Shown: in pieces, positions 1-64,000 of the stretch | Numbering within the stretch: the stretch's first letter is position 1 | Layout: each line of letters begins with the position of its first letter | Source of the DNA: an archaeon | GTDB lineage: Archaea > Nanobdellota > Nanobdellia > Pacearchaeales > GW2011-AR1 | Direction: 5' to 3' | NCBI GenBank assembly: GCA_018651605.1 | Contig: JABIDS010000003.1 | Coordinates: forward strand, 26,342 to 90,341 | Length of the DNA: 64,000 nucleotides | Position numbers and translations under genes: made by a program | The notes under the pieces: generated by a model | What the model was told of the DNA's origin: nothing | The model's database searches: none | What the model saw: the letters and a program-made list of their open reading frames with translations, nothing else

Positions 1-1029
1 AAAAACCAATACAACTTAACAGAAGAATCAATAGAAAGATTAGGAAAACTAGAATATTTTGTAAAATGTAAAACAGCAAGCGGAAAAATAAATCCAGAAA
101 CTTACAAAATAAAAACTTGCATAAATCCCGGTCCAGACTTAACAGCTCCAGTAATAAATCCATTAACAACTCCATCCAACAACGCCCCTCTAAAATACAA
201 CACAACACAACAAACAATACAAATCTACACAAACGAGCCTTCAGAATGCAAATGGGACACAAGAGAAAAAGAATTCACACAAATGGAAAACCAATTCAAC
301 TGCCAAACAGATTTAACAAAATACACCTTATTCGGACTACCTTGCAACACAACCTTAACAGATTTACAAAACAACACAAAATTCTATTTCAAATGTAAAG
401 ACCAACCATGGTGGAAAGGAACAGAAAACGAATCAAAAAGAAACATCATGCAAGAAGGCTTTGAATACAATTTCTTAGTTTCAAAAGATCCATTAATAAT
501 AGAAGAATTCCTACCAAGAGAAGGACAAGTAATCACAGAAGGATTCGAACCAGTAAGCACAACAATGAAACTCACAACATCAGGAGGAGTAGAAAAAGGA
601 CAAGCCATATGTTCATACAAATTAAACCAATTCTCAATGGTAGACCTAATAGAAACAAATGACACAGTCCACACTCAAGAATTCCAATCTTTAATGAAAG
701 GCTACTATAAAATAGAATTCATATGTGAAGACATTGCAGGAAACAAAGCAAACCAAACAACAACATTCAAAATCCAGATAGATAACACAGGCCCGAAAAT
801 AGTAAGAGTCTATTACGAATCAGGATTAAAAGTAATCACAGCAGAATCAGCAGAATGCAAATACGACTTCAAAAGAAACTTCATTTTCGACAACGCAACA
901 TCAATGTACACAACAAACGAACTAGAACACTTCGGAGAATGGGAACTAAAAAACTACTACATCCAATGTCAAGATCAATATAAAAACAAAGGACCTAAAT
1001 TAAAAGTTAAAGGATACGAGATGTTCTAA
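1..1029 (+). CDS. 5'-truncated Cys-containing Ig-like repeat surface protein, paralog of 3707..5773
   Basis: Frame 1 is open from base 1 (KNQYNL...CINPGPDLTAPVI...TNEPSECKWD...YFKCKDQPW). It aligns by eye with SFCVDKGPDTTPPKI...LNEPSECNWD...YYFRCKDKPW of 3707..5773. Confidence 0.8.
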   Translation, partial: KNQYNLTEESIERLGKLEYFVKCKTASGKINPETYKIKTCINPGPDLTAPVINPLTTPSNNAPLKYNTTQQTIQIYTNEPSECKWDTREKEFTQMENQFNCQTDLTKYTLFGLPCNTTLTDLQNNTKFYFKCKDQPWWKGTENESKRNIMQEGFEYNFLVSKDPLIIEEFLPREGQVITEGFEPVSTTMKLTTSGGVEKGQAICSYKLNQFSMVDLIETNDTVHTQEFQSLMKGYYKIEFICEDIAGNKANQTTTFKIQIDNTGPKIVRVYYESGLKVITAESAECKYDFKRNFIFDNATSMYTTNELEHFGEWELKNYYIQCQDQYKNKGPKLKVKGYEMF

Positions 1030-1069
1030 ATAACTTTATAAATTAAACAATCCTTAATTAATCATAAAA

Positions 1070-1885
1070 ATGAAAACAAAAAGAGGCACAATGAATTTCA
1101 AACAACCAGTCTTAAACCTAACTCCATCTAACAACAAGTCACAAGTAACAATCTTCATAATCCTAGCAATAGTTTTAATTTTTGTAATAGCAATAATTCT
1201 CTACAACCAAGGACAATTCACAAACATTTTCAAAACTCAAACACCTTTAGAACAAATCGCAGAATGCTCACAAGAACATCTTCAAGAAGCCATAACCCTA
1301 ATCTCAACTCAAGGAGGAGCAACAAATCCAACTAACTACTTCCTTTACCAAGATAACAAAGTAGATTACATCTGTTATACAAACGAAAATAACAGACCAT
1401 GTAAAATGCAGAAACCAGTTTTAAAAACTTCAATAGAAAACGAACTAGAAAAATACACAACACCAAAAATAAAACAATGCATAGAATCAACAAAAACAAC
1501 TTTAGAAAAAAAAGGTAAAACAATAACACATCAAAACCCAGAAATCTCAATAGAACTATTACCTAACAACGCAATAATCACAATAGACCTCAATCTTCAA
1601 ATAAAAGACTCAGAATCAACACAATCATATAAATCAATAAATACCGACGTCAACACAATGTTATATGACTTCATTGCAATAACAAGCGAAATCGCAAATG
1701 ATGAAGTTGAATTCGGAGACACAGAAACAATAAACTACATGTTAACCAATCAACCTTGGCTACAACTTGAAAAAAAGAAACAATCAGAAGGCACAAAAAT
1801 CTACACACTAACAGACAGAGAATCAGATACCAGCTTCATCTTCGCAACACGAAGCTTGGTAATATCTACTGGAGGAGTGAATTAA
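1070..1885 (+). CDS. Class III signal peptide (type IV pilin-like) protein
   Basis: NNKS|QVTIFIILAIVLIFVIAII, then C-x(10-14)-QGG motif shared with paralogs. Confidence 0.8.
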   Translation: MKTKRGTMNFKQPVLNLTPSNNKSQVTIFIILAIVLIFVIAIILYNQGQFTNIFKTQTPLEQIAECSQEHLQEAITLISTQGGATNPTNYFLYQDNKVDYICYTNENNRPCKMQKPVLKTSIENELEKYTTPKIKQCIESTKTTLEKKGKTITHQNPEISIELLPNNAIITIDLNLQIKDSESTQSYKSINTDVNTMLYDFIAITSEIANDEVEFGDTETINYMLTNQPWLQLEKKKQSEGTKIYTLTDRESDTSFIFATRSLVISTGGVN

Positions 1886-1886
1886 A

Positions 1887-3710
1887 ATGACAAAACAAAA
1901 AACATTAACCCTATTAATATTCACACTACTAATAGCAACAACACTAACAATAGCACAAGAAACTCAACCTTGGCCAGCCTACAACGTCTGTTGTGAAAAA
2001 ACAGAATCCGGAGCATGGTGTCAAAACGCACCAGAAGAAGATTGCAACCCAGACTTTAGAACAACAGCAACAAGTTGTGAAGCAACAAGTTTCTGTAAAT
2101 TAGGATGTTGCGTAGATTCTGATGAAGGACTATGCATGAAAAACACACCGCAAAAAACATGCGAAGTATCAACAGGATCATGGTTAGAGGACGAACAATG
2201 CAACGTCCCTCAATGCGATTTAGGATGCTGCCTTTTAGGAGACCAAGCAAACTTTGTAACATTAACAAGATGTAAAAGACTATCCTCAATATACGGACTA
2301 GAAACAAATTTCAGAACAGATGTAAGCACAGAAACAGCATGCATTGATTTAGCATTTGCACAAGACAGAGGAGCATGCGTATACGAAATAGAATTCCAAA
2401 AAACATGCAAGTTCACAACAAGAGCAGAATGCCTAGGCTCACTATCATCTGAATCAAGTGGAATCGCAGACGCAGAATTCTATAAAGACTTATTATGCTC
2501 AGCAGACGAACTTGCAACAGATTGCGGCCCAACAACATCAACAACATGCATAGAAGGAAAAGACGAAGTTTATTTCATGGACTCTTGCGGAAACCCTGCA
2601 AACATTTATGATGCAACTAAAACTAAAACTCCTGCATACTGGAGAAACATTGTCCCAAAAAAAGATTCATGTGGTTTCAGAAATCCTGACGGAAGCATAG
2701 ACTCAAGTTCATGCGGAAACTGTGAATATCTTCAAGGAAGTTTATGCGGAAAAGGAAACGCAAAATACGGAAGTCTAACTTGCAATGACTTAAATTGTTA
2801 CAACACTGAAAATGGAGAAGACTACAGAAACGGCGAATCATGGTGCATTTATCAAGGAGTAATAGACAATGGAAAAGATGTAGCAGGAAGCAGACACTTC
2901 AGACACGTCTGTATACATGGTGAAGAAACAATAGAACCATGCGCAGACTTTAGAAACGAAATATGCATAGAAGAAAAAATGGACACAGTAAACGGAAACT
3001 TCATAGAAGCAGCATGCAGACTAAACAGATGGGATGATTGTATAAACCAATTTGAAGAAGACGATTGCTTAAATTTAGATCAAAGAGAATGTTTCTGGAT
3101 TAAGGGAATGCATTACGACGGTTCAGGAAGTTCAGCAAAAGCAGCTTCATTAAATGAAAAAACACAATCACGAACAGGCTCATCACTTGGAAACACAGAT
3201 ACTGAAAAAGAAAACACAGGGATACTAAATGGAGGAGAAATATGCCTGCCTAATAATCCCCCAGGATTAAAATTCTGGGAATCAGGAGATGCATCAACAG
3301 TCTGCGCATTAGGAAACTCAAAACAACTTGTCCACTATTCAACAAGTTTATTCGGAAAAACAAAATGTAAAGAAAACTGCGAAGTTAATGAAGCAAAATG
3401 GGTCCAAGAAATGAATCATGTCTGCAAAAGTTTAGGAGACTGTGGTTCTTACACAAACATTGCAGGAAGATTCACAAACAAAGGAGCAGTATGGAAAAGC
3501 GACGGACAAAGAAAAGTTCTAAGTGGAATACTTGGAGATTTACATGAAGCATCAGGCACTGCACAACCAACAGAAACAATAGAACCAGAAGGAACAACAA
3601 CAGAAACAACAACAGAAACAACAACAGAAACAACAACAGAAACAACAACAGAAACAATAGACCCAGAACCAGAAAACACTTTTGAAAACACAGGAGAAAC
3701 AACATCATGA
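1887..3710 (+). CDS. Secreted Cys-rich protein with Thr/Glu-rich tail
   Basis: Sec signal, very many Cys (CC, GCC repeats), C-terminal (TTTE)5; start coupled to upstream stop (TAAAATG). Confidence 0.8.
   Translation: MTKQKTLTLLIFTLLIATTLTIAQETQPWPAYNVCCEKTESGAWCQNAPEEDCNPDFRTTATSCEATSFCKLGCCVDSDEGLCMKNTPQKTCEVSTGSWLEDEQCNVPQCDLGCCLLGDQANFVTLTRCKRLSSIYGLETNFRTDVSTETACIDLAFAQDRGACVYEIEFQKTCKFTTRAECLGSLSSESSGIADAEFYKDLLCSADELATDCGPTTSTTCIEGKDEVYFMDSCGNPANIYDATKTKTPAYWRNIVPKKDSCGFRNPDGSIDSSSCGNCEYLQGSLCGKGNAKYGSLTCNDLNCYNTENGEDYRNGESWCIYQGVIDNGKDVAGSRHFRHVCIHGEETIEPCADFRNEICIEEKMDTVNGNFIEAACRLNRWDDCINQFEEDDCLNLDQRECFWIKGMHYDGSGSSAKAASLNEKTQSRTGSSLGNTDTEKENTGILNGGEICLPNNPPGLKFWESGDASTVCALGNSKQLVHYSTSLFGKTKCKENCEVNEAKWVQEMNHVCKSLGDCGSYTNIAGRFTNKGAVWKSDGQRKVLSGILGDLHEASGTAQPTETIEPEGTTTETTTETTTETTTETTTETIDPEPENTFENTGETTS
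3594..3653 (+). repeat. 12-bp tandem repeat (ACAACAACAGAA)x5 encoding TTTE
   Basis: Read directly from the sequence. Confidence 0.9.
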
Positions 3711-5773
3711 TAAAATCATCATCAAAACTAAAAACCTATTTCTTAATATTAAACTTAGTTATTTCTATAATTGCAATATCAGCCTTAGTTGGTGCAGAAG
3801 AAACAATTCCAGGAACAACTGACAACAAAGATAAACCTGAAGGAACAGATGTAGATGGAACAATAGTAGACCCTGACGCAGATGGAGCAACAGGAATCGG
3901 AGGAGGAGATGACACACCAGGAGGACCTGATGATGCAACAGGAGACACAACAGGAGGAGACACTACTGGAGGCCCAGGAGGCACTGGAACAATTGGAGGA
4001 AAAATAAATAGTTTAGGATGGATGAGCGCAATAACTAAAGCAGGAATATTTGCAGGAATTGGAGGCTCAATAGGAAATTTAGCAGGAGGAGATGACGGAC
4101 TTCTTTGGGGCTCAGTTGCAGGAGCAACTGCAGGAGCAATAACAGGATTATTTGAAAAACAACTTGGAACTGGAGGAGCAATGTTATTAGGTTTAGGAGT
4201 TGGAGCAGCAATATTTTTAGCAACATACAAAAAATCAAGCACAGAACTAGTTGAGTTTCAATGTTTACCTTGGCAAGCACCAATAGGTGGAGAAGATTGT
4301 GAAACATGCCAAGATTTTGAAGATTGCTCAGAATACACTTGCAAAAGTTTAGGACAAGCATGCGCAATAGTAAACCCTGGAACATTAGAACAAAAATGCG
4401 TATGGCAAAATCCTCACGACGTAAACTCACCAACAATAGAATTCAAAAAAGTAAACAAAGGATTAACATATAAACCAGACAACAGCTTAAGACCTCCTGC
4501 AACAGGTGTTATAATAAACAGAGAATCAGAAACATGTATTCAAGCTTTCACACCATTAGAATTTGAATTCAACACAAACGAACCAGCACAATGTAAAATA
4601 GATTACAACCTAACAACAGGATTTGACGAAATGTCATTCTACGTCGGAGGAGACAGTTTACTAAGATACAACCATACAGAAACATTATCTCTACCAGGCC
4701 CTGCTACAATAAATGCAATAGCTCCTGAATTAAAAAACAATGGAGAATATAGATTATTTGTAAGATGTCAAGATGCAAACGGAAACTACAACCAAGACGC
4801 ATACTCAGTAAGCTTCTGCGTAGACAAAGGCCCAGATACAACACCTCCAAAAATAGTGGACGTGAACATTCCAAGCAACAATCCAATTTTATACGACAAA
4901 ACAAATTTAGAATTAGAAGTCTATCTAAATGAACCTTCAGAATGCAATTGGGACAGAGAAGACCGAGATTTCAAAGACATGGCAAATGAAATGGATTGCA
5001 AATTAAATGTCTGGGAAATGAACTCCCAAAACGTATACACTTGCAAAGCAGACTTAACAGGAATTGAAAATAGAAAAGAAAACAAATACTATTTCAGATG
5101 TAAAGACAAACCTTGGGCAGAAGAAGGAGACAGGAACACAAACTCACAAAGTTACTTATATGTTTTATTAGGAACACAACCATTAAATATAATTGAAGTA
5201 AAACCAACAAGTGAAACAATCTCTGGAGCAACAGACGTCATACCAGTATTCCTAGAAATAAAAACAGACAACGGACACGACAACGGAGAATCACTTTGTT
5301 ATTACCACCAAGGCGAACCTTCAGTAGAAGAAGACTACATATTATTCTCTGAAACAAAATCAAACATCCACAAACAAAGACAAGACCTTGCTCAAGGTGA
5401 TTACACTTACTATCTTAAATGCATAGACCTGGGAGGAAACACTGCCTACAATACAACAACATTCAAGGTAGAAACAGACAGAGAACCTCCAATGGTGGTA
5501 AGAACTTACAAAGAAAGCTCTGAATTAAAAATAATCACAAGCGAAAAATCAGGCTGTTCTTTCTCAACAAAAGACTGCAACTTTGAAATAGAAGATGCAA
5601 TACTTATGACAACCTTTGATTCTGAATCCCACACAGCAGAATGGACAAACAATCAAAACTATTTCATAAGATGCATGGATGAATTCAACAACCAACCTTA
5701 TCCAAACACTTGCTCAATTATCCTCAAACCAACACAATTCACAAAACAGGATACAGGTGTGATTATTTTATAA
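3707..5773 (+). CDS. Membrane/secreted protein: Gly/Asp linker, glycine-zipper hydrophobic segments, Cys-containing Ig-like repeats
   Basis: Signal peptide, GxxxG-rich helices (AGIFAGIGGSIG, GAVAGATAGAITG-like), repeated TxEPxxCxxD / YxxxCxD beta-sandwich motifs. Confidence 0.75.
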   Translation: MIKSSSKLKTYFLILNLVISIIAISALVGAEETIPGTTDNKDKPEGTDVDGTIVDPDADGATGIGGGDDTPGGPDDATGDTTGGDTTGGPGGTGTIGGKINSLGWMSAITKAGIFAGIGGSIGNLAGGDDGLLWGSVAGATAGAITGLFEKQLGTGGAMLLGLGVGAAIFLATYKKSSTELVEFQCLPWQAPIGGEDCETCQDFEDCSEYTCKSLGQACAIVNPGTLEQKCVWQNPHDVNSPTIEFKKVNKGLTYKPDNSLRPPATGVIINRESETCIQAFTPLEFEFNTNEPAQCKIDYNLTTGFDEMSFYVGGDSLLRYNHTETLSLPGPATINAIAPELKNNGEYRLFVRCQDANGNYNQDAYSVSFCVDKGPDTTPPKIVDVNIPSNNPILYDKTNLELEVYLNEPSECNWDREDRDFKDMANEMDCKLNVWEMNSQNVYTCKADLTGIENRKENKYYFRCKDKPWAEEGDRNTNSQSYLYVLLGTQPLNIIEVKPTSETISGATDVIPVFLEIKTDNGHDNGESLCYYHQGEPSVEEDYILFSETKSNIHKQRQDLAQGDYTYYLKCIDLGGNTAYNTTTFKVETDREPPMVVRTYKESSELKIITSEKSGCSFSTKDCNFEIEDAILMTTFDSESHTAEWTNNQNYFIRCMDEFNNQPYPNTCSIILKPTQFTKQDTGVIIL

Positions 5774-5869
5774 AAGAAACATAATCAGAATAGAAAATCA
5801 TTTAAGTTATTTTTAATCAAACAATTATTTATATAAAATTAATTTTTTTTGAAAACCCATCTTCAAACC

Positions 5870-6010
5870 AATCTACTCATCTTCATCAGAAAAACGATAT
5901 GGCTAAACAAAACTAATCTACTCCTCTTCATAAATAAATAAAGTTACAAGATTTCAGTATACAACAGCGAAGTGCCTTGACGAAGTCAGGCACGAAAGCG
6001 ACGTCGTCAA
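5870..6010 (+). repeat. Intergenic repeat element with GAA-loop hairpin
   Basis: AATCTACTCATCTTCAT motif shared with ~30150 and ~51520. AGCGAAGTGCCTTGACGAAGTCAGGCACGAAAGCGAC recurs inverted at 39412..39449. Confidence 0.7.
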
Positions 6011-6061
6011 CATTCCCAAAACTCACAAAACTTTTATTAACCTTCAAAACATCTTTCATAT

Positions 6062-6889
6062 ATGAAAAAAAGAGAATCCCCTTCACAAAAAAGATCACAT
6101 GCTAAGCTTCCGAAGGGAGTACTTAGAGGGAGGGTGACTTGTAAGGGAACCGTAGGTTCCATACGATCACAAACAACCATATTCATAATCCTAACAATCC
6201 TAATAATCATCATCATAGCTACACTCTTCATTCTAAAGCCAACCAAACAATCAACACCTCAACAAATTCAACCATTACAATCATCAATACAATCTTGCAT
6301 AGAAGAAATCTCCAAACAAGCAATATTTCACATAAGCGAAAGAGGAGGTTACTACAATCTTCCAGATACAACTCTCGAAAACACAACCCCCTACTATCTT
6401 TACAACGACCAAAACCTCATACCAACTAAAGAAAAAATTCAAAGAGAAATCACACTTTACATACAAGACAACCTACCTAAGTGCATATTCATAGCAACAG
6501 AATTTTCAGATTTCAAAATAACTCAACAACAACCTAGAGCAACAACAGAAATAAAACCAAACAATATTGAAATAAATATAATCTATCCATTATCAATAAC
6601 AAAAGAAGAAAAAACTTACCAACTAGAAAATTTCAAAACAAACATTCCAATAAGACTAGGAACAATCTACAATTCAATTGAACAAATCATACAAGAACAA
6701 ATCAAAGACCCAACAGCACTAGACCCTCACCACATATATCAAGTATCAAATGAAAACAATCTCCAAACAAAAATGCTAGGATTCACTCAAGACTCAGTAA
6801 TATTCATCATCACAGACAAAAAAACAATAAACCAAAACTACACATTTATCTTTGCAAATAAATACATTCCAAAAGAAATTGAAATATAA
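6062..6889 (+). CDS. Class III signal peptide (pilin-like) protein with a palindromic element in its leader
   Basis: IRS|QTTIFIILTILIII; IQSCIE...ERGGYY; ends FANKY like its paralogs. Confidence 0.8.
   Translation: MKKRESPSQKRSHAKLPKGVLRGRVTCKGTVGSIRSQTTIFIILTILIIIIIATLFILKPTKQSTPQQIQPLQSSIQSCIEEISKQAIFHISERGGYYNLPDTTLENTTPYYLYNDQNLIPTKEKIQREITLYIQDNLPKCIFIATEFSDFKITQQQPRATTEIKPNNIEINIIYPLSITKEEKTYQLENFKTNIPIRLGTIYNSIEQIIQEQIKDPTALDPHHIYQVSNENNLQTKMLGFTQDSVIFIITDKKTINQNYTFIFANKYIPKEIEI
6098..6166 (+). repeat. In-frame palindromic element, copy 1 (encodes HAKLPKGVLRGRVTC...)
   Basis: CTTCC-GAA-GGGAG and GGAACC-GTA-GGTTCC hairpins; core GGTGACTTGT...TACGA also at 29421, 51717 and 55181. Confidence 0.8.
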
Positions 6890-8759
6890 AAAACTATCAA
6901 CACTAATTGCATTACTTCTCCTCCTTAGCATAGTTTACGCTCAATCAATTACTCTTTACAACGGAGCCTCTTCAACAGAAATAGACCCAAAAAAACAAAG
7001 CCAAGTAATTTTAAAACAAGGAGAAACAATAACAATAAACAATATAGACTACCCTGCAAAACAAGATTCAAAATTCACATTCAACGAAAAAGGAGAACTA
7101 ACAACAGGAACATCATTCACAACAGAACAAGGAACATACAACATAAAAGGATTTGAAATAGATTTACCAGAAGATTCAACAGTAACTTACCAAGAAGATA
7201 AAATAACAATAAGATTAAAAAAATCATCAAAATTATCAGTCAAAGAAACAAATGAAGCACAATCAGATATCCCAATAGAATTCATCTCAGATGAAGAATT
7301 AGAAGTAGATGGAATAAAAATAAACTCACTCCCAAACCAAGAAACAAAAGTTTACTTTGACACAGAAAAAAAATTATTCTACATAAAAAAAGTAGAAATA
7401 AATGGATTCCAATTTGGAAAATTAACAGGAAAAGACAACACTTATTTATTTTCATCAGAAATTCCAAAAGATTTCAAAGAATCTGCAATAATGATTAAAG
7501 ATAATAAAATAATCTTAAGAGCACCAATAGACAGTTCCAGTACAGATATAACATACACAAAAGATAAAGCAAAGTCAATACTTCAAGCCAGAGCAAAAGG
7601 CGAAATAGAAATAATCATTCAAGATAAAAGATTAGACATAACAACAAAAGGAGACTACAAAATATTTAATGGAAAAATACTAGAGGAAAACGGAGAAATA
7701 GCCCCACTATCAGAATCATTATATAAAATAATAGAACCAACAGAAAAAACAATCCCATTCCATGTAACCTCAATCAAAGAAGATGGAACACCAATGAAAG
7801 GAGAAACATTCTACGACAAAAATGGAAATTTCTTTGTAGGATATAACCAAGGAGACGGAATTTACACAAAATCCGACGGAACAATTCATGTAGAAACAGA
7901 TGAATTAAAAACCTCTTTTGAAAACCTAAACCAAGAACAAAATGAGAAATTCCAAACACTATCAAAATCAGAAAAACTAGAAGTTTTAAGAGGGGTTGCA
8001 GGTGGAGGAAGTTTGGGAAGAGTTTTGGATAGCATAAGCACAATGGGGAATCCAAAATCCATAAGAGAGTTACCAGTAATAAGGAATGTTAATAGGGGAA
8101 ATAAAATTTTAAATGAAATTGCTGCTTATACTCCTGAGGGTTTTTTATATAATGGTGATGCCCATTATTCTACCCATTATCTTCAAAGCGGACTTAGAAA
8201 TGTATATGGTAATGGGGGACGTGATGCAGCAATGTATTTATCTAATGGAGAATTTGTAGTAATGGAGAATCCTCCAGGAATTACATTAAATCAACTTGCA
8301 GATTATATTTATGATAAAGAATTGCAAGGAACAGGAGGTTCAACATATTTAATAGGTAGTCAAAAAGGAATGGGAAAATATGAAGGTTGGAACTCACAAC
8401 CATTATCACATATGTGGGATGAATGGGGAGCTTATGTATATACTGCAAAAAATCAAATAGAAAGAGGTTATGCTGGATCAGATATGGGTCCAGAAAGAAC
8501 AATGAACCTTATGGCATATAATATGGGAATGTTAGATTTAGTAAAATCTTCTCAAGGAGAAAGTCAATATTACCAAGAATTAAGAGATGTAGTCTATTTA
8601 CAAACCTCTAATAGTGCAGAAGTTTACAAAGGGTCTGTCAAGATAGGAATAGACGAGGCAGCAACAACATATCTAAACCAATTAAGAAATAGCCCATGGT
8701 TCAATCAAGCAACAGATGAACATTTTGGTAAAGGTTCATTTAATAATCTTTTTCAATAA
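6879..8759 (+). CDS. Large secreted beta-rich protein with distinct C-terminal domain (degenerate zincin-like HYSTH...DEWGAY)
   Basis: Probable TTG start at 6879 gives a clean signal peptide; DLPEDSTVTY stalk motif; base composition shifts at about 7980. Confidence 0.7.
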   Translation: MKYKKLSTLIALLLLLSIVYAQSITLYNGASSTEIDPKKQSQVILKQGETITINNIDYPAKQDSKFTFNEKGELTTGTSFTTEQGTYNIKGFEIDLPEDSTVTYQEDKITIRLKKSSKLSVKETNEAQSDIPIEFISDEELEVDGIKINSLPNQETKVYFDTEKKLFYIKKVEINGFQFGKLTGKDNTYLFSSEIPKDFKESAIMIKDNKIILRAPIDSSSTDITYTKDKAKSILQARAKGEIEIIIQDKRLDITTKGDYKIFNGKILEENGEIAPLSESLYKIIEPTEKTIPFHVTSIKEDGTPMKGETFYDKNGNFFVGYNQGDGIYTKSDGTIHVETDELKTSFENLNQEQNEKFQTLSKSEKLEVLRGVAGGGSLGRVLDSISTMGNPKSIRELPVIRNVNRGNKILNEIAAYTPEGFLYNGDAHYSTHYLQSGLRNVYGNGGRDAAMYLSNGEFVVMENPPGITLNQLADYIYDKELQGTGGSTYLIGSQKGMGKYEGWNSQPLSHMWDEWGAYVYTAKNQIERGYAGSDMGPERTMNLMAYNMGMLDLVKSSQGESQYYQELRDVVYLQTSNSAEVYKGSVKIGIDEAATTYLNQLRNSPWFNQATDEHFGKGSFNNLFQ

Positions 8760-8804
8760 CTCACAAACCAAAAACCCTATAAAGTCCAATTTCTCTTCTA
8801 AAAA

Positions 8805-9815
8805 ATGAAAAAACAAATAAAAAACCTAGCACAAAAATTAGCCTTAGCTACAACCTTAACACTCTCAACCATAACACAAACCCAAGCTCAAAACCACTTC
8901 CAATCTCCCACCCCAAACCACTTCAAATACCCAACCCAAATTACAGAATCACAAATATTACATCATATGGGACATAGCATGCAACACAATGCACATCACA
9001 CACACAACCCAACACAATATGAAATAGGAAACATACTCCACAACACAGCTCATTTAATAAACATCTACGAAATGCAAAACTCAAAATACCATTTACCTCA
9101 AAGAACAAAACACAAACCAGTAATAAACTTCTTTGTATATGACTCTTGGAAAGACCTTAATCATAATGGTTGGCCAGATAACAGGGCAGAACTTAGAGGA
9201 AGATTAAGAGAAACATTTCATGAAGACGAAAAAATACAAATCGGCACATTAAGTTTTTGGCTAGAAGGAAGCAGAGTAGGCTATAAAATGTTCTGCCCAA
9301 ATGGAGAAGAAATTTATTCAAAAACTCTAAATGTAAATCACGAACATGCTTACGCACCATTAGCAGACTTCAACCAAGGTTTACCAAAAACTCTCAAAAA
9401 ACACGGCCCAGGAATTTATTCAACAAAATTCTTTGTAGACAACAAACACATAGGAACAAGAAACTTCAGACTAATACCTAATCCAGCAAAACAAAGAAAT
9501 TTAGAATCTTCATTACATTCATGTAAACAAAAAACATCAATGTCTCAAAAAGAAAAAGATTATTATGAAAGAGAAAAAGCAATGCATAGGGAAGAAAGTA
9601 AAAAATATCAAACACACCTTTCACCATCACAAAGAAAAACAATACAACAATTCCACAACACAATAAGACAAAGAGCAAATGCAATGAACAAAGCCCATCC
9701 AAGAATAAGAGCAGACCCCTTAGGCTACAACTTCACCGAAGCAGAAATCCTCAAACTTCACAAAACTTATGGAAACTTCTCAGAACAAAACATAAGAAAA
9801 TTCATCAAACCCTAA
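8805..9815 (+). CDS. Secreted hypothetical protein, His/Gln-rich N-terminus
   Basis: Signal peptide ending QTQA; own TATA-like box about 25 nt upstream. Confidence 0.7.
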   Translation: MKKQIKNLAQKLALATTLTLSTITQTQAQNHFQSPTPNHFKYPTQITESQILHHMGHSMQHNAHHTHNPTQYEIGNILHNTAHLINIYEMQNSKYHLPQRTKHKPVINFFVYDSWKDLNHNGWPDNRAELRGRLRETFHEDEKIQIGTLSFWLEGSRVGYKMFCPNGEEIYSKTLNVNHEHAYAPLADFNQGLPKTLKKHGPGIYSTKFFVDNKHIGTRNFRLIPNPAKQRNLESSLHSCKQKTSMSQKEKDYYEREKAMHREESKKYQTHLSPSQRKTIQQFHNTIRQRANAMNKAHPRIRADPLGYNFTEAEILKLHKTYGNFSEQNIRKFIKP

Positions 9816-9847
9816 ACATTTATTAACAATAATTTCTTATTCAACCT

Positions 9848-10612
9848 ATGAAAAAAAGAGTTTACAACAACCTTCTTAATAAGAATTTCACACGAAAAGG
9901 ACAAACAACAATATTCATAATCTTCGCAATACTCCTAATGGCAATACTCCTAATCTTCTTTCTCGCAAAACAAAACATCATAAGTTTAAACCTAACAAAC
10001 CCTCAGATAAAACCCGTCAACTCATTTATCCAATCCTGCATTGACCAAACAGCAGAAAACGCAATCCAACACATCGGAGAAAACGGAGGATACTTCACAA
10101 GCCCAAATAATTCCCTAGACAATGCAATTCCAATATACTTTAACAAAGGACAAACACAAGTCCCAACAAAAGAACAAATAGAATCAGAACTCTCTGAATA
10201 TATAAACACAATGTTATTCTTCTGCACAAAAAACTTCGCAGATTTTCAAGACTTTAAAATCACACAAAAAGAAATAAAAACAACAACACAAATTCAAAAA
10301 GGAGAAATCATATTCAACATAAATTATCCCTTATCATTAACAAAAGAAGAAAAAACTTATCAATTAGAAAACTTCAACACAGAAATTCCATCAAGACTTC
10401 TCACAGTCCAAGAAGCAGCATCCAAAATAATCCAAGACCAAAAAGAATTTCCAGAAGAACTTTGCATAACTTGCATAGAAGAAACAACAATAGAAAAACA
10501 ATTAATCGTAAACATGAGAGACTATCAAGACTCAATAATTTTCTCAATAACAGATTACAATCAACAAATAAATCAAAAAGAATTCATATTCTATTTCGCA
10601 AACAAATATTAA
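9848..10612 (+). CDS. Class III signal peptide (pilin-like) protein
   Basis: RKG|QTTIFIIFAILL; YPLSLTKEEKTYQLENF nearly identical to the 6062 paralog; CITC; ends FANKY. Confidence 0.85.
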   Translation: MKKRVYNNLLNKNFTRKGQTTIFIIFAILLMAILLIFFLAKQNIISLNLTNPQIKPVNSFIQSCIDQTAENAIQHIGENGGYFTSPNNSLDNAIPIYFNKGQTQVPTKEQIESELSEYINTMLFFCTKNFADFQDFKITQKEIKTTTQIQKGEIIFNINYPLSLTKEEKTYQLENFNTEIPSRLLTVQEAASKIIQDQKEFPEELCITCIEETTIEKQLIVNMRDYQDSIIFSITDYNQQINQKEFIFYFANKY

Positions 10613-10613
10613 A

Positions 10614-12578
10614 ATGAAAACAAAAACAATCTCACTAATTTTTTTACTTTCAATCTTCCTAATTTTATCAACAATTATAATTAACGCAGAATTTTATGAA
10701 AGATATCCTGAAGGCACAACACCTCCAACAACTACAGAAGCTTTTGAAGAAGACATAAATGAAGAACAATCAATAACAGAAAAATTAAACCTACAAGGAG
10801 AAAACAAAGCAACAGCAACCAACATTAAAATCCAAAGAGACTCAACAACTAACAACTTAAACAAAATAACTTTCACAGGAGAAGGAAATTCAATAACATT
10901 AGAAACAAAAGGAAAAGACAATACTTACAAACATACCTATTCAAATCTAAAACCCGTAGGAGACAAACCACCAGAACTTTACATAGATGAAAATGGAAAA
11001 ATCCAAGAAGCATCTTTCACATTATCAGAAAAACAAACCATTGTTCTAGGAAACGAAATATTAAAAGACCTTCCAAAAGGAACTCAGGTGGAATATAAAG
11101 ACGGAATAGCAACAATAACTTATCCAAAAAATTCAGAGATAAATTTGCCAAAAGAAACAATAGATAAAGAGCCAGGAGAATCAACATTTTATTTCCAATA
11201 CAAAGATAGCAATGAATTCACATTACCAAATGGAGATAAAATTTACACAACACAATTAGGTTCTAAAAACAGAAAATTATTTTTTGATTCAACTGAAGCA
11301 AGAATAGGAGACGACATAGAAATAAAAAACCCAAATAAAGTTAAAACATATTTAGATTTTGAAGGCAAACCAAATTTAGATCTTCCAGAAGCTTACATCT
11401 CAATAAACAGAAAAGAAAAAGCAATGACAGTAGGAATGAACACAAAAGGAGAAGGCCCATCATTTTTAATAAAATCAGAAAGCGATTTTGCACCAGACTT
11501 AAATGGAGAAAAAGATCACCTAGCAATACAACCCTACAACCAAGAAGGAGAAAAATCATACTTGTATATAAAAAATAGACAAACATCAAATAAAATTACA
11601 AGAGCAGTTTCTTTAAACGGAATAAGATTAAACACCAACGGAGTTTCCCCATACTTTGATGTTGAAAAAGGAAAATTTTTAGTAAACCTAAAAGGTAACC
11701 TTGTTGAAGGATTCCAAGGCTCTGAAGGTTACATACCTCTTCAATTAGAATCCTATAAATCAAAAGATAATGATTACAACAATTTAGTAAAAGTCCTAAA
11801 AAACGACAACTTAATGATTGTAGATAATAACGGAAGAGTCGGATTCGGCCCAGACCCTGACTTCATTTCAGTTAAGGCAGCAACATATTCAAAAAAATAT
11901 GGAGAAAAAGGATTATACAAAGGAGTCTCACAATGGCTATCTTATAATGCCCCTCCAACTATTGAAACATTTGAAAGATTCACAGGAATAGATATAAACG
12001 ACAGAGTAGGGATTCCACCAGAAAGAATAAGAATGTTAATGGATGTATTTGCAAGTGTTCCAAGAGGCGCATTAAAAAGTGTAAAAACTTTAAATATTGC
12101 AAATCATTGGGCAGGATGGGCAGGATTAGCAAGACCTACTGAAGTAAATTTACATTGGAGCAATGGAGGAGTTGACCCTGGAACTGCAATACACGAAATA
12201 GCCCATGTCCACGACATGAGAGTAGGTTGGGATTGGGGAAGAAGCAGATTTGAAAGACAATGGAATTCAGTAGGAGGTAGCAACGGACCTCACACTTATG
12301 ACTATGGATACACTAGCCGTGAAGACACATCAACATTTGCACAAATGATTTACAAAGACTACTGGAGTTCAGGAAGCGACAGATACACCTTTGGCTCATG
12401 GAAACAAGGACTAAGTCAAGACTATGCTTATCACAAAAAAATAAGAGCAAAACTAGCAGTATTTTACTGGAACGGATTTATAACAAAAGACCAAACAAAA
12501 AGAGTCTTCAATCAAGCAGGACTAGAATCAGACGACGATTCACTACTTAGATATTATAATGAGGCAAGAAACACTTAA
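10614..12578 (+). CDS. Large secreted protein with C-terminal putative zinc metallopeptidase
   Basis: Signal peptide; DLPKGTQVEY stalk motif; AIHEIAHVHD (HExxH) with downstream YGYTSRED acidic ligand candidate. Confidence 0.75.
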   Translation: MKTKTISLIFLLSIFLILSTIIINAEFYERYPEGTTPPTTTEAFEEDINEEQSITEKLNLQGENKATATNIKIQRDSTTNNLNKITFTGEGNSITLETKGKDNTYKHTYSNLKPVGDKPPELYIDENGKIQEASFTLSEKQTIVLGNEILKDLPKGTQVEYKDGIATITYPKNSEINLPKETIDKEPGESTFYFQYKDSNEFTLPNGDKIYTTQLGSKNRKLFFDSTEARIGDDIEIKNPNKVKTYLDFEGKPNLDLPEAYISINRKEKAMTVGMNTKGEGPSFLIKSESDFAPDLNGEKDHLAIQPYNQEGEKSYLYIKNRQTSNKITRAVSLNGIRLNTNGVSPYFDVEKGKFLVNLKGNLVEGFQGSEGYIPLQLESYKSKDNDYNNLVKVLKNDNLMIVDNNGRVGFGPDPDFISVKAATYSKKYGEKGLYKGVSQWLSYNAPPTIETFERFTGIDINDRVGIPPERIRMLMDVFASVPRGALKSVKTLNIANHWAGWAGLARPTEVNLHWSNGGVDPGTAIHEIAHVHDMRVGWDWGRSRFERQWNSVGGSNGPHTYDYGYTSREDTSTFAQMIYKDYWSSGSDRYTFGSWKQGLSQDYAYHKKIRAKLAVFYWNGFITKDQTKRVFNQAGLESDDDSLLRYYNEARNT

Positions 12579-12579
12579 A

Positions 12580-13188
12580 ATGAAAAACCAAAACATAATA
12601 ACAATAATTCTAACAATCCTATTAGCAATTACCTCAATCACCGCAACCCCTCTTTACTACAACATCCACCTACAATCACAAAATCAAGAGATAACAATAA
12701 TCTCAATAGACATAGAATTCAATCAACAAAATCCTGAAAATTTCTACAACCCTATAATAAACACACAAATTTTAGAACTTCAAGATTTCAACAACAAACA
12801 ATTACTAAAAACAAACTTCACAATCCCAAATATAGAAATCTCTGACAACTTAAACAACAAAACAAATCAATTCATATCAGGAGATACAACAACCCTAAAC
12901 CAAACAACATTCAACATCTACATCCCCTACAATAAAGACGCAAAACAACTAAAAATCTACAACCAAAACAACCAAGAATTAACAACAACCTCTCTAGCAC
13001 ATTTCTCAACAAATCCTCAAGCAAAAAACCATATAGATAAAACAATCCCAACACAACAAGAAACAACAGAAACCCAAACAAAAACAAAAACACAACAACC
13101 CAAACAAAACTACATCTGGATAATTCTATTAATAATCCTAATTATTTTAATAATAATCCTTCTAATCACAATCAGAAAAAAGAAGTAA
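12580..13188 (+). CDS. Secreted protein with C-terminal membrane anchor
   Basis: ATG at 12580 coupled to upstream TAA; signal peptide; Thr/Gln linker, TM helix, RKKK tail. Confidence 0.75.
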   Translation: MKNQNIITIILTILLAITSITATPLYYNIHLQSQNQEITIISIDIEFNQQNPENFYNPIINTQILELQDFNNKQLLKTNFTIPNIEISDNLNNKTNQFISGDTTTLNQTTFNIYIPYNKDAKQLKIYNQNNQELTTTSLAHFSTNPQAKNHIDKTIPTQQETTETQTKTKTQQPKQNYIWIILLIILIILIIILLITIRKKK

Positions 13189-13240
13189 CCAAAGGTATAC
13201 CAAGGTTTATAAACCCAAAAATCTCACAGATATTGAGAAA

Positions 13241-13756
13241 ATGACAATATTTAACACATTATCAAAGGCAACAACAACAGGATTAGTAGCACTTGTATTA
13301 GGTACTCAACCTTCTCAAGCTATAGAACCACAAGCACAATCAACATATACACAAGCCCAATATGAATCAGATTTAGTATATATCCAAGATCAACTAGATT
13401 CTAAAAAAACAAAACAAAAAACAATTCCAAAATCAGAATTAATGTACACTCAAAAAGAATTTGAAAAAGCATTTAAAAAACCAAGAACCAATTCAACCCT
13501 TTTAAGAAAAGCAGAACTAATGCATAAAAACCCTAAACAAACTTTCAACTATCTTTCCAAAGAACAACAAAAAAAAGTCACAAGATTCTGCACATCATTA
13601 CAAACTTCAAAAGATAAAGGGCCTTTTGATGATATAATAAAACACGACCATAAAACAACATACCCATTCATAAATATCAAAAAACCAACAATAGCAGACG
13701 CACTAATAATGTATTTGCATGAAGAACACTTAAGCAAACAAAAACCTCTTAATTAA
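13241..13756 (+). CDS. Small secreted hypothetical protein
   Basis: Signal peptide ending PSQA; TTTATAAA box upstream. Confidence 0.65.
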   Translation: MTIFNTLSKATTTGLVALVLGTQPSQAIEPQAQSTYTQAQYESDLVYIQDQLDSKKTKQKTIPKSELMYTQKEFEKAFKKPRTNSTLLRKAELMHKNPKQTFNYLSKEQQKKVTRFCTSLQTSKDKGPFDDIIKHDHKTTYPFINIKKPTIADALIMYLHEEHLSKQKPLN

Positions 13757-15480
13757 TTTTCCTCAGGATTAATAGCGCCAATTCTTTCACCAAGCGCATT
13801 AACAAGAACCTCTACAAATTCCTTTGGATAAATTTCTTGCTTATGAAGCGGATCATTACCAAGATTATCTTTAAAACCTTCAATAGTCACTGTCCCAGGT
13901 TCACGACTACTATCAAATATTATCTTGGTTCCCTTTTCTAAATTACCCAAGGTCCCCTTTACTTTATCATAACTCATACTACCAATTAAACTTGCTAAGT
14001 TAAGAGATTCTTCAGAATATTTTAAAACAAAAGCACCAGCATTTCCAACTTCTCCAGCTTGTTCTGCAAATTCAGAAATCTTTTCAAAAACAGACTTTCC
14101 CTCATACCTTTCTGTCATTTTTTCCAAAGCCCCACTCCTATCAGATTTAAGAACACCTTGTACCTGTTCAGAAGTTAGAGGTCTTTTGAGCGTAAGTGTC
14201 ATTCTTTTACCATCTCCTTCAGACCCCAAAGAATAATCTGCCATTGGAACTTTAACCCCATGGAAATCTACTTTTAAAAGACCCTTTCCAGCTAAAACTG
14301 TTTCATCGCTATTAAATAAAAAAGTTCCAGCATCTTTTTCTCCAGATACACTATCTGCAGGAATCATTTCAACAAAAACCTTAGGTTTTAATCCTTCTTC
14401 TTCAGGAATCTCTACTACTTGATTATATTTATATTTCTGCAATCTAAAAACATTTTCAGAATCCAATTCATTAACAATTTTATCAACACTATGTTTAGCA
14501 TCCCTAACAGACCGAGGAAACTTAGTTTCATCCCCATCAAATTCGATTCTAATTCCTTCACTATTCTCCCCACTAACAAAAACATTAACTCCTGCATCTT
14601 TCAATCCTCTTCCACGCACTTCATCAAATTTTTTATCTAGAATAATATCCATTTGATTTTTACCATAAAAATCTGCATTAGTAATATCCCCCTTACTATA
14701 AAGCCGAGCATATTGTGTCGAATATTCATAATCAACAGCACCATTATCAAAAATAGCTAAGGTAGGAACATCATAAGCCCTGACACTTCCCAATCCAGAA
14801 TATTCTGCCTCAGCATTAGTTAAAACAGCTCTAGTTTCAGAAACAAAATCAACCAAACCATTTTTATCTTCAGAAGTCTGACTATAAGTTATTTTTCCTT
14901 GACTAACCATAGCCCCATTATCCAAACTAACAATTCCATTTTCTAAAACAACATCTCCAATCAAATCCCATTCAGCACCATCCAAAATACTTCCAGTATC
15001 ATAAAATCCATCAGCACCATAACCACCCTTATCAACACTCAAACTACCAACCTCTGATTGCCCCCTTTTAACCTCATAACTAAATCCCTTAACTTTATCA
15101 TATTTAATCCCCACCAAACCTCTCGGCAAATCACTCAAATCCAAAACAGCCCCACTCTCACCAATCAACTTATCTCCATCCCACCTCAAACCATCATCAC
15201 CCAATCCACTACTAGAAATTTCTTCACCCAACTTTTTCTTCAAAAGCGCTTTATTAAAATCCTCTCTCTGCTTTTGATTCAAATACTCAAACAATACCTT
15301 AGTATCATCAGCATACTCAACAAGTTTATCAACCGGAACATCAATCATCATATCAGAATAAACATACCATGACTCAGGATTATCAACATCAAAATCAGAT
15401 TCCGCACTAACATTAATAACATTAACAACTAAAACCAAAACCAAAAATACAAATAAATAATTCAATCTCCCTCTTTCCAT
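13753..15480 (-). CDS. Large secreted protein of the variable-tip family
   Basis: Signal peptide; GLRWDGDKL...LDLSDLPRGLVGIKY motif shared with the 19496 and 22956 genes. Confidence 0.75.
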   Translation of the reverse strand: MERGRLNYLFVFLVLVLVVNVINVSAESDFDVDNPESWYVYSDMMIDVPVDKLVEYADDTKVLFEYLNQKQREDFNKALLKKKLGEEISSSGLGDDGLRWDGDKLIGESGAVLDLSDLPRGLVGIKYDKVKGFSYEVKRGQSEVGSLSVDKGGYGADGFYDTGSILDGAEWDLIGDVVLENGIVSLDNGAMVSQGKITYSQTSEDKNGLVDFVSETRAVLTNAEAEYSGLGSVRAYDVPTLAIFDNGAVDYEYSTQYARLYSKGDITNADFYGKNQMDIILDKKFDEVRGRGLKDAGVNVFVSGENSEGIRIEFDGDETKFPRSVRDAKHSVDKIVNELDSENVFRLQKYKYNQVVEIPEEEGLKPKVFVEMIPADSVSGEKDAGTFLFNSDETVLAGKGLLKVDFHGVKVPMADYSLGSEGDGKRMTLTLKRPLTSEQVQGVLKSDRSGALEKMTERYEGKSVFEKISEFAEQAGEVGNAGAFVLKYSEESLNLASLIGSMSYDKVKGTLGNLEKGTKIIFDSSREPGTVTIEGFKDNLGNDPLHKQEIYPKEFVEVLVNALGERIGAINPEEN

Positions 15481-15567
15481 AAATCAATTTAGAAAATAGA
15501 TTATTTAAATATATCTTTGAAACAAAAACCACAAAAACTTTAAATACCTACTTAACATTACAACAAC

Positions 15568-16362
15568 ATGAAAAAAAGAGAAACCAAATTAAATTCTAAA
15601 AAAGCCCAAATTACAGTATTCATAATAATTGCATTAATCATCGTAGCTGTAGCAATAGCAACAATCTATTTCACAAAAATTCGTTCACAAGATACAATCA
15701 CAGACGAATACTTCTTACAAGAATCAATAAAACCCAAACTAGACAACATGCAATCAGCTATACTAAACTGCCTAGACCAAACATCATTAGACGCACTAAC
15801 AGTAATAGGAATACAAGGAGGATATTACAACGAACCCTCAAAATCTTTTGACCTAGGATGGGCATTCATGCCTTACTATTATAACCAAGGAACATTCGCA
15901 AAACCAACAACATCAGAAATAGAAACAGAACTCGGAGATTACATCAACGACAACTTAAAATTCTGCCTAGAAGAAATAGATCAAACAGACTTCACACTAA
16001 CACAAAAAACATCAAAAACAGAAGCATCAATAAAACCCGGAGAAGTAGAATTTGAAATCAACTCCCCAATAACAATAGAAAAAGAATCACACACCTTACA
16101 ATTCCAAACAAAAAAACACCCAACCACTAAACAATCATTACTTTACGAAATCTTAGAAGTTGCAGATTATATAACAGAATCACACAGAGATGACCCTGAA
16201 ATGATTTGTATAAGTTGCGTCGCTGACATGGCAGAAGAACGAGAACTCTATGTAGACATGCTAGACTTTGACGACGAAACAACAACCCTAATAGTAATTT
16301 CAGAAAACAAAACACAAGAAGAAGCTTATGTTTTTGAGTTTTTGAATAAATATTCTGTTTAA
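15568..16362 (+). CDS. Class III signal peptide (pilin-like) protein
   Basis: KKA|QITVFIIIALII; IQGGYY; CISCVADMAEE; ends FLNKY. Confidence 0.85.
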   Translation: MKKRETKLNSKKAQITVFIIIALIIVAVAIATIYFTKIRSQDTITDEYFLQESIKPKLDNMQSAILNCLDQTSLDALTVIGIQGGYYNEPSKSFDLGWAFMPYYYNQGTFAKPTTSEIETELGDYINDNLKFCLEEIDQTDFTLTQKTSKTEASIKPGEVEFEINSPITIEKESHTLQFQTKKHPTTKQSLLYEILEVADYITESHRDDPEMICISCVADMAEERELYVDMLDFDDETTTLIVISENKTQEEAYVFEFLNKYSV

Positions 16363-16367
16363 ATTTT

Positions 16368-16832
16368 TTATCTTCTAAAAAATAATCTTTTTCTAGAAAG
16401 AGAGTAAGTCCCTTGTTTTTGTTGAGATTCTTTTTTTAATTGAGGATTTTCAACAGGAAGTGGTAAAGGCAACTTCGAGTTATTTTTAGGAGATTCTCCA
16501 GTATATTGTTTTTCAAATTCTTTTGGATAATTATCTGCAATATTACTTAAAGATTTATAACCCTTAGTATTTACCTTAGGAACAAACAATTTAAAAAGAA
16601 CCCCAAAAAGCCCTCCAGAGTTAGTCAAACTTTTTTCTCTAATATGAGTTACAGAAGGATAATTTTTTAACTGAATATCTGAATCTAAAGGATTTTTAGA
16701 AAAGGATTTTGGAGGAGTATAAACTTGATTATCTTTTTGTTCAGCAGAATAAACAGAGCCAATTTCTCCAAAAGGCAAATATAAACTTGCTACAATAAAA
16801 CTAGTGCAAGATATTTTTTTCAAACTATTCAT
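16368..16832 (-). CDS. Small secreted hypothetical protein with RKRLFFRR tail
   Basis: Open frame between two pilin-like paralogs; hydrophobic N-terminus. Confidence 0.6.
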   Translation of the reverse strand: MNSLKKISCTSFIVASLYLPFGEIGSVYSAEQKDNQVYTPPKSFSKNPLDSDIQLKNYPSVTHIREKSLTNSGGLFGVLFKLFVPKVNTKGYKSLSNIADNYPKEFEKQYTGESPKNNSKLPLPLPVENPQLKKESQQKQGTYSLSRKRLFFRR

Positions 16833-16936
16833 TTTATCTTATATTTCAAAAGACTTTAGACCTTATAACTTTTATGATGCTGAAAAACAAACAATTCTTA
16901 AGTTATATTTAAATACCTAAGATTCTAATACTAATC

Positions 16937-17761
16937 ATGAAAAGAGGACAAGTAGCAATATTCATCATCTTAGCACTAGTAGTCATCGGAGCAACAGCAG
17001 GAATAATCTATGTAAAAACTTCAGACAAAACAAGCAAACAAGACAGAGAATTCTTCGCATCCTTAGAAAATAAACCTTCACTAAACAGCATACAATCTTC
17101 AATAATAGATTGCTCAGAAGAAACCTCAAAACAAGCACTAGACACTATAGCAATCCAAGGAGGATACTACACCAAACCAGAAAACTCATTAGAACTAAGC
17201 ACAAGCTTCATCCCATACTATTACAACCAAGGAACAATCACACAACCATCAAAAACAAAAATAGAATCAGAACTATCTTCTTACATAAATGAAAACCTAA
17301 AAGAATGCATAAATCAAATAAACATCAACGACTTCAAAATAAACCAAAAATCTCCAGAAACAACAACAACAATTAACAAAGAAAACATTCAATTCACAAT
17401 AGACTCTCCAATAACAATAGAAAAACAAGACCATAAAATAATCTATGAACTAGAAGACAGCCCAGTAACAATTAACTCAGAATTAAACTCAATAATAGAA
17501 CTTGCAGAATATATCACACAATCACACAACCAAGATCCTGCAATGTATTGCATAAGTTGCGTCGCTGACATGGCAGAAGAAAACGACCTATACCTAGACC
17601 TAATTCCAATGGCAGACCAGACAAGCCTATTAATAATCTCAGAAAACCACACATCTTCAGAACCCTACTCATTCGCATTCCTAAATAAATATACAGGAGA
17701 TGAAAAATCACCAGATTTCACAGCAGGAAATCAAGGCAACATCCCACCAAAAGAAATATAA
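16937..17761 (+). CDS. Class III signal peptide (pilin-like) protein, close paralog of 15568
   Basis: MKRG|QVAIFIIL; near-identical DNA TG(T/C)ATAAGTTGCGTCGCTGACATGGCAGAAGAA at about 16208 and 17549. Confidence 0.85.
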   Translation: MKRGQVAIFIILALVVIGATAGIIYVKTSDKTSKQDREFFASLENKPSLNSIQSSIIDCSEETSKQALDTIAIQGGYYTKPENSLELSTSFIPYYYNQGTITQPSKTKIESELSSYINENLKECINQININDFKINQKSPETTTTINKENIQFTIDSPITIEKQDHKIIYELEDSPVTINSELNSIIELAEYITQSHNQDPAMYCISCVADMAEENDLYLDLIPMADQTSLLIISENHTSSEPYSFAFLNKYTGDEKSPDFTAGNQGNIPPKEI

Positions 17762-17762
17762 A

Positions 17763-19394
17763 ATGAAAACAAAAAATATATTCCTAATAACAGCATTAAT
17801 ATTACTCCTAGCAGGAAGTTTGGGGTTGGTGGTTGGGGCGCAAATTCCAGATTATGATCAATGGAAAAATGACATACAAAATGGTTTGGATAAATATATT
17901 AATGGAGAAGATTCTTCTCAATATCTAAACAGCAAATGGGAAAGCGCAGATAATTCAGAAAATCATCAAAAAAGTCTTTTAAACAATTTAAATACAGAAC
18001 AAACAAAAGCATTATGGGATAATTTAGAAAAAGAAAATAGGCAAACAATGTTTGATAACTTAGGATTACCTGAAAAAGTGGAACTTTGGGATGCGCATTG
18101 GGAAAATAATTTTAATACCTTAGAAGGAGATATATTCTCAAAAACCCAAAAGAACCGACAAGATTTATTAGACTCCCTAAAACCTTCACAAAAAGATACA
18201 ATGCTTAGTCTTATCGCTCAAAATAACAATCCCAGTCTTCAGGGAGAAGGTAAAGTAGATTTATCTCAAGGCATAACTGAAGACGCAAAAATAGAATATA
18301 AAATAGACGCAAATGGAGAAGAAAGTGTAGTCCTAACAGATAGCGAAGGAAAAAAACTCTCAGTTCAACTTTCAAACCTCCCAGAAACTTTAACTAATCT
18401 TAAAATAGAACTCGGATTAGGTAGTGGAGAGCTAAGTGTAATAGCAACAGATACTAATAAAAATAAAGTTGTTTTAAGAAACGGACATTCAATTAAAAAA
18501 ATACCAACAGAGAATCCAAACACAAATCAATGGCAAATAGTAGATGAAAATGGAAATCCTGCATTCATTGCTGATTTTGGTGATGCAACAGATGCTCAAT
18601 TTTTAGCAGGAAGTCCTGGAACTCACGACGGAATTCAATATCCAGACGCTTACCATATATGGGCAGAAGGACATGGAGGAGAAGGAAAGGGCGCTGAAAT
18701 GATAATAGAAAATCAGGATGGAACCGAAGTTAGAGTTTTCCCAGCCATAGGAGAGGATTATGCTTTCGCTAAAAAATTAGGAACACCAGAACAAAGAGTT
18801 TATAATGTTCAAGGAAACCTCATGACATCAGAGGGATTTAGTGCATATTCTGAAGGAAATGAAAATACTTTTAATTTTGGGACTACATATGGTTTGGAAT
18901 TAGATCTTACTGATAGCAAATATCAGGATATAATACATATTTTTCATTCAACAAATAATGAGGAAGGGGAAACAACTTGGACAATAACTCCAGGAAACAA
19001 TGTTGAAGATAGAGTATCATTTGCAGTAGTTGGTTCACTTGTAAATCAAGATAAATTCCAAGAAACAACTATAGGAGAAAATGAGGACTCATACACTTCT
19101 TACACATTCAAAGATAATCAGGATTATGTTCCAAGACAAAGAAGTGAATCCACTACTAAATCTTCAGCTGGAACAACAAGAGTAAGATCAAAAGATATAC
19201 CCTTAGATCTGGAAGAAGCTCTTAAGCAGATTATTCCAAACACTCCTGAAGAAACTACACAACCTCCAACAACTACTGTAGAAATAAACCCCCCTAATAC
19301 TTGTGGTCCAGATGAAAATTGTGGAGAAAGAAGAACATATACTCGAGGAAGATTATTTAGGAGGAGCAGTTGTGGTCCTGGTGGTTGCAATTAA
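17763..19394 (+). CDS. Large secreted protein of the variable-tip family
   Basis: Coupled ATG at 17763; signal peptide; VQLSNLPETL motif; tail RGRLFRRSSCGPGGCN. Confidence 0.75.
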   Translation: MKTKNIFLITALILLLAGSLGLVVGAQIPDYDQWKNDIQNGLDKYINGEDSSQYLNSKWESADNSENHQKSLLNNLNTEQTKALWDNLEKENRQTMFDNLGLPEKVELWDAHWENNFNTLEGDIFSKTQKNRQDLLDSLKPSQKDTMLSLIAQNNNPSLQGEGKVDLSQGITEDAKIEYKIDANGEESVVLTDSEGKKLSVQLSNLPETLTNLKIELGLGSGELSVIATDTNKNKVVLRNGHSIKKIPTENPNTNQWQIVDENGNPAFIADFGDATDAQFLAGSPGTHDGIQYPDAYHIWAEGHGGEGKGAEMIIENQDGTEVRVFPAIGEDYAFAKKLGTPEQRVYNVQGNLMTSEGFSAYSEGNENTFNFGTTYGLELDLTDSKYQDIIHIFHSTNNEEGETTWTITPGNNVEDRVSFAVVGSLVNQDKFQETTIGENEDSYTSYTFKDNQDYVPRQRSESTTKSSAGTTRVRSKDIPLDLEEALKQIIPNTPEETTQPPTTTVEINPPNTCGPDENCGERRTYTRGRLFRRSSCGPGGCN

Positions 19395-19495
19395 ACTATT
19401 CTCAAACCCTTCAACCACTACCAAACCCACCATTCTCCAACCCTCAAACCCCAAACCAACCCAATATTTATATACTACTTTTCCCAAATAATAAT

Positions 19496-22400
19496 ATGAA
19501 AAAAGGTGTAGAAAAAAAACCAATCCAAAAAGGAAATCTATTAAATATATTTTACATAATTAGTTTTATTTTAATCTTAACATCTTTAATTTTTGCACAA
19601 ACAACTAATCCTTGTGATAATCTAACTGGAGCAGAAAAAGCATATTGCGAACAAGGACAGAAATTCAAGGAAACATTTGAACAAGGAAAAATACCTAGTG
19701 AATCTCTACAAGAAACAATGATAGATAATTTTGATGATTTTTATAAGGGGTTTAAAACAAATCCAGAAAATTTTGAAACATTGTTTGAAAATTTTTATTC
19801 AACACATGCCGAAGGAGATTTACAAGGAGAACATTTAATAGTAGAAGATTTAAGAAATAAATTTTTACAAAAATTTCTTGAAGAAGGAGATAATGAAAAC
19901 ATTAAAAAATTAATTCAAGCAGGAGGGGATAATTATCGGAAAAAGAATCCTAGTTTTTTTGGAGATTCAACAGAATCAAGAATAAAGTATGTAGATATTC
20001 AAGGAAAAAATATTAAATTTGTTGGTAATAAACTTGCAAGAGTTGATGAAGAAGGAAATCCTATTTCATGGATTGATTTTGATAATATGCCTAGATGGAC
20101 AGATTCAGTTTCATATTATGAAGGAGAAAGAGAAGTTACTATCGGAGGAAAAAAAGAAATAGTTAATGACGCTTTTTTCATTCGTATAGATACCGGAAGT
20201 GCCCTCAAAACATTAATCGCTGAAAAGGGAAGCTTTGGAAATATTGCAGAAGCAATTGCTCCTGATGGAAGAACAATTGGATTAGATTTAGGAAGAGATA
20301 TCCAAAGCATTACACTTGAAGCAGGAGTGAGCCCTGCCGACGCAAAAGTTTCAATAAAATGGAAAGATTTAGATGGCAAACTCCATGAAGAAAAATTAGG
20401 AAAAGCCCAAATAGGAGAAGAATCATTCGCCTTTTTAGAAGGATTAAGTGGAAATGCAAAAGACGTTATCCAAGAAATGATGTCAGATTTAGATGGCATC
20501 GGACCAAAGATGGGAGAGGATTTAAACGAAGCTCTTGGAACAAATACAGGCAACAGAATTAGTTTCTCTTATGGAGGGGATTATGATAGCGAAGAAACAA
20601 TAATAATGGACTTTGATGAACAGGGAGATATGATAATTAAAGGAAGCGAAGGAGCTACAATCATTTCAACAGACTCTGCAGGAAATGTTAATGCTGAATT
20701 TAACCCTCTAAAAGAAGGACAAACAGGACACTCAGAAGGACCAGGACAATTTATCTTTGATAAATATGGAGATGTTAAAAAATACTCAAATGCAGAGATT
20801 AGCATCTATGAAGCAAATCAACACACTGCATCTCTTAGGACAAAAGGAAATGAATTAGAAGATGTAACAATAATCAGAAACACTTTTGTTGATGCAGTAA
20901 TGCGGGGAGATTATAACAGGTTAGTTAGGGAAGTAGGTTATGATGTTGAAGATTTAATTGATGAGTCTATGTCAAATTATCTCCCAAGTGAAATTAAAGC
21001 AAGGATTGCAGAAAAAATAAAAAAATATCTCGACGACCCAAACCTAGGTCCTGAAATGAAAAAAGCCCTAATTAAAAGCTATGATTCTGTTCTATCAACA
21101 TTACAAGAACAAAGCTCATCCATCGCAAATGATTTTTTAACAAGATATTCCAACACCAATCAAGAAGTTATAGAAGACCTTAAAAGACATTTTGTAAATC
21201 AAATGACAGATAAGGCTCAAAGTATAGGAAGAGAAGTTATCGGAGAAATTTTACAAGACCCTCAACAAGTTAGAGATATCTTAGAAGGAGATTCTTCAAT
21301 TTTAACAAGAATTCAAAAAGACATTAATGCAGGAGATTACGTTGAAGGAGTTGTAGGTTCAGATATTTATCAAGAAATTAAAAACACCTTAGAAGAATTC
21401 CAAAGAGCTGGGATAATTGATAGCACAGGTTCTATTAGCACCACCACTACTGCAAGAAATACTGCAATAAGCCAAATAACAGATAGTTTAGTCCAAGATA
21501 TCTCAGGAAATTATCAAACCATTACTACTTCAAGTAGTGCAAGTATAAGTCAAGGAGATATAGATATAGATTCTCTTTTTAGTGAATATTTAGTAGGTGC
21601 TAACGCACCATTAGAAGTTGCATTTGCAGGATACTTAGAACAGGTTCAAAAAGGAGATGTTAGCTTTCAAGTTTTAGATAAGAACGGAAATCCATTAACA
21701 TCAAAAGAAACAGCTAAGAGGGCAATGGGAATTTTCGAAGATGCCCAGAAATATATCACAGAACAGAAGAACGAATTTAAAGAAAAATTAATTGCAGATT
21801 TCGCTAAAAACAAAAGAACAGGACAAGTTTTAGATGTTCAAGCAAAAGAGTTTTATGTAAATGGTGGAAACGGAGGAATTTTTAATGCAAATACTGGTTT
21901 CAGAAAAATAAGTGTGAATAATCAAGACAAAGATAGTTTCCAGATTTTTAGTAATGGAGAAGAAGTTGCAAGAGTCCAAGGAAAAAATACTTATTTTTCT
22001 AGAATTGTAGACAGTCATCAATATGTCCCAATAGAAGAAATAGTCAATGAAAATTCAGGACACCAATTAAAGTTAGCTTCATCTTCAGATCCTTTAACTA
22101 GGGGAGATTATAGTATTTATGATGTGAATAGATTAGCCACAAAAACTGCGCGTATTCAAGCTTATGTTAGGGAAGATGACGGATTTTTAGGAAGAAGGTG
22201 GGGAAGAGGGCTCGGACCTAGGGGAGCTTGGCAACATCCAATTGTTGGAACAACCATAACTGCTCCAGAAGGCTCAGATATTGGTGCAGATCCAAATTCA
22301 AAAATAGAAATTTATGATTTAACAGATCAAATGTCAGGTATTTTGGGAGGAAGAATAAAAGGAATGGTTAGGGATATGATTGTTCCAGTAGGATGGCCAA

Positions 22401-22954
22401 TGGGACTTGCTGCAGGTTTCGCCCTTCCAGGAGCTGAATCAAGAACAGGAGGCAATGATCAACTTAAAAGTAATATTAATGATTTCCTTCAAACCATGAG
22501 AGATAACAACCTAGATATTCCCCCACAAATGCAAGACATAGCTTCAGTTATACAAAACCCAGAAGCCATGACTACTATTTTAAGATTTGTTTCAGATGAA
22601 TCAACATTAAAGGGAGGAAATAGCGTTACAATAACTCCAGGATATTTAGCAGTCAATGGAAAACAAGTAAACACATTTACAACTTCAAATGGTCAGCAAG
22701 AAGATTTAGGTCCGGCACTTAGAACATTTATGAGATCTTATAAAAAAATGACAGACAGTCCAGCATTAGATCCATTTAGATCTTATGGAGGTCTAAAGAG
22801 TCTTAGAAATATAGCTCAACAAGCACAATATGTATCTCAAAAAGCTCAACAACAAGGCATAGCAAGTTTAACAGACTCTGAAGTAGCAACCTTAAGAAAT
22901 ATGTATATGGGATTCCAGAGAGTAAGCACAAGATCCACATATCGTTATAATTAA
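19496..22954 (+). CDS. Very large secreted protein (about 1150 aa) of the variable-tip family
   Basis: TATA box at about 19467, ATG at 19496; signal peptide; WIDFDNMPRWTDSVSY motif. Confidence 0.75.
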   Translation: MKKGVEKKPIQKGNLLNIFYIISFILILTSLIFAQTTNPCDNLTGAEKAYCEQGQKFKETFEQGKIPSESLQETMIDNFDDFYKGFKTNPENFETLFENFYSTHAEGDLQGEHLIVEDLRNKFLQKFLEEGDNENIKKLIQAGGDNYRKKNPSFFGDSTESRIKYVDIQGKNIKFVGNKLARVDEEGNPISWIDFDNMPRWTDSVSYYEGEREVTIGGKKEIVNDAFFIRIDTGSALKTLIAEKGSFGNIAEAIAPDGRTIGLDLGRDIQSITLEAGVSPADAKVSIKWKDLDGKLHEEKLGKAQIGEESFAFLEGLSGNAKDVIQEMMSDLDGIGPKMGEDLNEALGTNTGNRISFSYGGDYDSEETIIMDFDEQGDMIIKGSEGATIISTDSAGNVNAEFNPLKEGQTGHSEGPGQFIFDKYGDVKKYSNAEISIYEANQHTASLRTKGNELEDVTIIRNTFVDAVMRGDYNRLVREVGYDVEDLIDESMSNYLPSEIKARIAEKIKKYLDDPNLGPEMKKALIKSYDSVLSTLQEQSSSIANDFLTRYSNTNQEVIEDLKRHFVNQMTDKAQSIGREVIGEILQDPQQVRDILEGDSSILTRIQKDINAGDYVEGVVGSDIYQEIKNTLEEFQRAGIIDSTGSISTTTTARNTAISQITDSLVQDISGNYQTITTSSSASISQGDIDIDSLFSEYLVGANAPLEVAFAGYLEQVQKGDVSFQVLDKNGNPLTSKETAKRAMGIFEDAQKYITEQKNEFKEKLIADFAKNKRTGQVLDVQAKEFYVNGGNGGIFNANTGFRKISVNNQDKDSFQIFSNGEEVARVQGKNTYFSRIVDSHQYVPIEEIVNENSGHQLKLASSSDPLTRGDYSIYDVNRLATKTARIQAYVREDDGFLGRRWGRGLGPRGAWQHPIVGTTITAPEGSDIGADPNSKIEIYDLTDQMSGILGGRIKGMVRDMIVPVGWPMGLAAGFALPGAESRTGGNDQLKSNINDFLQTMRDNNLDIPPQMQDIASVIQNPEAMTTILRFVSDESTLKGGNSVTITPGYLAVNGKQVNTFTTSNGQQEDLGPALRTFMRSYKKMTDSPALDPFRSYGGLKSLRNIAQQAQYVSQKAQQQGIASLTDSEVATLRNMYMGFQRVSTRSTYRYN

Positions 22955-22955
22955 A

Positions 22956-25655
22956 ATGAAAACAACAAAAACAACAAAAACAACCGTCCTTTTAATCTTA
23001 GTCTTAACTTTAACTCTCGCACTCATCTCAGCCCCAACACCTCAAGAACTAGAAGATTATCTCAGCGGAAGCCAGCAAGAAATTAAAGAAAAAGTAGAAG
23101 AGTTCACAGAATTATCTGGAGGAGATAGAAATGCTATTTGGGAAAAAAGTGGTGAAGAATATAGCATAGAGAAAGATGTAATGATGAAAGAATATTTAAA
23201 ATTAATAAACGAAAAAAAGAACCAAGCACTTAGGAGCGGAAATTTAGCAAGTTTTTTTGGAGGAACACTTGCAAATGTATTAATCAGAGAAGGAAAAAAG
23301 AATGACATAGGAGGCTTAAGAATAACCTTAGCCAGCGAAGAATTAAAAGGCTCACAAATTGATATAGATATTGATTTTGAAAAGTTTAAAAAGGATTTAG
23401 ACGGAAATTTAAAAAAATTAGGAATAGACCCTCAAGGTTCTTTATTAGAGGGGGATATAAAAATCAGAGGATTTGGAAATCCTAAATTAAAATGGTCAGA
23501 AGAACAAGGAAAAGAAAATGTAATTGGAGATGGAAAAGTATGGGTAGATATGTCTAACTTACCAGTTGGAACTTCAAAAATAGAATATGACGGAAGCAAA
23601 TTCACATTAACATTAAGAGGAGGAGGAAAAGTAGTATTAGAACCAGGAGCAACAAACAAAGACGGAGGATTAGCATTAGAAGGTTTTGATGTTGATAATC
23701 TAAGAGACATTGTTTTTACAGCAGGAACAAATGGAGAAATTAGCATTAATGCAGAAGGTATAAAATTAAAAGGAGATGCAGAAGTTCATTACAATGGTTT
23801 AGTATTAACTAAAAACCCAAAAGAAGCAGAAGGTTTTGTTAGAGCTACAAAAGACGGATTTTATCTCAAAGGAGTTAAAGCAAAAGTAATAAATCCTGCA
23901 GGGGAAGGATTTATAGGAATGATCGCAGGAAAAAACGAAAAATTATTAAGAATTGCAAATGGACAAGCATTAACCTTAAGGGATTTAGTAAGTATGAAAG
24001 ATGGGATTTTAGCTAATGCCAACAGTCCAGTTGTAGAAGTAATTCATTTTGATGATGCTGAGAAAAAAGTGAGCAGAGATAGAGTATTTGCAGGAAGTGT
24101 AAGTACAGCTCCGAGTTTTAGGCAACTTATTACAACAAGAGAATCTTTAGGAGACATTTATTTCAGCTTCAACGAACAAACAGGAGAAGTCGTAGCAGTT
24201 AAAAAAGAAGGAGCATGGGTTAGAATAGGAGATTCTATGACAGAAGATTTACAAAAAATTTACACAGCTTCCAGTGATACTGTTCAACAAATAATTACAG
24301 ATTCATTAAATCCTGAAACAACAGTAGATTATACTTACATAAGGAGTGCACGTAATAAAGACTTCTGGTTAAGAAGGGGTAAAACAGTTCATGTAGATGC
24401 GAAAGTTTTAGATGGAGTTTCTATGAGCATTGATGATGGAAAAATTACTCATGTTAGAAAAATAGGAGTCAACAACGGAGCATGGCTCAAATTTTCTGAA
24501 ACTAGTGACATGAGCGAAATCTATGGAACTTCAACCCAAAGGGTCGGAGATTATCTAAGAACTAGCAAAGATGAAACTATTAATCCTGACCTTGAAAAAT
24601 ATATCGCAAACACAGTCCCTCCAAACACTCCCGACTTCATGATAATTGCAGGAGATAACGTCTTAATGGGCGGAGATGTTGAAGTAAATATCCAACAAGA
24701 TTTAGGAAGTTTAAATTTCTACAATTTAGATGATGATGCAAAAGTAAATGTCAACGGCCTTAAATTAAGCGCCAATGAACAAGGAAAGTTAGAATACCAA
24801 AGAGCTCCAGTCAAAACAAACGAATTCAATGTAGATTATGTTAGTATAACAAACCAAAGAAGCGACGGAAGTTGGATAACAAGCTCAGATACTTATGAAA
24901 TCCTAGATCAAAGAGGAGATGCAGGAAATACTCCAATTATAGATTCAGACAGATTTGTCGCGGGCAGAGAAGTCTTCACAGGCCCATTAGGAGTTACAAT
25001 TGATGCTTATGTTTCCATGAGTCAGGAAAGCGTAGAAAGAACTGGTGCAAACAAAATACAAGAGGGTGGAGATATTAGAGATATTCTAGAAAATGAAGGC
25101 TATGAAGTTAGATTAGATACAAAACTTCCAGTTAGTGGCGTAAGTGTTACAGTTAGAGACAGTGATAAACTTTTAGATGAAGTTATATTGCCTAGATTAG
25201 ATGATTGGATTTTAGGACTTGGGGGCAATCTTTTTGAAGGTGAAGGAGAATTGGCAGAATGGCTTATTGGAGATAGGCAAATTAAATTACAAACATCACA
25301 AAATATTAACAATTTAGTTAGAAGTTCTGTAGTGGGCAAATATAATGGGGGAGAGTTAGGTATAGGGTTTAGGCATGTCCCAAATAAAAATCCTCAAATT
25401 ATAGTTTATGAAAATGGAAAAATAATTAACACCGTAAATTTACAAGGGCAAAATGCAAAATTGGTAAAAGATATACTTTGGGGAGTTAGAATTGTTCCTT
25501 ATGTAAATAACGACGTACGTAAGATATGGGGACAAAATATTGGAAATAAAGTTAATATAAATAATGGACTAGGACGTTGGGAAACATGGAAATGGGGAGG
25601 AGTAGCAAATTTAGGAAACACTAAATTAAACAAATATTCAGAATTAGTTAAATAA
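22956..25655 (+). CDS. Large secreted protein of the variable-tip family
   Basis: Coupled start; signal peptide; KLKW...WVDMSNLPVGTSKIEY motif. Confidence 0.75.
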   Translation: MKTTKTTKTTVLLILVLTLTLALISAPTPQELEDYLSGSQQEIKEKVEEFTELSGGDRNAIWEKSGEEYSIEKDVMMKEYLKLINEKKNQALRSGNLASFFGGTLANVLIREGKKNDIGGLRITLASEELKGSQIDIDIDFEKFKKDLDGNLKKLGIDPQGSLLEGDIKIRGFGNPKLKWSEEQGKENVIGDGKVWVDMSNLPVGTSKIEYDGSKFTLTLRGGGKVVLEPGATNKDGGLALEGFDVDNLRDIVFTAGTNGEISINAEGIKLKGDAEVHYNGLVLTKNPKEAEGFVRATKDGFYLKGVKAKVINPAGEGFIGMIAGKNEKLLRIANGQALTLRDLVSMKDGILANANSPVVEVIHFDDAEKKVSRDRVFAGSVSTAPSFRQLITTRESLGDIYFSFNEQTGEVVAVKKEGAWVRIGDSMTEDLQKIYTASSDTVQQIITDSLNPETTVDYTYIRSARNKDFWLRRGKTVHVDAKVLDGVSMSIDDGKITHVRKIGVNNGAWLKFSETSDMSEIYGTSTQRVGDYLRTSKDETINPDLEKYIANTVPPNTPDFMIIAGDNVLMGGDVEVNIQQDLGSLNFYNLDDDAKVNVNGLKLSANEQGKLEYQRAPVKTNEFNVDYVSITNQRSDGSWITSSDTYEILDQRGDAGNTPIIDSDRFVAGREVFTGPLGVTIDAYVSMSQESVERTGANKIQEGGDIRDILENEGYEVRLDTKLPVSGVSVTVRDSDKLLDEVILPRLDDWILGLGGNLFEGEGELAEWLIGDRQIKLQTSQNINNLVRSSVVGKYNGGELGIGFRHVPNKNPQIIVYENGKIINTVNLQGQNAKLVKDILWGVRIVPYVNNDVRKIWGQNIGNKVNINNGLGRWETWKWGGVANLGNTKLNKYSELVK

Positions 25656-25657
25656 AA

Positions 25658-25945
25658 TTAAAAATCTCTAGGTGAAGTTAATACTTGTTCTACCATTCTA
25701 AATGGGGCCTCTGTGAAAACATCACCGATTTCATCAACAACTTCCAACCCTTTATACCCACCAAAAGCCAAAGCACCAACAACGCCCGCAATAGCCAAAT
25801 TTCTTAAAATTTTAGATTTCTTTCTAGGGCTTTCAACTTCAGAAGTAGTGGTAGATTCCAAATTAGGACCACCAGAGTAAGCACTATTTCCCTGATTTAT
25901 TTCTCTTTGTTCGTAATTTTTGTTTACCATTTTCTTAATATTCAC
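25658..25945 (-). CDS. Small single-TM hypothetical protein
   Basis: GTG start; TM LAIAGVVGALAFGGY; promoter duplicated with the 26014 gene. Confidence 0.6.
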   Translation of the reverse strand: MNIKKMVNKNYEQREINQGNSAYSGGPNLESTTTSEVESPRKKSKILRNLAIAGVVGALAFGGYKGLEVVDEIGDVFTEAPFRMVEQVLTSPRDF

Positions 25946-26013
25946 AAGAATAACGACTATTTAAACCTTTCTATTTGTTGTTACTATCCAATGGTTATTA
26001 AATTAGAGGATTT

Positions 26014-27171
26014 TTACCTTCTCATTTTAATCCTAGTTCTAACGGGATTCCTTGCTGCTTCCCCCGCTGCTTTAGCCCCTGCTATTCCAGGCCCAATAAT
26101 CACTTTTTCAATAGCACCAAAATACACATCTTCTAACATTCCCACGAATGTAGGCTCTTCTTCAAATCTTCTTTTAGCAATCTTCTGAAGATAAGGCTGA
26201 TAATCAGAAGTTTCAATCAATTCTTCTACAGTTTCTTGAACTGCATTATAAAGAGGGTCATCTTTTGAATAAAATAATTCTTTTTCTTCTTCATTTTTCA
26301 AAAATCTAGTATCAACCCTCCAACTTATCCAATCATTAAGGGCGTATTTTTTCAATTCTTCAACTGCTTGTTCATCTGTTAAATCTTCTTCAATCCTATA
26401 ACCCTGTTTTTCAAGACGACTTTGATAAATAGAAAATTCAAAATTTCCAACCCAGAAAGGAAAATTTACATTCTTTCCCCTTGTATCTTTTCCATTTATT
26501 TTGACATACATATCTCCAAAATAAAGATCACTATTAGATTCACTTTTTTCAGGCTCAAAAGAAGTATATGGATACCCTCTTAATTTTTCATCTAAAAATA
26601 TTTTTATCTTATCTGATTCAGTTATATCACCTAAATCAATATCAGAATAAACACCCATCTTTGATTTAAACACCCTCATCCAATAAAAATCTGGAAAAGT
26701 CTCATTTAAAAACAGTACATTACCTGAACCTAATAACTCTCCTGAAAAATATGTTTCAAATTCTTCCATATCTGAATGTGAAAAAGCAGATAATGCCTCT
26801 TTAGGATGTTTATCTATCCTGTCAATTTTTTCACGAAAATTCATTCTATTCTTATAAGAATTATCTTCACTTGATTCAAAAATACCAAATATACCTCCAG
26901 AGTATCTATTTTTAAATTCCTCTCCCGTTGGAACTATTTCATCTCTTGTATATTCTGGAAGAGGTTCTGGAATCACTTCTTCAACAGGTTTTAGATTAGG
27001 AATGGTAGGTTTAATAATTGATTCTGGTTGTTCTACTACAACTTCAAGAGAAATATTATAAGAATCTTCAGTTGGTTGAGTATCAAGTTTTTTTGAATCA
27101 ATACATCCTGCTAGAACTAAACTTGCTAAGGTTCCAACAAGCCCATTTCTTAATTTATTCATAATATCCAC
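26014..27171 (-). CDS. Putative lipoprotein
   Basis: LASLVLAG|C lipobox-like motif after a hydrophobic signal. Confidence 0.7.
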   Translation of the reverse strand: MDIMNKLRNGLVGTLASLVLAGCIDSKKLDTQPTEDSYNISLEVVVEQPESIIKPTIPNLKPVEEVIPEPLPEYTRDEIVPTGEEFKNRYSGGIFGIFESSEDNSYKNRMNFREKIDRIDKHPKEALSAFSHSDMEEFETYFSGELLGSGNVLFLNETFPDFYWMRVFKSKMGVYSDIDLGDITESDKIKIFLDEKLRGYPYTSFEPEKSESNSDLYFGDMYVKINGKDTRGKNVNFPFWVGNFEFSIYQSRLEKQGYRIEEDLTDEQAVEELKKYALNDWISWRVDTRFLKNEEEKELFYSKDDPLYNAVQETVEELIETSDYQPYLQKIAKRRFEEEPTFVGMLEDVYFGAIEKVIIGPGIAGAKAAGEAARNPVRTRIKMRR

Positions 27172-27249
27172 AAGAATTAACCACTATTTAAACATTCCCA
27201 ACTCAACCCCCCCAAAAACCTTTATTAACCCCCCTCCCCTTCTACAACC

Positions 27250-27924
27250 ATGAAAAAGAGGAAACCCACAAACCCCAATTTGAAATCCCTTTCCAACCCT
27301 AAAACTCCTGTTTCAAAATCCCACCTTAAACCCACCAACCACAATTTGAAATCCAACCTGAAATCCAAAACCCTTAAACCCAAATCCAACCTCCAACCAA
27401 AATCCCCCTTAAACACCATTCCAACCAACAAAAAATCCCAACAATCCATAGGACTATCCTTCGGACTAATTTTCTCAATAATCATAATGATATTCATCCT
27501 CTTAACAGCATTCATAGCAATCAAAGCAGCACTAGGCTCAAAAGACTGCGCCCAACTAGGACTATTCATACAAGACTTTGAAAACGAAATAACAAACACA
27601 TGGAACTCTCAGGAAAATAGCGCAACATTCAAAAGAACACTCCCAACAAAATTAGAATACGTTTGCTTCGCAGACCTAAACAAAAACCAAAAAGGAGAAT
27701 TCCCACAAGTCTACGATAATATGATTTATTACAAAGGAAACACTGCAAACACATTTTTCTATCCAAAATCTGGAGCCTGCAAAGTCCCATACAAAAACAT
27801 CAAACATCTAGACATAGATGAAATAATAAAAACTCAAAACCCTTACTGCATCCCAATAGATAGAGGAACAATAAGAATAAAAATAGAAAAAGAATTCAAT
27901 GAAAGACTTGTAAGGGTGAGTTAA
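27250..27924 (+). CDS. Class III signal peptide protein with about 63-aa repetitive leader
   Basis: KKS|QQSIGLSFGLIFSIII; leader built from KPTNxNLKS repeats. Confidence 0.75.
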   Translation: MKKRKPTNPNLKSLSNPKTPVSKSHLKPTNHNLKSNLKSKTLKPKSNLQPKSPLNTIPTNKKSQQSIGLSFGLIFSIIIMIFILLTAFIAIKAALGSKDCAQLGLFIQDFENEITNTWNSQENSATFKRTLPTKLEYVCFADLNKNQKGEFPQVYDNMIYYKGNTANTFFYPKSGACKVPYKNIKHLDIDEIIKTQNPYCIPIDRGTIRIKIEKEFNERLVRVS

Positions 27925-27925
27925 G

Positions 27926-28861
27926 ATGAAAAACAAAAAAGCAATTTTCGGAATGAGCTTCAACTGGATTTTCGCAATTCTCGCAGGAGGATTTATTTTA
28001 GTAATTGCAATTTACGGAGCAAGCAAATTCATCCAAACTTCTGAAACATCACTAAACACAGAAACAGCAGCAAGATTAACTTCATTATTAGACCCCTTAG
28101 AAACAGGATTAGCATCAGGTAAAGCAACAGAAATAAACTTTCAAAAAGAAAGCAAATTTTATTTCACTTGCAACGAAAACGCATTTCCCCCATTTGGAAG
28201 ACAAACAATAGCCTTCTCAGAAAAATCATTCGGAGACAAATTCTCTGAAAAAAGTAAAAGAGTGGATATAAAAGACAAATACATTTTCACAAAAAGCCTT
28301 CTCCAAGGAAAAAGCCTATCAATATTCTCAAAACCATTTGAACTAACATTCAAAGTCGCAGACTTAACAATTATACTAACAGACAACTACTGTTTCTACG
28401 AAGCCCCTGAAGAAATTCAAGAAGATTTAGAAGGACTTAACTTAAAAAACATAATCTTCATGAACAATACTCAAGAAGAATGCAACTCAATAAAAGTTTG
28501 CTTCGATGAATCACAAAACAATTGTGAAATTGAAGTAAATACAAATGAAAACTATTTAAGAAAAGAAGGCAAAAGACTATACTTCACCGACGATTTAATC
28601 TACGCAGCAATTTTCTCATCACCAGAAATCTACGAATGCAACCTAAAAAGATTAAAAAATAAATTTAACGAACTAAGCAAAATATATTTAACAAAAATAA
28701 CAATCATGGAAAGAAAAGGTTGCACATCAAACATTGGCTCAAAATTAGAACTAATGAACACCCCAATAACCTCCTCAAGGGACATCTTAACTCTCTACCA
28801 AAAAGCAAAAGAAATTAATCAAATAAACAAAGCAGCAAACTCTGGTTGCAAACTATATTAA
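27926..28861 (+). CDS. Class III signal peptide (pilin-like) protein
   Basis: MKNKKA|IFGMSFNWIFAILAGGFIL; paired Cys. Confidence 0.75.
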   Translation: MKNKKAIFGMSFNWIFAILAGGFILVIAIYGASKFIQTSETSLNTETAARLTSLLDPLETGLASGKATEINFQKESKFYFTCNENAFPPFGRQTIAFSEKSFGDKFSEKSKRVDIKDKYIFTKSLLQGKSLSIFSKPFELTFKVADLTIILTDNYCFYEAPEEIQEDLEGLNLKNIIFMNNTQEECNSIKVCFDESQNNCEIEVNTNENYLRKEGKRLYFTDDLIYAAIFSSPEIYECNLKRLKNKFNELSKIYLTKITIMERKGCTSNIGSKLELMNTPITSSRDILTLYQKAKEINQINKAANSGCKLY

Positions 28862-28862
28862 A

Positions 28863-29393
28863 ATGAAAAACAAAGGACAACTAAAAATACAAGAAATGGC
28901 ATTCATGCTCGTCGCAGTAGTTTTCTTTTTCATCCTAGTCGGACTTTTCGCACTTTCAATCACCTACACAAACCTCTACCAAAAAGCAAACAAAGTAGCT
29001 GAAGACAGAACACTTTCAGCACTAACAAATTTAGCAGACACTCCAGAATTAGCCTGCACATCCTCAAAAGCAAACTGCATAGACGCTGATAAATTAATCT
29101 CACTAGTAGGAAATGAAAATTACGAAAACTTCTGGCCATTCTCAACACTAAAAGTCATCAGACAATCAGCATTCAAAAAATCACAAACATCAATGTCAGA
29201 ATGCACTTTAGAAAACTACCCTGATTGCGAAAGATTCACAGTCTATGATAAAGAAATAGAAAACCAAAGAATAATTTCAACCTATGTCGCACTCTGCAGA
29301 AAAGAATATGAAAACACATACTCTTACGAAAGATGTGAAATAGCAAAACTAATCGCCGGAACGGAAATTAAAATACCAGGAGAAAACAATTAA
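28863..29393 (+). CDS. Class III signal peptide (pilin-like) protein
   Basis: MKNKG|QLKIQEMAFMLVAVVFFF. Confidence 0.8.
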   Translation: MKNKGQLKIQEMAFMLVAVVFFFILVGLFALSITYTNLYQKANKVAEDRTLSALTNLADTPELACTSSKANCIDADKLISLVGNENYENFWPFSTLKVIRQSAFKKSQTSMSECTLENYPDCERFTVYDKEIENQRIISTYVALCRKEYENTYSYERCEIAKLIAGTEIKIPGENN

Positions 29394-30047
29394 ATGAAAC
29401 CCCTCAATAAAAAACATACACATGATAAGCTTTCGAAGAAAGTACTTAGAGGGAGGGTGACTTGTCAATCTAAAAGGAGGATACATCTAATGAACCTTGG
29501 TTCCTGGGATACCCTACGAAAAGCCCAACAAGAAATACTAGGCTTCGTCCTAATAGTAGTAATCGTCAGCATAATCGGTGTAATCTTCTTAGTTTTAACA
29601 ATGGGAAGAGCTCCTTCAACAGCTTATAACAGCGTAGAAATATCAAACCTATTAGAATCATCAATGCATTACACAACAGATTGTGCAGTCAACTACGTTC
29701 CACAATACAAAGACGGACAAGATTTAATAAAATCCTGCTACAACGAACAAATAGGAAATTATCTAAACTGTTTAGATGAAAGAAATGTCTGCGATGCATT
29801 AAAAACAACAATGCAAAACCTAATCCAACAAACCTTAGACGTCCATGAAGACTCTCCAAATAAAGCCTTCAAATTTAACATTTATTTCAGCCCAACAAAC
29901 GAAGAAGAACCAAATCTACCAATACTAGACATAGACCAAGGACTATTTCAAAACTGCACCTCAAGAACAGGCGGAAGTCATCTAATTGATGCAACATTCA
30001 TAAACTCCGGAACAATCCATGTAGAACTCCAAGTTTGCAAATCATAA
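29394..30047 (+). CDS. Class III signal peptide (pilin-like) protein with a palindromic element in its leader
   Basis: RKA|QQEILGFVLIVVIV; leader contains HDKLSKKVLRGRVTC. Confidence 0.8.
   Translation: MKPLNKKHTHDKLSKKVLRGRVTCQSKRRIHLMNLGSWDTLRKAQQEILGFVLIVVIVSIIGVIFLVLTMGRAPSTAYNSVEISNLLESSMHYTTDCAVNYVPQYKDGQDLIKSCYNEQIGNYLNCLDERNVCDALKTTMQNLIQQTLDVHEDSPNKAFKFNIYFSPTNEEEPNLPILDIDQGLFQNCTSRTGGSHLIDATFINSGTIHVELQVCKS
29421..29519 (+). repeat. In-frame palindromic element, copy 2
   Basis: CATGATAAGCTTTCGAAGAAAGTACTTAGAGGGAGGGTGACTTGT matches the 6098 copy with compensatory stem changes; ends TACGA. Confidence 0.8.
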
Positions 30048-30149
30048 AGCATCTACTATCATCTCTTGTTTTTTAAACCTCAAACATAACAGACTTTTCA
30101 AACAAACCAAAGATATCCTAACAACTTAATCAACTTCTCAAACATAACT

Positions 30150-30255
30150 AATCTACTCCTCTGAATAAAATAAATCCCTAAGAAGATATCAATATGTAAC
30201 AGGAAGGAAAGGGAAAACGATTTCATGAGTGGCTTTCCGTGGTGGAGGAAATATA
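30150..30255 (+). repeat. Intergenic repeat element, diverged copy
   Basis: AATCTACTCCTC...AAATAAATCCCTAAGAAGATATCAA...GGGAAA...GGAGGAAAT, as at 51520..51620. Confidence 0.65.
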
Positions 30256-30345
30256 ACTCAATAAATAAAACCCCAACCCCCTCAAAACATATTTCTCAGA
30301 ACAATTTAATTTAAAAACCAAACACACTATGAACTAACATAAAAA

Positions 30346-31599
30346 ATGGTGTTACAAAATTATACAATAACTTCAGAATCAGTCACCGAAGGACATCCTG
30401 ACAAAGTCTGCGACCAAATCAGTGATGCTATTCTCGATAATCTCTTAGCTCAAGACCCAGACTCAAGAGTAGCAGTAGAAACAATGGTGACAACAGGTTC
30501 AGTCCACATAGCAGGAGAAGTAACAACAAAAGGATTCTTAGACGCACAAAGAGTTGCTAAACAAACATTAAAAGAAATAGGATACACAAACCCTGAATTT
30601 GGGATGGACGCAGAAGACGCAGGAATATGGACAAACATTCACAAACAAAGCTCAGACATCTCTCAAGGTGTTTCAGAAGGACAAGGAGAAGACAAAGAAC
30701 AAGGAGCAGGAGACCAAGGTATGATGTATGGATATGCATGCAATGAAACAGAAGAACTAATGCCACTACCAATAACACTAGCACACAAATTAACAAAAAG
30801 ATTATCAATAGTTAGAAAAGCAGAACTAATAAGAGGATTAGGCCCAGACGGAAAATCACAAGTCTCAATAGAATACGAAAACAACAAACCAAAAAGATTA
30901 TCAGCAGTAGTAATCGCACAACAACATTTAGACGCTGTTTCAGAAGAATATCTAAAAAAAGAAATCTTAGAAAAAGTAATAAGACCAATTTGCAAAGAAT
31001 GGATGGATGAACAAACACAAATTCACATAAACTCAACAGGAAAATTCATCATAGGAGGTCCAGAAGGAGACACAGGACTAACAGGAAGAAAAATAATTGT
31101 AGATACTTACGGAGGAGTAGGCAGGCACGGAGGAGGAGCATTCTCAGGAAAAGATCCATCAAAAGTAGACAGAAGCGGAGCATACGCTGCAAGATACATA
31201 GCAAAAAATATAGTAGCCGCAGAATTAGCAGAAAAATGTGAAGTCCAACTAAGTTATGCAATAGGCGTAGCAAACCCCACATCAATAAACATAGATTGCT
31301 TTGGAACAAATAAAATATCAGAAGAAAAAATATCAAGATTAATTTATGAAAATTTCAAATTAAAACCAAAAGAAATAATAGAAACATTAAATCTTAAAAA
31401 ACCAATTTACCAAAAAACAGCAGCTTATGGACATTTTGGAAGAAACGAATTCCCATGGGAAGAAACAAACAAAGCAGATTCATTAAAACAAACAACACCT
31501 CCAGAAACAATAAGTCAAACAGAACAAATAATGCCACAACAAAACACAATTACTCAAAATATCTCAGAACAATCATTAGAAAATTATAAGAATTATTAA
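30346..31599 (+). CDS. metK: S-adenosylmethionine synthetase, bacterial/eukaryotic type
   Basis: [44 protein letters not shown]. Confidence 0.97.
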
Positions 31600-31641
31600 T
31601 TCTAATTTAATATTATTCTCCCCAAGAACATCTCAATAAAA

Positions 31642-32460
31642 TCACTTCCCAGCTTCTTTTCTAATTTTCTCTAAATTTTCCTTATCTTTCTTTAATGCAT
31701 CTTCAGCTTGTTTCAACTTATATTTCTTATTCCTAATATCCTTAATCTCAATTTCAGCTTCTTTAATTCTTCTTTCAGCATCAGCAAGTTCCAAATCCTC
31801 GTCGATAACATCATCCTTATCTCTAATCTTTACAATCGATTTAGATTTTTTCCCTTTATTTTTCTTAAGTCTCATAATCACAAAAACAACAATAACAATC
31901 GCAATAATTAATCCTACAAAATAACCAACAATTCTAAAATTAAAATTTTTACCCCTTCCAATAACATCACCAGTTATAGAACTTTCTTCACTAACAACTT
32001 CCTCAACAACCTCTTCTACCACCTCAATTGTTTCTTCTACAACAGACTCGTCTACATCTTCTTCCTCTATAATCTCTTCTTTACCAATATACTCTAACTT
32101 AGGCTCATTAGTATTTAAGTTAACAATTATCTCATTACCTGCCTCAACCATATTAAATTTAGCATAATTAGATTCTGAACCATTAACTCCACTATTAAAT
32201 GGTTTAAACACTCCACCCTTTTGAACAGTAATAGAAAATCTAAGAAGCTTATCCTCTGAACTAAAACTAACCTCTACCCTCCCCTGTTCATCACCTTTCT
32301 CAAAAAAATCACTTCCAATCCCCCTACCAGTATTCAAATCTAAAAATTTTAAAACAATATCTGCATCAGGCTCACTTTGAATAGTTATTTTTGTATCTAA
32401 AGCAACAACTAATGGAAGTAAATACACCATTAAAATCAACAATACTATCTTTCTATTCAT
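31642..32460 (-). CDS. Membrane protein with C-terminal coiled coil
   Basis: Signal peptide from MNRKIV, acidic linker, SITGDVI + TM, charged coiled-coil tail. Confidence 0.7.
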   Translation of the reverse strand: MNRKIVLLILMVYLLPLVVALDTKITIQSEPDADIVLKFLDLNTGRGIGSDFFEKGDEQGRVEVSFSSEDKLLRFSITVQKGGVFKPFNSGVNGSESNYAKFNMVEAGNEIIVNLNTNEPKLEYIGKEEIIEEEDVDESVVEETIEVVEEVVEEVVSEESSITGDVIGRGKNFNFRIVGYFVGLIIAIVIVVFVIMRLKKNKGKKSKSIVKIRDKDDVIDEDLELADAERRIKEAEIEIKDIRNKKYKLKQAEDALKKDKENLEKIRKEAGK

Positions 32461-32526
32461 CCTCTTTTTATAACCTCTAATATTTCTAAAACTTTTTTCT
32501 TTATAAAGTTTTCCATACTTCAATGT

Positions 32527-32865
32527 TCAAATATTTATAGTAATAACTAAACTATCTAAATCAACAATAGGTTTTAATCTGTCTCTGCCATCTTTATGTG
32601 AAGAGATTAGCTCTATAAATCCAAACTGCTCTAAAACCTTTATATCCTGTCGAACAGCTTTAAAATCTCTTCCCAAAAGCTTTGCTAGAGAATAGATAGA
32701 ATCAGGTTGTTTTGTTTTAGTGACGTGCAATAACCTAGCTTTTTCATTAGATAAAAGATGTCTTAACACAGAAATATCCGAATCTTTTCTCTTACCAAAA
32801 AAAGAAGTAAAAGAACCACTTTTTTCAACAATATTTATTGATTTATTTTTTATCCTCTTAGCCAT
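32527..32865 (-). CDS. Winged-HTH transcriptional regulator (HVO_A0114-like)
   Basis: LLSNEKARLL...PDSIYSLAKLLGRDFKAVRQDIKVLEQFGFI. Confidence 0.8.
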   Translation of the reverse strand: MAKRIKNKSINIVEKSGSFTSFFGKRKDSDISVLRHLLSNEKARLLHVTKTKQPDSIYSLAKLLGRDFKAVRQDIKVLEQFGFIELISSHKDGRDRLKPIVDLDSLVITINI

Positions 32866-33129
32866 AAAACTTACAATAAACCATACTATATAAATTTTTC
32901 CATATATCTACAATATATACTTATTAGTTAGGGGGGATTTTAAAACATATATGTTAGAAAATAAACCCCTTAAAAAATTAACAAAATAAGAAGAAAAATA
33001 AATTATGAAACTACAATTAAGTTACACCATCATATTTATAAACAAACTCCTTAAATATATAATTTATCACTCAAATTTACAAAAAATATTACGAAACATT
33101 TTTAAACTAAATTAAATATAGATTATTAA

Positions 33130-33151
33130 TATCTAATAAAAGTATTAGATA
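33130..33151. promoter_or_regulatory. Inverted repeat upstream of the S-layer gene (candidate operator)
   Basis: TATCTAATA-AAAG-TATTAGATA about 25 nt downstream of a TTTTAAA box; SD GGAGGT at about 33257. Confidence 0.45.
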
Positions 33152-33274
33152 AAAAAACTGGCCAGATAATACAGTGTTCCAATAGCAAAAACAGAAAAGA
33201 GTGTTTAAGGTGTATTCCAATATACAAATTAGGCATAAGAGTTATGATTGTTGAAAGGAGGTAAATAAAAAGAA

Positions 33275-35707
33275 ATGAAATTTAATTATAAAAAGATAGC
33301 ATCTATATTCGCAAGCGCGGTAATGCTTTCAAGCACTGTTGGTTTTGCAGCAGCTGCAGCTTATCCAATGCCATTCGTAAATGGAGGCGTTGCTGATGGA
33401 GCAGTAGTTGTAGGAACAGCAGCAGATGTTCGAGACTGGACAGCTGGAATGAGTGTTCAAGCAGATTTAAATACCGGAGTTGCAGGAAGTGCAGGAGAAT
33501 CAGTACTTACTGGTACTGCATGGAAAGTTTCAACAAGCTCGGATAATTTAGAACTTGGAGAAGCAATTAATAGTGTAGAAAGCTACATTGGTGATGAAGA
33601 CTTACCAGTTTTAGGAAATGGAGAAATTTCTAATGAAAAAGGAACAGCTAAATACGAACAATTCTTATATTTTGATGATCCTACTTCACAAGTAGATTAT
33701 CAACAAGATGACGATGACAATATAGGATTAATGTTTAAAGTAGTAAGTGGACAATCTTTCGCAAGATATGTAATGGATTTTACAACAAATCTAAAATCAG
33801 ATATTACTTCTGCGGATGTTTTAGAAGATATTGAAGATGAAGCAATAACTATAATAGGCAAAGCCTATACTATTACTAAGGCAATAAATACTACAACAGG
33901 TACACAACTTACTTTAATGAGTGGAGCTGATAAAACAACTGTTGCAAATGGTGAAGAAATTGTTGTTGGAGGAAAAGCAGTTAGTGTTACGGTAACAGCA
34001 ACAAATTCAGCAGAATTTACAGTTGATGGAGAATCTACTAATGCAATGGATAAGGGAGACACTTATAAGTTAAATGATGGAACTTATTTAGGTGTTGCAA
34101 AAATAACTTATCAAAACTTTGCAGGTGGTATAATGCAGGCAAGCTTTTATTTAGGAGCTGATAAAATTCAGATGAATAACGGTTCAGCAATAGAAGTAAA
34201 TGCAGAAACAATTGATGATGCAGTAGCTACTATATCTGAAACTATTTCAGGAGGAGATATTTCAATTTCTGAAATAAGTGTAAACATGACTGCAGAAGAT
34301 GATTTATATGTTCCTATTGATGGAAAACTAAGTGAAGCAGATGATTTAGATGAACCTCAAGCTTTATTAACTCAAAACTGGGATATAGAATTTAAAGGTT
34401 TAGAAACTGTTGATACAGAAGATATGAAACTTCAACCTACAGCTTCTGATAAAAAATATCAGCTAACTATGACTAATTCAGATGGAAATACTTTTGACAT
34501 CCCTTTGTTTTATACAAATAATTCAGGTATTTATCCAGGATTAAAAGCAAGTGAAGAATTAAGATTAGTAAATAATATAACAAATTCTAGTCTTGCTGGT
34601 CTATTTGCTATAGATAAAGGAGATTACTTCATTCTAAACACTGCAGACCCTAAAGTTCCAGGAAACAATGCAAAGAGTTTCTTAGTTCAATATAAAGGTT
34701 CTGATAAAGTTACAGCATCAAGCCCAGTAGGGAAATTTGATGTTAAAGGCGTAGGTGAGAAAGAAGCAAGTATTAATACTGGAGGAAACATGACTCTAAA
34801 ACTTGGAGGAAGTGAATTCGCATTCGACAATATGAGTACTGGAACTTCAGATAACTTTAAGATTGCATTAAATGGAGTCGGTTATTATGATGGAGATGCT
34901 ACAGGTCAAGGACCTTGGGAAGCCAACGGTTCAGTTTCAATGTATCTTAGAACAAAAAACAATGCTCTAGTTAATATTACTGATACTGGAATAACTAATA
35001 TAGCTGACGGATTAGGTAGCGAGTTTGATTCAGCATTTATGTACTTAAATGTAACAGTAGACGATGCGAACAAAGACGGTGATGATGTAACATTAGCACA
35101 AGCTAGTTCACAAGCAATATTTACTGCAAAGTTTAACCATAGTCAAGATGCTGATGCAAGTGCAACAGTAACTGATAATGGAGCATGGATTTCAGACCCT
35201 GATAATAGTGATATAACTACGTACCGAACACAATATGGTGCAGATATCACTGCAACAGACCCTGATTCAGCACCAGTTACAATAGAATTAACAATTCCAG
35301 AAACTGTTGTAGAACCTTTAGTCTATGTAAGTTCAGGAGATATTACTGTAAGCACAGGCTCAACAGGAACCGGCGGACAAGTATTGTTTGTTAAAGATAG
35401 TGCATCAGATGTTGCAAGTGTAGAAGATAAGAACCTATTAGTTGTAGGTGGAAGTTGTATTAATAAAGTAGCTGCGAAAATATTAGGAAGTGATACTCCT
35501 TTATGTGATGCAGCGTTTACTGCTAAAACAAATGTTGGAGCAGGACAATACATTATTAAAACAGTTGAATCACCATACAATGCTGAAAAGATTGCAATGT
35601 TGGTTGCAGGTTATGCAGCAGCAGACACAGAAAATGCTGTAGCAACTGCAAAAGACGGAGCATCATCAGAGATTGGTGAACAAGTTTATCCTATGGTAAC
35701 TGCATAA
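33275..35707 (+). CDS. S-layer protein (Methanococcales/DPANN type)
   Basis: MKFNYKKIASI signal; C-terminal NLLVVGGSCINKVAA and LVAGYAAADT motifs; many NxS/T sequons; strong SD. Confidence 0.85.
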   Translation: MKFNYKKIASIFASAVMLSSTVGFAAAAAYPMPFVNGGVADGAVVVGTAADVRDWTAGMSVQADLNTGVAGSAGESVLTGTAWKVSTSSDNLELGEAINSVESYIGDEDLPVLGNGEISNEKGTAKYEQFLYFDDPTSQVDYQQDDDDNIGLMFKVVSGQSFARYVMDFTTNLKSDITSADVLEDIEDEAITIIGKAYTITKAINTTTGTQLTLMSGADKTTVANGEEIVVGGKAVSVTVTATNSAEFTVDGESTNAMDKGDTYKLNDGTYLGVAKITYQNFAGGIMQASFYLGADKIQMNNGSAIEVNAETIDDAVATISETISGGDISISEISVNMTAEDDLYVPIDGKLSEADDLDEPQALLTQNWDIEFKGLETVDTEDMKLQPTASDKKYQLTMTNSDGNTFDIPLFYTNNSGIYPGLKASEELRLVNNITNSSLAGLFAIDKGDYFILNTADPKVPGNNAKSFLVQYKGSDKVTASSPVGKFDVKGVGEKEASINTGGNMTLKLGGSEFAFDNMSTGTSDNFKIALNGVGYYDGDATGQGPWEANGSVSMYLRTKNNALVNITDTGITNIADGLGSEFDSAFMYLNVTVDDANKDGDDVTLAQASSQAIFTAKFNHSQDADASATVTDNGAWISDPDNSDITTYRTQYGADITATDPDSAPVTIELTIPETVVEPLVYVSSGDITVSTGSTGTGGQVLFVKDSASDVASVEDKNLLVVGGSCINKVAAKILGSDTPLCDAAFTAKTNVGAGQYIIKTVESPYNAEKIAMLVAGYAAADTENAVATAKDGASSEIGEQVYPMVTA

Positions 35708-35745
35708 GTTTATTTTTCTTTTTTCTTTTTTCTTTTATTTTTTAC
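35708..35745 (+). terminator. Oligo-T archaeal terminator
   Basis: TTTATTTTTCTTTTTTCTTTTTTCTTTTATTTTTT directly after the stop. Confidence 0.7.
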
Positions 35746-35828
35746 CTCTTGGCGTTAGCCAAACTAAAAATAATATAAAAAATTTCAATCATCAAAAACC
35801 TTTTAAACAACTTCTACCATATTCAACC

Positions 35829-36410
35829 ATGAAAAAATTACTAACAAAAAAACAACAACAAAAAAAAGATAGAAGAAATCAATTAATAGTAGGAATACTT
35901 CTTATAGCTTTAATGCTCTTTAGCACTCTTGGATACGCACTAGGGGGGAAAAGCACAGAAGATGCAAAAAACAAGGTAGATTACAAAGACATAACATTCA
36001 CAAAAACTTCAGGATATTGGTCTTTCAATTATCAAGGAACAACATTCAACACACTCTATAATCCAACAGAATTACAAGATATCCCTGTCCTAACACAATC
36101 AACATTACAATCTTTCTCACAAAAAACATTATATTTTGTAGGAGAATTTGGAGAATCTGCCTCAGAAATAGCTAGAAACCTAAACCCCTTTGTCCTAAGA
36201 ATAAACAATGCATGTCTACCCAACACAAATTGTACGACAGACTCTCCAACAAAAAACATCTCAACAGACAACATAATAGTCTTCCAAGAACCAACAGAAA
36301 ACCAACAAGAAAACATCTACCAACAAGAAAAAGCAATATTCATAACAGCCTCATACACAAACCAAACAAAATTAGCAGACGCACTATTATTCAAAATACT
36401 TGGAATTTAA
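35829..36410 (+). CDS. N-terminally anchored membrane protein
   Basis: Basic N-terminus, TM, extracellular domain with a Cys pair. Confidence 0.7.
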   Translation: MKKLLTKKQQQKKDRRNQLIVGILLIALMLFSTLGYALGGKSTEDAKNKVDYKDITFTKTSGYWSFNYQGTTFNTLYNPTELQDIPVLTQSTLQSFSQKTLYFVGEFGESASEIARNLNPFVLRINNACLPNTNCTTDSPTKNISTDNIIVFQEPTENQQENIYQQEKAIFITASYTNQTKLADALLFKILGI

Positions 36411-36449
36411 TTACACAATATTTAAAAACTAATTCCAACACATAATACC

Positions 36450-37223
36450 ATGAAAAAAGAAGAAAAACAGACAAATTCTGAAAATTCACAAAAATCTGAT
36501 TCAACAGAAGAACCTAAAGAAATCAAAGAAACTGAAACTTCAGATTCAAAAAAAGAAGACTTAGAACAAAAAACAAAACAAAACAAAACAATCATTATAG
36601 CAATTGCCTTAATGGCTTCAGTGCTCTTAATAATGTTCTTAGTCCCTTACATAAAACACAATTATTTTAATAAATTTGAATACATGCGACTTGATTTCCA
36701 AAAAACCCAACTAGGAGATTTATATTTTTATTCAACAAGTATACCTGTAGCAAATCCAGAGGCAACAGAAGTAGTAGGAGAATATTTAATGCCCTACAAT
36801 CGATACGACCCAAGAGAATTAGATTACATAGAAGTAAATACTCCTTATGAAAAAATAATGTTTAAAAGAGATAATAAAACAATCTTCGTCACACTTGATC
36901 CTGAAATGGACCATTGCCCAGATAACACGATAGCATTAAGCAACCTTGCAGGATTTTTAAGAGACTTTGCAAAATATGAAATAGAAACAGCAGTCAGCGA
37001 TGAAGAATATGCAAACTCTAGCAAAATGAATTATGTAACTTGCGACACATATCCAGACGCAATAACTCTCTCAATCACAAGTGGAGATAAAACAGAAATA
37101 AGAAAAAGAGGAGGAAATTGTTACATCCTAACCTATAACAATTGCGAAATTATTCCAGTAACTGAAAAATTTATTTGGACAGTCTTAAAAGATTATCTAA
37201 AAGGCTTCCAAAAGAATAAATGA
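36450..37223 (+). CDS. N-terminally anchored membrane protein, probably a distant paralog of 35829
   Basis: TM followed by F.K....Y / P.EL..I motifs. Confidence 0.7.
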   Translation: MKKEEKQTNSENSQKSDSTEEPKEIKETETSDSKKEDLEQKTKQNKTIIIAIALMASVLLIMFLVPYIKHNYFNKFEYMRLDFQKTQLGDLYFYSTSIPVANPEATEVVGEYLMPYNRYDPRELDYIEVNTPYEKIMFKRDNKTIFVTLDPEMDHCPDNTIALSNLAGFLRDFAKYEIETAVSDEEYANSSKMNYVTCDTYPDAITLSITSGDKTEIRKRGGNCYILTYNNCEIIPVTEKFIWTVLKDYLKGFQKNK

Positions 37224-38080
37224 AAACAATCTTACTTTTCCTAAAAGGAGTCCTCATGGGAATATGCGACTTAATCCCAGGAATATCTGGAGGCACAATA
37301 GCATTCATAACAGGCATCTATCCAAAATTAATCTCTTCAGTAAAAGCATTCTCACCACAATTACTAAAAAATTTAATCACATATCCATTTAACAAAAACC
37401 AACAATTAAAACAAAACCTCAAAGCCCTAAATCTCCCATTCCTAATCACCCTTTTCCTAGGAATCGCAACAGCACTACTCTTAGGATCAAAATTAATAAA
37501 ATTCCTTTTAGAAAATTACTTTGCCTACACTCTCGCATTCTTCATAGGATTAATCATAATCTCTTCTAAAATCCTATTCACCCATATAAAAAACCACAAA
37601 CCTTTAAACATTTCATTCGGAATAATCGGTTTTATAATAGGACTCTCATTCATAATCCTTATACCTGCATCAATAACTCCAACACCTCTTTACATATTCC
37701 TAGGAGGCTTCATAGCAATAAGCGCCATGTTTCTTCCAGGAATCTCTGGCTCATTCATCCTTCTAATTCTAGGACTCTATGAATTCATGATTAACGCCCT
37801 CCATGATCCAACACACAACATAAAAATAATCCTAATATTTTTAATAGGGGCAATCCACGGAGCATTCGCAATATCAAGACTAATCTCTTACCTTTTCAAA
37901 AAAGATAAATGCAAAACAATCTATGTATTATTAGGACTCGTCCTAGGAGCATTAAGCATCCCCATCAAACAAATAATCCAATCACAACCCTCTAATTGGC
38001 CATTAATAGCAATCTATTTCGCATTAGGAATATTATCCATAACAATCATAACTCACTTCCAAGAAAAATTCATCGCTTAA
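37220..38080 (+). CDS. DUF368 family (polyprenyl-phosphate translocase-like) membrane protein
   Basis: KGVLMGICDLIPGISGGTIAFITGIY and AMFLPGISGSFILLILGLY. Confidence 0.9.
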   Translation: MKTILLFLKGVLMGICDLIPGISGGTIAFITGIYPKLISSVKAFSPQLLKNLITYPFNKNQQLKQNLKALNLPFLITLFLGIATALLLGSKLIKFLLENYFAYTLAFFIGLIIISSKILFTHIKNHKPLNISFGIIGFIIGLSFIILIPASITPTPLYIFLGGFIAISAMFLPGISGSFILLILGLYEFMINALHDPTHNIKIILIFLIGAIHGAFAISRLISYLFKKDKCKTIYVLLGLVLGALSIPIKQIIQSQPSNWPLIAIYFALGILSITIITHFQEKFIA

Positions 38081-38663
38081 CTTTCTTCTTCCCCTTAACC
38101 TTTCTCTTCCCAACACCCTTAATCTTCTTCCCCACAACCTTCTTCCCCCTTATCCTCCCCACCAAAAACCTAACATCACTATAAACAGGAATCTCTTTAA
38201 TCTTAAACAACTTAACATTCCAAAACCAAATTCCAACAACAAAAACACTACTCAAACCATACCAAAGTAATTTATGACTAAAATCAAATAACACATTATC
38301 CCCAACATACATCCAAGTCAAAAAAACAATCCTCACAACATTCAAAACAAACAACACAAAAAAAGAAAACAAAATACTCTTAACTCTCTTCACCCAATCC
38401 ATTCTAACCGAAAGATTCAAAATCAACAACAACAAATATGCAGAACCAGCAACACATGCAGGAACAATCTCAATAATTTTATCAAAACCAATACTAATAA
38501 AACTCCCAGAAACACTAACATTCTCAAAAAACAACCTCAAAATAAAAACAACACTCCCAATAGTAATCAAACTAAACACAAAATAAATCAACCCAATAGA
38601 AAACATTAAACTCAACAAAACCAAATACCTAACAACAACCAAAAACTCTTTTTCAATTTTCAT
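38070..38663 (-). CDS. Archaeosortase/exosortase family protein (pacearchaeosortase-like)
   Basis: Multi-TM; IEIVPAC catalytic Cys, NVVR Arg, downstream H (FSHK). Confidence 0.75.
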   Translation of the reverse strand: MKIEKEFLVVVRYLVLLSLMFSIGLIYFVFSLITIGSVVFILRLFFENVSVSGSFISIGFDKIIEIVPACVAGSAYLLLLILNLSVRMDWVKRVKSILFSFFVLFVLNVVRIVFLTWMYVGDNVLFDFSHKLLWYGLSSVFVVGIWFWNVKLFKIKEIPVYSDVRFLVGRIRGKKVVGKKIKGVGKRKVKGKKKVKR

Positions 38664-38711
38664 AATAACAATAACACAAACCTATTTAAATAATTAATCA
38701 TAAACACTTAT

Positions 38712-39344
38712 ATGAAAAAAAGAGACTATCCATTAATAATTCTCCTCCTAACAACAATTCTCACACTAATCACATTTATCTACGACTCTCAAATAATAAG
38801 ATTCATCCAACCTTTACACAACGCAAAATTAGATTACATATTCAACAGCGTAGCATACGCATCTAACATTCTAATAATCTTCTTTTTCCTAACATCTCTA
38901 TTTCTCTGGAAAGAACATAAAAGACGCTGGATACTCCCCCTATGGCTCTCAGGAGTCATCTCAATAGCAATAAGTTACATTCTAAAAGTATCTGTTCACC
39001 GTCTAAGACCTTTCCAAAAAGAACCTATAGAAATATTCGTAACAATCCTATATTTCATGAAAGACAACTTCAACACCTGGAACTTTTCATTCCCTTCATT
39101 CCAATCAATGTTCGTCTTCTCATCACTCCCAATACTCACAAAAGAATTCCCAAGATTCAAATATATCTGGCTCATATTCGCCTGCCTTGTAGCATTCTCA
39201 AGAGTTTACTTTGGAGCCCATTATCTTTCAGATGTCATGGCTGGAGCAATCATTGGGTATTTAATTGGATATATAATAGTAAAACTAGAAGAAAAATATC
39301 AGACGAGTTTAAGGATTACAAAAAAATTAAAACTAGCTAAATAA
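38712..39344 (+). CDS. PAP2 family phosphatase
   Basis: K(x6)RP, SFPS (FQ in place of GH), SRVYFGAHYLSDV. Confidence 0.85.
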   Translation: MKKRDYPLIILLLTTILTLITFIYDSQIIRFIQPLHNAKLDYIFNSVAYASNILIIFFFLTSLFLWKEHKRRWILPLWLSGVISIAISYILKVSVHRLRPFQKEPIEIFVTILYFMKDNFNTWNFSFPSFQSMFVFSSLPILTKEFPRFKYIWLIFACLVAFSRVYFGAHYLSDVMAGAIIGYLIGYIIVKLEEKYQTSLRITKKLKLAK

Positions 39345-39411
39345 AATAAAAAATTACTAGACCCTCAGCTTCTCTCGCGTAGATACATTCGCTCCGCTCA
39401 TCTTATTCTAT

Positions 39412-39449
39412 GTCGCTCTCGCACCTGACTTCGTCAAGGCGTTTCGCTA
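39412..39449 (-). repeat. Inverted copy of the 5966..6002 hairpin element
   Basis: Reverse complement AGCGAAACGCCTTGACGAAGTCAGGTGCGAGAGCGAC. Confidence 0.75.
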
Positions 39450-39560
39450 ATTTTCTTAATATCTCCCTAAATATTATCTCGATGTTTGAACAACCAAAGA
39501 AAACTCATCTCCAAAAATAAAACCCTCTAACAACTTATCAAGACTGCAAGGGTTCAGAAA

Positions 39561-39592
39561 GGGAAAGTGCGAAGCACGGATTTTCGCGGAGG
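39561..39592 (+). repeat. 32-bp repeat identical to 51582..51613
   Basis: GGGAAAGTGCGAAGCACGGATTTTCGCGGAGG. Confidence 0.9.
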
Positions 39593-39638
39593 CGGAAACT
39601 AAAACATCATAAAACAAAACTAATAACCAAAATAACAA

Positions 39639-41555
39639 TTATTCATAAACTTCTCTAGGTCTAACCATACTTCGAATAACCAAGATTATAGCGATTATTA
39701 AAACTATATTTACCAAAACAATTATATAGATAAACCAGTTATTCTTAACATGCCCACTAAAAGCATCAAACTCAGCTTCATTACTTTCAATACTCAAAGC
39801 AACTTTCTGCTCAGCTTCACCTTCAGAAGAAACAGCCTTAATAGTTAATTCTTTATCTCCTTCAACATCTGAATCAATATCCAAAGCAATACTAACTTCC
39901 TTAGATTCTCCAGCTTCAATTGTAACAACTTGAGGATCAACTGAACTCAAACTTGACCATGCACTATTTCCAAAAACAGAAACAGTATATATCGCCTTCT
40001 CATCATCATTATTTATTAAAGTAGCTTTAATTATATATTTCTCACCAGCAACAGCATCAGGTGTTGACACATCATTAATTGCAGTTATCTGAACCTTAGC
40101 TCTTGAATCACTACATTGTCCTTCAACACTAATAAGTTTACTAAAAACAGATTCATCATCATCATTATTCTCAAAAACATCTCCATCTTCATCATAAACA
40201 GTAAACTTCAAAAAGTAGTTCTTCTCACTTGCATCTTCAGGAACCATAATACTAAAAGATCTTTTAACGTCTTCTAAGGTATCCATATCTCCAACATTAA
40301 CCTTTTCATTAATTCCTAACTCCTCATTAGTTATCATAACAAAAACATCTTCCTCTTCCTCTTCACCAACATTCCAAACAACAAAGTCACCAGATAATTC
40401 TTCACCACATGGAAGAACATCAGAAGTTAAATCAATATCATCAACAATCACAAAGTTGTCGTCTCTCATAATTGCAATATCTGTCTCTATTTCTTCAGTA
40501 CATTCAACATCTTCACCAAAGTTATTATCATCACTCCAAGCTTTAATATAAAACACAAAATCATTTTCATTATAATCTTCATCAAATTCTTCAGGATCAA
40601 GAACAAACTTAAAAGTCAAAGTCTCCCTTTCATCATCATCAAGATTAAACTCATTTTCTTCTTCTTCAATTATAAAATCACCAGACTCCTTATCATATAA
40701 TCCCCATTCAACAACAATATCATCAACATCATCATCACTATCAGTATTTTCAATTCTAACTTCAACTTCAATCTCATCAGTCAAATACCATTCATCTTTA
40801 TCCCCAATTCCATTGTTAGTAAACTTCAATTTATCAATTTCTAACATACCACCCATTTCACCAACTAAACAATATGTTCTCTCAACACTAATCTTTCCTA
40901 TGGCAGTTGTAGTTCCAGCCGTAACAGTTACACTAACATCATTTGTTCCAACTTCTAAATCATCTTTATCAATTGTAACATCAAATTCAACAGCTTCAGA
41001 AGCACCCGCAGCAAGACTTGAAATTGTTTTAGAATTAACTGTAAAATCAATACCTTCAACTTCTTCTAATTCAACTAAAACGCCAGTAAAATCAACATTA
41101 CCTGTATTTTCAACAACAATAATAACTGTTGTATCTGAAGGATTAATAGTAGTATCAGTAACAGTTAAAGATTTAGCTTCATTAATTGAAACTGTAGGAA
41201 TAGTAAGACTTTCAGAACCCCCTTGGCCACTAGGAGTTGCAGTAATAGTTCCTGCAAAATTTAAATTTTTATAAGAAGGAAAAGTAACAGTAGCAGTTAT
41301 AGGTAAAGTAGTAGTTGCATCAATATAATTATGCGAAAAAGAAACACTCGCACCATTATTTAAAGTATTACTCCAAGTAAGGTCTGCTTCAACACCTGTA
41401 TTTTCTAAATCAAAAGTAATAACAAAAGAACCATCATCATGATTTACTGATGTAGGTGCAACAACATTTGAAATATCTAAAGAAGCAGCACTAACAAAAG
41501 CCACGCTTAAAATCGCTGTCATTAAAATCAATGTGAATATTTTAGCTTTCATCAT
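39639..41555 (-). CDS. Cell-surface Ig-like/CARDB-type protein with C-terminal TM (S-layer associated)
   Basis: Signal peptide; repeated V.ENTG / V.NVG beta-sandwich motifs; acidic; C-terminal TM. Confidence 0.75.
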   Translation of the reverse strand: MMKAKIFTLILMTAILSVAFVSAASLDISNVVAPTSVNHDDGSFVITFDLENTGVEADLTWSNTLNNGASVSFSHNYIDATTTLPITATVTFPSYKNLNFAGTITATPSGQGGSESLTIPTVSINEAKSLTVTDTTINPSDTTVIIVVENTGNVDFTGVLVELEEVEGIDFTVNSKTISSLAAGASEAVEFDVTIDKDDLEVGTNDVSVTVTAGTTTAIGKISVERTYCLVGEMGGMLEIDKLKFTNNGIGDKDEWYLTDEIEVEVRIENTDSDDDVDDIVVEWGLYDKESGDFIIEEEENEFNLDDDERETLTFKFVLDPEEFDEDYNENDFVFYIKAWSDDNNFGEDVECTEEIETDIAIMRDDNFVIVDDIDLTSDVLPCGEELSGDFVVWNVGEEEEEDVFVMITNEELGINEKVNVGDMDTLEDVKRSFSIMVPEDASEKNYFLKFTVYDEDGDVFENNDDDESVFSKLISVEGQCSDSRAKVQITAINDVSTPDAVAGEKYIIKATLINNDDEKAIYTVSVFGNSAWSSLSSVDPQVVTIEAGESKEVSIALDIDSDVEGDKELTIKAVSSEGEAEQKVALSIESNEAEFDAFSGHVKNNWFIYIIVLVNIVLIIAIILVIRSMVRPREVYE

Positions 41556-41654
41556 GTTATAATTTTGTAGTTAGAACAGCTTTATAAGCATTATTGCTTT
41601 TTAGAATATAAACAAAATCACCAAAGCCAAGTAGTGAAATATACCAAAACTAAA

Positions 41655-42269
41655 TCATACCGTCGGCAATTCATTAATATTTATCACATCACTATTATCA
41701 TTCGCAAGTCCAGAACAAGCACTATTAACCCAAGAATCAATATTAAAATTCTCAAATTGCCCAACATCAACATTATCACAAACAAAAATCCAAGCCTCTT
41801 TCCCCTTCTTCTCCAACTTAACCTTCAACTCCTCTGCCTTCTTCATCCTTTCCTGTCCAGGTTTAGTAGAAACCAAAATTCCAACATTATCTGCCTTCAA
41901 AAACTTCATCAATGCAACCTTTTTCCTTCTAACAACATCCTCAACCTCAGACTTAGAAACCTTAACAATCTTAGAACCCTCTAACAAATAAACATCAGGA
42001 ACCTGCAAATATAAGTTAACAGCATGAAACCTTCCACTACCAACCAAAAACACAGGAACATCACTCTTAATCTTAGAACAACCCAAAACCTGCCGAAAAC
42101 CAGAAACAGTTATATTATAACCAGATAATTGTTTTTTAATACCTTGAGCCAAATCCTTATATTGTATACTATAAGCAAGAAATAATTTTTTAGGAAGTTT
42201 AGAAATTTCTTTTTTTGAGAGTTCAAACCCAGTTCCCTTCAATTTTGATTCAATATACAAAACTTTCAT
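41655..42269 (-). CDS. dph2: Diphthamide synthesis Dph1/Dph2 family protein, short form
   Basis: QVLGCS, GRFHA, GILVSTKPGQ, WVNSAC. Confidence 0.8.
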   Translation of the reverse strand: MKVLYIESKLKGTGFELSKKEISKLPKKLFLAYSIQYKDLAQGIKKQLSGYNITVSGFRQVLGCSKIKSDVPVFLVGSGRFHAVNLYLQVPDVYLLEGSKIVKVSKSEVEDVVRRKKVALMKFLKADNVGILVSTKPGQERMKKAEELKVKLEKKGKEAWIFVCDNVDVGQFENFNIDSWVNSACSGLANDNSDVININELPTV

Positions 42270-42340
42270 GAAAACACTATATAATAGGAGTATTTAAAAT
42301 TATCAATAAAACAAACAATCTAGATTTTCAAAACCATCCT

Positions 42341-42727
42341 CTATTCCCTAACAACATCTTCAGCACTTGAAAAATCATTTTTCGCAGGTGCTTTGTAAAT
42401 ATCTGCAAACTGTGGCGTAACAATTATCATGTTCTCACCAAAACCAGCAATTGAACCCTCAAGAGCATCAGCAGTTTTCTTTATCTTAGAAATCGCTCTT
42501 TTCAATTCAATAATATCCTTAGCCCTCAATTGATTAATATCAATCACAGCAATAGTATAACCTTCACGAAGAGAATTCAAAATAGGAGTCACATCCTCAA
42601 AACTTTTCAAAACAAACGGCCGAACAATAACCTTCGCCTTCCGAGCCTCTCTACCCAAATCTATCTCAATATATTCATCAGATTCTTCTTCTCCTCCGAA
42701 CGCTCTTTTTATTCCTTCAAATACCAT
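42341..42727 (-). CDS. sepF: Cell division protein SepF
   Basis: EYIEID...LKSFEDVTPILNSLREGYTIAVIDI...GSIAGFGENMIIVTP; start likely MVFEG. Confidence 0.85.
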   Translation of the reverse strand: MVFEGIKRAFGGEEESDEYIEIDLGREARKAKVIVRPFVLKSFEDVTPILNSLREGYTIAVIDINQLRAKDIIELKRAISKIKKTADALEGSIAGFGENMIIVTPQFADIYKAPAKNDFSSAEDVVRE

Positions 42728-42836
42728 ATCAACAACTAACCGAGCAAGTTTATAAATATTTCCATACTTCAACAAGTTAATTATAGAAGATAAGTTCCAC
42801 AATAAAAACTATATACTCACAAATTAATAAAATCCT

Positions 42837-43247
42837 ATGAAAATAAAAGTTCCAGAACCCCTAAACCCCATCACCCTCTACGAATTAACTCTTCAAAACA
42901 GAACATACTCAAAACCTCATTTAAAATCACTATTAAGAGCAATAGAAAAATCTTTAGATAAAGTTTGTGAAATAGATTTACAAAAACCAGATTACACAAT
43001 AGCAGAATATCAAGTTCTTATTTTGGAAACTGATCCAGAAAAATATTTAGGAGATTATATTAGAGGAGGATTTGATTTATCAATCAAAGATACAAGAAAA
43101 CATTCAATAAAAGAATTTCAAGAGCAATACAAAGAATCATTTAAAGAAATATCACAGCTCCAAAACATTCAATACCCAATTAACATCTCAGTGTGTATAA
43201 TAGGATTCAGAGATAAAATAACAACAGAATTAGAATCACCTTTTTAA
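42837..43247 (+). CDS. Hypothetical protein
   Basis: 136-aa ORF with upstream TATA-like box. Confidence 0.55.
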   Translation: MKIKVPEPLNPITLYELTLQNRTYSKPHLKSLLRAIEKSLDKVCEIDLQKPDYTIAEYQVLILETDPEKYLGDYIRGGFDLSIKDTRKHSIKEFQEQYKESFKEISQLQNIQYPINISVCIIGFRDKITTELESPF

Positions 43248-43502
43248 TAACAAAATCACTTTATCTTTTTCATCACTTCAGCCAGCCCTATCAATAAATT
43301 TCAACCTTAATAATAAGGGCCTTTACAAGTTCCATGAACTATTGCTCCTTCCCTTGTTAATAAGGAAAGTTTATTAAATTTTGAATCATAAGGACTTATT
43401 TCTTTCTGTGCATCATCAATCTCTTCCCTTTTTTCCACATCACAATCATCTTCCAAAACCATCATAATTAATAATCACCAAACTATATAAATATTATCCT
43501 AT

Positions 43503-43832
43503 TTACTTTATCTTTTTCATCACTTCAGCTCTTAACTCTTCAGCTTGCTTAGTCATTCCACTTTCTTGCTCATCAATAGACTTCAATCTTAAAGCCAATA
43601 ACTCTTGCTTTTTTTTCAAATCTTCTTCAACCTTACCTTTCTCACTCTTGATCATTATTTGTCCAACCATTTTAAAAACATCTCCCTCAGTTTTAGAAAT
43701 CTCTGCAAGAGCATTTTCAGTCTCACTTAACTCCATTTGAAAAGCCTGCTTCTGCATCAAAAGCCCATGCAAATTCTGCTCATAACCTTGAAGCTCTTGA
43801 ATCTTTTCCTGTGTTTCTTTATCTACATCCAT
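43503..43832 (-). CDS. pfdB: Prefoldin beta subunit
   Basis: Coiled coil with ALAEI...VFKMVGQIMIK. Confidence 0.9.
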   Translation of the reverse strand: MDVDKETQEKIQELQGYEQNLHGLLMQKQAFQMELSETENALAEISKTEGDVFKMVGQIMIKSEKGKVEEDLKKKQELLALRLKSIDEQESGMTKQAEELRAEVMKKIK

Positions 43833-43850
43833 TTTGTTTTTATCCTTTGG

Positions 43851-43901
43851 TTTTGGGTCAAGCCTTTTCTTAGGCCCTCCATCTTTTGGGTCAAGCCTTT
43901 T
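43851..43901. repeat. Two 18-bp direct repeats TTTTGGGTCAAGCCTTTT
   Basis: Copies at 43851 and 43884 between pfdB and rpoP. Confidence 0.8.
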
Positions 43902-43921
43902 TTAAAAGGGTTGTATCCATT

Positions 43922-44059
43922 TTAAATCGCCTTTATTTTAGCTATCTTACTTCTAGGTTTGTAAAAAATCTTAGAGCCACAACCAACACAAAGAAATCTC
44001 TTCTCCAAACTATTGTTAGTCGTCTTCTTTCCACAATTAAAACATTTATAAGTTGCCAT
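43922..44059 (-). CDS. rpoP: RNA polymerase subunit Rpo12/P (absent from ORF track)
   Basis: Manual translation MATYKCFNCGK...FLCVGCGSKIFYKPRSKIAKIKAI; zinc ribbon; usual position after rpl37ae. Confidence 0.92.
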   Translation of the reverse strand: MATYKCFNCGKKTTNNSLEKRFLCVGCGSKIFYKPRSKIAKIKAI

Positions 44060-44093
44060 ATTATTTTAGTAAATCCACCCTATTTAAATTTAT

Positions 44094-44315
44094 TTATTCC
44101 TCCTTCTTAGGCAAAAAGTAAGTATGCCCTGCAAATTTCTTATCACATTTCCCACATTGCCAAATACCTTTAGACAATCTCTTCGCTTTTCCATTACAAA
44201 ATATACAATCCTGTTTTTTCTTCTGAACACTTTCAACATCTGCAGTTTTAGTTCTAACTCTACGTCCATATCGTGCCCCGAATCTTCCTGCTGATTTTAC
44301 TTTTTTAGTTCGCAT
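44094..44315 (-). CDS. rpl37ae: 50S ribosomal protein L37Ae (eL43)
   Basis: KKVKSAGRFGARYG, CxxC...GIWQCGKC. Confidence 0.95.
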   Translation of the reverse strand: MRTKKVKSAGRFGARYGRRVRTKTADVESVQKKKQDCIFCNGKAKRLSKGIWQCGKCDKKFAGHTYFLPKKEE

Positions 44316-44381
44316 ATTTTAATCCTTATATTATCTCAAAACTTTAAGTTTTAAACCTTTCTATTTTAATTTTAATCTAAA

Positions 44382-44455
44382 TGGGGCTACCCAGATTTGA
44401 ACTGGGATCGCCAACTCCCAAAGCTGGAAGGATAACCAGGTTACCCCATAGCCCC
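44382..44455 (-). tRNA. tRNA-Pro(UGG)
   Basis: Reverse complement GGGGCTATGGGGTAACCTGG...CCAGC-TTTGGGA-GTTGG...GTTCAAATC...TAGCCCCA folds as a cloverleaf; CCA not encoded. Confidence 0.93.
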
Positions 44456-44501
44456 ATAAAATTAATAGAAATAATGCATTTATAAAACTTGTTAATTCTT
44501 T

Positions 44502-44807
44502 TTAAGAAGACAAATATAGATATAATAATCCAATTAACAAGAGTATGCCTGGAATTATAAATACCATCCACCAAGCCTCTCTCCTAAATCTATCTAATCT
44601 TTCTTTAAACTTAGGATTTTTTAGAGCTATTTTGTCTAATTTTTTATCTTGCTTAAGAGTAAGAATAAAAATAATGATAAAAATAAAAAGAAGAACCCAT
44701 TTAAAAGAACCAACAAATTCCCATAACAGAATTAATAGCATAGTTATTACAATACCTATAATAAATAAATGCTTCAATTTTTTCATCCCTTTTTCTATAT
44801 CTTCCAT
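44502..44807 (-). CDS. Small membrane protein (3 TM)
   Basis: Three hydrophobic segments. Confidence 0.55.
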   Translation of the reverse strand: MEDIEKGMKKLKHLFIIGIVITMLLILLWEFVGSFKWVLLFIFIIIFILTLKQDKKLDKIALKNPKFKERLDRFRREAWWMVFIIPGILLLIGLLYLYLSS

Positions 44808-44851
44808 AAACCAATTAAGCCTGTAGCATTTATAAGATTACCTACTGAGAA

Positions 44852-45562
44852 TCACTTCTTCTCTTCTTCCTTTTTCTCATCAGCACCACCAACCCCACCC
44901 ACACCTTCAGCACCTTCACCACCACTAACATCAGCACCCTCACCACCCTTCGCAGCCTCTTCAGCCTTCGCAGCCTCAGCTTCTTCCTCTTCCTTCTTCT
45001 TCTCAGCTAATTTAGTATCTTGCTCAGTTTTAACTTCATCAAAATATTCATTCAACTTTTCTCTCTTCTCATCAGAAGTCTCACTAATCTTTCCATCAAT
45101 TTCTTTATCAAATTTCCCAGAAGAAACATCAGCAATCAAATCATTAGAACTTTTATTCTCAACCAAAAGCCCAACAGAAGCACAAGTTCCAAGAACAGAC
45201 TTAACAGCAGACTTAAATTCCTTTTCCAACATATCAGAATATTTAACATTCGTAACTTTAATCACATCCTCAATAGAAAGATTCCCCACCTTGATATTCT
45301 TATGATCATTAGTTCCTTTTTCCAATCCAGCTTCTTTTTTCAATAACTCAGAAGTCGGCGGAGAAAAAGTCTTAACCTCAAAATCTTTTGTCTTTTCATC
45401 AACATCTAATTCAACAGGAACTTTCATTCCCTTAAAATTTTTAGTCGCCTCATTAACATCAGAAATAACTTTGCCCATATTAATTCCCATTGGCCCTAAT
45501 TGTTGAGCAACAGCTGGCCCAGGTTTCATATCTCCACCATCAATCAATAATTTAATAATCAT
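44852..45562 (-). CDS. rpl11: 50S ribosomal protein L11 with long acidic/Gly tail
   Basis: GGDMKPGPAVAQQLGPMGIN...GMKVPV...PPTSELL. Confidence 0.95.
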   Translation of the reverse strand: MIIKLLIDGGDMKPGPAVAQQLGPMGINMGKVISDVNEATKNFKGMKVPVELDVDEKTKDFEVKTFSPPTSELLKKEAGLEKGTNDHKNIKVGNLSIEDVIKVTNVKYSDMLEKEFKSAVKSVLGTCASVGLLVENKSSNDLIADVSSGKFDKEIDGKISETSDEKREKLNEYFDEVKTEQDTKLAEKKKEEEEAEAAKAEEAAKGGEGADVSGGEGAEGVGGVGGADEKKEEEKK

Positions 45563-46214
45563 CTGGAATTAACAAACCTCCACTTTCTTCATAATCTTCC
45601 TTAATATCCGGCTCTGCAGGTTCACCCAACGGAGTCTGTTCAACTTCTTCTTTAGTTCCTTCTCCAGACTCATCTCCATCTTCCTCGCCTTCTTCTTTAT
45701 CTCTTCTAATAACTTTAACATTATCTAATTTAACAGTAACCGGAATAGAAACAACAGCAGCCAAAAGAGTAACAACAACTTCGCCCTTCATTTTATCAAC
45801 ACGAACAACTTTCGCCTTTTCTTTCTTAAACGGCTCACCAATTATCTCAACAATATCTCCTTTCTCTATATTAACTTCTTCCATTGTTGGCTCTAACATA
45901 TTTTTAATCTCTTCATATTCCAAAGTCTTTCCAATAATTCCTTTAACATACGGAAGATTATATGCAGCTTCTTCAGCAGAATCTCTATCAGCAGCTTCTA
46001 AAAAAAGATAACCCTTCAAACCATGAGGACGAGCCAAAGAATAAACATTCAAATCTTTCTTATGAACTTTCACAGAAATCAACTCAAGAGCCCTATCTTC
46101 CTTATTAGTTGTAACTTTTATAACAAATATCAAACTACCCTTAGGTTTTTCTTCAGTACTAACGCTATCATTTTCTGCCATTTCAACTTTTTCTTCATTA
46201 ATATTTTCTTCCAT
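45552..46214 (-). CDS. spt5: Transcription elongation factor Spt5
   Basis: NGN domain (LKGYLFLEA) plus KOW (GDIVEIIGEPFK). Confidence 0.93.
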   Translation of the reverse strand: MEENINEEKVEMAENDSVSTEEKPKGSLIFVIKVTTNKEDRALELISVKVHKKDLNVYSLARPHGLKGYLFLEAADRDSAEEAAYNLPYVKGIIGKTLEYEEIKNMLEPTMEEVNIEKGDIVEIIGEPFKKEKAKVVRVDKMKGEVVVTLLAAVVSIPVTVKLDNVKVIRRDKEEGEEDGDESGEGTKEEVEQTPLGEPAEPDIKEDYEESGGLLIPDDY

Positions 46215-46289
46215 TTACTATCTTGCCCAACTAACTAATAATATTATTAGAAGTAGTTAGTATTATTTAAAATTAAGCCTTTTTAAAGT

Positions 46290-46946
46290 TTATTGTTTTT
46301 TAAACAAATCACCAAGAGAAGTCAAAAGACTAGGATTAGCCATTATATTACTACGATTACTTGTAGCTAATTTCCAAACAGCGTATTCATTCAAAATTAA
46401 TCCATAAAGATTCATTTCATCACTAATTTTAGAAAGATTTTGTTTTATTAATTCTCCATCAGTTTCTTCTTTTACTAACATCTCAAGAGTATCATAAATT
46501 AAACCCATATCTTTATTATAAAAATCTGGAGTTCCATCTTGAGAAGAAATAGCAATTCTTTTTTGTTCATCTTGCAAGGACATTCTTACAAGTTCTTCAT
46601 TCCAATTTTCAGAATCATAAATAACATGCATTAAATTAGGATGAGCATTATTATTAATACCTAAACTTAATTTAAGAACCTCTTTAGCAAGACCTGAAAC
46701 AACTTCATCAGTTTTTTTAAAGAACAGCCCCTTATGATCTGAAGGATCTACTTCCCCCTCTTCATTTAATTCCAATCCCAGATGTTGATAAACTCCTACA
46801 AACTGAGGCAAAACAATTCCACTCTTTACTCTCAAATATTTTTTTAAACCTTCATAACTATGAGAAATTCCTAAACAATCAAAATCTCCTTGCCGTATTT
46901 CATCAGCACTTCCAACAGCATAAATAAATGTAGTAGGGCTATCCAT
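46290..46946 (-). CDS. Hypothetical protein inserted between secE and spt5
   Basis: 218-aa ORF with its own TTTATAAA box. Confidence 0.6.
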   Translation of the reverse strand: MDSPTTFIYAVGSADEIRQGDFDCLGISHSYEGLKKYLRVKSGIVLPQFVGVYQHLGLELNEEGEVDPSDHKGLFFKKTDEVVSGLAKEVLKLSLGINNNAHPNLMHVIYDSENWNEELVRMSLQDEQKRIAISSQDGTPDFYNKDMGLIYDTLEMLVKEETDGELIKQNLSKISDEMNLYGLILNEYAVWKLATSNRSNIMANPSLLTSLGDLFKKQ

Positions 46947-46987
46947 TGTTCTTTATTAGAATTATTAGTGTTTATAAAACTTACGTA

Positions 46988-47158
46988 CTAACTCAAACCC
47001 AAAAAACCCATAACCAAAGACACAGCAAAACCAACAAGACCAACCACGCCCAATCCTATCGCAGATACTTTCGAAATAGTTGTAAACTCTTTCTTCGAAG
47101 GCTTTTTCAAAAGCTTCCATACCCTTACACATTGTTTCATAAAAGATTTAAACATCAT
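46988..47158 (-). CDS. secE: Protein translocase SecE/Sec61-gamma (absent from ORF track)
   Basis: Manual translation MMFKSFMKQCVRVWKLLKKPSKKEFTTISKVSAIGLGVVGLVGF...; RV...KP..EF signature; ftsZ-secE-spt5 synteny. Confidence 0.92.
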   Translation of the reverse strand: MMFKSFMKQCVRVWKLLKKPSKKEFTTISKVSAIGLGVVGLVGFAVSLVMGFLGLS

Positions 47159-47188
47159 ACAAACATTGAGAATAAAGCCTTTTTAAAA

Positions 47189-47617
47189 TTATCTTAAAAT
47201 ATTTTCCCCTCTTCTAAGACCATATCCTTCATTAAAATTATTCTCCCTAGAATTAGTTAAGCAATCTTTTATAAACTCCTCTTTTTCGTAAACCTCTGCC
47301 TTTTCACTTTTTAATTTTTGAAGTTTGAGATAATCTCTCCCACCCATAATAAAACCACCTAATGTAAAAAGTCCTCCAATGAATAAACACCCAGCACCAA
47401 ATAAATGCAAATCATTAGCAAAATTTTCATAATTCATAGCATCAGCACTAATCTCAGATATCTTAGTCAAAAAACTACAACCAATAATTTTTGAACCCGA
47501 TTTTAAAAGATCCAATGATCTTTCCAAATCTCTATCCTTTTCCTGAATTTTAGCACTAATTTTAGATCTCTTCCTAACAACAGTTTCCAAATTCTTCTCA
47601 TTTAATCCACGAACCAT
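47189..47617 (-). CDS. Hypothetical membrane protein
   Basis: ORF with one TM (LFGAGCLFIGGLFTLGGFIMG). Confidence 0.55.
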   Translation of the reverse strand: MVRGLNEKNLETVVRKRSKISAKIQEKDRDLERSLDLLKSGSKIIGCSFLTKISEISADAMNYENFANDLHLFGAGCLFIGGLFTLGGFIMGGRDYLKLQKLKSEKAEVYEKEEFIKDCLTNSRENNFNEGYGLRRGENILR

Positions 47618-47651
47618 ATAAAAACCACAACCAACCCACTTAAAAACTTAT

Positions 47652-47873
47652 CTAATCATCTCTTCCTTGCAAAAAATTAACAGAAGGAAATTTTCTAAGA
47701 AGCCCAGACAATTTCTCAATATCTTCATTAATTTTATCACTATCCACTGCCTTTATCAAATCCCTTTCATATCCCTCAAAACCACAACCACAATTATAAA
47801 CCCTTTCAGGATTAGGAACATAATCTGCCTTTAGTTTACATTCCGGACATATATCTACCCTATATTTTATCAT
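47652..47873 (-). CDS. Small zinc-ribbon protein
   Basis: CPEC...CGCG. Confidence 0.55.
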   Translation of the reverse strand: MIKYRVDICPECKLKADYVPNPERVYNCGCGFEGYERDLIKAVDSDKINEDIEKLSGLLRKFPSVNFLQGRDD

Positions 47874-48133
47874 TCTAAAACATCCCTCTCCAATAATATC
47901 TCATCTAACCCCTCTACTCCTTTCTCATATAAATCATGTATTCTTTCACAAGCATCATAATTAACCCCTAAATAAATTCTTTTAGGAGGATTATCCATGG
48001 CCTGAACAATGTCCTTAAAATTTTCAGAATTTAAATCACATCTCAAAAATCCAGTTCTATCATTAATTATAGCTATTTGATCTCCCTTAAATTTTCTCTT
48101 TATTTGGGGATATACATAACATTCCATCATCAC
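47870..48133 (-). CDS. Hypothetical protein
   Basis: Start overlaps the ftsZ stop; stop overlaps the next start. Confidence 0.55.
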   Translation of the reverse strand: MMMECYVYPQIKRKFKGDQIAIINDRTGFLRCDLNSENFKDIVQAMDNPPKRIYLGVNYDACERIHDLYEKGVEGLDEILLERDVLE

Positions 48134-49341
48134 TCCAAAAACTCAATCCCCAACTCATTTCCCATCTCAACTTGCCTCTGCAAATCAGGAGGAAGTTCAC
48201 TTCCACTTATTTGAGCTGATTGAACACCAGTTATAATTATCATAACTCTAATAGACTTTTCCATTTCAGGGCTAATCTGCGCCCCCCAAATCATTCTAGC
48301 ATCAGGACTCAACTTATCACCTACCGCAGAAATAATAGCACGCGCCTCATCCAAACTCATATCATCTCCACCAATAATATTAACCAAAGCCCCATTAGCA
48401 TTAGAAATATCAACATCCAATAAAGGATTAGACAAAGCCTTCTCAACAGCATCCTGCGCACGATTAGCAGAATCAGACTCACCCATTCCCATCAAAGAAA
48501 CACCACCATTAGACATAACAGCCTTAACATCTGCAAAATCCAAATTAACCAAACCAGATTTTGTAACCAACTCAGTCGTCCCCTTAACAGCATTAGTCAA
48601 AATCTCATCCGCAACTTTAAACGCAGTCTGCAACGGCAACTCAGGAGCAATCTCCAACAACTTATCATTTGGAATAACAATCAAAGTATCAACAAGAGAT
48701 TCCATTCTTTCCAAACCATATTCAGCATTTTCAATTCTTTTTTTACCTTCAATAGTAAACGGCAATGTAACAATTCCAATTGTCAATGCCCCTTGCTTTT
48801 TAGCCAAACCTGCAACAACAGGAGCAGCCCCAGTTCCAGTTCCACCTCCTAAACCACAAGTAACAAAAACCATATCACAACCACTCAACCTTTTCTTAAT
48901 CTCTTGTTCAGATTCATGCGCAGCTTCTTCACCAACTTTAGGATTCGAACCAGCACCAAGCCCCATTGTCAATTCCTTTCCAATTAAAATCTTATGATCA
49001 GCATTAGAATAAAGCAAATCCTGTGCATCAGTATTCAACGCAATAAACTCACCACCCTTAATCCCAATCTCCTTCATCCGACTAATAGTATTACCTCCTG
49101 CACCACCAATCCCAAAAACCTTAACCTTCGCATGCTGTTTCTTCAACAACTCCTCCAACTCTCTATCAATCTCAGATAACTCAGGATTTTTATTAAAACT
49201 CAATTCAGAAACAGGCGGCGCATCAACAGATTCAGAACTAGAATACTCAGACCTCGAAGATTCATCCTCAGAATACTCTTTCTGCCCATACTCATTACTT
49301 TGCTCTTGTCCCTCTCTTGAATAATCCTCTTCCATCCACAC
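48130..49341 (-). CDS. ftsZ: Cell division protein FtsZ
   Basis: GIGGAGGN, NTDAQDL, GLGGGTGTG, NLDFADV. Confidence 0.98.
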   Translation of the reverse strand: MWMEEDYSREGQEQSNEYGQKEYSEDESSRSEYSSSESVDAPPVSELSFNKNPELSEIDRELEELLKKQHAKVKVFGIGGAGGNTISRMKEIGIKGGEFIALNTDAQDLLYSNADHKILIGKELTMGLGAGSNPKVGEEAAHESEQEIKKRLSGCDMVFVTCGLGGGTGTGAAPVVAGLAKKQGALTIGIVTLPFTIEGKKRIENAEYGLERMESLVDTLIVIPNDKLLEIAPELPLQTAFKVADEILTNAVKGTTELVTKSGLVNLDFADVKAVMSNGGVSLMGMGESDSANRAQDAVEKALSNPLLDVDISNANGALVNIIGGDDMSLDEARAIISAVGDKLSPDARMIWGAQISPEMEKSIRVMIIITGVQSAQISGSELPPDLQRQVEMGNELGIEFLE

Positions 49342-49489
49342 AAAAACTAAAATTCATATTTAAAGATTATTGCATTTTTACGATTACTTTGCATAGGTAG
49401 GGTTAGAATTCTATCACAGTAATATTTTTAAAATAAGAAATTTCTATAATTACCAGAAGATAACTTCCTAGATATCTCTAAGAATTAAA

Positions 49490-49792
49490 ATGACTGAAAA
49501 AATAGAATTAAATATAGGGCAAGAATACTCCGTTCAAATTTATCCAACAGAAACAGTCATTAATGCAAGATATGCTGGAGAAAACGAATTAGAAGGATTT
49601 GGAAATAATCACCTATTTATTTCTGAAAAATATTATATTTTAGCAAGCAATCATTGGTTAAGAAAAAAAGAAGATGGAACAATTACTTATAATCAATTTT
49701 CTTCTGCTCCAATAGAAGCAGTTAGTAAAAAGGATTCATTGGACTCAAGACTCTCAAAATTTTTAGAGACCTTTGGAGAAAGAATTAATTAG
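49490..49792 (+). CDS. Hypothetical protein
   Basis: 100-aa ORF divergent from ftsZ. Confidence 0.5.
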   Translation: MTEKIELNIGQEYSVQIYPTETVINARYAGENELEGFGNNHLFISEKYYILASNHWLRKKEDGTITYNQFSSAPIEAVSKKDSLDSRLSKFLETFGERIN

Positions 49793-50561
49793 AAAATTTA
49801 TCTATCCCTTCTTTTTTCTTTTTATCAACATTCTGATTTTTTTCTTCAACAACTTTCTTATCCTCAACAACCTTCTCACCCTTCTCATCCCCACCATCAC
49901 CTTTTCCACTGCTAATACCTTTCATTATATCTTCAACACCTTTCCCCTCACCAACATCTAACTTTAACCCACTCATCTCTTCAAACTTCGGAGCCATCAT
50001 TCCAACAAGAGGTTTAATCTTCTCATCCCTAAAACTAACCTTACCATTCTCAATAGAAAACTCAAATCTCTGTCTAAAAAAGAAATCCTGCAAAGCATTA
50101 ACCTTATCCTCATCAGAATCAACTTTTCTCAAAATCTTAAAATCATAATCAATCTCTTTTCCAGCCAAAGGATTATTAAAATCAACCATAACACGACCTC
50201 CAGAAACAGAAATCACCTTTGCAACCTGATTATCCATTTGCAAAGTCATACCACGAACCGGATTCATATTTTTCTCTCTAAAAACTCTCATAGGTATCGT
50301 CCTAATAAGCGCAGGATTACGAACACCAAAAGCATCCTTAACAGCAAGATGAACAGAATAATCCTTACCAATTTCTTTACCCTCAAGAGCAGAATCAAAT
50401 CCTTTCAACATCATTTCATTCCCAACAGAAACAATAACAGGTTTAACATCAGCTTCCAAATTCATTTCCTTAGCTTCCTCTTTAGATGTCGTATCAAACA
50501 ACTCACCATTAGCTCGCCCACTAAATTCAACTTCCACAAAATCGTTTTTCTTAACTACCAT
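49785..50561 (-). CDS. slyD: FKBP-type peptidyl-prolyl isomerase (SlyD-like, long archaeal form)
   Basis: FDTT, DAFGVRNP, RVMVDFNNPLAGK. Confidence 0.9.
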   Translation of the reverse strand: MVVKKNDFVEVEFSGRANGELFDTTSKEEAKEMNLEADVKPVIVSVGNEMMLKGFDSALEGKEIGKDYSVHLAVKDAFGVRNPALIRTIPMRVFREKNMNPVRGMTLQMDNQVAKVISVSGGRVMVDFNNPLAGKEIDYDFKILRKVDSDEDKVNALQDFFFRQRFEFSIENGKVSFRDEKIKPLVGMMAPKFEEMSGLKLDVGEGKGVEDIMKGISSGKGDGGDEKGEKVVEDKKVVEEKNQNVDKKKKEGIDKFSN

Positions 50562-50642
50562 AATCTTTCTTGAAAATAAGACTTTAAAAATCTAACTAAA
50601 CATAGAAATATTTATAAAAACAAACAATCAAAGATTTACAAC

Positions 50643-50957
50643 ATGAAAACAAATAATCTTTCACATTTAGTAGATGAAATAAAATCAATGGAAGAATACG
50701 CCAAATCAAAAAATGAGATAGAATATACTTCAGGACAAGTAGCAGAGTTTATGGGAGTAAGTGTAAGAACAATAGCAAAACTATTTGATGATAAGCATCT
50801 AAAAGGATATAGGAGACCCGGTTCTGGACATAGAAGAATCCCTACCAAACATTTATTAGATTTCATAAACAAAAATGGATTTGAACACGCATTTAAAAGT
50901 TACCAAAATCATTTAATCCGAAAAGGATATATTCCTCAAAATTCACCAAAAAATTAA
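50643..50957 (+). CDS. Excisionase-like (HTH_17/MerR-type) DNA-binding protein
   Basis: YTSGQVAEFMGVSVRTIAKLFD...LKGYRRPGSGHRRIP. Confidence 0.8.
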   Translation: MKTNNLSHLVDEIKSMEEYAKSKNEIEYTSGQVAEFMGVSVRTIAKLFDDKHLKGYRRPGSGHRRIPTKHLLDFINKNGFEHAFKSYQNHLIRKGYIPQNSPKN

Positions 50958-51045
50958 TTCAACAATAAATTTATATCTAATTTTTTTATCTTAATCAATA
51001 ATTTCTCACACAAAACTTTATAAACAACCCCCCAATTAATTTAAC

Positions 51046-51435
51046 ATGGCTTTCAAATTAATTAATGCAGTTCAAGCAAGACCTGGAACAGCAATTCTAG
51101 TTGATGGAACACCTTGCATTGTAAAATCAAACGATATTTCTAAAACCGGAAAACACGGGCATGCTAAATGTAGAATAGAAGCAATCAGCGTCCTCGACGG
51201 AAAAAAGAAAGTTTTCGTAACAGGCGGACATGAAAGACTTGAATGCCCAATGATTCTAAAAAACAAAGGACAAATCCTATCAATCGCAGAAGATAAAGCA
51301 AGTGTCATGGATTTAGAATCTTTCGAAACAATAGAAATCGCAATCCCAGAAGAAATGAAAGAAGACCTAAAAGACGGCGACCAAGTCGAATATTGGGATG
51401 CTGAAGGAAATAAGATTATTAAGAGAAAAATATAA
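51046..51435 (+). CDS. eif5a: Translation factor aIF5A
   Basis: SKTGKHGHAK hypusine motif. Confidence 0.96.
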   Translation: MAFKLINAVQARPGTAILVDGTPCIVKSNDISKTGKHGHAKCRIEAISVLDGKKKVFVTGGHERLECPMILKNKGQILSIAEDKASVMDLESFETIEIAIPEEMKEDLKDGDQVEYWDAEGNKIIKRKI

Positions 51436-51519
51436 TTCTAAAATCTAAAACTATTTTCTAAAAAATTCCTACCAATTCTCAAAAGAAAACACAAACCCAT
51501 GATTATTATATAATAACAA

Positions 51520-51620
51520 ACCAATCTTCTCATCTTCATAAAATAAATTCCTAAGAAGATATCAAGAATTGGGGCGAAAATGGGAAAGTGCGAAGCACGG
51601 ATTTTCGCGGAGGAGGAAAT
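51520..51620 (+). repeat. Intergenic repeat element containing the GCGAAGC hairpin
   Basis: Shares 32 identical bp with 39561 and the upstream motif with 30150 and 5870. Confidence 0.8.
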
Positions 51621-51716
51621 AAAAACCAATTCCCAAAAGCTTTTAAACCCTAATTCTAATTTAATAATATAACTACGTTAACCTAACATCACCAAAAAAT
51701 CAAATAGATTTTTTGA

Positions 51717-51811
51717 ATCCTAAAACGCTTTGCGTTTTAGTGGATTTTAACAAAGTTAAAATCGCAAATTCAGGGGGTGACTTGTTAGGGGGACGGAGTC
51801 CCCATACGAAC
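51717..51811 (+). promoter_or_regulatory. Three-hairpin leader element directly before rpl40e
   Basis: Homologous over about 95 nt to 55181..55277, with compensatory changes. Confidence 0.7.
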
Positions 51812-51976
51812 ATGGCAACAAAATTACCAGCAGCACAAGCAAGATTATACAAAGATATGTTCGTCTGCCAACACTGCAAAACAAAAACACGAGCAAATCC
51901 ACGAAAAATCATAGAAGGAAAAATCAGATGTAGAAAGTGTCTCAAAAAAGCATTCAGACCAATTAGAAAGAAATAA
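51812..51976 (+). CDS. rpl40e: 50S ribosomal protein L40e
   Basis: MATKLPAAQARL...VCQHC...RCRKC...FRPIRKK; start at 51812 rather than 51713. Confidence 0.9.
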   Translation: MATKLPAAQARLYKDMFVCQHCKTKTRANPRKIIEGKIRCRKCLKKAFRPIRKK

Positions 51977-52057
51977 TTCTCAATTACTAACAATTCTCAA
52001 CAAACATTTAAAAGCTCAAAAAACTTCTACTAATCAAAGAGGCCACCCAAACTAAAA

Positions 52058-53521
52058 ATGTCATTTTACATATACGATATAACATTCCTAGTAATATTCA
52101 CAGCATTAGTAATCCACTTCCTCTACAAAAGAAGAACCAAATTAGAAAAAGAAGGAATCATGTATCTTTATAGAACACAAGTCGGAGTCAAATTCATCGA
52201 CTACGTAGGAACAAAATACAAAAAAACAATAAAATTCTTAGGATTCTTAGGAGTAATCTCAGGCTATTTCCTAATGGTAGCAATGATGTATTTCCTAGGA
52301 AGATTAATCTACATTTATTTATTTGTCCCAGACATTGTAAGAGCAATTAAAATTCCTCCATTAATGCCCCTAGTTCCATACCTCCCAGAAGTTTTTAAAA
52401 TAGATTTCCTACCAAGTTTTTATTTCACTTATTGGATAATCGCAATAGCAGTTATTGCAGTCTTTCATGAATTCGCACATGGAATAGTTGCAAGAGCTTA
52501 CGGAATAAAAGTAAGGACAACAGGCTTCGGATTCCTAGGCCCATTCCTAGCAGCATTCGTAGAACCAGACGAAAAACAAATGGAATCAAAATCAAGATAC
52601 CAACAAATCGCAGTCCTTTCAGCAGGAACATTCACAAACCTCATCCTAGCAATCCTATTCTTCCTATTACTCGCATTATTTTTCATAGTAACTTTCGTAC
52701 CAGCAGGAGCAATGTTCAATGTCTACGCATCTCAACCAGTAGAAATAAATTCAATAACAAACATCGGAGGAACACCTATAGCAGATCCTACAACAGGAAA
52801 CATAATAGACATAATAGACAAAAACAATTTATCAAACAATTTAATCCTAGGCTCAAATGGAAACACATTAGAACTAACCAAAATAACCGCCAACAACAAA
52901 TCATACTACATGGAAATGGAAATTTTAAAAAATCAACTAATTCAAGACACAGACTACGTCTTCCTATATCTCGACACATCCGCAATAAAAACAGGATTAA
53001 AAGGCGCAATAATAGAGATAGATAATAAAAAAATAAACACTCATGATGACCTATCAAGAGTATTAGAACAATACAATCCAGGAGATACTGTTCAAATAAA
53101 AACAAGAGTAAAAAAAGAAATTTTCAATTATGAAATAGAATTAATAGAGCACCCTGAAGATTCAACAAAACCAATGATTGGAATAGGATACAATTTACAA
53201 AAAGGTGGCATGACAACCACAATCACAGAATTCTTTAATTTCTTTAGAGAACCTGCAACAGATTATCAACCAAGATTTAATGTTGACCTAGTTGAATTCA
53301 TATACGACCTTATCTGGTGGCTAGCCCTAATAAATCTCAGCGTTGCATTAGTTAATATGTGGCCAGTCGCAATCTTCGACGGAGGTCGAATGTTCATGCT
53401 AACAATCTGGGCAATCACAGGAAGCGAGAAATTCGGAGAACTTGCATTCAAAACAATGACTTACTTAATTTTAGGTTCCTTATTACTCCTAATGTTTGGC
53501 TGGGTTATTGCGATTTTTTAA
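52058..53521 (+). CDS. Site-2 protease (M50) with PDZ-like domain
   Basis: HEFAH, AFVEPDE, AGTFTN, NMWPVAIFDGG. Confidence 0.92.
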   Translation: MSFYIYDITFLVIFTALVIHFLYKRRTKLEKEGIMYLYRTQVGVKFIDYVGTKYKKTIKFLGFLGVISGYFLMVAMMYFLGRLIYIYLFVPDIVRAIKIPPLMPLVPYLPEVFKIDFLPSFYFTYWIIAIAVIAVFHEFAHGIVARAYGIKVRTTGFGFLGPFLAAFVEPDEKQMESKSRYQQIAVLSAGTFTNLILAILFFLLLALFFIVTFVPAGAMFNVYASQPVEINSITNIGGTPIADPTTGNIIDIIDKNNLSNNLILGSNGNTLELTKITANNKSYYMEMEILKNQLIQDTDYVFLYLDTSAIKTGLKGAIIEIDNKKINTHDDLSRVLEQYNPGDTVQIKTRVKKEIFNYEIELIEHPEDSTKPMIGIGYNLQKGGMTTTITEFFNFFREPATDYQPRFNVDLVEFIYDLIWWLALINLSVALVNMWPVAIFDGGRMFMLTIWAITGSEKFGELAFKTMTYLILGSLLLLMFGWVIAIF

Positions 53522-53555
53522 AAGGATTTTTAAATTAATAATAACTTCTAAAACC

Positions 53556-54533
53556 ATGCTATCTAAAAAACTTCAAGAAACCCTAAAAAAACAACACTAT
53601 GTTTTAATTGGAAAACATTCAGCAGTTCAAATATGCAGATGGACAAAAAATTCATTAAGAGAACAAGGACACTGTTATAAACAACAATTCTATGGAATAA
53701 AATCCCACCTATGTTGTCAAATGTCTCCCAGCGTAGGTTTCTGCCAAAACAGATGCTTACATTGTTGGAGGGCAATAGAATTAACAGAAGGCAACAAAAT
53801 GTCAGAAAAACAAACAGACAATCCAGAAACAATTATTCAAGGTTGCATTCAAGCACAACAAAAACTTCTCAACGGATTTAAAGGAAACCCAAAAACAAAT
53901 CTAACAAAATTCAAACAAGCACAAGAACCAGAAAACTTCGCAATCTCCCTAACAGGAGAACCAACACTCTATCCAAAACTAGGAGAACTAATCCAACAAC
54001 TAAGGGAAAAAGGAAAATCAACATTCATAGTAACTAACGGACTTCAACCAGAAACACTAAAAAAACTTCAAAAAAACAAACAACTCCCAACTCAACTTTA
54101 TGTCTCACTAAACACTCCAAACGAAAAAATGTTCAAAAAATGGCACAAATCAACAATAAAAGATGCATGGAAAAAACTAAACCAAACTCTCAACCTTTTC
54201 CCAAAACTAAAAACAAGAAAAGTAATAAGAATGACATTAGTAAAAAACGCAAACACAAAACCAGAACACATTGAACAATATTCAGAACTAATAAAAAAAG
54301 CTCAACCAGATTTCATCGAAGTCAAAGGTTTCATGTCTGTAGGATTCTCAAGAAACCGAAAAGGAATGGGTTACGACGCAATGCCAACCCACGAAGAAAT
54401 AAGAGACTATGCAGAAAGAATAGCAATATCCCTAAAAAATAATTACAAAATCTTAGATGAACACGAACGCTCAAGAGTAATTCTTATAGGAAAAGATAAA
54501 AGTAAGATGAAAATTAAAAAATCAGAAATTTAA
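53556..54533 (+). CDS. taw1: 4-demethylwyosine synthase (radical SAM, TYW1/Taw1)
   Basis: HSAVQICRWT, CYKQQFYGI, CQNRCLHCWR, AISLTGEPTLYP. Confidence 0.95.
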   Translation: MLSKKLQETLKKQHYVLIGKHSAVQICRWTKNSLREQGHCYKQQFYGIKSHLCCQMSPSVGFCQNRCLHCWRAIELTEGNKMSEKQTDNPETIIQGCIQAQQKLLNGFKGNPKTNLTKFKQAQEPENFAISLTGEPTLYPKLGELIQQLREKGKSTFIVTNGLQPETLKKLQKNKQLPTQLYVSLNTPNEKMFKKWHKSTIKDAWKKLNQTLNLFPKLKTRKVIRMTLVKNANTKPEHIEQYSELIKKAQPDFIEVKGFMSVGFSRNRKGMGYDAMPTHEEIRDYAERIAISLKNNYKILDEHERSRVILIGKDKSKMKIKKSEI

Positions 54534-54754
54534 TCCGCTTTCTCAACCCTATAAGAACAACTAATCTTCCCACCCCCAACATAACAAGGCCCCTTATCAA
54601 TAGTAGCAATACCTTGAATATTTCCATTAATATCTCTCAAATATGCTTCACTAGGAATTTCTGCCCCCTCGTCAAAATCAAGATTATTCAATTCACCAAA
54701 TTCAAGACCCTTTAATTCTTCAGTAAGCAAAACTATTTCACCTAAGGCCATCAC
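54530..54754 (-). CDS. Hypothetical protein
   Basis: Short ORF coupled to the upstream CARF-like gene. Confidence 0.5.
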   Translation of the reverse strand: MMALGEIVLLTEELKGLEFGELNNLDFDEGAEIPSEAYLRDINGNIQGIATIDKGPCYVGGGKISCSYRVEKAD

Positions 54755-55098
54755 ATAAACACCAATCCATCTTTTGTTAAAGCAGTAAACCTAATCCCTA
54801 CAGGCAACGACAACAAAGCAGAAATCAAAGCCATATGTTCCTTACCACTTCCAGATGCAATCGACAAACCAACTTCAGTCCCATTAATCTTTCCCTTCAA
54901 TTTCCCCATTATCTCATCCTTTAATTCAATCAATGAACCACCACTAGTCTCAACAAATTCAAAATTCTTTTCAACAGTAAATTGCTTAGCAAAATTATCC
55001 CCAACCAAAATTATATTATCCCAATCATTATTCTTAATAACTCCAGCAACCTGTCCCCAACTTCCTTTTCCTGAACTAACCAATGCAACTAATTCCAT
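54751..55098 (-). CDS. Small Rossmann-fold, possibly CARF-like protein
   Basis: LVALVSSGKG...GLSIASGSGKEHMALISALL resembles the CARF beta-strand-SGG-K-helix motif. Confidence 0.55.
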   Translation of the reverse strand: MELVALVSSGKGSWGQVAGVIKNNDWDNIILVGDNFAKQFTVEKNFEFVETSGGSLIELKDEIMGKLKGKINGTEVGLSIASGSGKEHMALISALLSLPVGIRFTALTKDGLVFM

Positions 55099-55180
55099 AA
55101 TCTAAAAACTCAAGTTAAATTTATAAGCTTATATGTGGTAGAATAAATATAAAAAGAGTATAAATTAAATTCACTTCATC

Positions 55181-55277
55181 ATCCTAAAATGCATGTATTT
55201 TAGTAAGAGATTTTAATAATATTAAAATCGCAAAATTAGGAAGGTGACTTGTTAGGAAACCTAGGTTTCATACGAAA
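55181..55277 (+). promoter_or_regulatory. Three-hairpin leader element directly before the HTH gene
   Basis: Homologous to 51717..51811. Confidence 0.7.
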
Positions 55278-55739
55278 ATGAAAGACATACCACTATCAGA
55301 AATAACATTAAGAAAATACGAAAAACCATCAAACTTAGAGGAACGAGAACTCATAAGAAAAATCTGTCTCTCACTCGGACTTCTTCAATTAGCAGATTCA
55401 AGAGATGTAATCGTCGACATACTCCTCACATTAACACAAGCAAACAAAAACAAACAATCACTCAGCTCAGAAGAAATAAAAACAAAAGTAGAAGAATCAA
55501 GAAAAAAATACAGCCTAGAAACAAAAGGACTTGCAGAGTCAAACATCCGAAGACAACTAAAAAGATTAAGAGATGCAATGCTAATAGAAAAAACAAATAA
55601 TAAATATCATCTAACAGAAAACTTACCATTAAGCGAAATTTTCACAAACAATATAGAACGATTCATCATCCCTCAAATCATCGAGAGAATAAAAGAATAT
55701 TTAGATGAACTCAATAAGGATAAAACCCCTCAACAATAA
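55278..55739 (+). CDS. Winged-HTH protein
   Basis: EITLRKYEKP...CLSLGLL...SNIRRQLKRLRDAMLIEK. Confidence 0.7.
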   Translation: MKDIPLSEITLRKYEKPSNLEERELIRKICLSLGLLQLADSRDVIVDILLTLTQANKNKQSLSSEEIKTKVEESRKKYSLETKGLAESNIRRQLKRLRDAMLIEKTNNKYHLTENLPLSEIFTNNIERFIIPQIIERIKEYLDELNKDKTPQQ

Positions 55740-55772
55740 AACATAAATATAAAATAAAAAAAATAAAACAAA

Positions 55773-55958
55773 CTATCTTTTCTTTTTCTTTTTAGCTGCT
55801 TTCTTCTTCGCTGGTTTTTTCTTAGCAGCCTTCTTTTTAGCTGGTTTTTTCTTAGCAACTTTAGCAAGTTTCTTCTTCAATCCATCAATCTCCTTAGTTT
55901 GTTTCTTAAGAGATTTTAATCGAATATCACATTGCTTTACAGTTTTTGGTTTTTTCAT
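55773..55958 (-). CDS. Small Lys/Ala-rich histone-H1-like basic protein
   Basis: (AKKKPAKKKA)2 repeats; strong SD GGAGGT just upstream of the ATG. Confidence 0.7.
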   Translation of the reverse strand: MKKPKTVKQCDIRLKSLKKQTKEIDGLKKKLAKVAKKKPAKKKAAKKKPAKKKAAKKKKKR

Positions 55959-56256
55959 TTTACCTCCTTTTAATTTTTTAAATTATTTATAAAATATTAT
56001 CGTAAACATTATATTTAAATCTTTCTTTCACAAAATATATTTTAAAAAACAATTGTTAAAAAATATTTTTCTTAAAATCTATTTTAATCAAACAAATAAA
56101 ACTAAAAAATACAAACCTTTAAAAACCATCTAACCCAATTAAAATCAACCAATAACTACATCATTTGGCTTCAAAATTCTAGAAGCTCAAGTGCATAGGT
56201 AGGAGGTAACAAGGAACACAAAGCATCGAACATGCTAAACTTCCAAGGGAAACAAA

Positions 56257-56886
56257 ATGTCAACAGAAGAAAATTTTGAAAAAGCAATAAAGAAATTAAG
56301 AGCAACAGAGAACAAAAGAAAGTTCAACCAAACAATAGACTTAGTTATAAATCTAAAAGAATTCGACGTGCGAAGAGAGTCATTCAATCTTTTTGTAACA
56401 TTACCAAACAAAATTAAAGAAAAAAAGATTATAGGAATTTTTGAAAAAAAATCAACAATCATAGACACAATTACAAAAGACGAATTTCCAAAATACAAAG
56501 AAAAAAAAGATATGAAAAAATTAATCAAATCTTACGACGCCTTTATTGCAAACGCTAAATTAATGCCAGCAATAGCAACAAGCTTTGGAAGAGTCTTAGG
56601 TCCTGCAGGAAAAATGCCATCACCTCAATTAGGAATCCTACCAAACGAAGAAGAAAAAATAGTCCAAGCAATGATAAAAAAAGTAAATTCAACAGCAAGA
56701 ATAATGGTAAAAGAAGCAAGCATAAAAGCAGGCATTGGAAAAGAATCATTATCAGACAAAGAATTATTAGACAATCTTGTAACTGCTTATTCCCAAATAA
56801 TGGACGCATTACCTAAGAAAAGAGATAACATAAGAAACATTAAACTTAAATTAACAATGGACAAACCAGTTCCAGTAGATTTCTAA
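56257..56886 (+). CDS. rpl1: 50S ribosomal protein L1
   Basis: KRKFNQTIDLVINLK, GRVLGPAGKMP, KLTMDKP. Confidence 0.95.
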   Translation: MSTEENFEKAIKKLRATENKRKFNQTIDLVINLKEFDVRRESFNLFVTLPNKIKEKKIIGIFEKKSTIIDTITKDEFPKYKEKKDMKKLIKSYDAFIANAKLMPAIATSFGRVLGPAGKMPSPQLGILPNEEEKIVQAMIKKVNSTARIMVKEASIKAGIGKESLSDKELLDNLVTAYSQIMDALPKKRDNIRNIKLKLTMDKPVPVDF

Positions 56887-56887
56887 A

Positions 56888-57796
56888 ATGGCATCATCAC
56901 ACACTATAAAACAAAAGCAAGTAGATAGCCTAGCTGAAAAAATAAAAAACTCAAAAACCCTAATGATAGTTTCAATAAAAAGCTTACCCTCAAAACAATT
57001 CCAAGATATAAAAAAATCAATAAGAGAACAAGCAACAATCCAAGTAGCTAAAAAAAATATCTTAATAAGAGCATTAAAAGCATTTGGAAAAGAATCAATT
57101 TTACAATTAGATAAACACATAGACGATGGATGTGCATTCGCAATATCTAACACAGAAGGTTATGAACTAGCTGGATTAATTTCTAAAAACAAAACACCAG
57201 TTTTTGCAAAAGCAGGACAAGAAGCACCAGAAGACATTGAAGTTAAAGACGGCCCAACAGATTTAATGCCAGGCCCAGCAATTTCAGAACTAGGAGCATT
57301 AGGACTTCAAGTTGCAGTTGAAGACGGAAAAATCTCAATAAAAAAATCAAAAGTTGTAATAAATAAAGGACAAACAATTAACGCAGCATCAGCATCAATC
57401 TTACAAAAACTAAACATACAACCATTCACAATAGGACTAGAACCAGTAGCAATTTACGACATAGAATCAGAAAAAATCTACACAGACATAAAAATAGACC
57501 CAGAAGAAACAGCAACAAATTTAAGAGAATCAGCATCAAAGGCATTAGGATTTGCACAAAAAATCGCATACTATGCAAAAGAAACAATTGGATACTTACT
57601 TGCAAAAGCAAACACAAACGCAGAACATCTAAACAAATTACAACCTTCAGAAGAAACACATTCAGAAGAAACAAAAACCGAAACACCTTCAAAAGAATCT
57701 AAAGAAACTGAAGAAAAACCAAAAGAAGAATCTAAAGATGAAACACCTTCAGAAGAATCAAAAACAGAGGACAAACCAAAGGAGCAAGAAAAATGA
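56888..57796 (+). CDS. rpl10: 50S ribosomal protein L10/P0
   Basis: VAKKNI, AKAGQEAPEDIEV, GPTDLMPGPAISELG. Confidence 0.95.
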   Translation: MASSHTIKQKQVDSLAEKIKNSKTLMIVSIKSLPSKQFQDIKKSIREQATIQVAKKNILIRALKAFGKESILQLDKHIDDGCAFAISNTEGYELAGLISKNKTPVFAKAGQEAPEDIEVKDGPTDLMPGPAISELGALGLQVAVEDGKISIKKSKVVINKGQTINAASASILQKLNIQPFTIGLEPVAIYDIESEKIYTDIKIDPEETATNLRESASKALGFAQKIAYYAKETIGYLLAKANTNAEHLNKLQPSEETHSEETKTETPSKESKETEEKPKEESKDETPSEESKTEDKPKEQEK

Positions 57797-58026
57797 CAAT
57801 TAATAACAACCCCCCAATAGATTTTGCAACAGTTATGAGATTATTAGATCGTATTGAACATTTTGAACCAGAGGTAGCACGTAGAGAATGTGAAACATAT
57901 AAAGGAGCATTATCAATACAATATCAACAAAGCCCTACACAAGCTAACAAAAATGCACTATTATTAGTTACAGATTTTCAATCATCACTTTACCCCTCAA
58001 TTAAATTACCGGAGGAAACCGCTTAG
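57793..58026 (+). CDS. Orphan ORF inserted between rpl10 and rpl12
   Basis: ATGA overlap with rpl10; stop 1 nt before the rpl12 ATG. Confidence 0.55.
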
Positions 58027-58027
58027 A

Positions 58028-58324
58028 ATGGAATATGTTTACGCAGCACTATTATTGCACAAACTAGGAAAAGAAGTTAATGAAGAATCTATCACAAAAG
58101 TTCTTCAAGCTAGTGGAGCAGAAATAGACGACTCAAAAGTCAAAAGCTTAACAGCTAGTCTTAAGGATGTAGATATCGAAGCAGAACTTGCCAACGCAGT
58201 AGTTGCAAGTGCAGCATCAGCACCAGCAGCATCAGCTGATGGAGCAGAAGCAAAACCTGCAGAAGAAGCACCTGAAGAAAAGAAAGAAGAGTCAACAGCT
58301 GGTTTAAGCTCTCTGTTTGGTTAG
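58028..58324 (+). CDS. rpl12: 50S ribosomal protein L12/P1
   Basis: [11 protein letters not shown]...AGLSSLFG. Confidence 0.97.
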
Positions 58325-58366
58325 GTTATTTTTTATTTTTCAACCTTTCTAGGTTGAAAACTTTTT
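58325..58366 (+). terminator. T-tract plus hairpin after rpl12
   Basis: TTATTTTTTATT, then TTTTCAACCT-TTCT-AGGTTGAAAA. Confidence 0.55.
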
Positions 58367-58498
58367 AATACCAAACAGAGAAACCTAGCGATAGTTAGGA
58401 CGACTTCTTTATAGAATTTTATATAATAATTAATAGAATAGATTTATCTTTAAAAAATCTCAACAACCAAATCCATCACCACCACCAACCCCCGCCAC

Positions 58499-59170
58499 TT
58501 ACTCACACTTCTCCACAGCCTTATACTTCACAACACTCTTCGTCTTCACAACATCCTTATACTTTGTCACTAATTTAGTTTTAGGAATCATCCTATAATC
58601 TCTATCATAATCACAAACTCTTCTCTTCTCTGGAGTCACATCACAAAAACATTTAATATCTCCAGAACCAACATCAAAAATACCAGAAACAGATTCTGTA
58701 GAACCAGAACGAATATCCAATGTTTCTTTATCATAATCAGAACCAGAACATCCACCACCAACACACTTAATCCCAAACTTAACTGAAAAATCCCCAGACT
58801 TAGAATCCCGATTCTTAACATCACACTCAACCCTCACTTTATTCGAAGAACTGCCCCCATCACACTCAACAATCTCCCTTCTATACCTCAACCTCCGACT
58901 ATCACAATCATAATCCCAAGAATATCCTTTTTCATAATATGTTTCCTCATATGAATAAGGTTCCCTAACAACATAACTCTCAACATCATGATAAGGCACA
59001 CTAACATATTTACAATTCTCCCCACCCCCAATAACATTCCCTGCAATCCCCAAAAAACCCCCAGAACCCCTAAACACCAAATATAAAACAAAACCCACTA
59101 ATAAAACAGCAATAACAATAAGAACAACTAACAATATCGAAATAATCAAAGCCCTGTCTTCTCTTTCCAT
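58499..59170 (-). CDS. Membrane-anchored Cys-containing protein
   Basis: N-terminal TM, VPY/EPY repeats, Cys pairs. Confidence 0.65.
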   Translation of the reverse strand: MEREDRALIISILLVVLIVIAVLLVGFVLYLVFRGSGGFLGIAGNVIGGGENCKYVSVPYHDVESYVVREPYSYEETYYEKGYSWDYDCDSRRLRYRREIVECDGGSSSNKVRVECDVKNRDSKSGDFSVKFGIKCVGGGCSGSDYDKETLDIRSGSTESVSGIFDVGSGDIKCFCDVTPEKRRVCDYDRDYRMIPKTKLVTKYKDVVKTKSVVKYKAVEKCE

Positions 59171-59289
59171 CAAAAACAAAAGACACAATCTTATTTAAAA
59201 CTTCTTCATAGTTTTCATAGAAAGGGAGTGGTGAAAAAGATAGGGAAAATTGTTTTAACAAAATGGGAGCATAAGAAGAGGCATTAGAA

Positions 59290-59598
59290 TTAATGTATAT
59301 CTATATTTTTATTTAATGTAATAACATCATGTTGTTCATTCTCATTAATTTTTTGCAAATTTATTAATTTAAAATATTTTAAAACATTTAAATCGTCTTG
59401 AGTATTACAATGAAATAACTTATCTAGCTTTTCTTTATTTATAGGGTTCTGATCTATCAAAAGTTGCAAGATTTTTCTTCTTCTGTCTGTTAAAACATTA
59501 TCCATTTGTTCTGGAGGTATAACTAATATCTCCCTATCTTGATTCATTCTTTCTGGTATTTTAAAAATCTTTTCTATAATTTCAACAGTATTATTCAT
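59290..59598 (-). CDS. HTH protein, putative antitoxin
   Basis: NVLTDRRRKILQLL...DDLNVLKYFKLI, similar to the 32527 family; overlaps upstream gene. Confidence 0.6.
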   Translation of the reverse strand: MNNTVEIIEKIFKIPERMNQDREILVIPPEQMDNVLTDRRRKILQLLIDQNPINKEKLDKLFHCNTQDDLNVLKYFKLINLQKINENEQHDVITLNKNIDIH

Positions 59599-59890
59599 CT
59601 TCCATGTTCTCCATAAATTGTTTCCAATTCTTTGATAGGTAATCTATTGCATTACCTAAACCTCCATCGATTTTTTCCTCTCTTTTTTGTTTGCCATTTC
59701 TAGCCATAAAATGAATGTGACTCCCCTTGTTATCATAATTATCACAATGACAAATTTCTAAATCCTTGCCATTATCTAAAATTAATAATGCAACACAATA
59801 TAAAAAACTTCCGTTTTCATGCAATTTTTTTACACATAGTTTTGGGAAATAAGTTCCATTACCTATTACAAATTCTATTTTATTATACAT
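59591..59890 (-). CDS. DUF6516-like protein, putative toxin
   Basis: EICHCDN...GSHIH motif; coupled to the HTH gene. Confidence 0.5.
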   Translation of the reverse strand: MYNKIEFVIGNGTYFPKLCVKKLHENGSFLYCVALLILDNGKDLEICHCDNYDNKGSHIHFMARNGKQKREEKIDGGLGNAIDYLSKNWKQFMENMEDE

Positions 59891-59944
59891 GATAAATAGT
59901 CAACAATTAAGTTTTTAAAGATTATTACAATTTTTGTTTACAAG

Positions 59945-59968
59945 TAAGTGCTGGCATGCCAGCACTTA
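59945..59968. promoter_or_regulatory. Perfect 24-bp palindrome
   Basis: TAAGTGCTGGCA|TGCCAGCACTTA. Confidence 0.6.
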
Positions 59969-60087
59969 GCTTCGTAAATATATAAACTTTTCTCAACCCA
60001 AAACATTTAAAACCTAACTATTTCTACTCTAATAAGTGTAAAAACAATACACAAACCTTATAACATTGTAAGGTTAAAAAAACAACT

Positions 60088-60168
60088 GCCTCCGTGGGAC
60101 AATGGTACTCCAACTGGCTTGAGACCAGTGCTCTTTTGGGCTTCCCGGTTCGATTCCGGGCGGGGGCG
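60088..60168 (+). tRNA. tRNA-Ser(UGA)
   Basis: GCCTCCG...ACTGG-CTTGAGA-CCAGT, long variable arm GCTC-TTTT-GGGC, GGTTCGATTCC, CGGGGGC-G. Confidence 0.92.
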
Positions 60169-60386
60169 TTTTTGGGCTGTAAGCCCAACACTTCCCACCC
60201 GAAATCGCAAGTGTGCTACATCTTCCCATGGTTCGATCGAGCATTTACATTTTTAATCCAACTCTACATTTATTTCAAAAATGTGGATGCGAGTAGGGCG
60301 GGGCGTTCCACACCAAAAACCACCCAACCCCAACAACTATATCCCACCACAAAAATACTTAAAAAACAATCAAACCTATCCTCAAC

Positions 60387-60878
60387 ATGAGCAAAAAAAC
60401 AATCGAGATATTACTGAGCCTTATTCTATTAACAGCATTACTTATTGGAACTGTATTAGTTCTTTCAGTAGATACAACAGCAGATAAAAAAACAATTAAA
60501 CCTTTAGAAAAACAAAACACAGAACAGACAAACATAATCCAACAAGGCGCAACTTACAATCAAATAAATTACCCTTGCATAAAGCAAGTTAAAACAATCC
60601 CATGTTTTAAAATAATTGAACAAACAAAATCAAAAGGAAAAAACAATTACCTAGAAAACCAAAAAACAATCTGCTATAAAAAAGAAGAATTACCACAAAC
60701 TAGATCAGACGGACAATATAAAGAAATCATCCAAGAAAAAACAAAATGTTACAGAGAAGAAATAAAAGGTTGCACCAAAACATTAATAGAAATAAGTTGC
60801 TTCGAAAAAATCCCTCAAACAACTAGCCCCGGACAATACCACCCTGAAAATTCAGTAAGAAGCGCTTGTTTTAATTAG
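60387..60878 (+). CDS. Membrane-anchored hypothetical protein
   Basis: N-terminal TM; internal repeat PQTxSxGQY. Confidence 0.6.
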   Translation: MSKKTIEILLSLILLTALLIGTVLVLSVDTTADKKTIKPLEKQNTEQTNIIQQGATYNQINYPCIKQVKTIPCFKIIEQTKSKGKNNYLENQKTICYKKEELPQTRSDGQYKEIIQEKTKCYREEIKGCTKTLIEISCFEKIPQTTSPGQYHPENSVRSACFN

Positions 60879-60939
60879 AATTCTTTTTTGAAAATTTACC
60901 CAAAACATTTTTATACCCTTTATTCTTAACAAACCCAAC

Positions 60940-61005
60940 ATGACTAGCAAAACCCAAACAAATCAAATCATCAATTCTATTATAGCTAGCATTATCATCA
61001 TTTAA
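60940..61005 (+). promoter_or_regulatory. Putative Ile-rich leader peptide MTSKTQTNQIINSIIASIIII
   Basis: 8 of 21 codons are Ile; TATA box about 25 nt upstream; hairpin at 61008..61029; precedes cimA-ileS. Confidence 0.7.
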
Positions 61006-61086
61006 ACGCAAGTTCAATAAAGAGCTTGCACCACAACCTTACCATGACTAATCTACACCCCAAAAACCAACAACCACACACCTAAA

Positions 61087-62754
61087 ATGACACATCCAAA
61101 AACCAACCCACCCTTAGAAATCTACGACTGCACCCTAAGAGAAGGAGAACAAGCAAAAGGAGCTAGCTTCACCTTAAAAAACCGACTAGAACTCTGCCAA
61201 CTTTTAGATGATTTCAAAGTAGACTACATTGAACTAGGATGGCCAATTGTCTCACAAGAAATAAGAGACGCATTCAAAATAGCATTAGAAAAAACAAAAT
61301 ACTCAAAAATAGTCGCCTTCGGCTCAACATCAAGAACCTCAGACCCACAACAAGACAAAAACCTAAATTCAATAATAGAAACAGGTGTCAAATACTCTTG
61401 CATCTTTGGAAAAACCCATCTCACACACATCCAAAAACAACTCAAAATCAGCCCAAATGAAAACCTAGAAAGAATTTCTCAAAGCATCGAATACCTAAAA
61501 CAAAACAACATAACAACATTTTATGACGCAGAACATTATTTCGACGGATTCAAAGACAATCCAGAATACGCTCTCCAAACTCTAACAACAGCAATACAAG
61601 CAGGAGCAGAAAGAGTCATCTTATGCGATACAAACGGAGGAATGTTACCAGAACAAGTAAAAGAAATCCTAAGCAAAACAAAAACACACTTAGAAAACAA
61701 AAACCTAAACTCCAAATTAGGCGTCCACTTTCACGACGACTGCAACTTAGCATTAGCAAACACTTTAGCATCACTTCCATACATCACACAAGTCCAAGGA
61801 ACAATCAACGGAATAGGAGAAAGAATCGGAAACCTAAATCTAACAACTTTCCTAGCAATTTACTTAGATAAACTCCATCCAACAACCCACCCAAACAATC
61901 CCTCCGAAGACACCAACCCCTCCACCAACCATCCCACCACCCCCTCCACCAACAACCTAAACATAAACCTTCAAGATTTAAAAAAAGTAAATAAAAAATC
62001 CTTCAGACTTTGTGGAATCACCATGCAAGAAAACCAACCATTTGTAGGAGACACAGCTTTTGCACATCGAGGCGGAGTCCACATAGATGCAATAAAAAAA
62101 GGAGCAAGCTACGAACACTCAACACCTGAAAAATTCGGAAACAAATCACGAATAATCCTAAACAGTTTAGGCGGAGCAAGCTCAGTCATAGAAGTTGCAA
62201 GACAATTCAATTATCATCTAGACAAAAAAGATCCAACATTCCAAGAAAAAACCCAACAACTCTTCAATGAATTAAGACAACACGAAAAAGCAGGATACGA
62301 TTCAGGAACCCACCCTGCAGAACAATTCCTACTAATTAATAAATATTTTGGAAACCATCAAAACCTATTCACAATAAAAAAATGGAAAGCAGAAAGTAAA
62401 AAAGAAAACAACAAAGAAACATCAGAATTCTACGCACTCTGCAAAATAAATCAAGAAACACTAGAAAGCCAAATCTCCCTTGAAGGAGGCCCAATAGAAG
62501 CAGGATTCAACACTCTAAAAGAAATACTCTCAAATAAATATCCTCAAGCAACCCTATTACACTTATCAGATTTCAAAGTAACAATCGCAAGAGAAAGCGA
62601 AGAAGAAAGCACAGTTAGAACAGAAATAAAATTCAAAAATGGAACAGAATTCTCAACAATCGGCGTAGACAGAAACATAATAGGCTCAGCAGTAGAAGCC
62701 CTAGAAAAAGGATTCAAATACCAAATTTTAAAAACACCAAACCCCAATTACTAA
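61087..62754 (+). CDS. cimA: Citramalate synthase (bacterial-type CimA, LeuA superfamily)
   Basis: YDCTLREGEQ, DAEHYFDGFK.NPEYALQTL, LCDTNGG, HFHDD, AFAHRGGVH, C-terminal regulatory domain. Confidence 0.88.
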   Translation: MTHPKTNPPLEIYDCTLREGEQAKGASFTLKNRLELCQLLDDFKVDYIELGWPIVSQEIRDAFKIALEKTKYSKIVAFGSTSRTSDPQQDKNLNSIIETGVKYSCIFGKTHLTHIQKQLKISPNENLERISQSIEYLKQNNITTFYDAEHYFDGFKDNPEYALQTLTTAIQAGAERVILCDTNGGMLPEQVKEILSKTKTHLENKNLNSKLGVHFHDDCNLALANTLASLPYITQVQGTINGIGERIGNLNLTTFLAIYLDKLHPTTHPNNPSEDTNPSTNHPTTPSTNNLNINLQDLKKVNKKSFRLCGITMQENQPFVGDTAFAHRGGVHIDAIKKGASYEHSTPEKFGNKSRIILNSLGGASSVIEVARQFNYHLDKKDPTFQEKTQQLFNELRQHEKAGYDSGTHPAEQFLLINKYFGNHQNLFTIKKWKAESKKENNKETSEFYALCKINQETLESQISLEGGPIEAGFNTLKEILSNKYPQATLLHLSDFKVTIARESEEESTVRTEIKFKNGTEFSTIGVDRNIIGSAVEALEKGFKYQILKTPNPNY

Positions 62755-62755
62755 A

Positions 62756-64000
62756 ATGCAAGACTTTAATAAAATCCAAGAAAAAGCAAGAAACATCTGG
62801 AAGAAAAACAAAACCAAAATAAAACAAGCAATAGATGACAATCCTAAAAAACCAATTTTCTCATTCTTAGAAGGCCCACCAACAGCAAACGCACCACCAG
62901 CCCTCCACCATCTAGAAGTCAGAACATTCAAAGATATAATTTGTAAATACAAATACATGAAAGGATTCTCAGTTCCAAGAAAAGGAGGATGGGACACACA
63001 TGGATTACCAGTCGAAGTTCAAGTAGAAAAACAACTAGGATTAAAATCAAAAAAAGAAGTCGTAGAATACGGAATGGAAAAATTCATAAAAAAATGCAGA
63101 GCAAACGTTTTCTCAAACATCGAAGACTGGAACAAATCAACAGAAGAACTAGGTTACTGGGTAGACTTAGAAAACCCCTACATAACTTTAGACAACAATT
63201 ATATTGAAAGCGTTTGGTGGAGCCTAAAAGAACTTTACAATAAAAAATTACTATACAAAGGATTCAAGGTAGTCCCTTACTGCCCAAGATGCGGAACACC
63301 ATTATCAAGCCACGAAGTCTCACAAGGATACAAAGACGTAAAAGAAGATTCAGTCTACATAGCATTCAAATTAAAACAAAAACCAGAATACATATTAGCA
63401 TGGACAACAACTCCTTGGACACTTCCAGGAAACGTAGCACTAGCAGTTGGAAAAGATTTAGATTATGTAAAAGTAGAACTTCCAGACAAAGACAAATTAA
63501 TCTTAGGAAAAGAAAAACTAGACTTAATACAAGGAGACTACAAAATAATAGAAAAACTAAAAGGAAAAGATTTACTAGGATTAGAATATGAACCTTTATT
63601 CAACATAAAAGAATTACAAAATGAAAACTCTCATAAAATAATAAAAGCAGATTTCGTAACAACAGAAGAAGGAACAGGAGTAGTCCACACTGCAGGAATG
63701 TATGGTGAAGACGACTACGAAGTTTGCAAAGAAAACAACATCCCTCTAGTCCACACAGTAGGAGAAGACGGAAAATTCAATGAACTAGTTCCACAATGGC
63801 AAGGAAAATTCGTCAAAGGAGCAGAACAAGAAATAATAGAAGACCTAAAACAAAGACACCTACTATTCAAAAAAGAAAAATTCTCACACACTTACCCATT
63901 CTGTTGGAGATGCGACTCACCATTATTATATTACGCAGTTGACTCATGGTTCATAGCAGTCACAAAACTAAAAAAAGAAATGATTAATGCAAATAAAAAA
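62756..64000 (+). CDS. ileS: Isoleucyl-tRNA synthetase (type 2), 3'-truncated by the window (absent from ORF track)
   Basis: FLEGPPTANAPPALHH, GWDTHGLPVE, YCPRCGTPLSSHEV, AWTTTPWTLPGN, GTGVVH, HTYPFCWRCDSPL. Confidence 0.96.
   Translation, partial: MQDFNKIQEKARNIWKKNKTKIKQAIDDNPKKPIFSFLEGPPTANAPPALHHLEVRTFKDIICKYKYMKGFSVPRKGGWDTHGLPVEVQVEKQLGLKSKKEVVEYGMEKFIKKCRANVFSNIEDWNKSTEELGYWVDLENPYITLDNNYIESVWWSLKELYNKKLLYKGFKVVPYCPRCGTPLSSHEVSQGYKDVKEDSVYIAFKLKQKPEYILAWTTTPWTLPGNVALAVGKDLDYVKVELPDKDKLILGKEKLDLIQGDYKIIEKLKGKDLLGLEYEPLFNIKELQNENSHKIIKADFVTTEEGTGVVHTAGMYGEDDYEVCKENNIPLVHTVGEDGKFNELVPQWQGKFVKGAEQEIIEDLKQRHLLFKKEKFSHTYPFCWRCDSPLLYYAVDSWFIAVTKLKKEMINANKK

Follow-up and report, generated by a model that had tools for sequence, protein, structure and literature searches.

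Gene cassettes that couple a class III-signal protein family to large secreted proteins in a Nanobdellota archaeon: candidate modules for surface display

Parallels for a filament that carries a non-pilin protein at its tip come from bacterial minor pilins that act together with PilY1, and from Streptococcus sanguinis with its modular pilins. In the PilY1/PilC and GspK-GspI-GspJ systems, a protein with a prepilin signal is encoded beside a large non-pilin surface protein; S. sanguinis PilB and PilC join an adhesin or other functional module to a pilin module. DPANN archaea of the group studied here are uncultured. The portion of PMC13705601 considered here covers the archaeal bindosome of class III-signal substrate-binding proteins and proposed 'functionalised type 4 filaments', in which non-pilin ectodomains behind a class III signal give the type IV machinery a new task, an Epd-like 'system 1' in DPANN archaea, and a scattered arrangement of pilins in DPANN archaea; that portion does not mention the family described below.

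We analysed a stretch of 64,000 nucleotides, called the window, with positions counted from its first letter. As in the PilY1 and GspK systems, a protein with a prepilin-type signal, designated A, is encoded beside a large non-pilin protein, designated B (genes are numbered by position). The present system differs from them in several ways: A greatly exceeds typical minor pilins in size and has a distinct fold, 11 copies of it occur in the 1.0 Mb genome, each, where partnered, with a different partner, and the genes lie outside the machinery operon. Fused forms of A of 1020 to 2618 residues have a layout like that of S. sanguinis PilB and PilC, whereas the modules in the window are separate coupled genes, their payloads consist of a stalk and an enzyme head, and the organism is an archaeon. 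With the bindosome, as presented in that portion of PMC13705601, A has in common a non-pilin ectodomain behind the class III signal, but the A ectodomain is uncharacterised and is paired with a separate secreted enzyme rather than a solute-binding protein.

Five A paralogues of about 255-275 residues lie on the plus strand of the window: A1070 (1070..1885, 271 aa), A6062 (6062..6889, 275 aa), A9848 (9848..10612, 254 aa), A15568 (15568..16362, 264 aa), and A16937 (16937-17761, 274 aa). The last four had been picked out in a first-pass annotation as class III-signal ORFs of 254-275 aa, and blastp confirms them as paralogues (E 1e-23 to 9e-84, 30-46% identity). The fifth, outside the range covered then, matches the other A proteins at E 5e-13 to 7e-9, scores E 5.6e-46 against the A-family HMM, and groups with the 'cce' clade in the A tree. 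Of 201 genomes sampled from the phylum, 191 encode the family, and about 48 kb of this genome, by summed coordinates, consists of A genes and their partners. Searches of Pfam and NCBIfam with A found no pilin family, the rows at E <=0.1 being chance-level and below cut-offs, and comparison with solved structures gave no match. A15568 has 163 database relatives; none of the 120 listed has a Pfam domain or a functional name, and the Atlas clusters closest to A are unnamed Nanobdellota proteins. A is an uncharacterised class III-signal family.

Every A copy carries a signal with the consensus [KR][KR][A/G/S]|Q-x-T-x-F-I-I, class III-like in all five window copies. In 59 aligned members, the residue at -1 is always Ala, Gly, or Ser and that at +1 always Gln, while +5 is Phe in 58 and -2 is Lys or Arg in 51. 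The leader ranges from 4 to 36 residues, the upper figure being that of A6062, and is followed by a hydrophobic stretch of at least 20 residues, with positions +4 to +22 hydrophobic. The family thus has the short basic leader, small residue, and roughly 20 hydrophobic residues that define a class III signal, as the earlier reading of these proteins had it.

The A15568 structure model (pLDDT 90.4, pTM 0.80) has a membrane helix at residues 10-48, a break, a second helix at 55-82, and then two alpha/beta lobes; its membrane helix is separate from the next helix, in contrast to the one long helix of pilins. Foldseek found no match to the model at E <=0.001. In VIA-align, seven of 50 rows were pilins or pseudopilins, at Z 4.2-4.8, under the noise level that the tool gives; these weak matches include GspK, several minor pilins, and, at Z 4.8, PilB (PDB 7b7p). 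As modeled, the A fold is not clearly a pilin fold.

The first-pass annotation had seen no ATPase or prepilin peptidase in the window, and both indeed lie elsewhere in the genome. A Peptidase_A24 (prepilin peptidase) gene, above the Pfam cut-off, is at G000 C1:3213-3548. Type IV pilus-type ATPases are encoded at two loci, C23:86.5-90 kb and C12:103.5-108.3 kb, each of which has two T2SSF platform-domain matches. This layout fits the Epd-like 'system 1', so far as the portion of PMC13705601 considered here describes it. The A24 enzyme would cleave the A leader. Among the coordinates listed for 31 genomes, no A gene adjoins a pilus ATPase. All ten sampled genomes without A keep pilus-type ATPases, so there is no co-occurrence signal between the two. 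A conserved repeat of about 70 nt inside the A6062 leader (~6087-6166) is found again in the leader of the last gene of a candidate minor-pilin operon (~29410-29520); class III-like genes on either side of the C12 ATPase locus (102.9 kb, 109 kb) also carry it, in their leaders or 5' regions.

The array was originally described as a repeated cassette of TATA box, A gene, and translationally coupled B gene, with a partner for each A and a stalk motif common to the B proteins; its observations are partly confirmed, in that the repeated unit, the coupling, and the boxes stand, the common stalk holds only in part, and the pairing is not one-to-one. Four of the five window A genes are followed by a gene for a large Sec-signal protein B, at a 1 nt gap or an overlap. 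Among 44 A genes, from this genome and 12 fetched loci of relatives, 32 have directly next to them, on the same strand and at gaps of -77 to +60 nt, an ORF of at least 400 aa with a hydrophobic N-terminus. B10614 and B17763 start 1 nt past the A stop codon, the B6879 and A6062 reading frames have 11 nt in common, and B22956 starts 1 nt past B19496. A TATA-like AAAnnTTTAWWWA box lies ~34-22 nt upstream of the ATG at every A gene (at ~6028-6041 for A6062 and ~9814-9827 for A9848) and is absent upstream of coupled B genes. The claim of one box per unit holds at the A genes, with further boxes at B13753, B19496, s8805, s13241, and q27250. The pairing persists across the sampled order and spans unrelated B types; A and B are a conserved, coupled gene pair.

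The six large Sec-signal ORFs reported earlier, at 6879, 10614, 13753, 17763, 19496, and 22956, are all present, with corrections to a start codon and a strand given below; so are small signal-bearing ORFs at 8805, 12580, 13241, 16368, and 26014. A1070 heads a conserved 'core' cassette with two plus-strand partners, a Cys-rich secreted protein (1887-3710, 607 aa) and a surface or membrane protein (3707-5773, 688 aa). These are 54-63% identical to same-position proteins behind A in four same-genus relatives (G001, G004, G008, G016), against 22-30% for B proteins and their same-genus homologues, and form one fused 1160-aa ORF in an upstream duplicate, G000 C12:23888-27370. Behind A6062 lies B6879 (6879..8759, plus strand), with a Sec signal and a TTG start, not ATG, giving 626 aa from 6879 or 635 aa from 6852. 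It has a G1-type stalk, matched by the stalk HMM over residues 61-142 (blastp of the protein to C13_B669, E 1e-9), its C-terminal ~280 aa are without a match, and the protein matches nothing in Pfam, NCBIfam, or PDB. Next is s8805 (8805..9815, plus, 336 aa), a His-rich secreted orphan with its own box and one weak match, in a single relative. The A9848 cassette continues with B10614, whose signal peptide and beta-rich stalk (residues 1-440) occupy 10614..11933 and whose zincin-like metallopeptidase head (residues ~441-654) occupies 11934..12578, both on the plus strand. Its third gene, s12580 (12580..13188, plus), encodes 202 aa from the second ATG rather than from 12559, in the context ttaaaATGAAAA, like other coupled genes; the product has an N-terminal signal and a C-terminal membrane anchor, and G001 and G012 have homologues at this position, after a B10614-like gene. 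Next comes s13241 (13241..13756, plus, 171 aa), a secreted orphan preceded by a box of its own.

B13753 (13753..15480, 575 aa, Sec signal) is on the minus strand, with 87 nt between it and the divergently transcribed A15568. It has an N-terminal region of G2/G3/G5 type, and its relatives match residues 9-349 only. A15568 is without a downstream partner, as is one other copy, on C23, and a small signal-bearing orphan, s16368 (16368..16832, minus, 154 aa), is convergent with it. A16937 leads a four-gene plus-strand unit (16937..25655) of itself, B17763 (17763-19394), B19496 (19496-22954), and B22956 (22956-25655), all three B proteins with Sec-type signals, at gaps of 1 nt, 101 nt, and 1 nt. The unit has homologues in the same order in G012 (L020 5950-15607) and partly in G003 (L016). 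With three B genes behind A16937 and none behind A15568, the proposal that each pilin-like protein has its own partner does not hold.

On profile comparison, the six large B proteins are not one family. B6879 and B10614 have one beta-rich stalk domain in common (stalk HMM E 2.3e-18 and 1.1e-29), and B13753, B19496, and B22956 have a different common N-terminal region (hhalign 82-94%; B13753 scores 90% against the B22956 group and 94% against the B19496 group). Between the two sets, the sole connection is a single blastp pair (E 5e-4, database of 19 sequences), with hhalign <=5%, and B17763 has no link to either (hhalign <=2%). Homology of all six, as once proposed, is not supported, and the common stalk motif given for them is borne out only in part. 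Exchange of C-termini fares better, with zincin, trypsin-like, thioredoxin, and CAP heads found on one stalk, but modules are exchanged in both directions: some relatives retain the C-terminus and differ at the N-terminus. By eye, no hydrophobic C-terminal segment or sorting signal is seen in the six, and no B has a PilY1-type Pfam domain (beta-propeller or vWA).

One identified head is that of B10614. In the AlphaFold model (pLDDT 92.0), residues 44-440 are nearly all short beta strands, a stalk with no convincing match among solved folds. The head carries HExxH and a downstream Glu (H527, E528, H531, E570), invariant in 53 of 53 aligned sequences; E570 would be the third zinc ligand. Its modeled fold is that of a catalytic domain: VIA-align pairs it with the catalytic domain of anthrax lethal factor (Z 9.3, 156 residues aligned, rmsd 3.6) and with PPEP-1 and PPEP-3 (Z 8.3-8.9, 144-154 residues), ahead of other zincins (Z 5.1-5.8) and the next unrelated rows (Z <=4.1). 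A PDB profile search matched 4l7a_A at E 2.7e-5 across the HExxH region. B10614 itself has no Pfam match, and three of 70 relatives with its stalk match PF15890 (Peptidase_Mx1). On this model, the head is a zincin with an M34-like fold, the likeness being one of fold and motif only. The M34 zincins (PPEP-1/Zmp1, PPEP-2, PPEP-3, lethal factor) have HExxH and Glu in common with it and superpose on it at Z 8.3-9.3 over 144-159 residues, but are only 10-16% identical, and B10614, an archaeal protein, bears its head on a beta stalk of 400 residues. Stalk relatives of B10614 have trypsin-like, thioredoxin, or CAP domains in place of the zincin.

Several observations bear on whether A and B act together. 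A clades follow the N-terminal type of the partner, the tree requiring 15 label changes where shuffled labels require 28.3 on average, and none of 200 shuffles being as low as 15; the tree is a quick one in which related sequences have labels in common, and tandem duplication of whole cassettes alone would yield such a match. Natural fusions of 1020, 1035, and 2618 aa have the class III signal and A domain at their N-terminus, and a fused form with open frames of ~620-740 aa recurs across the phylum. A predicted complex of A9848 (41-254) with B10614 (26-654) reached ipSAE 0.50 (median of three runs), against 0.00 in all three controls, with contact agreement of at least 90% and partner pLDDT of at least 82. 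A predicted interface had been named beforehand as a check on the pairing, and the tool's verdict is 'weak support': in its calibration, 58 of 80 solved complexes and 2 of 110 mismatched pairs reached the mark, the range up to 0.60 held seven of the 80 solved complexes and both passing mismatches, and a pass this weak is mostly wrong unless the pairing is likely beforehand.

We put at nearly even the chance that the array consists of surface-display cassettes, in which A, as a pilin-like anchor or assembly module, presents a partner enzyme on the cell surface. Each cassette would start at its own archaeal promoter, with a first gene for the ~260 aa A protein. The genome's A24 peptidase would cut the short basic leader ahead of the invariant Gln, so that the hydrophobic N-terminal helix of A stays embedded in the membrane, a type IV filament, or a pseudopilus and its conserved two-lobed alpha/beta domain faces the cell exterior. 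The coupled next gene or genes would supply a large, Sec-exported B with no anchor of its own, whose N-terminal part is extended and either beta-rich or helical and whose head varies, the identified heads being the zincin protease of B10614 and the trypsin-like protease, thioredoxin, and CAP domains of paralogues and relatives. A would bind the N-terminal part of its cognate B and keep it on the surface, and this host-dependent DPANN archaeon may use the displayed enzymes and binders on host envelopes or proteins. Counting against this reading are the failure of A to match a pilin family or a clear pilin fold, the broken helix of its model, the separation of A genes from pilus ATPases in the listed coordinates of 31 genomes, the missing co-occurrence signal, the weak complex prediction, and the two A copies with no partner.

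The closest rival casts A proteins as minor pilins, priming or capping a type IV filament and each carrying its B partner there as one of several alternative tips. This agrees with the class III signal, the pilus machinery, the A-B pairing, the weakly predicted interface, and the repeat that the A6062 leader has in common with class III-like genes flanking the C12 ATPase locus, and the tip-loading interpretation of the first-pass annotation is to that extent partly supported. We regard it as somewhat unlikely: A has no clear pilin fold and no linkage to ATPase genes, no observation places it in a filament, and the near-universal single-copy fused form and the 'core' cassettes resemble fixed envelope parts rather than exchangeable tips. 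That B has no anchor, and that its hydrolase heads could act at a distance, would also suit a membrane-anchored A serving as a private helper in export, folding, or release, whether as a steric chaperone comparable to Lif, the lipase foldase, or as a secretion-device pseudopilin pushing B through the surface layer, after which B leaves the cell. One-to-one coupling of A to an exported protein and the match of A clades to B N-terminal types point the same way. Against such a role, which seems to us distinctly unlikely, covalent A-fused giants are more in keeping with an anchor than with a transient helper, one A precedes three unrelated large proteins at 16937-25655, and Pfam, NCBIfam, and Foldseek show no similarity of A to known foldases or pseudopilins.

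Duplication alone accounts for the match of A clades to B types, so A and B might merely be co-transcribed, the array having arisen by tandem duplication and fast divergence under host pressure; B does diverge fast, and the complex received only that weak verdict. The pairing, however, is kept across the sampled order with unrelated B types, fusions occur, and the controls were all 0.00, which makes an absence of any link improbable. Variable heads on a common stalk, small orphans behind several cassettes, and mosaic exchange also recall polymorphic toxins, with B as delivery stalks bearing exchangeable toxic heads and the small neighbours as immunity proteins. Here the identified heads are extracellular-type enzymes, with no nuclease, deaminase, or pore former among them, and the small proteins are exported or membrane-anchored, with only s12580 conserved with its cassette; we consider a toxin system highly improbable.

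Whatever A does, the array offers a concrete module, a class III-signal family coupled in the sampled order to large secreted proteins, some of them protease-headed. On the surface-display reading, the many two-gene units probably equip the cell surface for dealing with host cells. If A anchors or loads its partners, the idea of 'functionalised' type IV filaments would widen from nutrient-binding proteins to displayed enzymes, and candidate host-interaction proteins would be indicated for much of archaeal dark matter. A broader proposal, possible but doubtful, is that the A family is an undescribed DPANN-wide arming of type IV filaments, in which a dedicated pilin-like adaptor would dock separately exported stalk-enzymes (with proteases, redox domains, or other heads) non-covalently onto a filament or pseudopilus, and cassette expansion and reshuffling would produce lineage-specific toolkits for gripping and digesting host envelopes.

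Downstream of the A16937 unit, s26014 (26014..27171, minus, 385 aa) is lipoprotein-like, with an LAGC lipobox read by eye, and its homologue trails an A16937-type unit in G012. Four tightly packed plus-strand genes follow at 27250..30047 (224, 311, 176, and 217 aa), class III-like by N-termini read by eye and without a family match; they are a candidate minor-pilin operon adjoining the array. Pilin-like genes thus stand beside arrays at two places, here and at C13:14241-14783.

The window lies in a genome of 1.0 Mb on 24 contigs with about 33% G+C, and public-record labels on relatives of its proteins read Pacearchaeota, Nanoarchaeota or Nanobdellota, which makes the organism a DPANN archaeon. 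Five open reading frames of the window, starting at 1070, 6062, 9848, 15568 and 16937, are paralogues (blastp E-values of 5e-13 to 9e-84) encoding proteins of about 255-275 residues with a class III signal, designated A and numbered by window start. Searches by tblastn and by profile find 11 copies in the genome: six on C12, the contig on which the window spans 26342-90341 (five inside it), three in a second array on contig C13, a solitary copy on C23, and a fused one on C20. The repeated unit described in the first-pass annotation is real. All 31 genomes sampled as relatives, from the genus and from further families within its order, contain the family; so do 191 of 201 genomes sampled across the phylum, with 1 to 17 matches per genome.

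The class III signal ascribed to these small proteins holds across an alignment of 59 A members. With cleavage sites read by eye, position -1 is Ala, Gly or Ser in 59/59, position -2 is Lys or Arg in 51/59, +1 is Gln in 59/59, and +5 is Phe in 58/59; about 20 hydrophobic residues follow the site, and leaders run from 4 to 36 residues. Gln at +1 is the hallmark of methanococcal EppA peptidase substrates.

A TATA-like box stands about 34-22 nt upstream of the ATG of each A gene, and leaderless A transcripts are therefore predicted. The coupled genes for large Sec-signal proteins (B, numbered likewise) lack such a box; they start 1 nt past the A stop codon or overlap A, mostly in the context ttaaaATGAAA. 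Some details of the original layout required revision. There is a large ORF at 6879, but its start codon is TTG, and the gene at 13753-15480, correctly placed as divergent from A15568, is on the minus strand. A16937 is indeed coupled to B17763, but the rule of one partner each fails there, in a four-gene unit A16937-B17763-B19496-B22956 whose order recurs in the related genome G012 and partly in G003. The three-gene unit of A9848, B10614 and the small gene 12580 is kept in G001 and G012.

Coupled pairing of A with a large protein is general. Among 44 A genes, from this genome and from 12 loci of relatives that were picked for holding A and whose genomes are not independent, 32 have as their immediate same-strand successor an ORF of at least 400 aa whose N-terminus is hydrophobic, the gap ranging from -77 to +60 nt. 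About six of the 12 others are near misses: a non-ATG start (A6062/B6879), a partner overlooked by the hydrophobicity pattern, a partner of 389 aa, two partners at gaps of 310-361 nt, perhaps with mis-called starts, and one A-A tandem. In two more, the locus tables show a small gene next and a larger ORF of the Cys-rich type further downstream, and four have no same-strand partner. A quick maximum-likelihood tree of A contains three clades matching partner type: one with the Cys-rich partners of the "core" cassette (that of A1070), one with the G1 stalk, and a third with the N-terminal types G3, G4 and G5 and unclassified partners. Partner labels require 15 changes on this tree; shuffled labels average 28.3, and none of 200 shuffles gave so low a number. 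Cassette duplication alone could suffice for this match.

Scans of all A, B and small proteins against Pfam and NCBIfam found nothing above cut-off, and no Pfam domain or functional name occurs among the 120 listed of 163 A relatives; the closest Atlas clusters are unnamed Nanobdellota proteins. Structures were modeled for one A and one B. In the A model (pLDDT 90.4) the membrane helix is followed by another helix and then by two alpha/beta lobes, and residues C68, G84, G85, P90, P113 and C133 are invariant in the family. Foldseek found no PDB match to it at E 0.001 or better. Of 50 VIA-align rows, seven are pilins or pseudopilins (Z 4.2-4.8), and these, like the top row, a gp25-like tail lysozyme at Z 6.5, fall inside the tool's stated noise. 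We found no publication on the family; it may be among the DPANN pilin families tabulated in the supplement of PMC13705601 (S4, S5 and S10 Fig).

A shared stalk motif had been proposed for the six large proteins. Comparison by HMM and hhalign, after removal of signal peptides and with no sequence common to two hhalign groups, upholds common regions within two separate sets, but not across the sets nor for B17763. A stalk domain of about 90 residues is common to B6879, B10614 and C13_B669, a protein encoded on C13 (HMM E 2e-18 to 1e-29), while the groups of B22956, B13753 and B19496 have another N-terminal region in common, which carries the originally noted motif (hhalign 90%, 82% and 94%). 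Between the two sets hhalign finds no link (5% or less), nor does it tie B17763 to either of them (2% or less); the controls, four secreted proteins of no relation, gave 0.3% or less. B17763 resembles only C13_B729, another C13 protein (blastp E 1e-9). A stalk HMM built from the genome's copies alone did not grow on iteration, the seed HMM missed B13753 even at E 1, and a deeper version drifted towards the B10614 subfamily and lost B22956. With B6879, B22956, B13753, B19496 and B17763 as queries, PDB sequence searches returned no hit below E 0.09.

The C-terminal heads are of several kinds. A search of 1.84 billion proteins with B10614 gave 282 cluster representatives at E 0.001 or better, and H527, E528, H531 and E570 are invariant across 53 aligned full-length members. 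Its model (pLDDT 92.0) is beta-rich over residues 44-440, followed by a C-terminal domain that superposes on M34-type zincins with Z 8.3-9.3 over 144-159 residues, on other zincins with Z 5.1-5.8, and on unrelated rows with 4.1 or less; a PDB profile search finds 4l7a_A (E 2.7e-5), spanning the HExxH region. C13_B669 has the stalk of B10614 and ends in a trypsin-like domain (E 9.3e-8), and C13_B729 has a thioredoxin at its C-terminal end (E 7e-13). A scan of 70 stalk-sharing representatives found Trypsin_2 in 10, Peptidase_Mx1 in three, CAP in one and thioredoxin in one. Against the 12 relatives' loci, only the N-terminal part matches for B6879, B13753, B17763 and B22956 (the last against locus L016), as the proposal of exchanged C-termini had it, but the reverse is seen for C13_B707 and C13_B729, in which only the C-terminal part matches, and B10614, B19496 and C13_B669 match nearly end to end. 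Module exchange is mosaic. Identity to same-genus homologues is 22-30% for the variable partners and 54-63% for the core partners of A1070. Among public runs, no RNA run is listed as containing the sequence; for strain comparison, the four DNA runs, all of one study, yielded only short, low-depth, identical contigs. A polymorphic-toxin system, considered as an explanation, is rated unlikely because no toxin-type head was found among the heads identified.

In the best-supported reading, A serves as a pilin-like anchor or assembly module by which the cognate partner, exported separately, would be kept on the cell surface. No C-terminal anchor was seen by eye in the six large window proteins. The interface that the first-pass annotation expected between pilin and partner does appear in the predicted complex of A9848 (residues 41-254) with B10614 (26-654), whose score is 0.50 (0.00 for the highest-scoring of three controls), but the tool rates this as weak support, its passes at 0.60 or under comprising 7 of 80 solved complexes plus both mismatched pairs that passed. 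Contacts agree between runs to 90% or more, and the partner's pLDDT is 82 or higher. Elsewhere in the phylum, proteins of 1020, 1035 and 2618 aa open with a class III signal and an A domain, so the A module can form the N-terminal part of a giant surface protein; the C-terminal extensions match neither the B groups nor Pfam. At C20:32950-40535 (minus strand), the gene of a 624-aa protein with an N-terminal A domain overlaps by 4 nt the next gene, for a secreted protein of 1904 aa; no Pfam domain was found in either protein. Fused forms of this kind, in open frames of about 620-740 aa, occur repeatedly in the phylum and may represent the ancestral state.

If A holds its partner, it may do so at a pilus tip, as first suggested, in a short pseudopilus, or simply in the membrane. 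Two ATPase loci, with a pair of T2SSF platform-domain matches apiece, and a single A24 peptidase (C1:3213-3548) are encoded in the genome; all lie outside the window, in keeping with the initial remark that it contains neither ATPase nor prepilin peptidase. A candidate major pilin is encoded at C23:84903-85343. PMC13705601 describes Epd-like system 1 pilins, with two platform genes and scattered pilins, as encoded by most DPANN genomes, and this genome fits that system in its two platform matches per ATPase locus and its A24 peptidase. Counting for a pilus link, class III-like genes adjoin the A arrays, at window 27250-30047 (four genes, their class read by eye) and C13:14241-14783, and a conserved repeat in the A6062 leader recurs in class III-like genes flanking the C12 pilus ATPase locus. 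By eye, among the listed coordinates of 31 genomes, no A gene adjoins a pilus ATPase. All 10 sampled genomes without A still carry T2SSE ATPases, and the phyletic profile is therefore uninformative.

The repeat element, about 70-105 nt long, conserved and G+C-richer, with two hairpins, lies at window ~6087-6166 and ~29410-29520, C12:~102925-103030, C12:109047-109220 and C5:10040-10141. Between copies, one stem differs by a compensatory change of U-A to C-G. The element is in frame within the leader of three class III-like genes, ending exactly at the cleavage site, and two further copies end at an ATG. Possible identities are a long leader peptide under conservation, a regulatory RNA of the 5' region and a small mobile element; at gathering score, Rfam matches only a tRNA in the window, and not this element.

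The cassette of A, Cys-rich protein and surface protein is tandemly duplicated, at C12:23087-27370 and window 1-5773, the first copy having one fused 1160-aa ORF and the second being split into 607 and 688 aa. In five same-genus relatives no more than about 2.5 kb separates such a cassette from a conserved gene, PCNA by eye. The Cys-rich protein ends in a (T-E-T-T)n tract, possibly a linker region, encoded by a 12-nt tandem repeat at window 3547-3711. Genes for lipoprotein-like proteins, their lipobox seen by eye, recur near cassettes on either strand (window 26014-27171, minus strand, and relatives' loci L020 and L022). A third T2SSE-family ATPase at C11:41197-41775, in an open frame of 769 aa, differs from the two pilus-type ATPases, which measure about 510-545 aa; most of the 30 relatives have a counterpart to it, with an open frame of about 690-790 aa.

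Follow-up and report, generated by a model that had tools for sequence, protein, structure and literature searches.

Rickettsia palindromic elements (RPEs; Ogata et al. 2000) are about 150 bp long in the available text of PMC10969869, which describes short, multi-copy, palindrome-bearing repeats that have no gene of their own, sit in frame within housekeeping genes where they are translated as an extra peptide, and are also found in non-coding DNA. In the Thermoproteales, 'intron transposition' (Fujishima et al. 2010) has left nearly the same introns in the tRNA genes of many isoacceptors, implying gain after speciation, and the portion of PMC4090602 available to us gives the mechanism as unknown. 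REP/REPIN sequences with their RAYT, and the MITE/PATE derivatives of IS200/IS605, are small non-coding elements with a covarying hairpin between conserved single-stranded flanks, and occur in many copies. REPs lie mostly downstream of genes and not at start codons. In translational coupling, and in the engineered 'bicistronic design', a short ORF served by a ribosome-binding tract of its own terminates immediately ahead of the real start codon, while in phage T4 genes 25 and 38 a hairpin between an SD-like tract and a distant start bridges a split ribosome-binding site.

The element described here, represented by copies A and B in a 64,000-nucleotide stretch of archaeal DNA (the window), resembles each of these systems in part. 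It shares the traits listed above for RPEs and differs from them, as far as the available text of PMC10969869 describes them, in being archaeal and, at about 50 nt, three times shorter. It differs from RPEs also in placement: in this genus most copies lie 0–2 nt before the ATG of genes unrelated to one another, among which are many housekeeping genes and many for translation or information processing, always in one orientation and with a three-codon ORF; others are in frame within coding regions, and in other genera most are in tRNA introns. As in the Thermoproteales, very similar sequences are found in tRNA genes of many isoacceptors, but unlike the introns covered in the accessible part of PMC4090602, only the 5′ portion of the intron is shared, the position is always the canonical 37/38, and the element also appears, inverted, as an mRNA leader and within ORFs. 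In contrast to REP/REPIN and MITE/PATE elements, it lacks terminal inverted repeats, regular target duplication and an association with Y1 transposases. Unlike the coupled-translation and T4 systems, this is a natural repeat copied to dozens of archaeal genes, and its translational behaviour is putative. Literature searches found no account of it. With moderate confidence, we read copies A and B as composite copies of a hairpin cassette, small and non-autonomous, that multiplies by copy-and-paste and is comparable to RPEs or mobile tRNA introns. Spread of the cassette is seen both inside genomes and from one genome to another, in a single order of DPANN archaea, a group with tiny genomes.

Organization of copies A and B

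Copy A precedes rpl40e, and copy B precedes a gene for a 153-aa protein, for which Pfam gives weak sub-threshold matches only. The initial annotation of the window recognized these as two matching copies with three hairpins, each ending before a start codon. Both are present as described, with pairing kept through double changes, and each ends in ATACGA-NN-ATG; the window also holds a fourth hairpin, upstream in copy A, and two further core copies preceded by another kind of 5′ module. The features of copies A and B are as follows.

51694..51714 (+): copy A, extra upstream hairpin ('stem 0'), 51694-51701 with 51707-51714, AAAAAATC / loop AAATA / GATTTTTT, in the MFE and centroid folds
51720..51740 (+): copy A, hairpin 1 (stem 1), 51720-51728 with 51732-51740, CTAAAACGC ttt GCGTTTTAG, an add-on module
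51743..51763 (+): copy A, hairpin 2 (stem 2), 51743-51751 with 51755-51763, GATTTTAAC aaa GTTAAAATC
51764..51788 (+): copy A, conserved single-stranded core, a purine-rich tract (..CAGGGG) followed by the mini-ORF GTG (51777) ACT TGT TAG (51786-51788)
51776-51785 (+): copy A, GGTGACTTGT, nearly invariant in the family
51789..51803 (+): copy A, hairpin 3 (stem 3), 51789-51794 with 51798-51803, GGGGAC gga GTCCCC, the family's covarying hairpin
51804..51814 (+): copy A, sharp 3′ end, ATACGA at 51804-51809, then AC and the ATG of rpl40e at 51812
55184..55229 (+): copy B, hairpins 1 and 2; stem 1, 55184-55192 with 55195-55203; stem 2, 55209-55217 with 55221-55229
55230..55280 (+): copy B, core to gene start, GGTGACTTGT at 55243-55252, mini-ORF from GTG at 55244 to TAG at 55253-55255
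55256-55261 with 55264-55269 (+): copy B, hairpin 3 (stem 3), followed by the 3′ end, ATACGA at 55270-55275, then AA and the ATG of the 153-aa gene at 55278

The three hairpins are predicted by RNAalifold from eight copies of the three-hairpin type, all from this genome, with 24 pairs of which 10 show a double-sided compensatory change. Copy A folds far better than its shuffles (z -4.39, 0/200 as good) and copy B weakly better (z -1.85, 11/200 as good), hairpin 1 being missing from the minimum-energy fold of copy B. Stems 1 and 3 of copy B enclose a loop of 2 nt, so the top pair of each is probably not formed. The reverse strands of both copies fold equally well.

The hairpins differ in how far they extend beyond this genome. 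At the site of stem 0, this genome's other copies have AAAAATTTC...GAAATTTTT, and the stem 0 21-mer recurs as an identical sequence in other genomes, beside different hairpins. Hairpin 1 (alignment columns 38-46 with 51-59, three pairs having double-sided changes in the eight copies) precedes the core in this genome's own copies only and is absent from the copies read in other genomes. Hairpin 2 of copy A stands in the position of the family's variable 5′ hairpin; in other genomes the hairpin found there, directly before CTATCTTAGGAAA, is small, covaries and differs in sequence.

The conserved core

The conserved unit is confined to the 3′ half of copies A and B and comprises about 50 nt: CTATCTTAGGARR, G-NTG-ACT-TGT-TAR, a covarying hairpin of 6-8 bp and (A/T)TACGA. 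Its 5′ side is modular, with one or more variable AT-rich hairpins that include stems 1 and 2, both of them add-ons confined to copies from this genome. The unit of about 95 nt and three hairpins proposed at first must therefore be redrawn, since only stem 3 and its flanks form the family core and stem 1 is specific to this genome's copies. The ATACGA motif is a sharply defined end of the element, and nested and tandem copies have left repeated ..CC-(A/T)TACGA stubs behind.

Stem 3 is paired in 98.2% of 612 cells, compared with 36-75% in slid controls; double-sided changes occur at 4/6 pairs, and 0/500 shuffles match the observed score. In the hairpin arms, 595 of the 612 cells are Watson–Crick, 6 are G-U and 7 are A-C. 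Arms that are almost purely Watson–Crick on both strands are as expected for an element that is used in both orientations or as DNA. The latter could mean a DNA-level site, i.e. a ssDNA hairpin or protein-binding site for replication, recombination or an HUH enzyme (REP/RAYT-like) whose transcription is incidental, which we regard as very unlikely. Such a site would suit the conserved flanks around a covarying stem, the fact that G-U pairs are no commoner than A-C, the occurrence of both orientations relative to transcription, and the presence of Y1 (IS200/IS605-type, PF01797) transposases in 20/49 genomes of the genus. However, these transposases show no association with the element (15/33 genomes with it versus 5/16 without, p=0.37), and in the genus genomes a Y1 gene is never adjacent to a copy or near one on the same contig. 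None was detected in this genome, which is 84% complete, and since the genomes are incomplete this absence is not proven. The strict orientation at gene starts and the start/stop pattern of the mini-ORF would also be unexpected unless the element has translational relevance. The TnpB zinc-ribbon domain was found in 6/49 genus genomes.

Several described classes were compared with the element and rejected. A MITE would have terminal inverted repeats, and the 5′ end CTATCTTAGGAAA and the 3′ end ..CATACGA, as read from the sequences, are not reverse complements; target duplication (a duplicated start region of at least 11 nt; control rate 1.6%) was seen in 3/48 start-adjacent copies only, all at L11 and of 12-14 nt with one mismatch allowed. 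The consensus has no CUGA, and GGTGA/GTTGA is unlike a C box, as would be needed for a C/D box sRNA. The bases beside the two GA dinucleotides of the consensus cannot pair as in a K-turn leader, and the copies are solitary or in irregular tandems, not in arrays as CRISPR repeats are. At the gathering threshold Rfam returns only a tRNA for the whole window, and for both copies, at E up to 10, it gives sub-threshold matches only (10-23 bits against thresholds of 40-80).

Distribution and genomic context

This genome has 15 nhmmer matches at 14 loci. A covariance model finds the core in 33/49 genomes of the genus, at 1-14 copies each, and in none of the other 16. Across the order, 21/151 sampled genomes carry it, representing 12/84 genera and four families, with top scores equal to those of this genome. 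Among 94 genus copies, 48 have an ATG at -1 to +2 nt after the element, compared with roughly 8% expected from base frequencies. Further copies, covariation of stem 3 and non-random placement, to which the initial annotation had looked for support, are thus all found.

For 52 genus copies, the next 22 nt contain an ATG that opens an ORF of 50 codons or more, although one of these (L149) is in fact a tRNA read on its reverse strand. At gene starts the element is always in the sense orientation and ends at the ATG. Pfam identifies, among 48 downstream proteins, L11 (four), SMC/Rad50-like proteins (three), S8e, Spt5 and SRP54 (two each), and once each S12, S6e, L10e, eIF1A, EF1B, eRF1 and FttA; pilin-like, permease and glycosyltransferase genes are also carriers.

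Within coding regions, seven copies lie in frame in ORFs: LeuRS (three genomes), a second aminoacyl-tRNA synthetase, a HIT protein, a lysine-rich protein and a methyltransferase. They are read through without a stop, as are those in the window's pilin-like ORFs. The orientation of each ORF copy leaves one open frame, and this is always the frame in use, a point in favour of read-through. A bulge–helix–bulge motif was sought by eye around the LeuRS insert, the one ORF copy checked, and none was found.

Outside the genus, at least 28/50 copies are in ARAGORN-called tRNA introns of many isoacceptors; all 28 are antisense, and TCGTAT starts 0-1 nt past position 37/38 (the 5′ splice site). Two copies within the genus are in ARAGORN-called tRNA introns. 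The element is only part of each intron, and one tRNA(CAU) intron (genome G136), read by eye, carries it in the other orientation. The early proposal of a mobile element that targets translation starts fits most of the evidence, given copies that are multiple, patchy, nested or in tandem and present or absent at orthologous sites, and is too narrow as to target, given the copies in ORFs and tRNA introns. If the cassette reading is correct, the annotation of start codons and tRNA introns in these genomes is affected by the element.

Presence and absence at orthologous sites

At rpl40e the element is present here and lacking in the three other genomes read, two of which also have ..AACATG. The L11 start has three different subfamilies in 7/30 genomes read, and is empty in the remainder. 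LeuRS has a 42-nt in-frame insert in three genomes, which is missing from 27 others, closer relatives among them. No near-identical pair of genomes that differs only by an insertion was found, so movement is deduced from these comparisons and not caught in the act. No mobilising gene is linked to the element, and this, like the missing terminal inverted repeats and the rarity of target duplications, weighs against the cassette reading.

Other sites are shared. SMC carries the element in this genome and in G014, aIF1A in this genome and in G017, and the ortholog of the 153-aa gene of copy B in another species (G058, locus L080) is also preceded by it. The LeuRS element is identical at 44/44 positions across three species while its flanks are 47-83% identical, and a tRNA-Ser intron element is identical at 38-42/44 positions with 32-66% identity in the rest of the intron. 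The copies are better conserved than a dead insertion should be, and therefore need selection on sequence, gene conversion or re-insertion.

This conservation beyond the neighbouring sequence is what a host regulatory leader would show, i.e. a cis-acting RNA common to genes for translation and information processing, which would be co-regulated through its binding by the ribosome or a single factor. Its spread would then reflect selection for a regulon, with the ORF and intron copies as accidents. The abundance of ribosomal proteins and of translation and transcription factors downstream would follow, as would the retention of the element by the same genes (SMC, aIF1A, the 153-aa gene and L11) across species. 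We nevertheless consider a regulatory leader improbable. Accidents would have to include an antisense core in at least 28 tRNA introns and the in-frame copies in LeuRS, another aminoacyl-tRNA synthetase, the HIT protein and the methyltransferase; subfamilies replace each other at the L11 start; 16/49 genus genomes manage without the element, and orthologous genes mostly lack it. The pilin-like, permease and glycosyltransferase carriers fit poorly, and leaderless promoters with high expression may just be sites where insertion is favoured or tolerated.

Putative translation signals

In 399 long ORFs of this genome, TATA-like hexamers are most frequent at positions -29 to -27 relative to the ATG, suggesting that its genes are normally leaderless. 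A cassette placed before the ATG of an otherwise leaderless gene would become its whole 5′ UTR. In this limited sense, and in having no Rfam match, the element would be the undescribed structured leader RNA that had been suggested as the other possibility.

Within the core, the GGTGA motif was at first taken to be SD-like. It is not conserved as a Shine–Dalgarno sequence: its second base is G, T or A but never C, so that it is better read as a start codon NTG (in 102 copies: GTG 66, TTG 18, ATG 17, ATA 1, CTG 0). The fourth codon is a stop (TAG or TAA) in 86/102 copies, and the conserved start and stop delimit a short ORF just upstream of the gene, as in an upstream-ORF leader. Of the 16 copies with a different fourth codon, five continue in frame into the gene (L103, L128, L146, C18 and C12:32473), and in two (L091 and C24) the stop and the start codon of the gene share bases, as ATGA. 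A point against a translational role is that the purine tract begins only 7 nt before the NTG, compared with about -14 to -11 for the SD-like motifs of this genome, and the carrier gene's own ATG has no Shine–Dalgarno sequence.

On this arrangement, the cassette would supply an SD-like tract rich in purines, a mini-ORF of three codons whose stop lies at the base of the hairpin, and 6-8 nt of spacer before the ATG. Ribosomes might load on the cassette and then re-initiate at, or be handed to, the ATG of the gene, which would explain why essential genes tolerate its insertion. If so, a tiny selfish cassette in small symbiotic archaea rewrites the translation start of dozens of essential genes, from leaderless to leadered with a mini-ORF, and serves as a natural experiment for a poorly understood process, the initiation of translation in archaea.

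Possible routes of spread

Reverse transcriptase genes occur more often where the element is present (26/33 genomes versus 7/16 without it; Fisher p=0.023, a value that overstates the association because these are related genomes, and incomplete ones). The reverse transcriptase of this genome consists of RVT_1 and HTH_40, lies beside an RT-16 RNA, and may be a specialised retroelement.

The association bears on the idea that the element is a mobile tRNA-intron module, at home at the 5′ edge of canonical introns, which invaded gene starts secondarily at the 5′ ends of leaderless mRNAs. An RNA-level route could begin with mis-ligation where splice sites have been cleaved, or with template switching at the 5′ ends of RNAs, and be completed by reverse transcription. 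This is doubtful in our view. At least 28/50 copies outside the genus are in tRNA introns, in one orientation and starting 0-1 nt past position 37/38, and the same end adjoins the ATG at 0-2 nt, the expected start of leaderless transcripts. The element has a sharp end and a variable one, as copies primed from a 3′ end would have, and intron families shared by different tRNAs are known in Thermoproteales in the part of PMC4090602 available to us. But tRNA-intron copies face the opposite way to leader copies with respect to the transcript, which a single simple RNA mechanism does not cover, and the tRNA(CAU) intron of G136 breaks the orientation rule. The reverse transcriptase of this genome may, as noted, be a specialised retroelement, the association is overstated by its p value, and intron gain is supposed, in the accessible text of PMC4090602, to occur at the DNA level.

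More speculatively, and with little confidence, the cassette might be a mobile unit whose landing sites are set by RNA ends (the 5′ splice site in tRNA genes; in protein genes, the point where leaderless mRNAs begin both transcription and translation) and which is perhaps copied by reverse transcriptase. At a gene start, its purine tract, 3-codon ORF and hairpin would then act as a portable translation-initiation module that turns leaderless genes into leadered ones. If the cassette reading holds, mobile tRNA introns and RPE-like intragenic repeats, so far treated separately, become linked, and there is a concrete sequence with which to seek the mechanism of archaeal intron gain.

Further copies in the window

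The two additional copies of the core belong to a second type.

6097..6166 (+): third copy, type II, 5′ module CACATGCTAAG(CTTCC gaa GGGAG)TACTTAGAGGGAG, core at 6133-6142, hairpin at 6146-6160, ATACGA at 6161-6166
29419..29519 (+): fourth copy, type II variant b, core at 29456-29465, inserted second unit AAAAGGAGGATACATCTA, hairpin GAACC tt GGTTC, CTACGA at 29514-29519

The fourth copy (CM score 20.9 bits) lies inside a pilin-like ORF or in its leader, according to whether the ATG at 29394 or at 29490 is used. The third (66.6 bits) is an in-frame read-through within a pilin-like ORF starting at 6062, whose frame (f2) is open from MKKRESP.. via ..VTCKGTVGSIRSQ to a hydrophobic helix.

Structure of the two copies in the window

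The initial annotation described two look-alike three-hairpin stretches with compensatory changes that end at start codons, and both are present as described. The first (copy A) precedes rpl40e and the second (copy B) precedes a gene for a 153-aa protein. Copies A and B, two further copies and the sole Rfam match in the window at the gathering threshold are as follows.

51720-51740, + strand: copy A, hairpin 1
51743-51763, + strand: copy A, hairpin 2, followed by GGTGACTTGTTAG
51789-51803, + strand: copy A, hairpin 3
51812, + strand: ATG of rpl40e, reached through the copy A 3′ end, ATACGA-AC-ATG
55278, + strand: ATG of the 153-aa gene, reached through the copy B 3′ end, ATACGA-AA-ATG; parts ordered as in copy A
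6133 and 29456: cores of the two further copies
44382-44455, − strand: tRNA gene (the Rfam match)

RNAalifold predicts the three hairpins from eight copies of the copy A/B type in the genome that holds the window (G000), with double-sided changes in 10 of the 24 pairs. Compared with shuffled sequences, the fold of copy A is far better (z −4.39) and that of copy B improves on them only weakly (z −1.85). For both copies the reverse strand folds equally well. A search of Rfam with the two copies matched no family.

Upstream of copy A lies an AT-rich hairpin, AAAAAATCAAATAGATTTTTT (window 51694-51714), which is identical at loci L003 and L005 of two other genomes (G009 and G019); there, unrelated hairpins come after it, in front of genes. 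The rpl40e leader of a further genome, G024, is made of other AT-rich hairpins, and modules of this kind may be a second repeat system. Four public DNA runs, all of one study, gave only short low-depth contigs against the window, and the joints in these contigs, which have sides of 21-41 nt and 85% likeness, most probably stem from repeats or from foreign DNA of other organisms. In all four runs the depth jumps from ~5 to 145-480 at window 55757-55947, where a Lys/Ala-rich minus-strand ORF (55773-55958) lies, presumably low-complexity sequence common to many organisms.

The conserved core and its distribution

The initial observation is confirmed: the cassette is a real and widespread family, and it behaves as mobile or copy-and-paste DNA. 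In G000 (1.0 Mb, 24 contigs), searches by core sequence (GGTGACTTGT) and by nhmmer profile recovered 15 copies, distributed over 14 loci. Hairpins 1 and 2 are found in nine of these, five of which, including copy A, have an extra upstream hairpin; the type II copies, six in number, carry the alternative 5′ module CACATGATAAG[CTTCC gaa GGAAG]TAATTAGAGGGAA. Outside G000, recurrence is limited to the 3′ part of the cassette. From 32 genomes of the genus 96 matches were fetched and the element was located in 94, among which conservation begins 13 nt upstream of the core (CTATCTTAGGAAA) and stops at ATACGA. It follows that stem 3 and its flanks form the family core; this much of the ~95-nt three-hairpin unit that was first proposed stands, while stems 1 and 2 fall outside it. 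Immediately 5′ of the conserved stretch is a small hairpin whose sequence varies from copy to copy, and stem 2 occupies this variable slot, stem 1 being an extra peculiar to the G000 copies.

When scanned with a covariance model built on the core (53 positions, 6 pairs), 33 of the 49 genomes of the genus have it, with 1-14 matches apiece, as do 21 of 151 sampled genomes of the order (12 of 84 genera, four families), the absences being soft as the genomes are incomplete assemblies. Scores elsewhere in the order reach those of G000, and the further copies sought by such a scan were found at both ranks.

In a third cassette subfamily the core reads GGTTGCATCTA / GGATACATCTA and the end ..TGGAT(T/A)... 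This subfamily stands at the starts of L11 genes (L196, L197 and L210, in G012, G064 and G045) and is nested in type II copies of G000, including one at window 29466-29513.

Covariation of hairpin 3

Among 110 matches fitted to the covariance model, an alignment that somewhat favours structure, 98.2% of stem cells are paired and double-sided changes affect four of the six pairs (87 cells). None of 500 shuffles reached the observed score, and slid-partner controls pair in 36-75% of cells, so the pairing-preserving changes first noticed in stem 3 of the two copies are borne out. Covariation extends to the position beneath the stem, where G faces A in 66 copies and the combinations A-T, G-C and T-A occur in 29, two and two copies, respectively. 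Stem cells are Watson-Crick in 595 instances, G-U in six and A-C in seven; Watson-Crick pairing holds on either strand, and with six G-U against seven A-C, wobble pairs carry no signal of the strand that folds. For a lower helix, UUGU/ACGA, around hairpin 3, variants that break the pairing were, by reading, about equal to those that keep it. C/D boxes, K-turns, Cas6-type repeats, hammerheads and other ribozymes were rejected, either because the consensus is without their motifs or because Rfam is silent.

At eight loci (L060, L063, L064, L073, L131, L133, L140 and L021) an outer stem of 9-11 bp encloses the whole core; its sequence varies with pairing kept, and a T-run at its end is followed by a TATA-like box. 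Such copies may also serve to terminate transcription of the preceding gene.

Placement at gene starts

In 48 of the 94 genus copies an ATG starts −1 to +2 nt after the last A of ATACGA, compared with about 8% expected by chance (arithmetic from base frequencies); the placement at start codons is therefore not random. The ATG of an ORF of at least 50 codons lies within 22 nt of 52 copies, the longer distances being tandem stubs, and one of the 52, at L149, is the reverse strand of a tRNA gene. Of 48 downstream proteins scanned against Pfam, 18 by our own tally are ribosomal or are factors of translation, transcription or protein targeting (L11 four times; S8e, Spt5 and SRP54 twice each; S12, S6e, L10e, eIF1A, EF1B, eRF1, FttA and a tRNA-binding protein), and the remainder include SMC/Rad50-like proteins (three), TrmB (two) and MinD. 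The carriers in G000, named by reading their translations, are rpl40e, the 153-aa gene, aIF1A, SMC, glycosyltransferase-like, permease-like and pilin-like genes. Some genes carry the element in different species: SMC in G000 and G014, aIF1A in G000 and G017, and the copy B gene in G000 and G058. Within the genus, the cassette would form the leader of many essential genes.

The genes of G000 are predominantly leaderless. In 399 of its long ORFs, TATA-like hexamers peak at −29 to −27 from the ATG, with 251 hits over these three positions and about 5-12 elsewhere, and Shine-Dalgarno-like words show a modest rise at −20 to −10. Given this background, an element that ends 0-2 nt before the ATG occupies the usual transcription start and must become a 5′ UTR. 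In carrier genes a weak enrichment of TATA-like words is seen 53-69 nt 5′ of the core; this is about as far ahead of the 5′ hairpin as a promoter would lie, and is no more than suggestive.

The second base of the motif G-N-TGAC is never C among 102 copies (GTG 66, TTG 18, ATG 17, ATA 1), and in 86 of them a stop, TAG or TAA, stands at the fourth triplet. With CTG avoided at NTG and a stop at triplet four, the core reads as a three-codon ORF, which by its codons would be start-Thr-Cys-stop behind a purine-rich tract. The stop falls at the base of the hairpin; the ATG of the gene comes 6-8 nt after the hairpin. Of the 16 copies in which the stop is missing, a small sample, five run in frame into the gene and two end in ATGA on the gene start. 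Since ACT-TGT is fixed at the nucleotide level, its conservation extends beyond coding. We infer that ribosomes could load on the cassette and then re-initiate at, or pass to, the ATG of the gene. No TATA box was seen at the spacing from the mini-ORF that a leaderless start would have. GGTGA, initially read as Shine-Dalgarno-like, had to be dropped as a conserved feature, with GTTGA or GATGA in 35 of the 102 copies. The sole 16S match in G000 breaks off at the edge of a contig, at position 828 of the model, short of the anti-Shine-Dalgarno region. A second frame, from the TTG within ACTTGT, was rejected, since its relation to the gene varies: in 20 of the 51 copies that have this TTG it runs out of frame into the ORF.

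Copies in tRNA introns and reading frames

Outside the genus the main context of the element is the tRNA intron: 28 of 50 matches (17 genomes) lie in intron-containing tRNA genes predicted by ARAGORN, all 28 antisense, where only gene spans were used as isotype calls are unreliable for intron-bearing genes. A few further copies are tRNA-linked by eye, and the tRNA(CAU) intron of G136 has the opposite orientation. Read in the tRNA sense, the intron starts 0-1 nt after position 37/38 with TCGTAT, continues with the hairpin and then reaches CTAACAAGTCACC. Within the genus, antisense elements occupy the tRNA-Gly(CCC) intron of G005 and G046. A tRNA-Ser(GCT) intron (L217 516-653 and L222 2031-2168) holds an apparent diverged antisense relative (..GTAAGG..CCTTGACCGTCAACCTCCCTT..).

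Seven genus copies lie in open frames of real genes. The LeuRS genes of three species have the same 42-nt antisense insert, read RKETQVSLTSQPSL, in a variable loop; it is absent from 27 other LeuRS genes of the genus, two of which are more closely related to one carrier than the three carriers are among themselves. Further antisense copies are found in a second aminoacyl-tRNA synthetase, a HIT protein and a lysine-rich protein, and a sense copy in a methyltransferase. Each orientation of the element has one open frame and every in-gene copy uses it, which favours read-through and disfavours splicing.

In three or four pilin-like genes of G000 a type II copy stands in frame between an MKxxKK start and an IR(A/S)|Q site, and on our own reading of the latter as a class III signal, we take these copies to sit in a removable signal peptide. 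The genes (window 6062-6300 and 29394-29600; G000 contig C12 at 102.9k and 109.0k) encode a hydrophobic helix after ..IR[AS]Q / ..RKAQ and unusually long element-bearing pre-sequences; that at 109 kb holds two tandem units.

Presence, absence and conservation

The empty-site orthologs that had been sought exist for rpl40e, which is without the element in three other genomes. Two of these read ..AACATG, matching the flank after ATACGA here and thereby placing the junction directly after ATACGA. The region upstream of L11 was examined in 30 of the 46 genomes that bear the gene, and in seven of the 30 an element precedes the ATG, in three sequence subfamilies and with one nested case; other L11 starts have an ATG that overlaps the stop of the upstream gene (many) or a TATA box at the distance expected of a leaderless gene. 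In three L11 cases a repeat of the initial 12-14 nt of the gene stands on the other side of the insertion. Target duplication as a general feature was rejected, as these are the only three among 48 start-adjacent copies (control 1.6%). Repeated (A/T)TACGA stubs are left by tandem and nested copies. No recent filled/empty pair emerged from two loci of the close relatives G064 and G012: both genomes have the element at one locus, and the G012 assembly does not contain the other.

The element is identical at 44 of 44 positions among the three LeuRS genes, versus 47-83% in their 150-nt flanks; the corresponding figures for the tRNA-Ser(UGA) intron in three genomes are 38-42 of 44 for the element and 32-66% for the rest of the intron. 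Given this excess likeness, the copies are either under selection or kept alike by re-insertion or gene conversion.

Known systems and candidate mobilisers

Three kinds of described system come nearest. Rickettsia palindromic elements are inserted in frame into housekeeping genes (PMC10969869), and the cassette likewise is inserted in frame into genes. In Thermoproteales, intron families common to different tRNAs are taken as intron transposition, by a mechanism not known (PMC4090602); the cassette, too, is found in introns of tRNA genes. REP/MITE-type repeats are defined by terminal inverted repeats, target-site duplications and a linked transposase, none of which characterises the cassette. 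Full-text literature searches, read mostly at abstract level, turned up no account of such a cassette at start codons in DPANN archaea, and the family is apparently unpublished.

No terminal inverted repeats are present in the cassette. Two candidate mobilisers were rejected for want of association or adjacency with the element: Y1 transposase, in 20 of the 49 genomes and absent from G000, and TnpB, with zinc ribbons in six of the 49. Reverse transcriptase is encoded in 33 of the 49 genomes and is commoner in those with the element (26 of 33, versus seven of 16 without; Fisher p=0.023), an association to be taken as no more than a lead, given genomes that are both incomplete and related to one another. 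The G000 enzyme combines RVT_1 with an HTH_40 tail, and its gene (contig C3; L272 2707-4152, + strand) lies beside an Rfam RT-16 RNA (RF03019; 4245-4427, − strand).

A similar RT / RT-16 pair on contig C27 of G007 (L273 2830-2971, − strand) stands just upstream of an Spt5-L11 cluster with two copies of the element. In several genomes of the genus, many reverse transcriptase matches are broken into two neighbouring parts that cover profile positions 8-109 and 106-204 and lie in different frames or ORFs, for example on G001:C66, G007:C27, G014:C193 and G056:C43, which suggests a gene conserved in a split or frameshifted form.

What the first reader, a model, noticed from the sequence alone, without database searches (positions are those of the whole stretch)
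60905..61086. Ile-rich leader peptide and hairpin upstream of cimA-ileS: candidate ribosome-mediated attenuator in an archaeon
Seen: TTTTTATA box (about 60908), then 25 nt later an unannotated 21-codon ORF, MTSKTQTNQIINSIIASIIII* (8 Ile, last four consecutive). It is followed at once by the stem GCAAGTTC-AATAAA-GAGCTTGC and a G-poor spacer to cimA, which is coupled to ileS. Established: CimA starts the threonine-independent isoleucine route, and bacterial attenuators use leaders rich in the cognate amino acid. Inference: Ile-tRNA supply is sensed by ribosome stalling. No U-tract follows the stem, so control may be translational or factor-dependent (aCPSF1/FttA) rather than intrinsic termination. 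Such control is poorly documented in archaea.
Basis: partly seen in the sequence, partly recalled or inferred. Interest (0 to 1): 0.85.

Follow-up and report, generated by a model that had tools for sequence, protein, structure and literature searches.

The report
Isoleucine-sensing leader peptide before archaeal ileS
A tiny gene made mostly of isoleucine codons, followed at once by an RNA hairpin, sits in front of the isoleucyl-tRNA synthetase operon in this and dozens of related DPANN archaea, and looks like a ribosome-based amino-acid sensor of a kind so far described only in bacteria.

Summary
A 21-codon ORF (60940-61005, MTSKTQTNQIINSIIASIIII*) lies 24 nt after a TATA box. An 8-bp hairpin (61008-61029) starts 2 nt after its stop. 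A cimA-like gene follows, coupled to the genome's only ileS.

It is not chance. It has the most Ile-rich tail of 6,173 short ORFs in the 1.0-Mb genome. A covariance model finds the element in 27 of 49 genomes of the genus, 26 of them with the Ile-type leader. It also occurs in 5 other genera of the family and, in a variant form, in 15 of 23 ileS loci of a second family.

The constant partner is ileS, not cimA. The genes in between vary (cimA-like, ilvA-like, small ORFs), and the rest of the isoleucine pathway was not found.

Across 31 leaders only the Ile frame stays open, the stop type varies, and Ile codons vary synonymously. The hairpin covaries (6 of 8 pairs).

Best reading: a leaderless Ile-codon uORF whose ribosome occupancy next to the hairpin tunes downstream expression. 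The output step is unresolved: translation is favoured, transcription termination possible. No RNA data exist and nothing is shown experimentally. My searches of the held paper library found no archaeal precedent.

The parts
60908..60915 (+). TATA box (TTTTTATA) of the leader transcript. Relatives have TTTAAAAA(C/T)CC.
   Evidence: Read directly. The box is conserved in the alignment of 13 relatives. Box start to leader ATG is 28-32 nt in 23 of 35 elements, mode 29; here it is 31-32. In this genome TATA-like 7-mers peak at 28-30 nt before the ATG of long ORFs: 89 of 525 ORFs against a background of about 2-3 per position. The leader mRNA is therefore inferred to be leaderless or nearly so.
60940..61005 (+). 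Leader ORF, 21 codons, MTSKTQTNQIINSIIASIIII*. It has 8 Ile, and the last four sense codons are all Ile (60991-61002).
   Evidence: It ranks 1 of 6,173 short ORFs for Ile in the tail. Homologous leaders occur in 26 genomes of the genus, 5 other genera and a second family. Across 31 leaders, 229 of 372 tail residues are Ile. The other two frames are open in 0 and 1 of 31. Stops are TAA 23, TGA 5, TAG 3.
61008..61029 (+). RNA hairpin GCAAGTTC / AATAAA / GAGCTTGC, starting 2 nt after the leader stop.
   Evidence: -10.1 kcal/mol. RNAalifold on 13 sequences gives 8 pairs, 3 with compensatory changes. On 41 model-aligned sequences 96.3% of 326 cells pair, 6 of 8 pairs change on both sides, 0 of 500 shuffles reach this, and slid controls pair in 45.8% of cells or fewer. 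The gap from stop to stem is 0-3 nt in 35 of 35 elements.
61044..61085 (+). ORF2, 13 codons (MTNLHPKNQQPHT*). It starts 14 nt after the hairpin and its stop lies 1 nt before the cimA ATG. It has no SD in this genome.
   Evidence: In relatives the same position holds an SD (AGGA/GGAG) and then either the cimA ATG or an ORF2 of 16-150 codons. Translation of ORF2 here is inferred, not shown.
61087..62754 (+). cimA-like gene, 555 aa (HMGL-like, HCS_D2 and LeuA_dimer domains).
   Evidence: TIGR00977 citramalate synthase scores 391.6 bits against a cut-off of 450. The nearest solved structures are homocitrate, citramalate and isopropylmalate synthases. The rest of the pathway was not found.
62756..64000 (+). 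ileS (isoleucine--tRNA ligase). The 5' part runs off the window. The ATG lies 1 nt after the cimA stop.
   Evidence: TIGR00392 scores 483 bits on the 414-aa fragment. It is the only IleS-like gene in the genome by tblastn; the next hits are 24-31% identical.

Best explanation
This is a cis-acting isoleucine sensor built from a leaderless upstream ORF.

Transcription starts about 30 nt after the TATA box, at or within a few bases of the leader AUG. Ribosomes translate a short peptide whose only constant feature is a run of Ile codons ending at the stop codon. A conserved hairpin starts 0-3 nt after that stop.

When charged tRNA-Ile is scarce, ribosomes dwell on the last Ile codons. There their footprint covers the 5' arm of the hairpin and keeps it open. 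When tRNA-Ile is plentiful, they pass and leave, and the hairpin stays folded. The state of the hairpin sets expression of what follows: an SD-led ORF2 or cimA, then, by stop/start coupling, the essential ileS.

I think the output is most likely at translation initiation of the next ORF. In the second family the 3' arm of the hairpin is itself the Shine-Dalgarno sequence.

Shown: the anatomy, its conservation, the coding constraint, hairpin covariation, and the exclusive link to ileS. Inferred: leaderless start, stalling, direction of regulation, and output level.
For: (1) Conservation with ileS.
- Model R1 hits 27 of 49 genus genomes. 26 of them carry an Ile-type leader.
- Downstream of those 26 leaders lie cimA (13), small ORF then ileS (12), or ilvA-like then ileS (1).
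- ileS follows cimA in 7 of 14 loci, as far as the fetched DNA reaches.
- 9 of 9 downstream synthetase fragments score best as TIGR00392 ileS.
- 5 further hits in 5 other genera of the family again precede IleS-like genes.
- 15 of 23 ileS loci in family f31 have a ...IISIII* leader.
- The other two class-I synthetase genes of G000 have no cognate-rich short ORF upstream.

(2) The ORF is read as codons.
- Positions -1 to -4 are Ile in 27, 29, 26 and 24 of 31 leaders.
- ATT/ATA/ATC are used 178/106/28 times, close to the genome's own ratio.
- All three stop codons occur.
- The alternative frames are open in 0 and 1 of 31.
- Length varies from 18 to 53 codons with the frame kept.

(3) The enrichment is Ile-specific, not general hydrophobicity.
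- Tails hold 229 Ile against 23 L+V+F+M, out of 372 residues.
- Divergent leaders have only 7-10 hydrophobic residues, e.g. ...SIIAIII*.

(4) Geometry.
- The stop-to-stem gap is 0-3 nt in 35 of 35 elements.
- Modelling a footprint on the last Ile codon raises the unpaired fraction of the 3' arm from 0.01 to 0.41.

(5) The hairpin is real RNA structure.

(6) SD link.
- An SD-like motif starts -3 to +2 nt from the stem end in 31 of 35 elements.
- In f31 the predicted hairpin's 3' arm overlaps the SD-like motif in 14 of 15, by my reading of the dot-brackets.
- There the median SD unpaired probability rises from 0.20 (free) to 0.39-0.42 with a ribosome at the end of the leader.

(7) Promoter spacing equals that of ordinary leaderless genes of this genome.

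(8) A bacterial precedent for exactly this logic exists: leaderless poly-Cys short ORFs in mycobacteria (10.1101/834739, abstract and section 11 read).
Against: - There are no expression, ribosome-profiling or 5'/3'-end data. No RNA run is listed.
- In the window's own family, equilibrium folding gives no SD unmasking: median SD unpaired is 0.46 free against 0.41 stalled.
- The window itself has no SD and no T-run after the stem, so the output step here is the least clear of all.
- No conserved antiterminator was found. There is only a partly conserved GCUAGC/GCUAGC long-range pairing.
- In f31 the sequestering arm starts 4-6 nt after the stop. A ribosome on the last Ile codon would barely reach it, and a terminating ribosome reaches it as well or better. 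That leaves the sign of regulation open.
- RNAalifold on a MAFFT alignment of the 15 f31 elements found no consensus pairs.
- A paralogous leader with a mixed L/I/V tail and the same hairpin precedes genes of unknown function in 4 genomes. Two more matches were listed by cmsearch only (G022, G024) and I did not read them. That form looks more like a generic hydrophobic peptide.
- Ile is a common residue in a 32% G+C genome.
- 22 of 49 genus genomes, and 29 of 30 ileS loci sampled from other families, show no such element.
Confidence: 0.6

Rival explanations
1. Same Ile-sensing leader, but the output is premature transcription termination. The hairpin, with the T-rich tract after it or with a factor such as aCPSF1/FttA, stops RNA polymerase unless a ribosome on the terminal Ile codons prevents it. 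This is the archaeal counterpart of classical attenuation.
For: - A stable, covarying hairpin sits between the leader and the genes.
- T5-T6 follows within 24 nt of the stem in 11 of 35 elements, e.g. AGGATTTTTTC.
- Archaeal polymerases terminate at oligo-T, and FttA acts on ribosome-free RNA (recalled, not from a call).
Against: - 24 of 35 elements, including the window, have a T-run of 4 or fewer.
- The T-rich stretch coincides with the SD-ATG spacer.
- No alternative antiterminator is conserved.
- Terminator-like hairpins are not enriched in this genome: 10 found against 10.3 expected in 20 kb.
- A stalled ribosome would have to be in place exactly when the polymerase reaches the tract, and no pause element is evident.
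- In f31 the hairpin is only 4-6 bp and is the SD itself.
Confidence: 0.22
2. The short ORF loads ribosomes rather than sensing anything. A leaderless 5' AUG recruits 70S ribosomes, which after termination reinitiate at the nearby SD-led ORF and so boost ileS translation. On this view the Ile-richness is incidental.
For: - The geometry is leaderless, and the stop lies about 35-45 nt before the next ATG.
- ORF2 is coupled to the main gene.
- Reinitiation at leader peptides has been proposed for bacteria (PMC4833913; search listing and abstract start only).
Against: - It does not explain why the tail is 62% Ile with almost no Leu, Val or Phe.
- It does not explain why the element is found only before ileS. 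The other two class-I synthetase genes of G000 lack it.
- It does not explain why a covarying hairpin abuts the stop codon.
Confidence: 0.08
3. The ORF encodes a functional small hydrophobic (membrane) peptide that merely shares an operon with ileS.
For: - The N-terminus is polar and the C-terminus hydrophobic.
- Some leaders have 17-19 hydrophobic residues.
- The paralogous L/I/V-tailed peptides look like membrane anchors.
Against: - The hydrophobic stretch is as short as 7-10 residues in many members.
- The composition is Ile plus Ser/Ala only.
- The N-terminal halves are not conserved, and 30-codon insertions are tolerated.
- The stop-to-hairpin distance is conserved instead.
- The partner is strictly ileS across two families, while ileS itself has been replaced by types only 34-40% identical.
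Confidence: 0.06
4. The ORF is a chance product of A+T-rich intergenic sequence.
For: The genome is 32% G+C. ATH triplets are frequent.
Against: - It ranks 1 of 6,173 short ORFs.
- It is conserved in more than 50 loci at 43-65% CimA identity.
- The frame and the stop position are kept.
Confidence: 0.01

Closest known systems
Leaderless poly-cysteine short ORFs of mycobacteria (Cys 'ribulon'; Canestrari et al., 10.1101/834739)
   Same: - A leaderless short ORF is the first cistron.
- It has a run of codons for one amino acid.
[quoted passage not shown] This is translational attenuation without a terminator (abstract and section 11 read).
- The f31 variant here has the SD in the hairpin.
   Different: - The domain of life differs (archaeon).
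- The amino acid is Ile.
- The target is an aminoacyl-tRNA synthetase rather than biosynthetic genes.
- The codon run abuts the stop codon.
- In the window's family the SD lies next to the stem, not inside it.
- Nothing here is tested experimentally.
Classical ribosome-mediated transcription attenuators (trp, his, leu, ilvGMEDA, and pheST for a synthetase)
   Same: - A short leader peptide is rich in the cognate amino acid.
- A hairpin lies before the structural genes.
- In pheST the target is an aminoacyl-tRNA synthetase. The pheST case is mentioned in PMC1262725 (passages read); the rest is recalled.
   Different: - There is no conserved terminator/antiterminator pair.
- A U-tract of 5 or more occurs in only 11 of 35 elements.
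- The control codons sit at the very end of the ORF, against a single hairpin.
- The promoter is archaeal, with a leaderless start.
cat/cmlA and ermC translational attenuation
   Same: A ribosome stalled in a short leader ORF melts a hairpin next to or over the SD of the downstream gene (recalled, and mentioned in 10.1101/834739 section 11).
   Different: The stall signal there is a drug plus the nascent peptide. Here it would be the supply of one charged tRNA.
T-box riboswitches upstream of ileS (Firmicutes; SD-sequestering form in Actinobacteria, PMC1262725)
   Same: The regulated gene (ileS) is the same, the physiological signal (uncharged or scarce tRNA-Ile) is the same, and the actinobacterial form acts by sequestering the SD (passages read).
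   Different: There is no T-box structure. Rfam gives nothing at gathering score in the window, and only hits with E above 1 at 60850-61150. Sensing here would go through the ribosome, not through direct tRNA binding.

Membership tests
Classical leader-peptide transcription attenuator | Short translated leader ORF enriched in codons of the amino acid that the operon serves | tested here: met
   8 of 21 codons here are Ile. Across 31 leaders, 229 of 372 tail residues are Ile. The downstream gene is ileS. Translation itself is inferred from frame conservation.
Classical leader-peptide transcription attenuator | Intrinsic terminator (hairpin followed by a U-tract) between the leader and the genes | tested here: not met
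   The hairpin is present and covaries. A T-run of 5 or more follows within 24 nt in only 11 of 35 elements and is absent in the window.
Classical leader-peptide transcription attenuator | Mutually exclusive antiterminator structure controlled by ribosome position | tested here: not met
   No conserved alternative pairing to either arm was found. Only a GCUAGC/GCUAGC long-range stem appears, in part of the genus.
Translational attenuator (erm/cat type; mycobacterial leaderless Cys short ORFs) | Hairpin that sequesters the SD of the next ORF | tested here: inconclusive
   Family f31: the 3' arm overlaps the SD-like motif in 14 of 15 (my reading), and free SD unpaired is 0.20. Window's family: the SD abuts the stem (31 of 35) but is not sequestered in equilibrium folds (0.46 against 0.41). 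The window has no SD.
Translational attenuator (erm/cat type; mycobacterial leaderless Cys short ORFs) | The stall site is placed so that the ribosome footprint overlaps the hairpin arm | tested here: met
   The terminal Ile run ends at the stop. The stop-to-stem gap is 0-3 nt in 35 of 35. In f31 it is 4-6 nt, which is marginal. The footprint size is recalled, not measured.
Translational attenuator (erm/cat type; mycobacterial leaderless Cys short ORFs) | Downstream expression responds to the stall signal | not testable with these tools
   The lineage is uncultivated and no RNA run is listed.
T-box riboswitch | Stem I with specifier loop, T-box sequence, antiterminator or anti-sequestrator | tested here: not met
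   Rfam 15 gives no match at gathering score in the window. At 60850-61150 only three hits appear, all with E of 1.1 or more and all to unrelated families.
Citramalate synthase CimA (TIGR00977) | Score above the curated equivalog cut-off, and a pathway context (LeuCD, LeuB, IlvBCDE) | tested here: not met
   The score is 391.6 bits against a cut-off of 450. LeuC was found in 1 of 5 genomes; LeuB, KARI, IlvD and IlvE in 0 of 5, at 73-88% completeness. The domain architecture does fit.
Isoleucine--tRNA ligase (TIGR00392) | Best-scoring family among the class-I synthetase models | tested here: met
   483 bits on the 414-aa fragment, against 198 for ValS. 9 of 9 fragments from relatives also score best as ileS. 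All are below the full-length cut-off because they are fragments.

The most novel reading that the evidence does not exclude
This would be the first ribosome-mediated, amino-acid-specific attenuation system in Archaea. It is an old element, shared by at least two families of Nanoarchaeota-type DPANN archaea. It uses a leaderless Ile-codon uORF, a stop-abutting hairpin and a coupled ORF2 to set the level of the cell's only IleS. It has been kept in place while the ileS gene behind it was replaced by distant types, and while Ile-related orphan enzymes (cimA-like, ilvA-like) were inserted under its control. For organisms that cannot make isoleucine and take it from a host, it would be their direct gauge of host-supplied isoleucine.
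Probability: 0.55. Interest if true: 0.88.

Novelty: new variant of a known kind. Interest (0 to 1): 0.8.

Why it matters
Leader-peptide attenuation is a textbook bacterial mechanism. Five full-text searches of the held library (I saw listings and the starts of abstracts only) returned no report of it in Archaea or in DPANN lineages.

Archaea couple transcription and translation, and many of their mRNAs are leaderless. So whether they use the ribosome as an amino-acid sensor is an open and testable question. This element gives a compact case of under 150 nt, with more than 50 natural variants. Those variants include ones with and without an SD in the hairpin, with and without T-tracts, and with insertions. 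Together they amount to a ready-made mutational series.

It also bears on how reduced, host-dependent archaea regulate anything at all. And it flags an unexplained link between ileS and orphan cimA-like or ilvA-like enzymes in isoleucine auxotrophs.

Tried and rejected
- RNA evidence: the look-up of sequencing runs listed five DNA-type marine metagenome runs and no RNA holder.
- Known RNA families: nothing at gathering score, and nothing meaningful at E up to 10.
- Classical antiterminator: I looked for pairing of leader sequence with either hairpin arm. GCUAGC in the leader is a one-mismatch complement of both arms, and it pairs perfectly with a second GCUAGC at codons 2-3 (in the MFE). The 5' copy is present in only about 10 of 26 genus leaders by my reading. 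I rejected it as a general feature.
- Pseudoknot between the UUCU in the loop and the AGGA after the stem: rejected on geometry (no linker). This is reasoning only.
- tRNA-anticodon mimicry by the loop: the loops are not conserved.
- DNA operator (inverted repeat): rejected, because the spacer varies from 3 to 12 nt and the stem extends by covariation.
- SD sequestration in the window's family: partition-function folding with and without a footprint gave no gain.
- RNAalifold on the f31 elements: no consensus pairs on the MAFFT alignment. The per-sequence folds were used instead, which is weaker evidence.
- Terminator scan of 44001-64000: no enrichment. Its sigma-70 promoter part does not apply to an archaeon.
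- Strict hairpin-plus-SD pattern across 401 genomes of the phylum: 7 genomes hit and the hits look random. One is in an unpublished genome (G508).
- ileS upstream regions in 30 loci from other families: 29 have no Ile-rich short ORF. The element is not general in the class.
- Hairpin motif scan in G000: no second copy.
- Other class-I synthetase genes in G000: no cognate-rich leader.
- Pfam on ORF2-type and Cys-rich small ORFs: nothing below E 0.005, and nothing over a cut-off.
- Supplements of papers were closed and not consulted. They could hold predicted archaeal uORF lists that I did not see.
Full report
**What is in the window**

- TTTTTATA lies at 60908-60915.
- A 21-codon ORF runs 60940-61005 (MTSKTQTNQIINSIIASIIII*). 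Its last four sense codons are ATT ATC ATC ATT.
- Two bases after the stop comes the stem GCAAGTTC / AATAAA / GAGCTTGC (61008-61029).
- A G-poor spacer follows.
- A 555-aa cimA-like ORF (61087-62754) has its stop 1 nt before the ATG of ileS (62756 onward).

One feature was missed. The spacer contains a 13-codon ORF2 (61044-61085) that ends 1 nt before the cimA ATG.

The cimA-like protein scores 391.6 bits on TIGR00977, against a cut-off of 450. It has HMGL-like, HCS_D2 and LeuA_dimer domains. The ileS fragment scores 483 bits on TIGR00392.

The genome is 1,002,107 bp in 24 contigs at about 32% G+C. It encodes TBP and an archaeal SSU rRNA. Records holding close CimA relatives are titled Nanoarchaeota, Candidatus Pacearchaeota or Candidatus Woesearchaeota MAGs. 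So this is a DPANN-type archaeon.

**Is it more than chance?**

In all six frames the genome has 6,173 ATG-to-stop ORFs of 15-60 codons. This one has the most Ile in its last 12 codons: 8, against one ORF with 7 and nine with 6. Isoleucine makes up 8.6% of long ORFs.

Of 123 short ORFs with a TATA-like box at the right distance, 5 are followed within 5 nt by a hairpin of -7 kcal/mol or better. This one is the strongest. The leader RNA folds with z = -4.9.

**Conservation near cimA**

A cimA-like orthologue (E of 1e-60 or better) occurs in 14 of 49 genomes of the genus. In 13 of those 14 loci an Ile-rich short ORF and a hairpin lie directly upstream. Examples are MTSKSLFNQKIKIISIIASIIIGIIIIII, MKASKINKIEIKSIISIISIMASIII and MTSNRINQIGISTIIIASIIII. 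Two leaders carry an in-frame insertion of about 30 codons. The exception, G023, has a related element about 600 nt further upstream.

In genome contigs, 18 of 22 archaeal cimA loci show the leader and hairpin. One more has the Ile run and hairpin but no in-frame ATG. None of the 6 bacterial loci searched has a hit. Some of these records are the same genomes as the G handles.

**The partner is ileS**

A covariance model (R1) was built from 13 elements (alignment A2). It hits 27 of 49 genus genomes. 26 of these carry an Ile-type leader. Downstream of those leaders lie:
- cimA in 13 genomes;
- a small ORF of 62-151 aa, then a class-I synthetase, in 12;
- a threonine-ammonia-lyase-like gene (TIGR01127, 171 bits against a cut-off of 379), then the synthetase, in 1.

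All 9 synthetase fragments scanned score best as ileS. They fall into three types only 34-40% identical to each other. Where the fetched DNA reaches, ileS follows cimA in 7 of the 14 loci.

G000 has a single IleS. Its other two class-I synthetase genes have plain leaderless promoters and no cognate-rich short ORF.

Outside the genus, a filtered scan of 151 genomes of the order gave 5 more hits in 5 other genera of the same family. Each is an Ile-run leader, a hairpin, and (with or without a small ORF) an IleS-like gene. I recognised the IleS there by likeness to the fragments; I did not scan them.

I also sampled ileS loci from 30 genomes of other families of the class. 29 had nothing and 1 (family f31) had MINTITKITSIII*. 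Within f31, 15 of 23 ileS loci carry leaders ending in ...IISIII* after a TTTAAATA box. They share the nucleotide motif ATTTCTATTATT with the window's family.

**Evidence that the ORF is translated and that Ile is the point** (31 Ile-type leaders)
- The last four sense positions are Ile in 27, 29, 26 and 24 of 31 leaders. 16 end in IIII.
- Tails of 12 residues hold 229 Ile, 50 Ser and 35 Ala, but only 23 Leu+Val+Phe+Met, out of 372.
- Ile codons are ATT 178, ATA 106 and ATC 28, close to genome usage. They never drift to ATG except rarely.
- Stop codons are TAA 23, TGA 5 and TAG 3, always at the same place.
- The other two frames are open in 0 and 1 of 31.
- N-terminal halves differ freely, and lengths run from 18 to 53 codons.
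- In divergent members the hydrophobic part is only 7-10 residues. That is too short for a membrane helix.

**The hairpin**

It starts 0-3 nt after the stop in 35 of 35 elements, and at 0 nt in 24. It has 7-12 pairs and a median of -10.6 kcal/mol.

It covaries. On 41 model-aligned sequences, 96.3% of 326 cells pair and 6 of 8 pairs show changes on both sides (43 cells). None of 500 shuffles reaches this. Slid registers pair in 45.8% of cells at most. One caveat: the alignment was fitted to the model. The independent MAFFT/RNAalifold run on 13 sequences gave the same 8 pairs, 3 of them compensatory.

An SD-like AGGA/GGAG starts -3 to +2 nt from the stem end in 31 of 35 elements, with an ATG about 7 nt later. 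The window is one of the 4 without it.

**Promoter**

The box TTTAAAAA(C/T)CC is conserved. It starts 28-32 nt before the leader ATG in 23 of 35 elements, with a mode of 29.

In G000, TATA-like 7-mers pile up at 28-30 nt before the ATG of 89 of 525 long ORFs, against 2-3 per position elsewhere. So the leader has the geometry of this organism's ordinary leaderless genes. In the window the spacing is 31-32 nt. A leaderless start is inferred, not shown.

**How it most likely works**

A ribosome with the last Ile codon in its A site should cover roughly 12 nt beyond that codon's first base. This footprint size is recalled from bacterial and haloarchaeal work, not measured here. It would cover the stop and most of the 5' arm.

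Imposing that footprint in partition-function folding raises the unpaired fraction of the 3' arm from 0.01 to 0.41. Scarcity of Ile-tRNA would therefore keep the hairpin open for longer.

What the open hairpin does is the weak point.
- In f31 the 3' arm of the small hairpin overlaps the SD-like motif of a 16-codon ORF2 that overlaps or abuts the ileS ATG. This holds in 14 of 15 by my reading. The SD is 0.20 unpaired when free, and 0.39-0.42 with a ribosome at the end of the leader. This is the design shown experimentally for mycobacterial leaderless poly-Cys short ORFs (10.1101/834739, abstract and section 11).
- In the window's family the SD only abuts the stem, and equilibrium folding shows no unmasking (0.46 against 0.41).
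- In the window itself there is no SD at all. ORF2 may depend on ribosomes coming from the leader.
- A transcriptional output is possible where T5-T6 follows (11 of 35), but it cannot be general.
- In f31 the sequestering arm begins 4-6 nt after the stop. A terminating ribosome would open it at least as well as a stalled one, so even the sign of the response is not settled.

I put about 0.8 on [quoted passage not shown]. I put about 0.6 on the fuller statement given as best explanation.

Searches of G000 and four relatives (73-88% complete) found aconitase/LeuC in 1 of 5. Isopropylmalate dehydrogenase, ketol-acid reductoisomerase, dihydroxy-acid dehydratase and class-IV aminotransferase were each found in 0 of 5. 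The same searches rang in 13-14 of 14 control genomes.

So the cimA-like enzyme is an orphan, and these archaea are most likely isoleucine auxotrophs. It is striking, and unexplained, that an ilvA-like gene takes the same slot in one genome.

**Comparison with known systems and novelty**

The element works like bacterial leader-peptide attenuators. It is closest to the mycobacterial leaderless Cys short ORFs and to cat/erm translational attenuators. It serves the same gene as T-boxes do in bacteria (PMC1262725, passages read).

It fails two defining features of classical transcription attenuators: the terminator U-tract and the antiterminator. It has no T-box.

Five literature searches (listings and abstract starts only) returned no archaeal or DPANN leader-peptide attenuator. 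PMC2965389 mentions archaea only in its reference list. Papers outside the held library and closed supplements could hold one.

I class it as a new variant of a known kind, with high interest because of the domain of life and the clean comparative signal.

**Limits**
- Everything is computational.
- Relatives are not independent samples.
- Many genomes are incomplete MAGs.
- The SD motifs in f31 were picked by my own regular expression and include weak ones.
- The footprint model is borrowed.

Noticed in passing
window 61087-62754, and G000 as a whole: The cimA-like gene is an orphan. LeuC was found in 1 of 5 genomes; LeuB, IlvC, IlvD and IlvE in 0 of 5 (G000 and four relatives). Yet the gene keeps the LeuA_dimer allosteric domain and sits under the Ile leader. 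In G008 an ilvA-like gene (TIGR01127, 171 bits) occupies the same slot.
   Followed up: partly
L068-L071 (G023, G014, G003, G010). Weaker R1 matches at L054:832-919 (G022) and L052:857-946 (G024), which I did not read.: A paralogous leader has a mixed Leu/Ile/Val tail (e.g. MAKDNTIIISSISLIVLAILILII*; tails L 20, I 13, V 8 of 48). It carries the same GCAAGC...GCTTGCAGGAG hairpin. It lies about 600 nt upstream of the Ile leader, before a small ORF and a Cys-rich ORF of 95-124 aa with no Pfam match.
   Followed up: partly
L043, L045, L046, L051, L055, L058, L061-L067 (ORF2 after the hairpin): The ORF right after the hairpin is often a small protein that starts with or contains MSL(D/E). Two kinds occur: helical with an ...EYY..L....Q.YI... 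motif, or Cys-rich. Pfam gave no match below E 0.005. Its function is unknown.
   Followed up: partly
L001, L045, L058, L067 and others: Three IleS types only 34-40% identical over their N-terminal 350-420 aa follow the same leader in different species of one genus. This suggests ileS was replaced while the regulatory element stayed.
   Followed up: partly
L180-L202 (family f31), about 30 nt before the ileS ATG: A TATA-like TTATTTAAAC lies inside ORF2. It is kept in the 8 f31 loci that lack the leader. So ileS there probably has its own promoter, and the leader transcript is an added, regulated input.
   Followed up: no
G000 contig C24, minus strand, 77294-77344 (L077:5295-5345): A Leu-rich short ORF, MNNKTLRLLNLKLLLL*, has a TATA-like box about 30 nt upstream and a hairpin starting right after its stop (-8.6 kcal/mol). 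It lies between an Alba-like gene (my reading of the sequence, not scanned) and a 60-aa Cys-rich ORF. It may be a second sensor of this kind, or it may be chance.
   Followed up: partly
window 58400-62200, especially 61030-61086 and the middle of the cimA-like ORF: There is a strong C-over-G skew (GC skew -0.3 to -0.7). C/A-rich low-complexity stretches occur: the spacer after the hairpin, an N-terminal extension of CimA (MTHPKTNPPL, where relatives have MTIE), and an internal HPTTHPNNPSEDTNPSTNHPTTPSTNN insert. The ATG of ORF2 may be the ancestral cimA start, displaced by such an insertion.
   Followed up: no
window 60087-60169: ARAGORN calls a tRNA-Ser(UGA). The Rfam scan at gathering score did not list it.
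   Followed up: no
G000 genome-wide: TATA-like 7-mers peak sharply at 28-30 nt before the first ATG of 89 of 525 long ORFs. SD-like motifs peak at 10-15 nt. So first genes are mostly leaderless and internal genes SD-led.
   Followed up: yes
window 60387-60878: The gene upstream of the leader encodes a 163-aa protein with an N-terminal hydrophobic segment and several Cys. It has no Pfam or NCBIfam match. In relatives the upstream neighbour is a different Cys-rich small protein.
   Followed up: no
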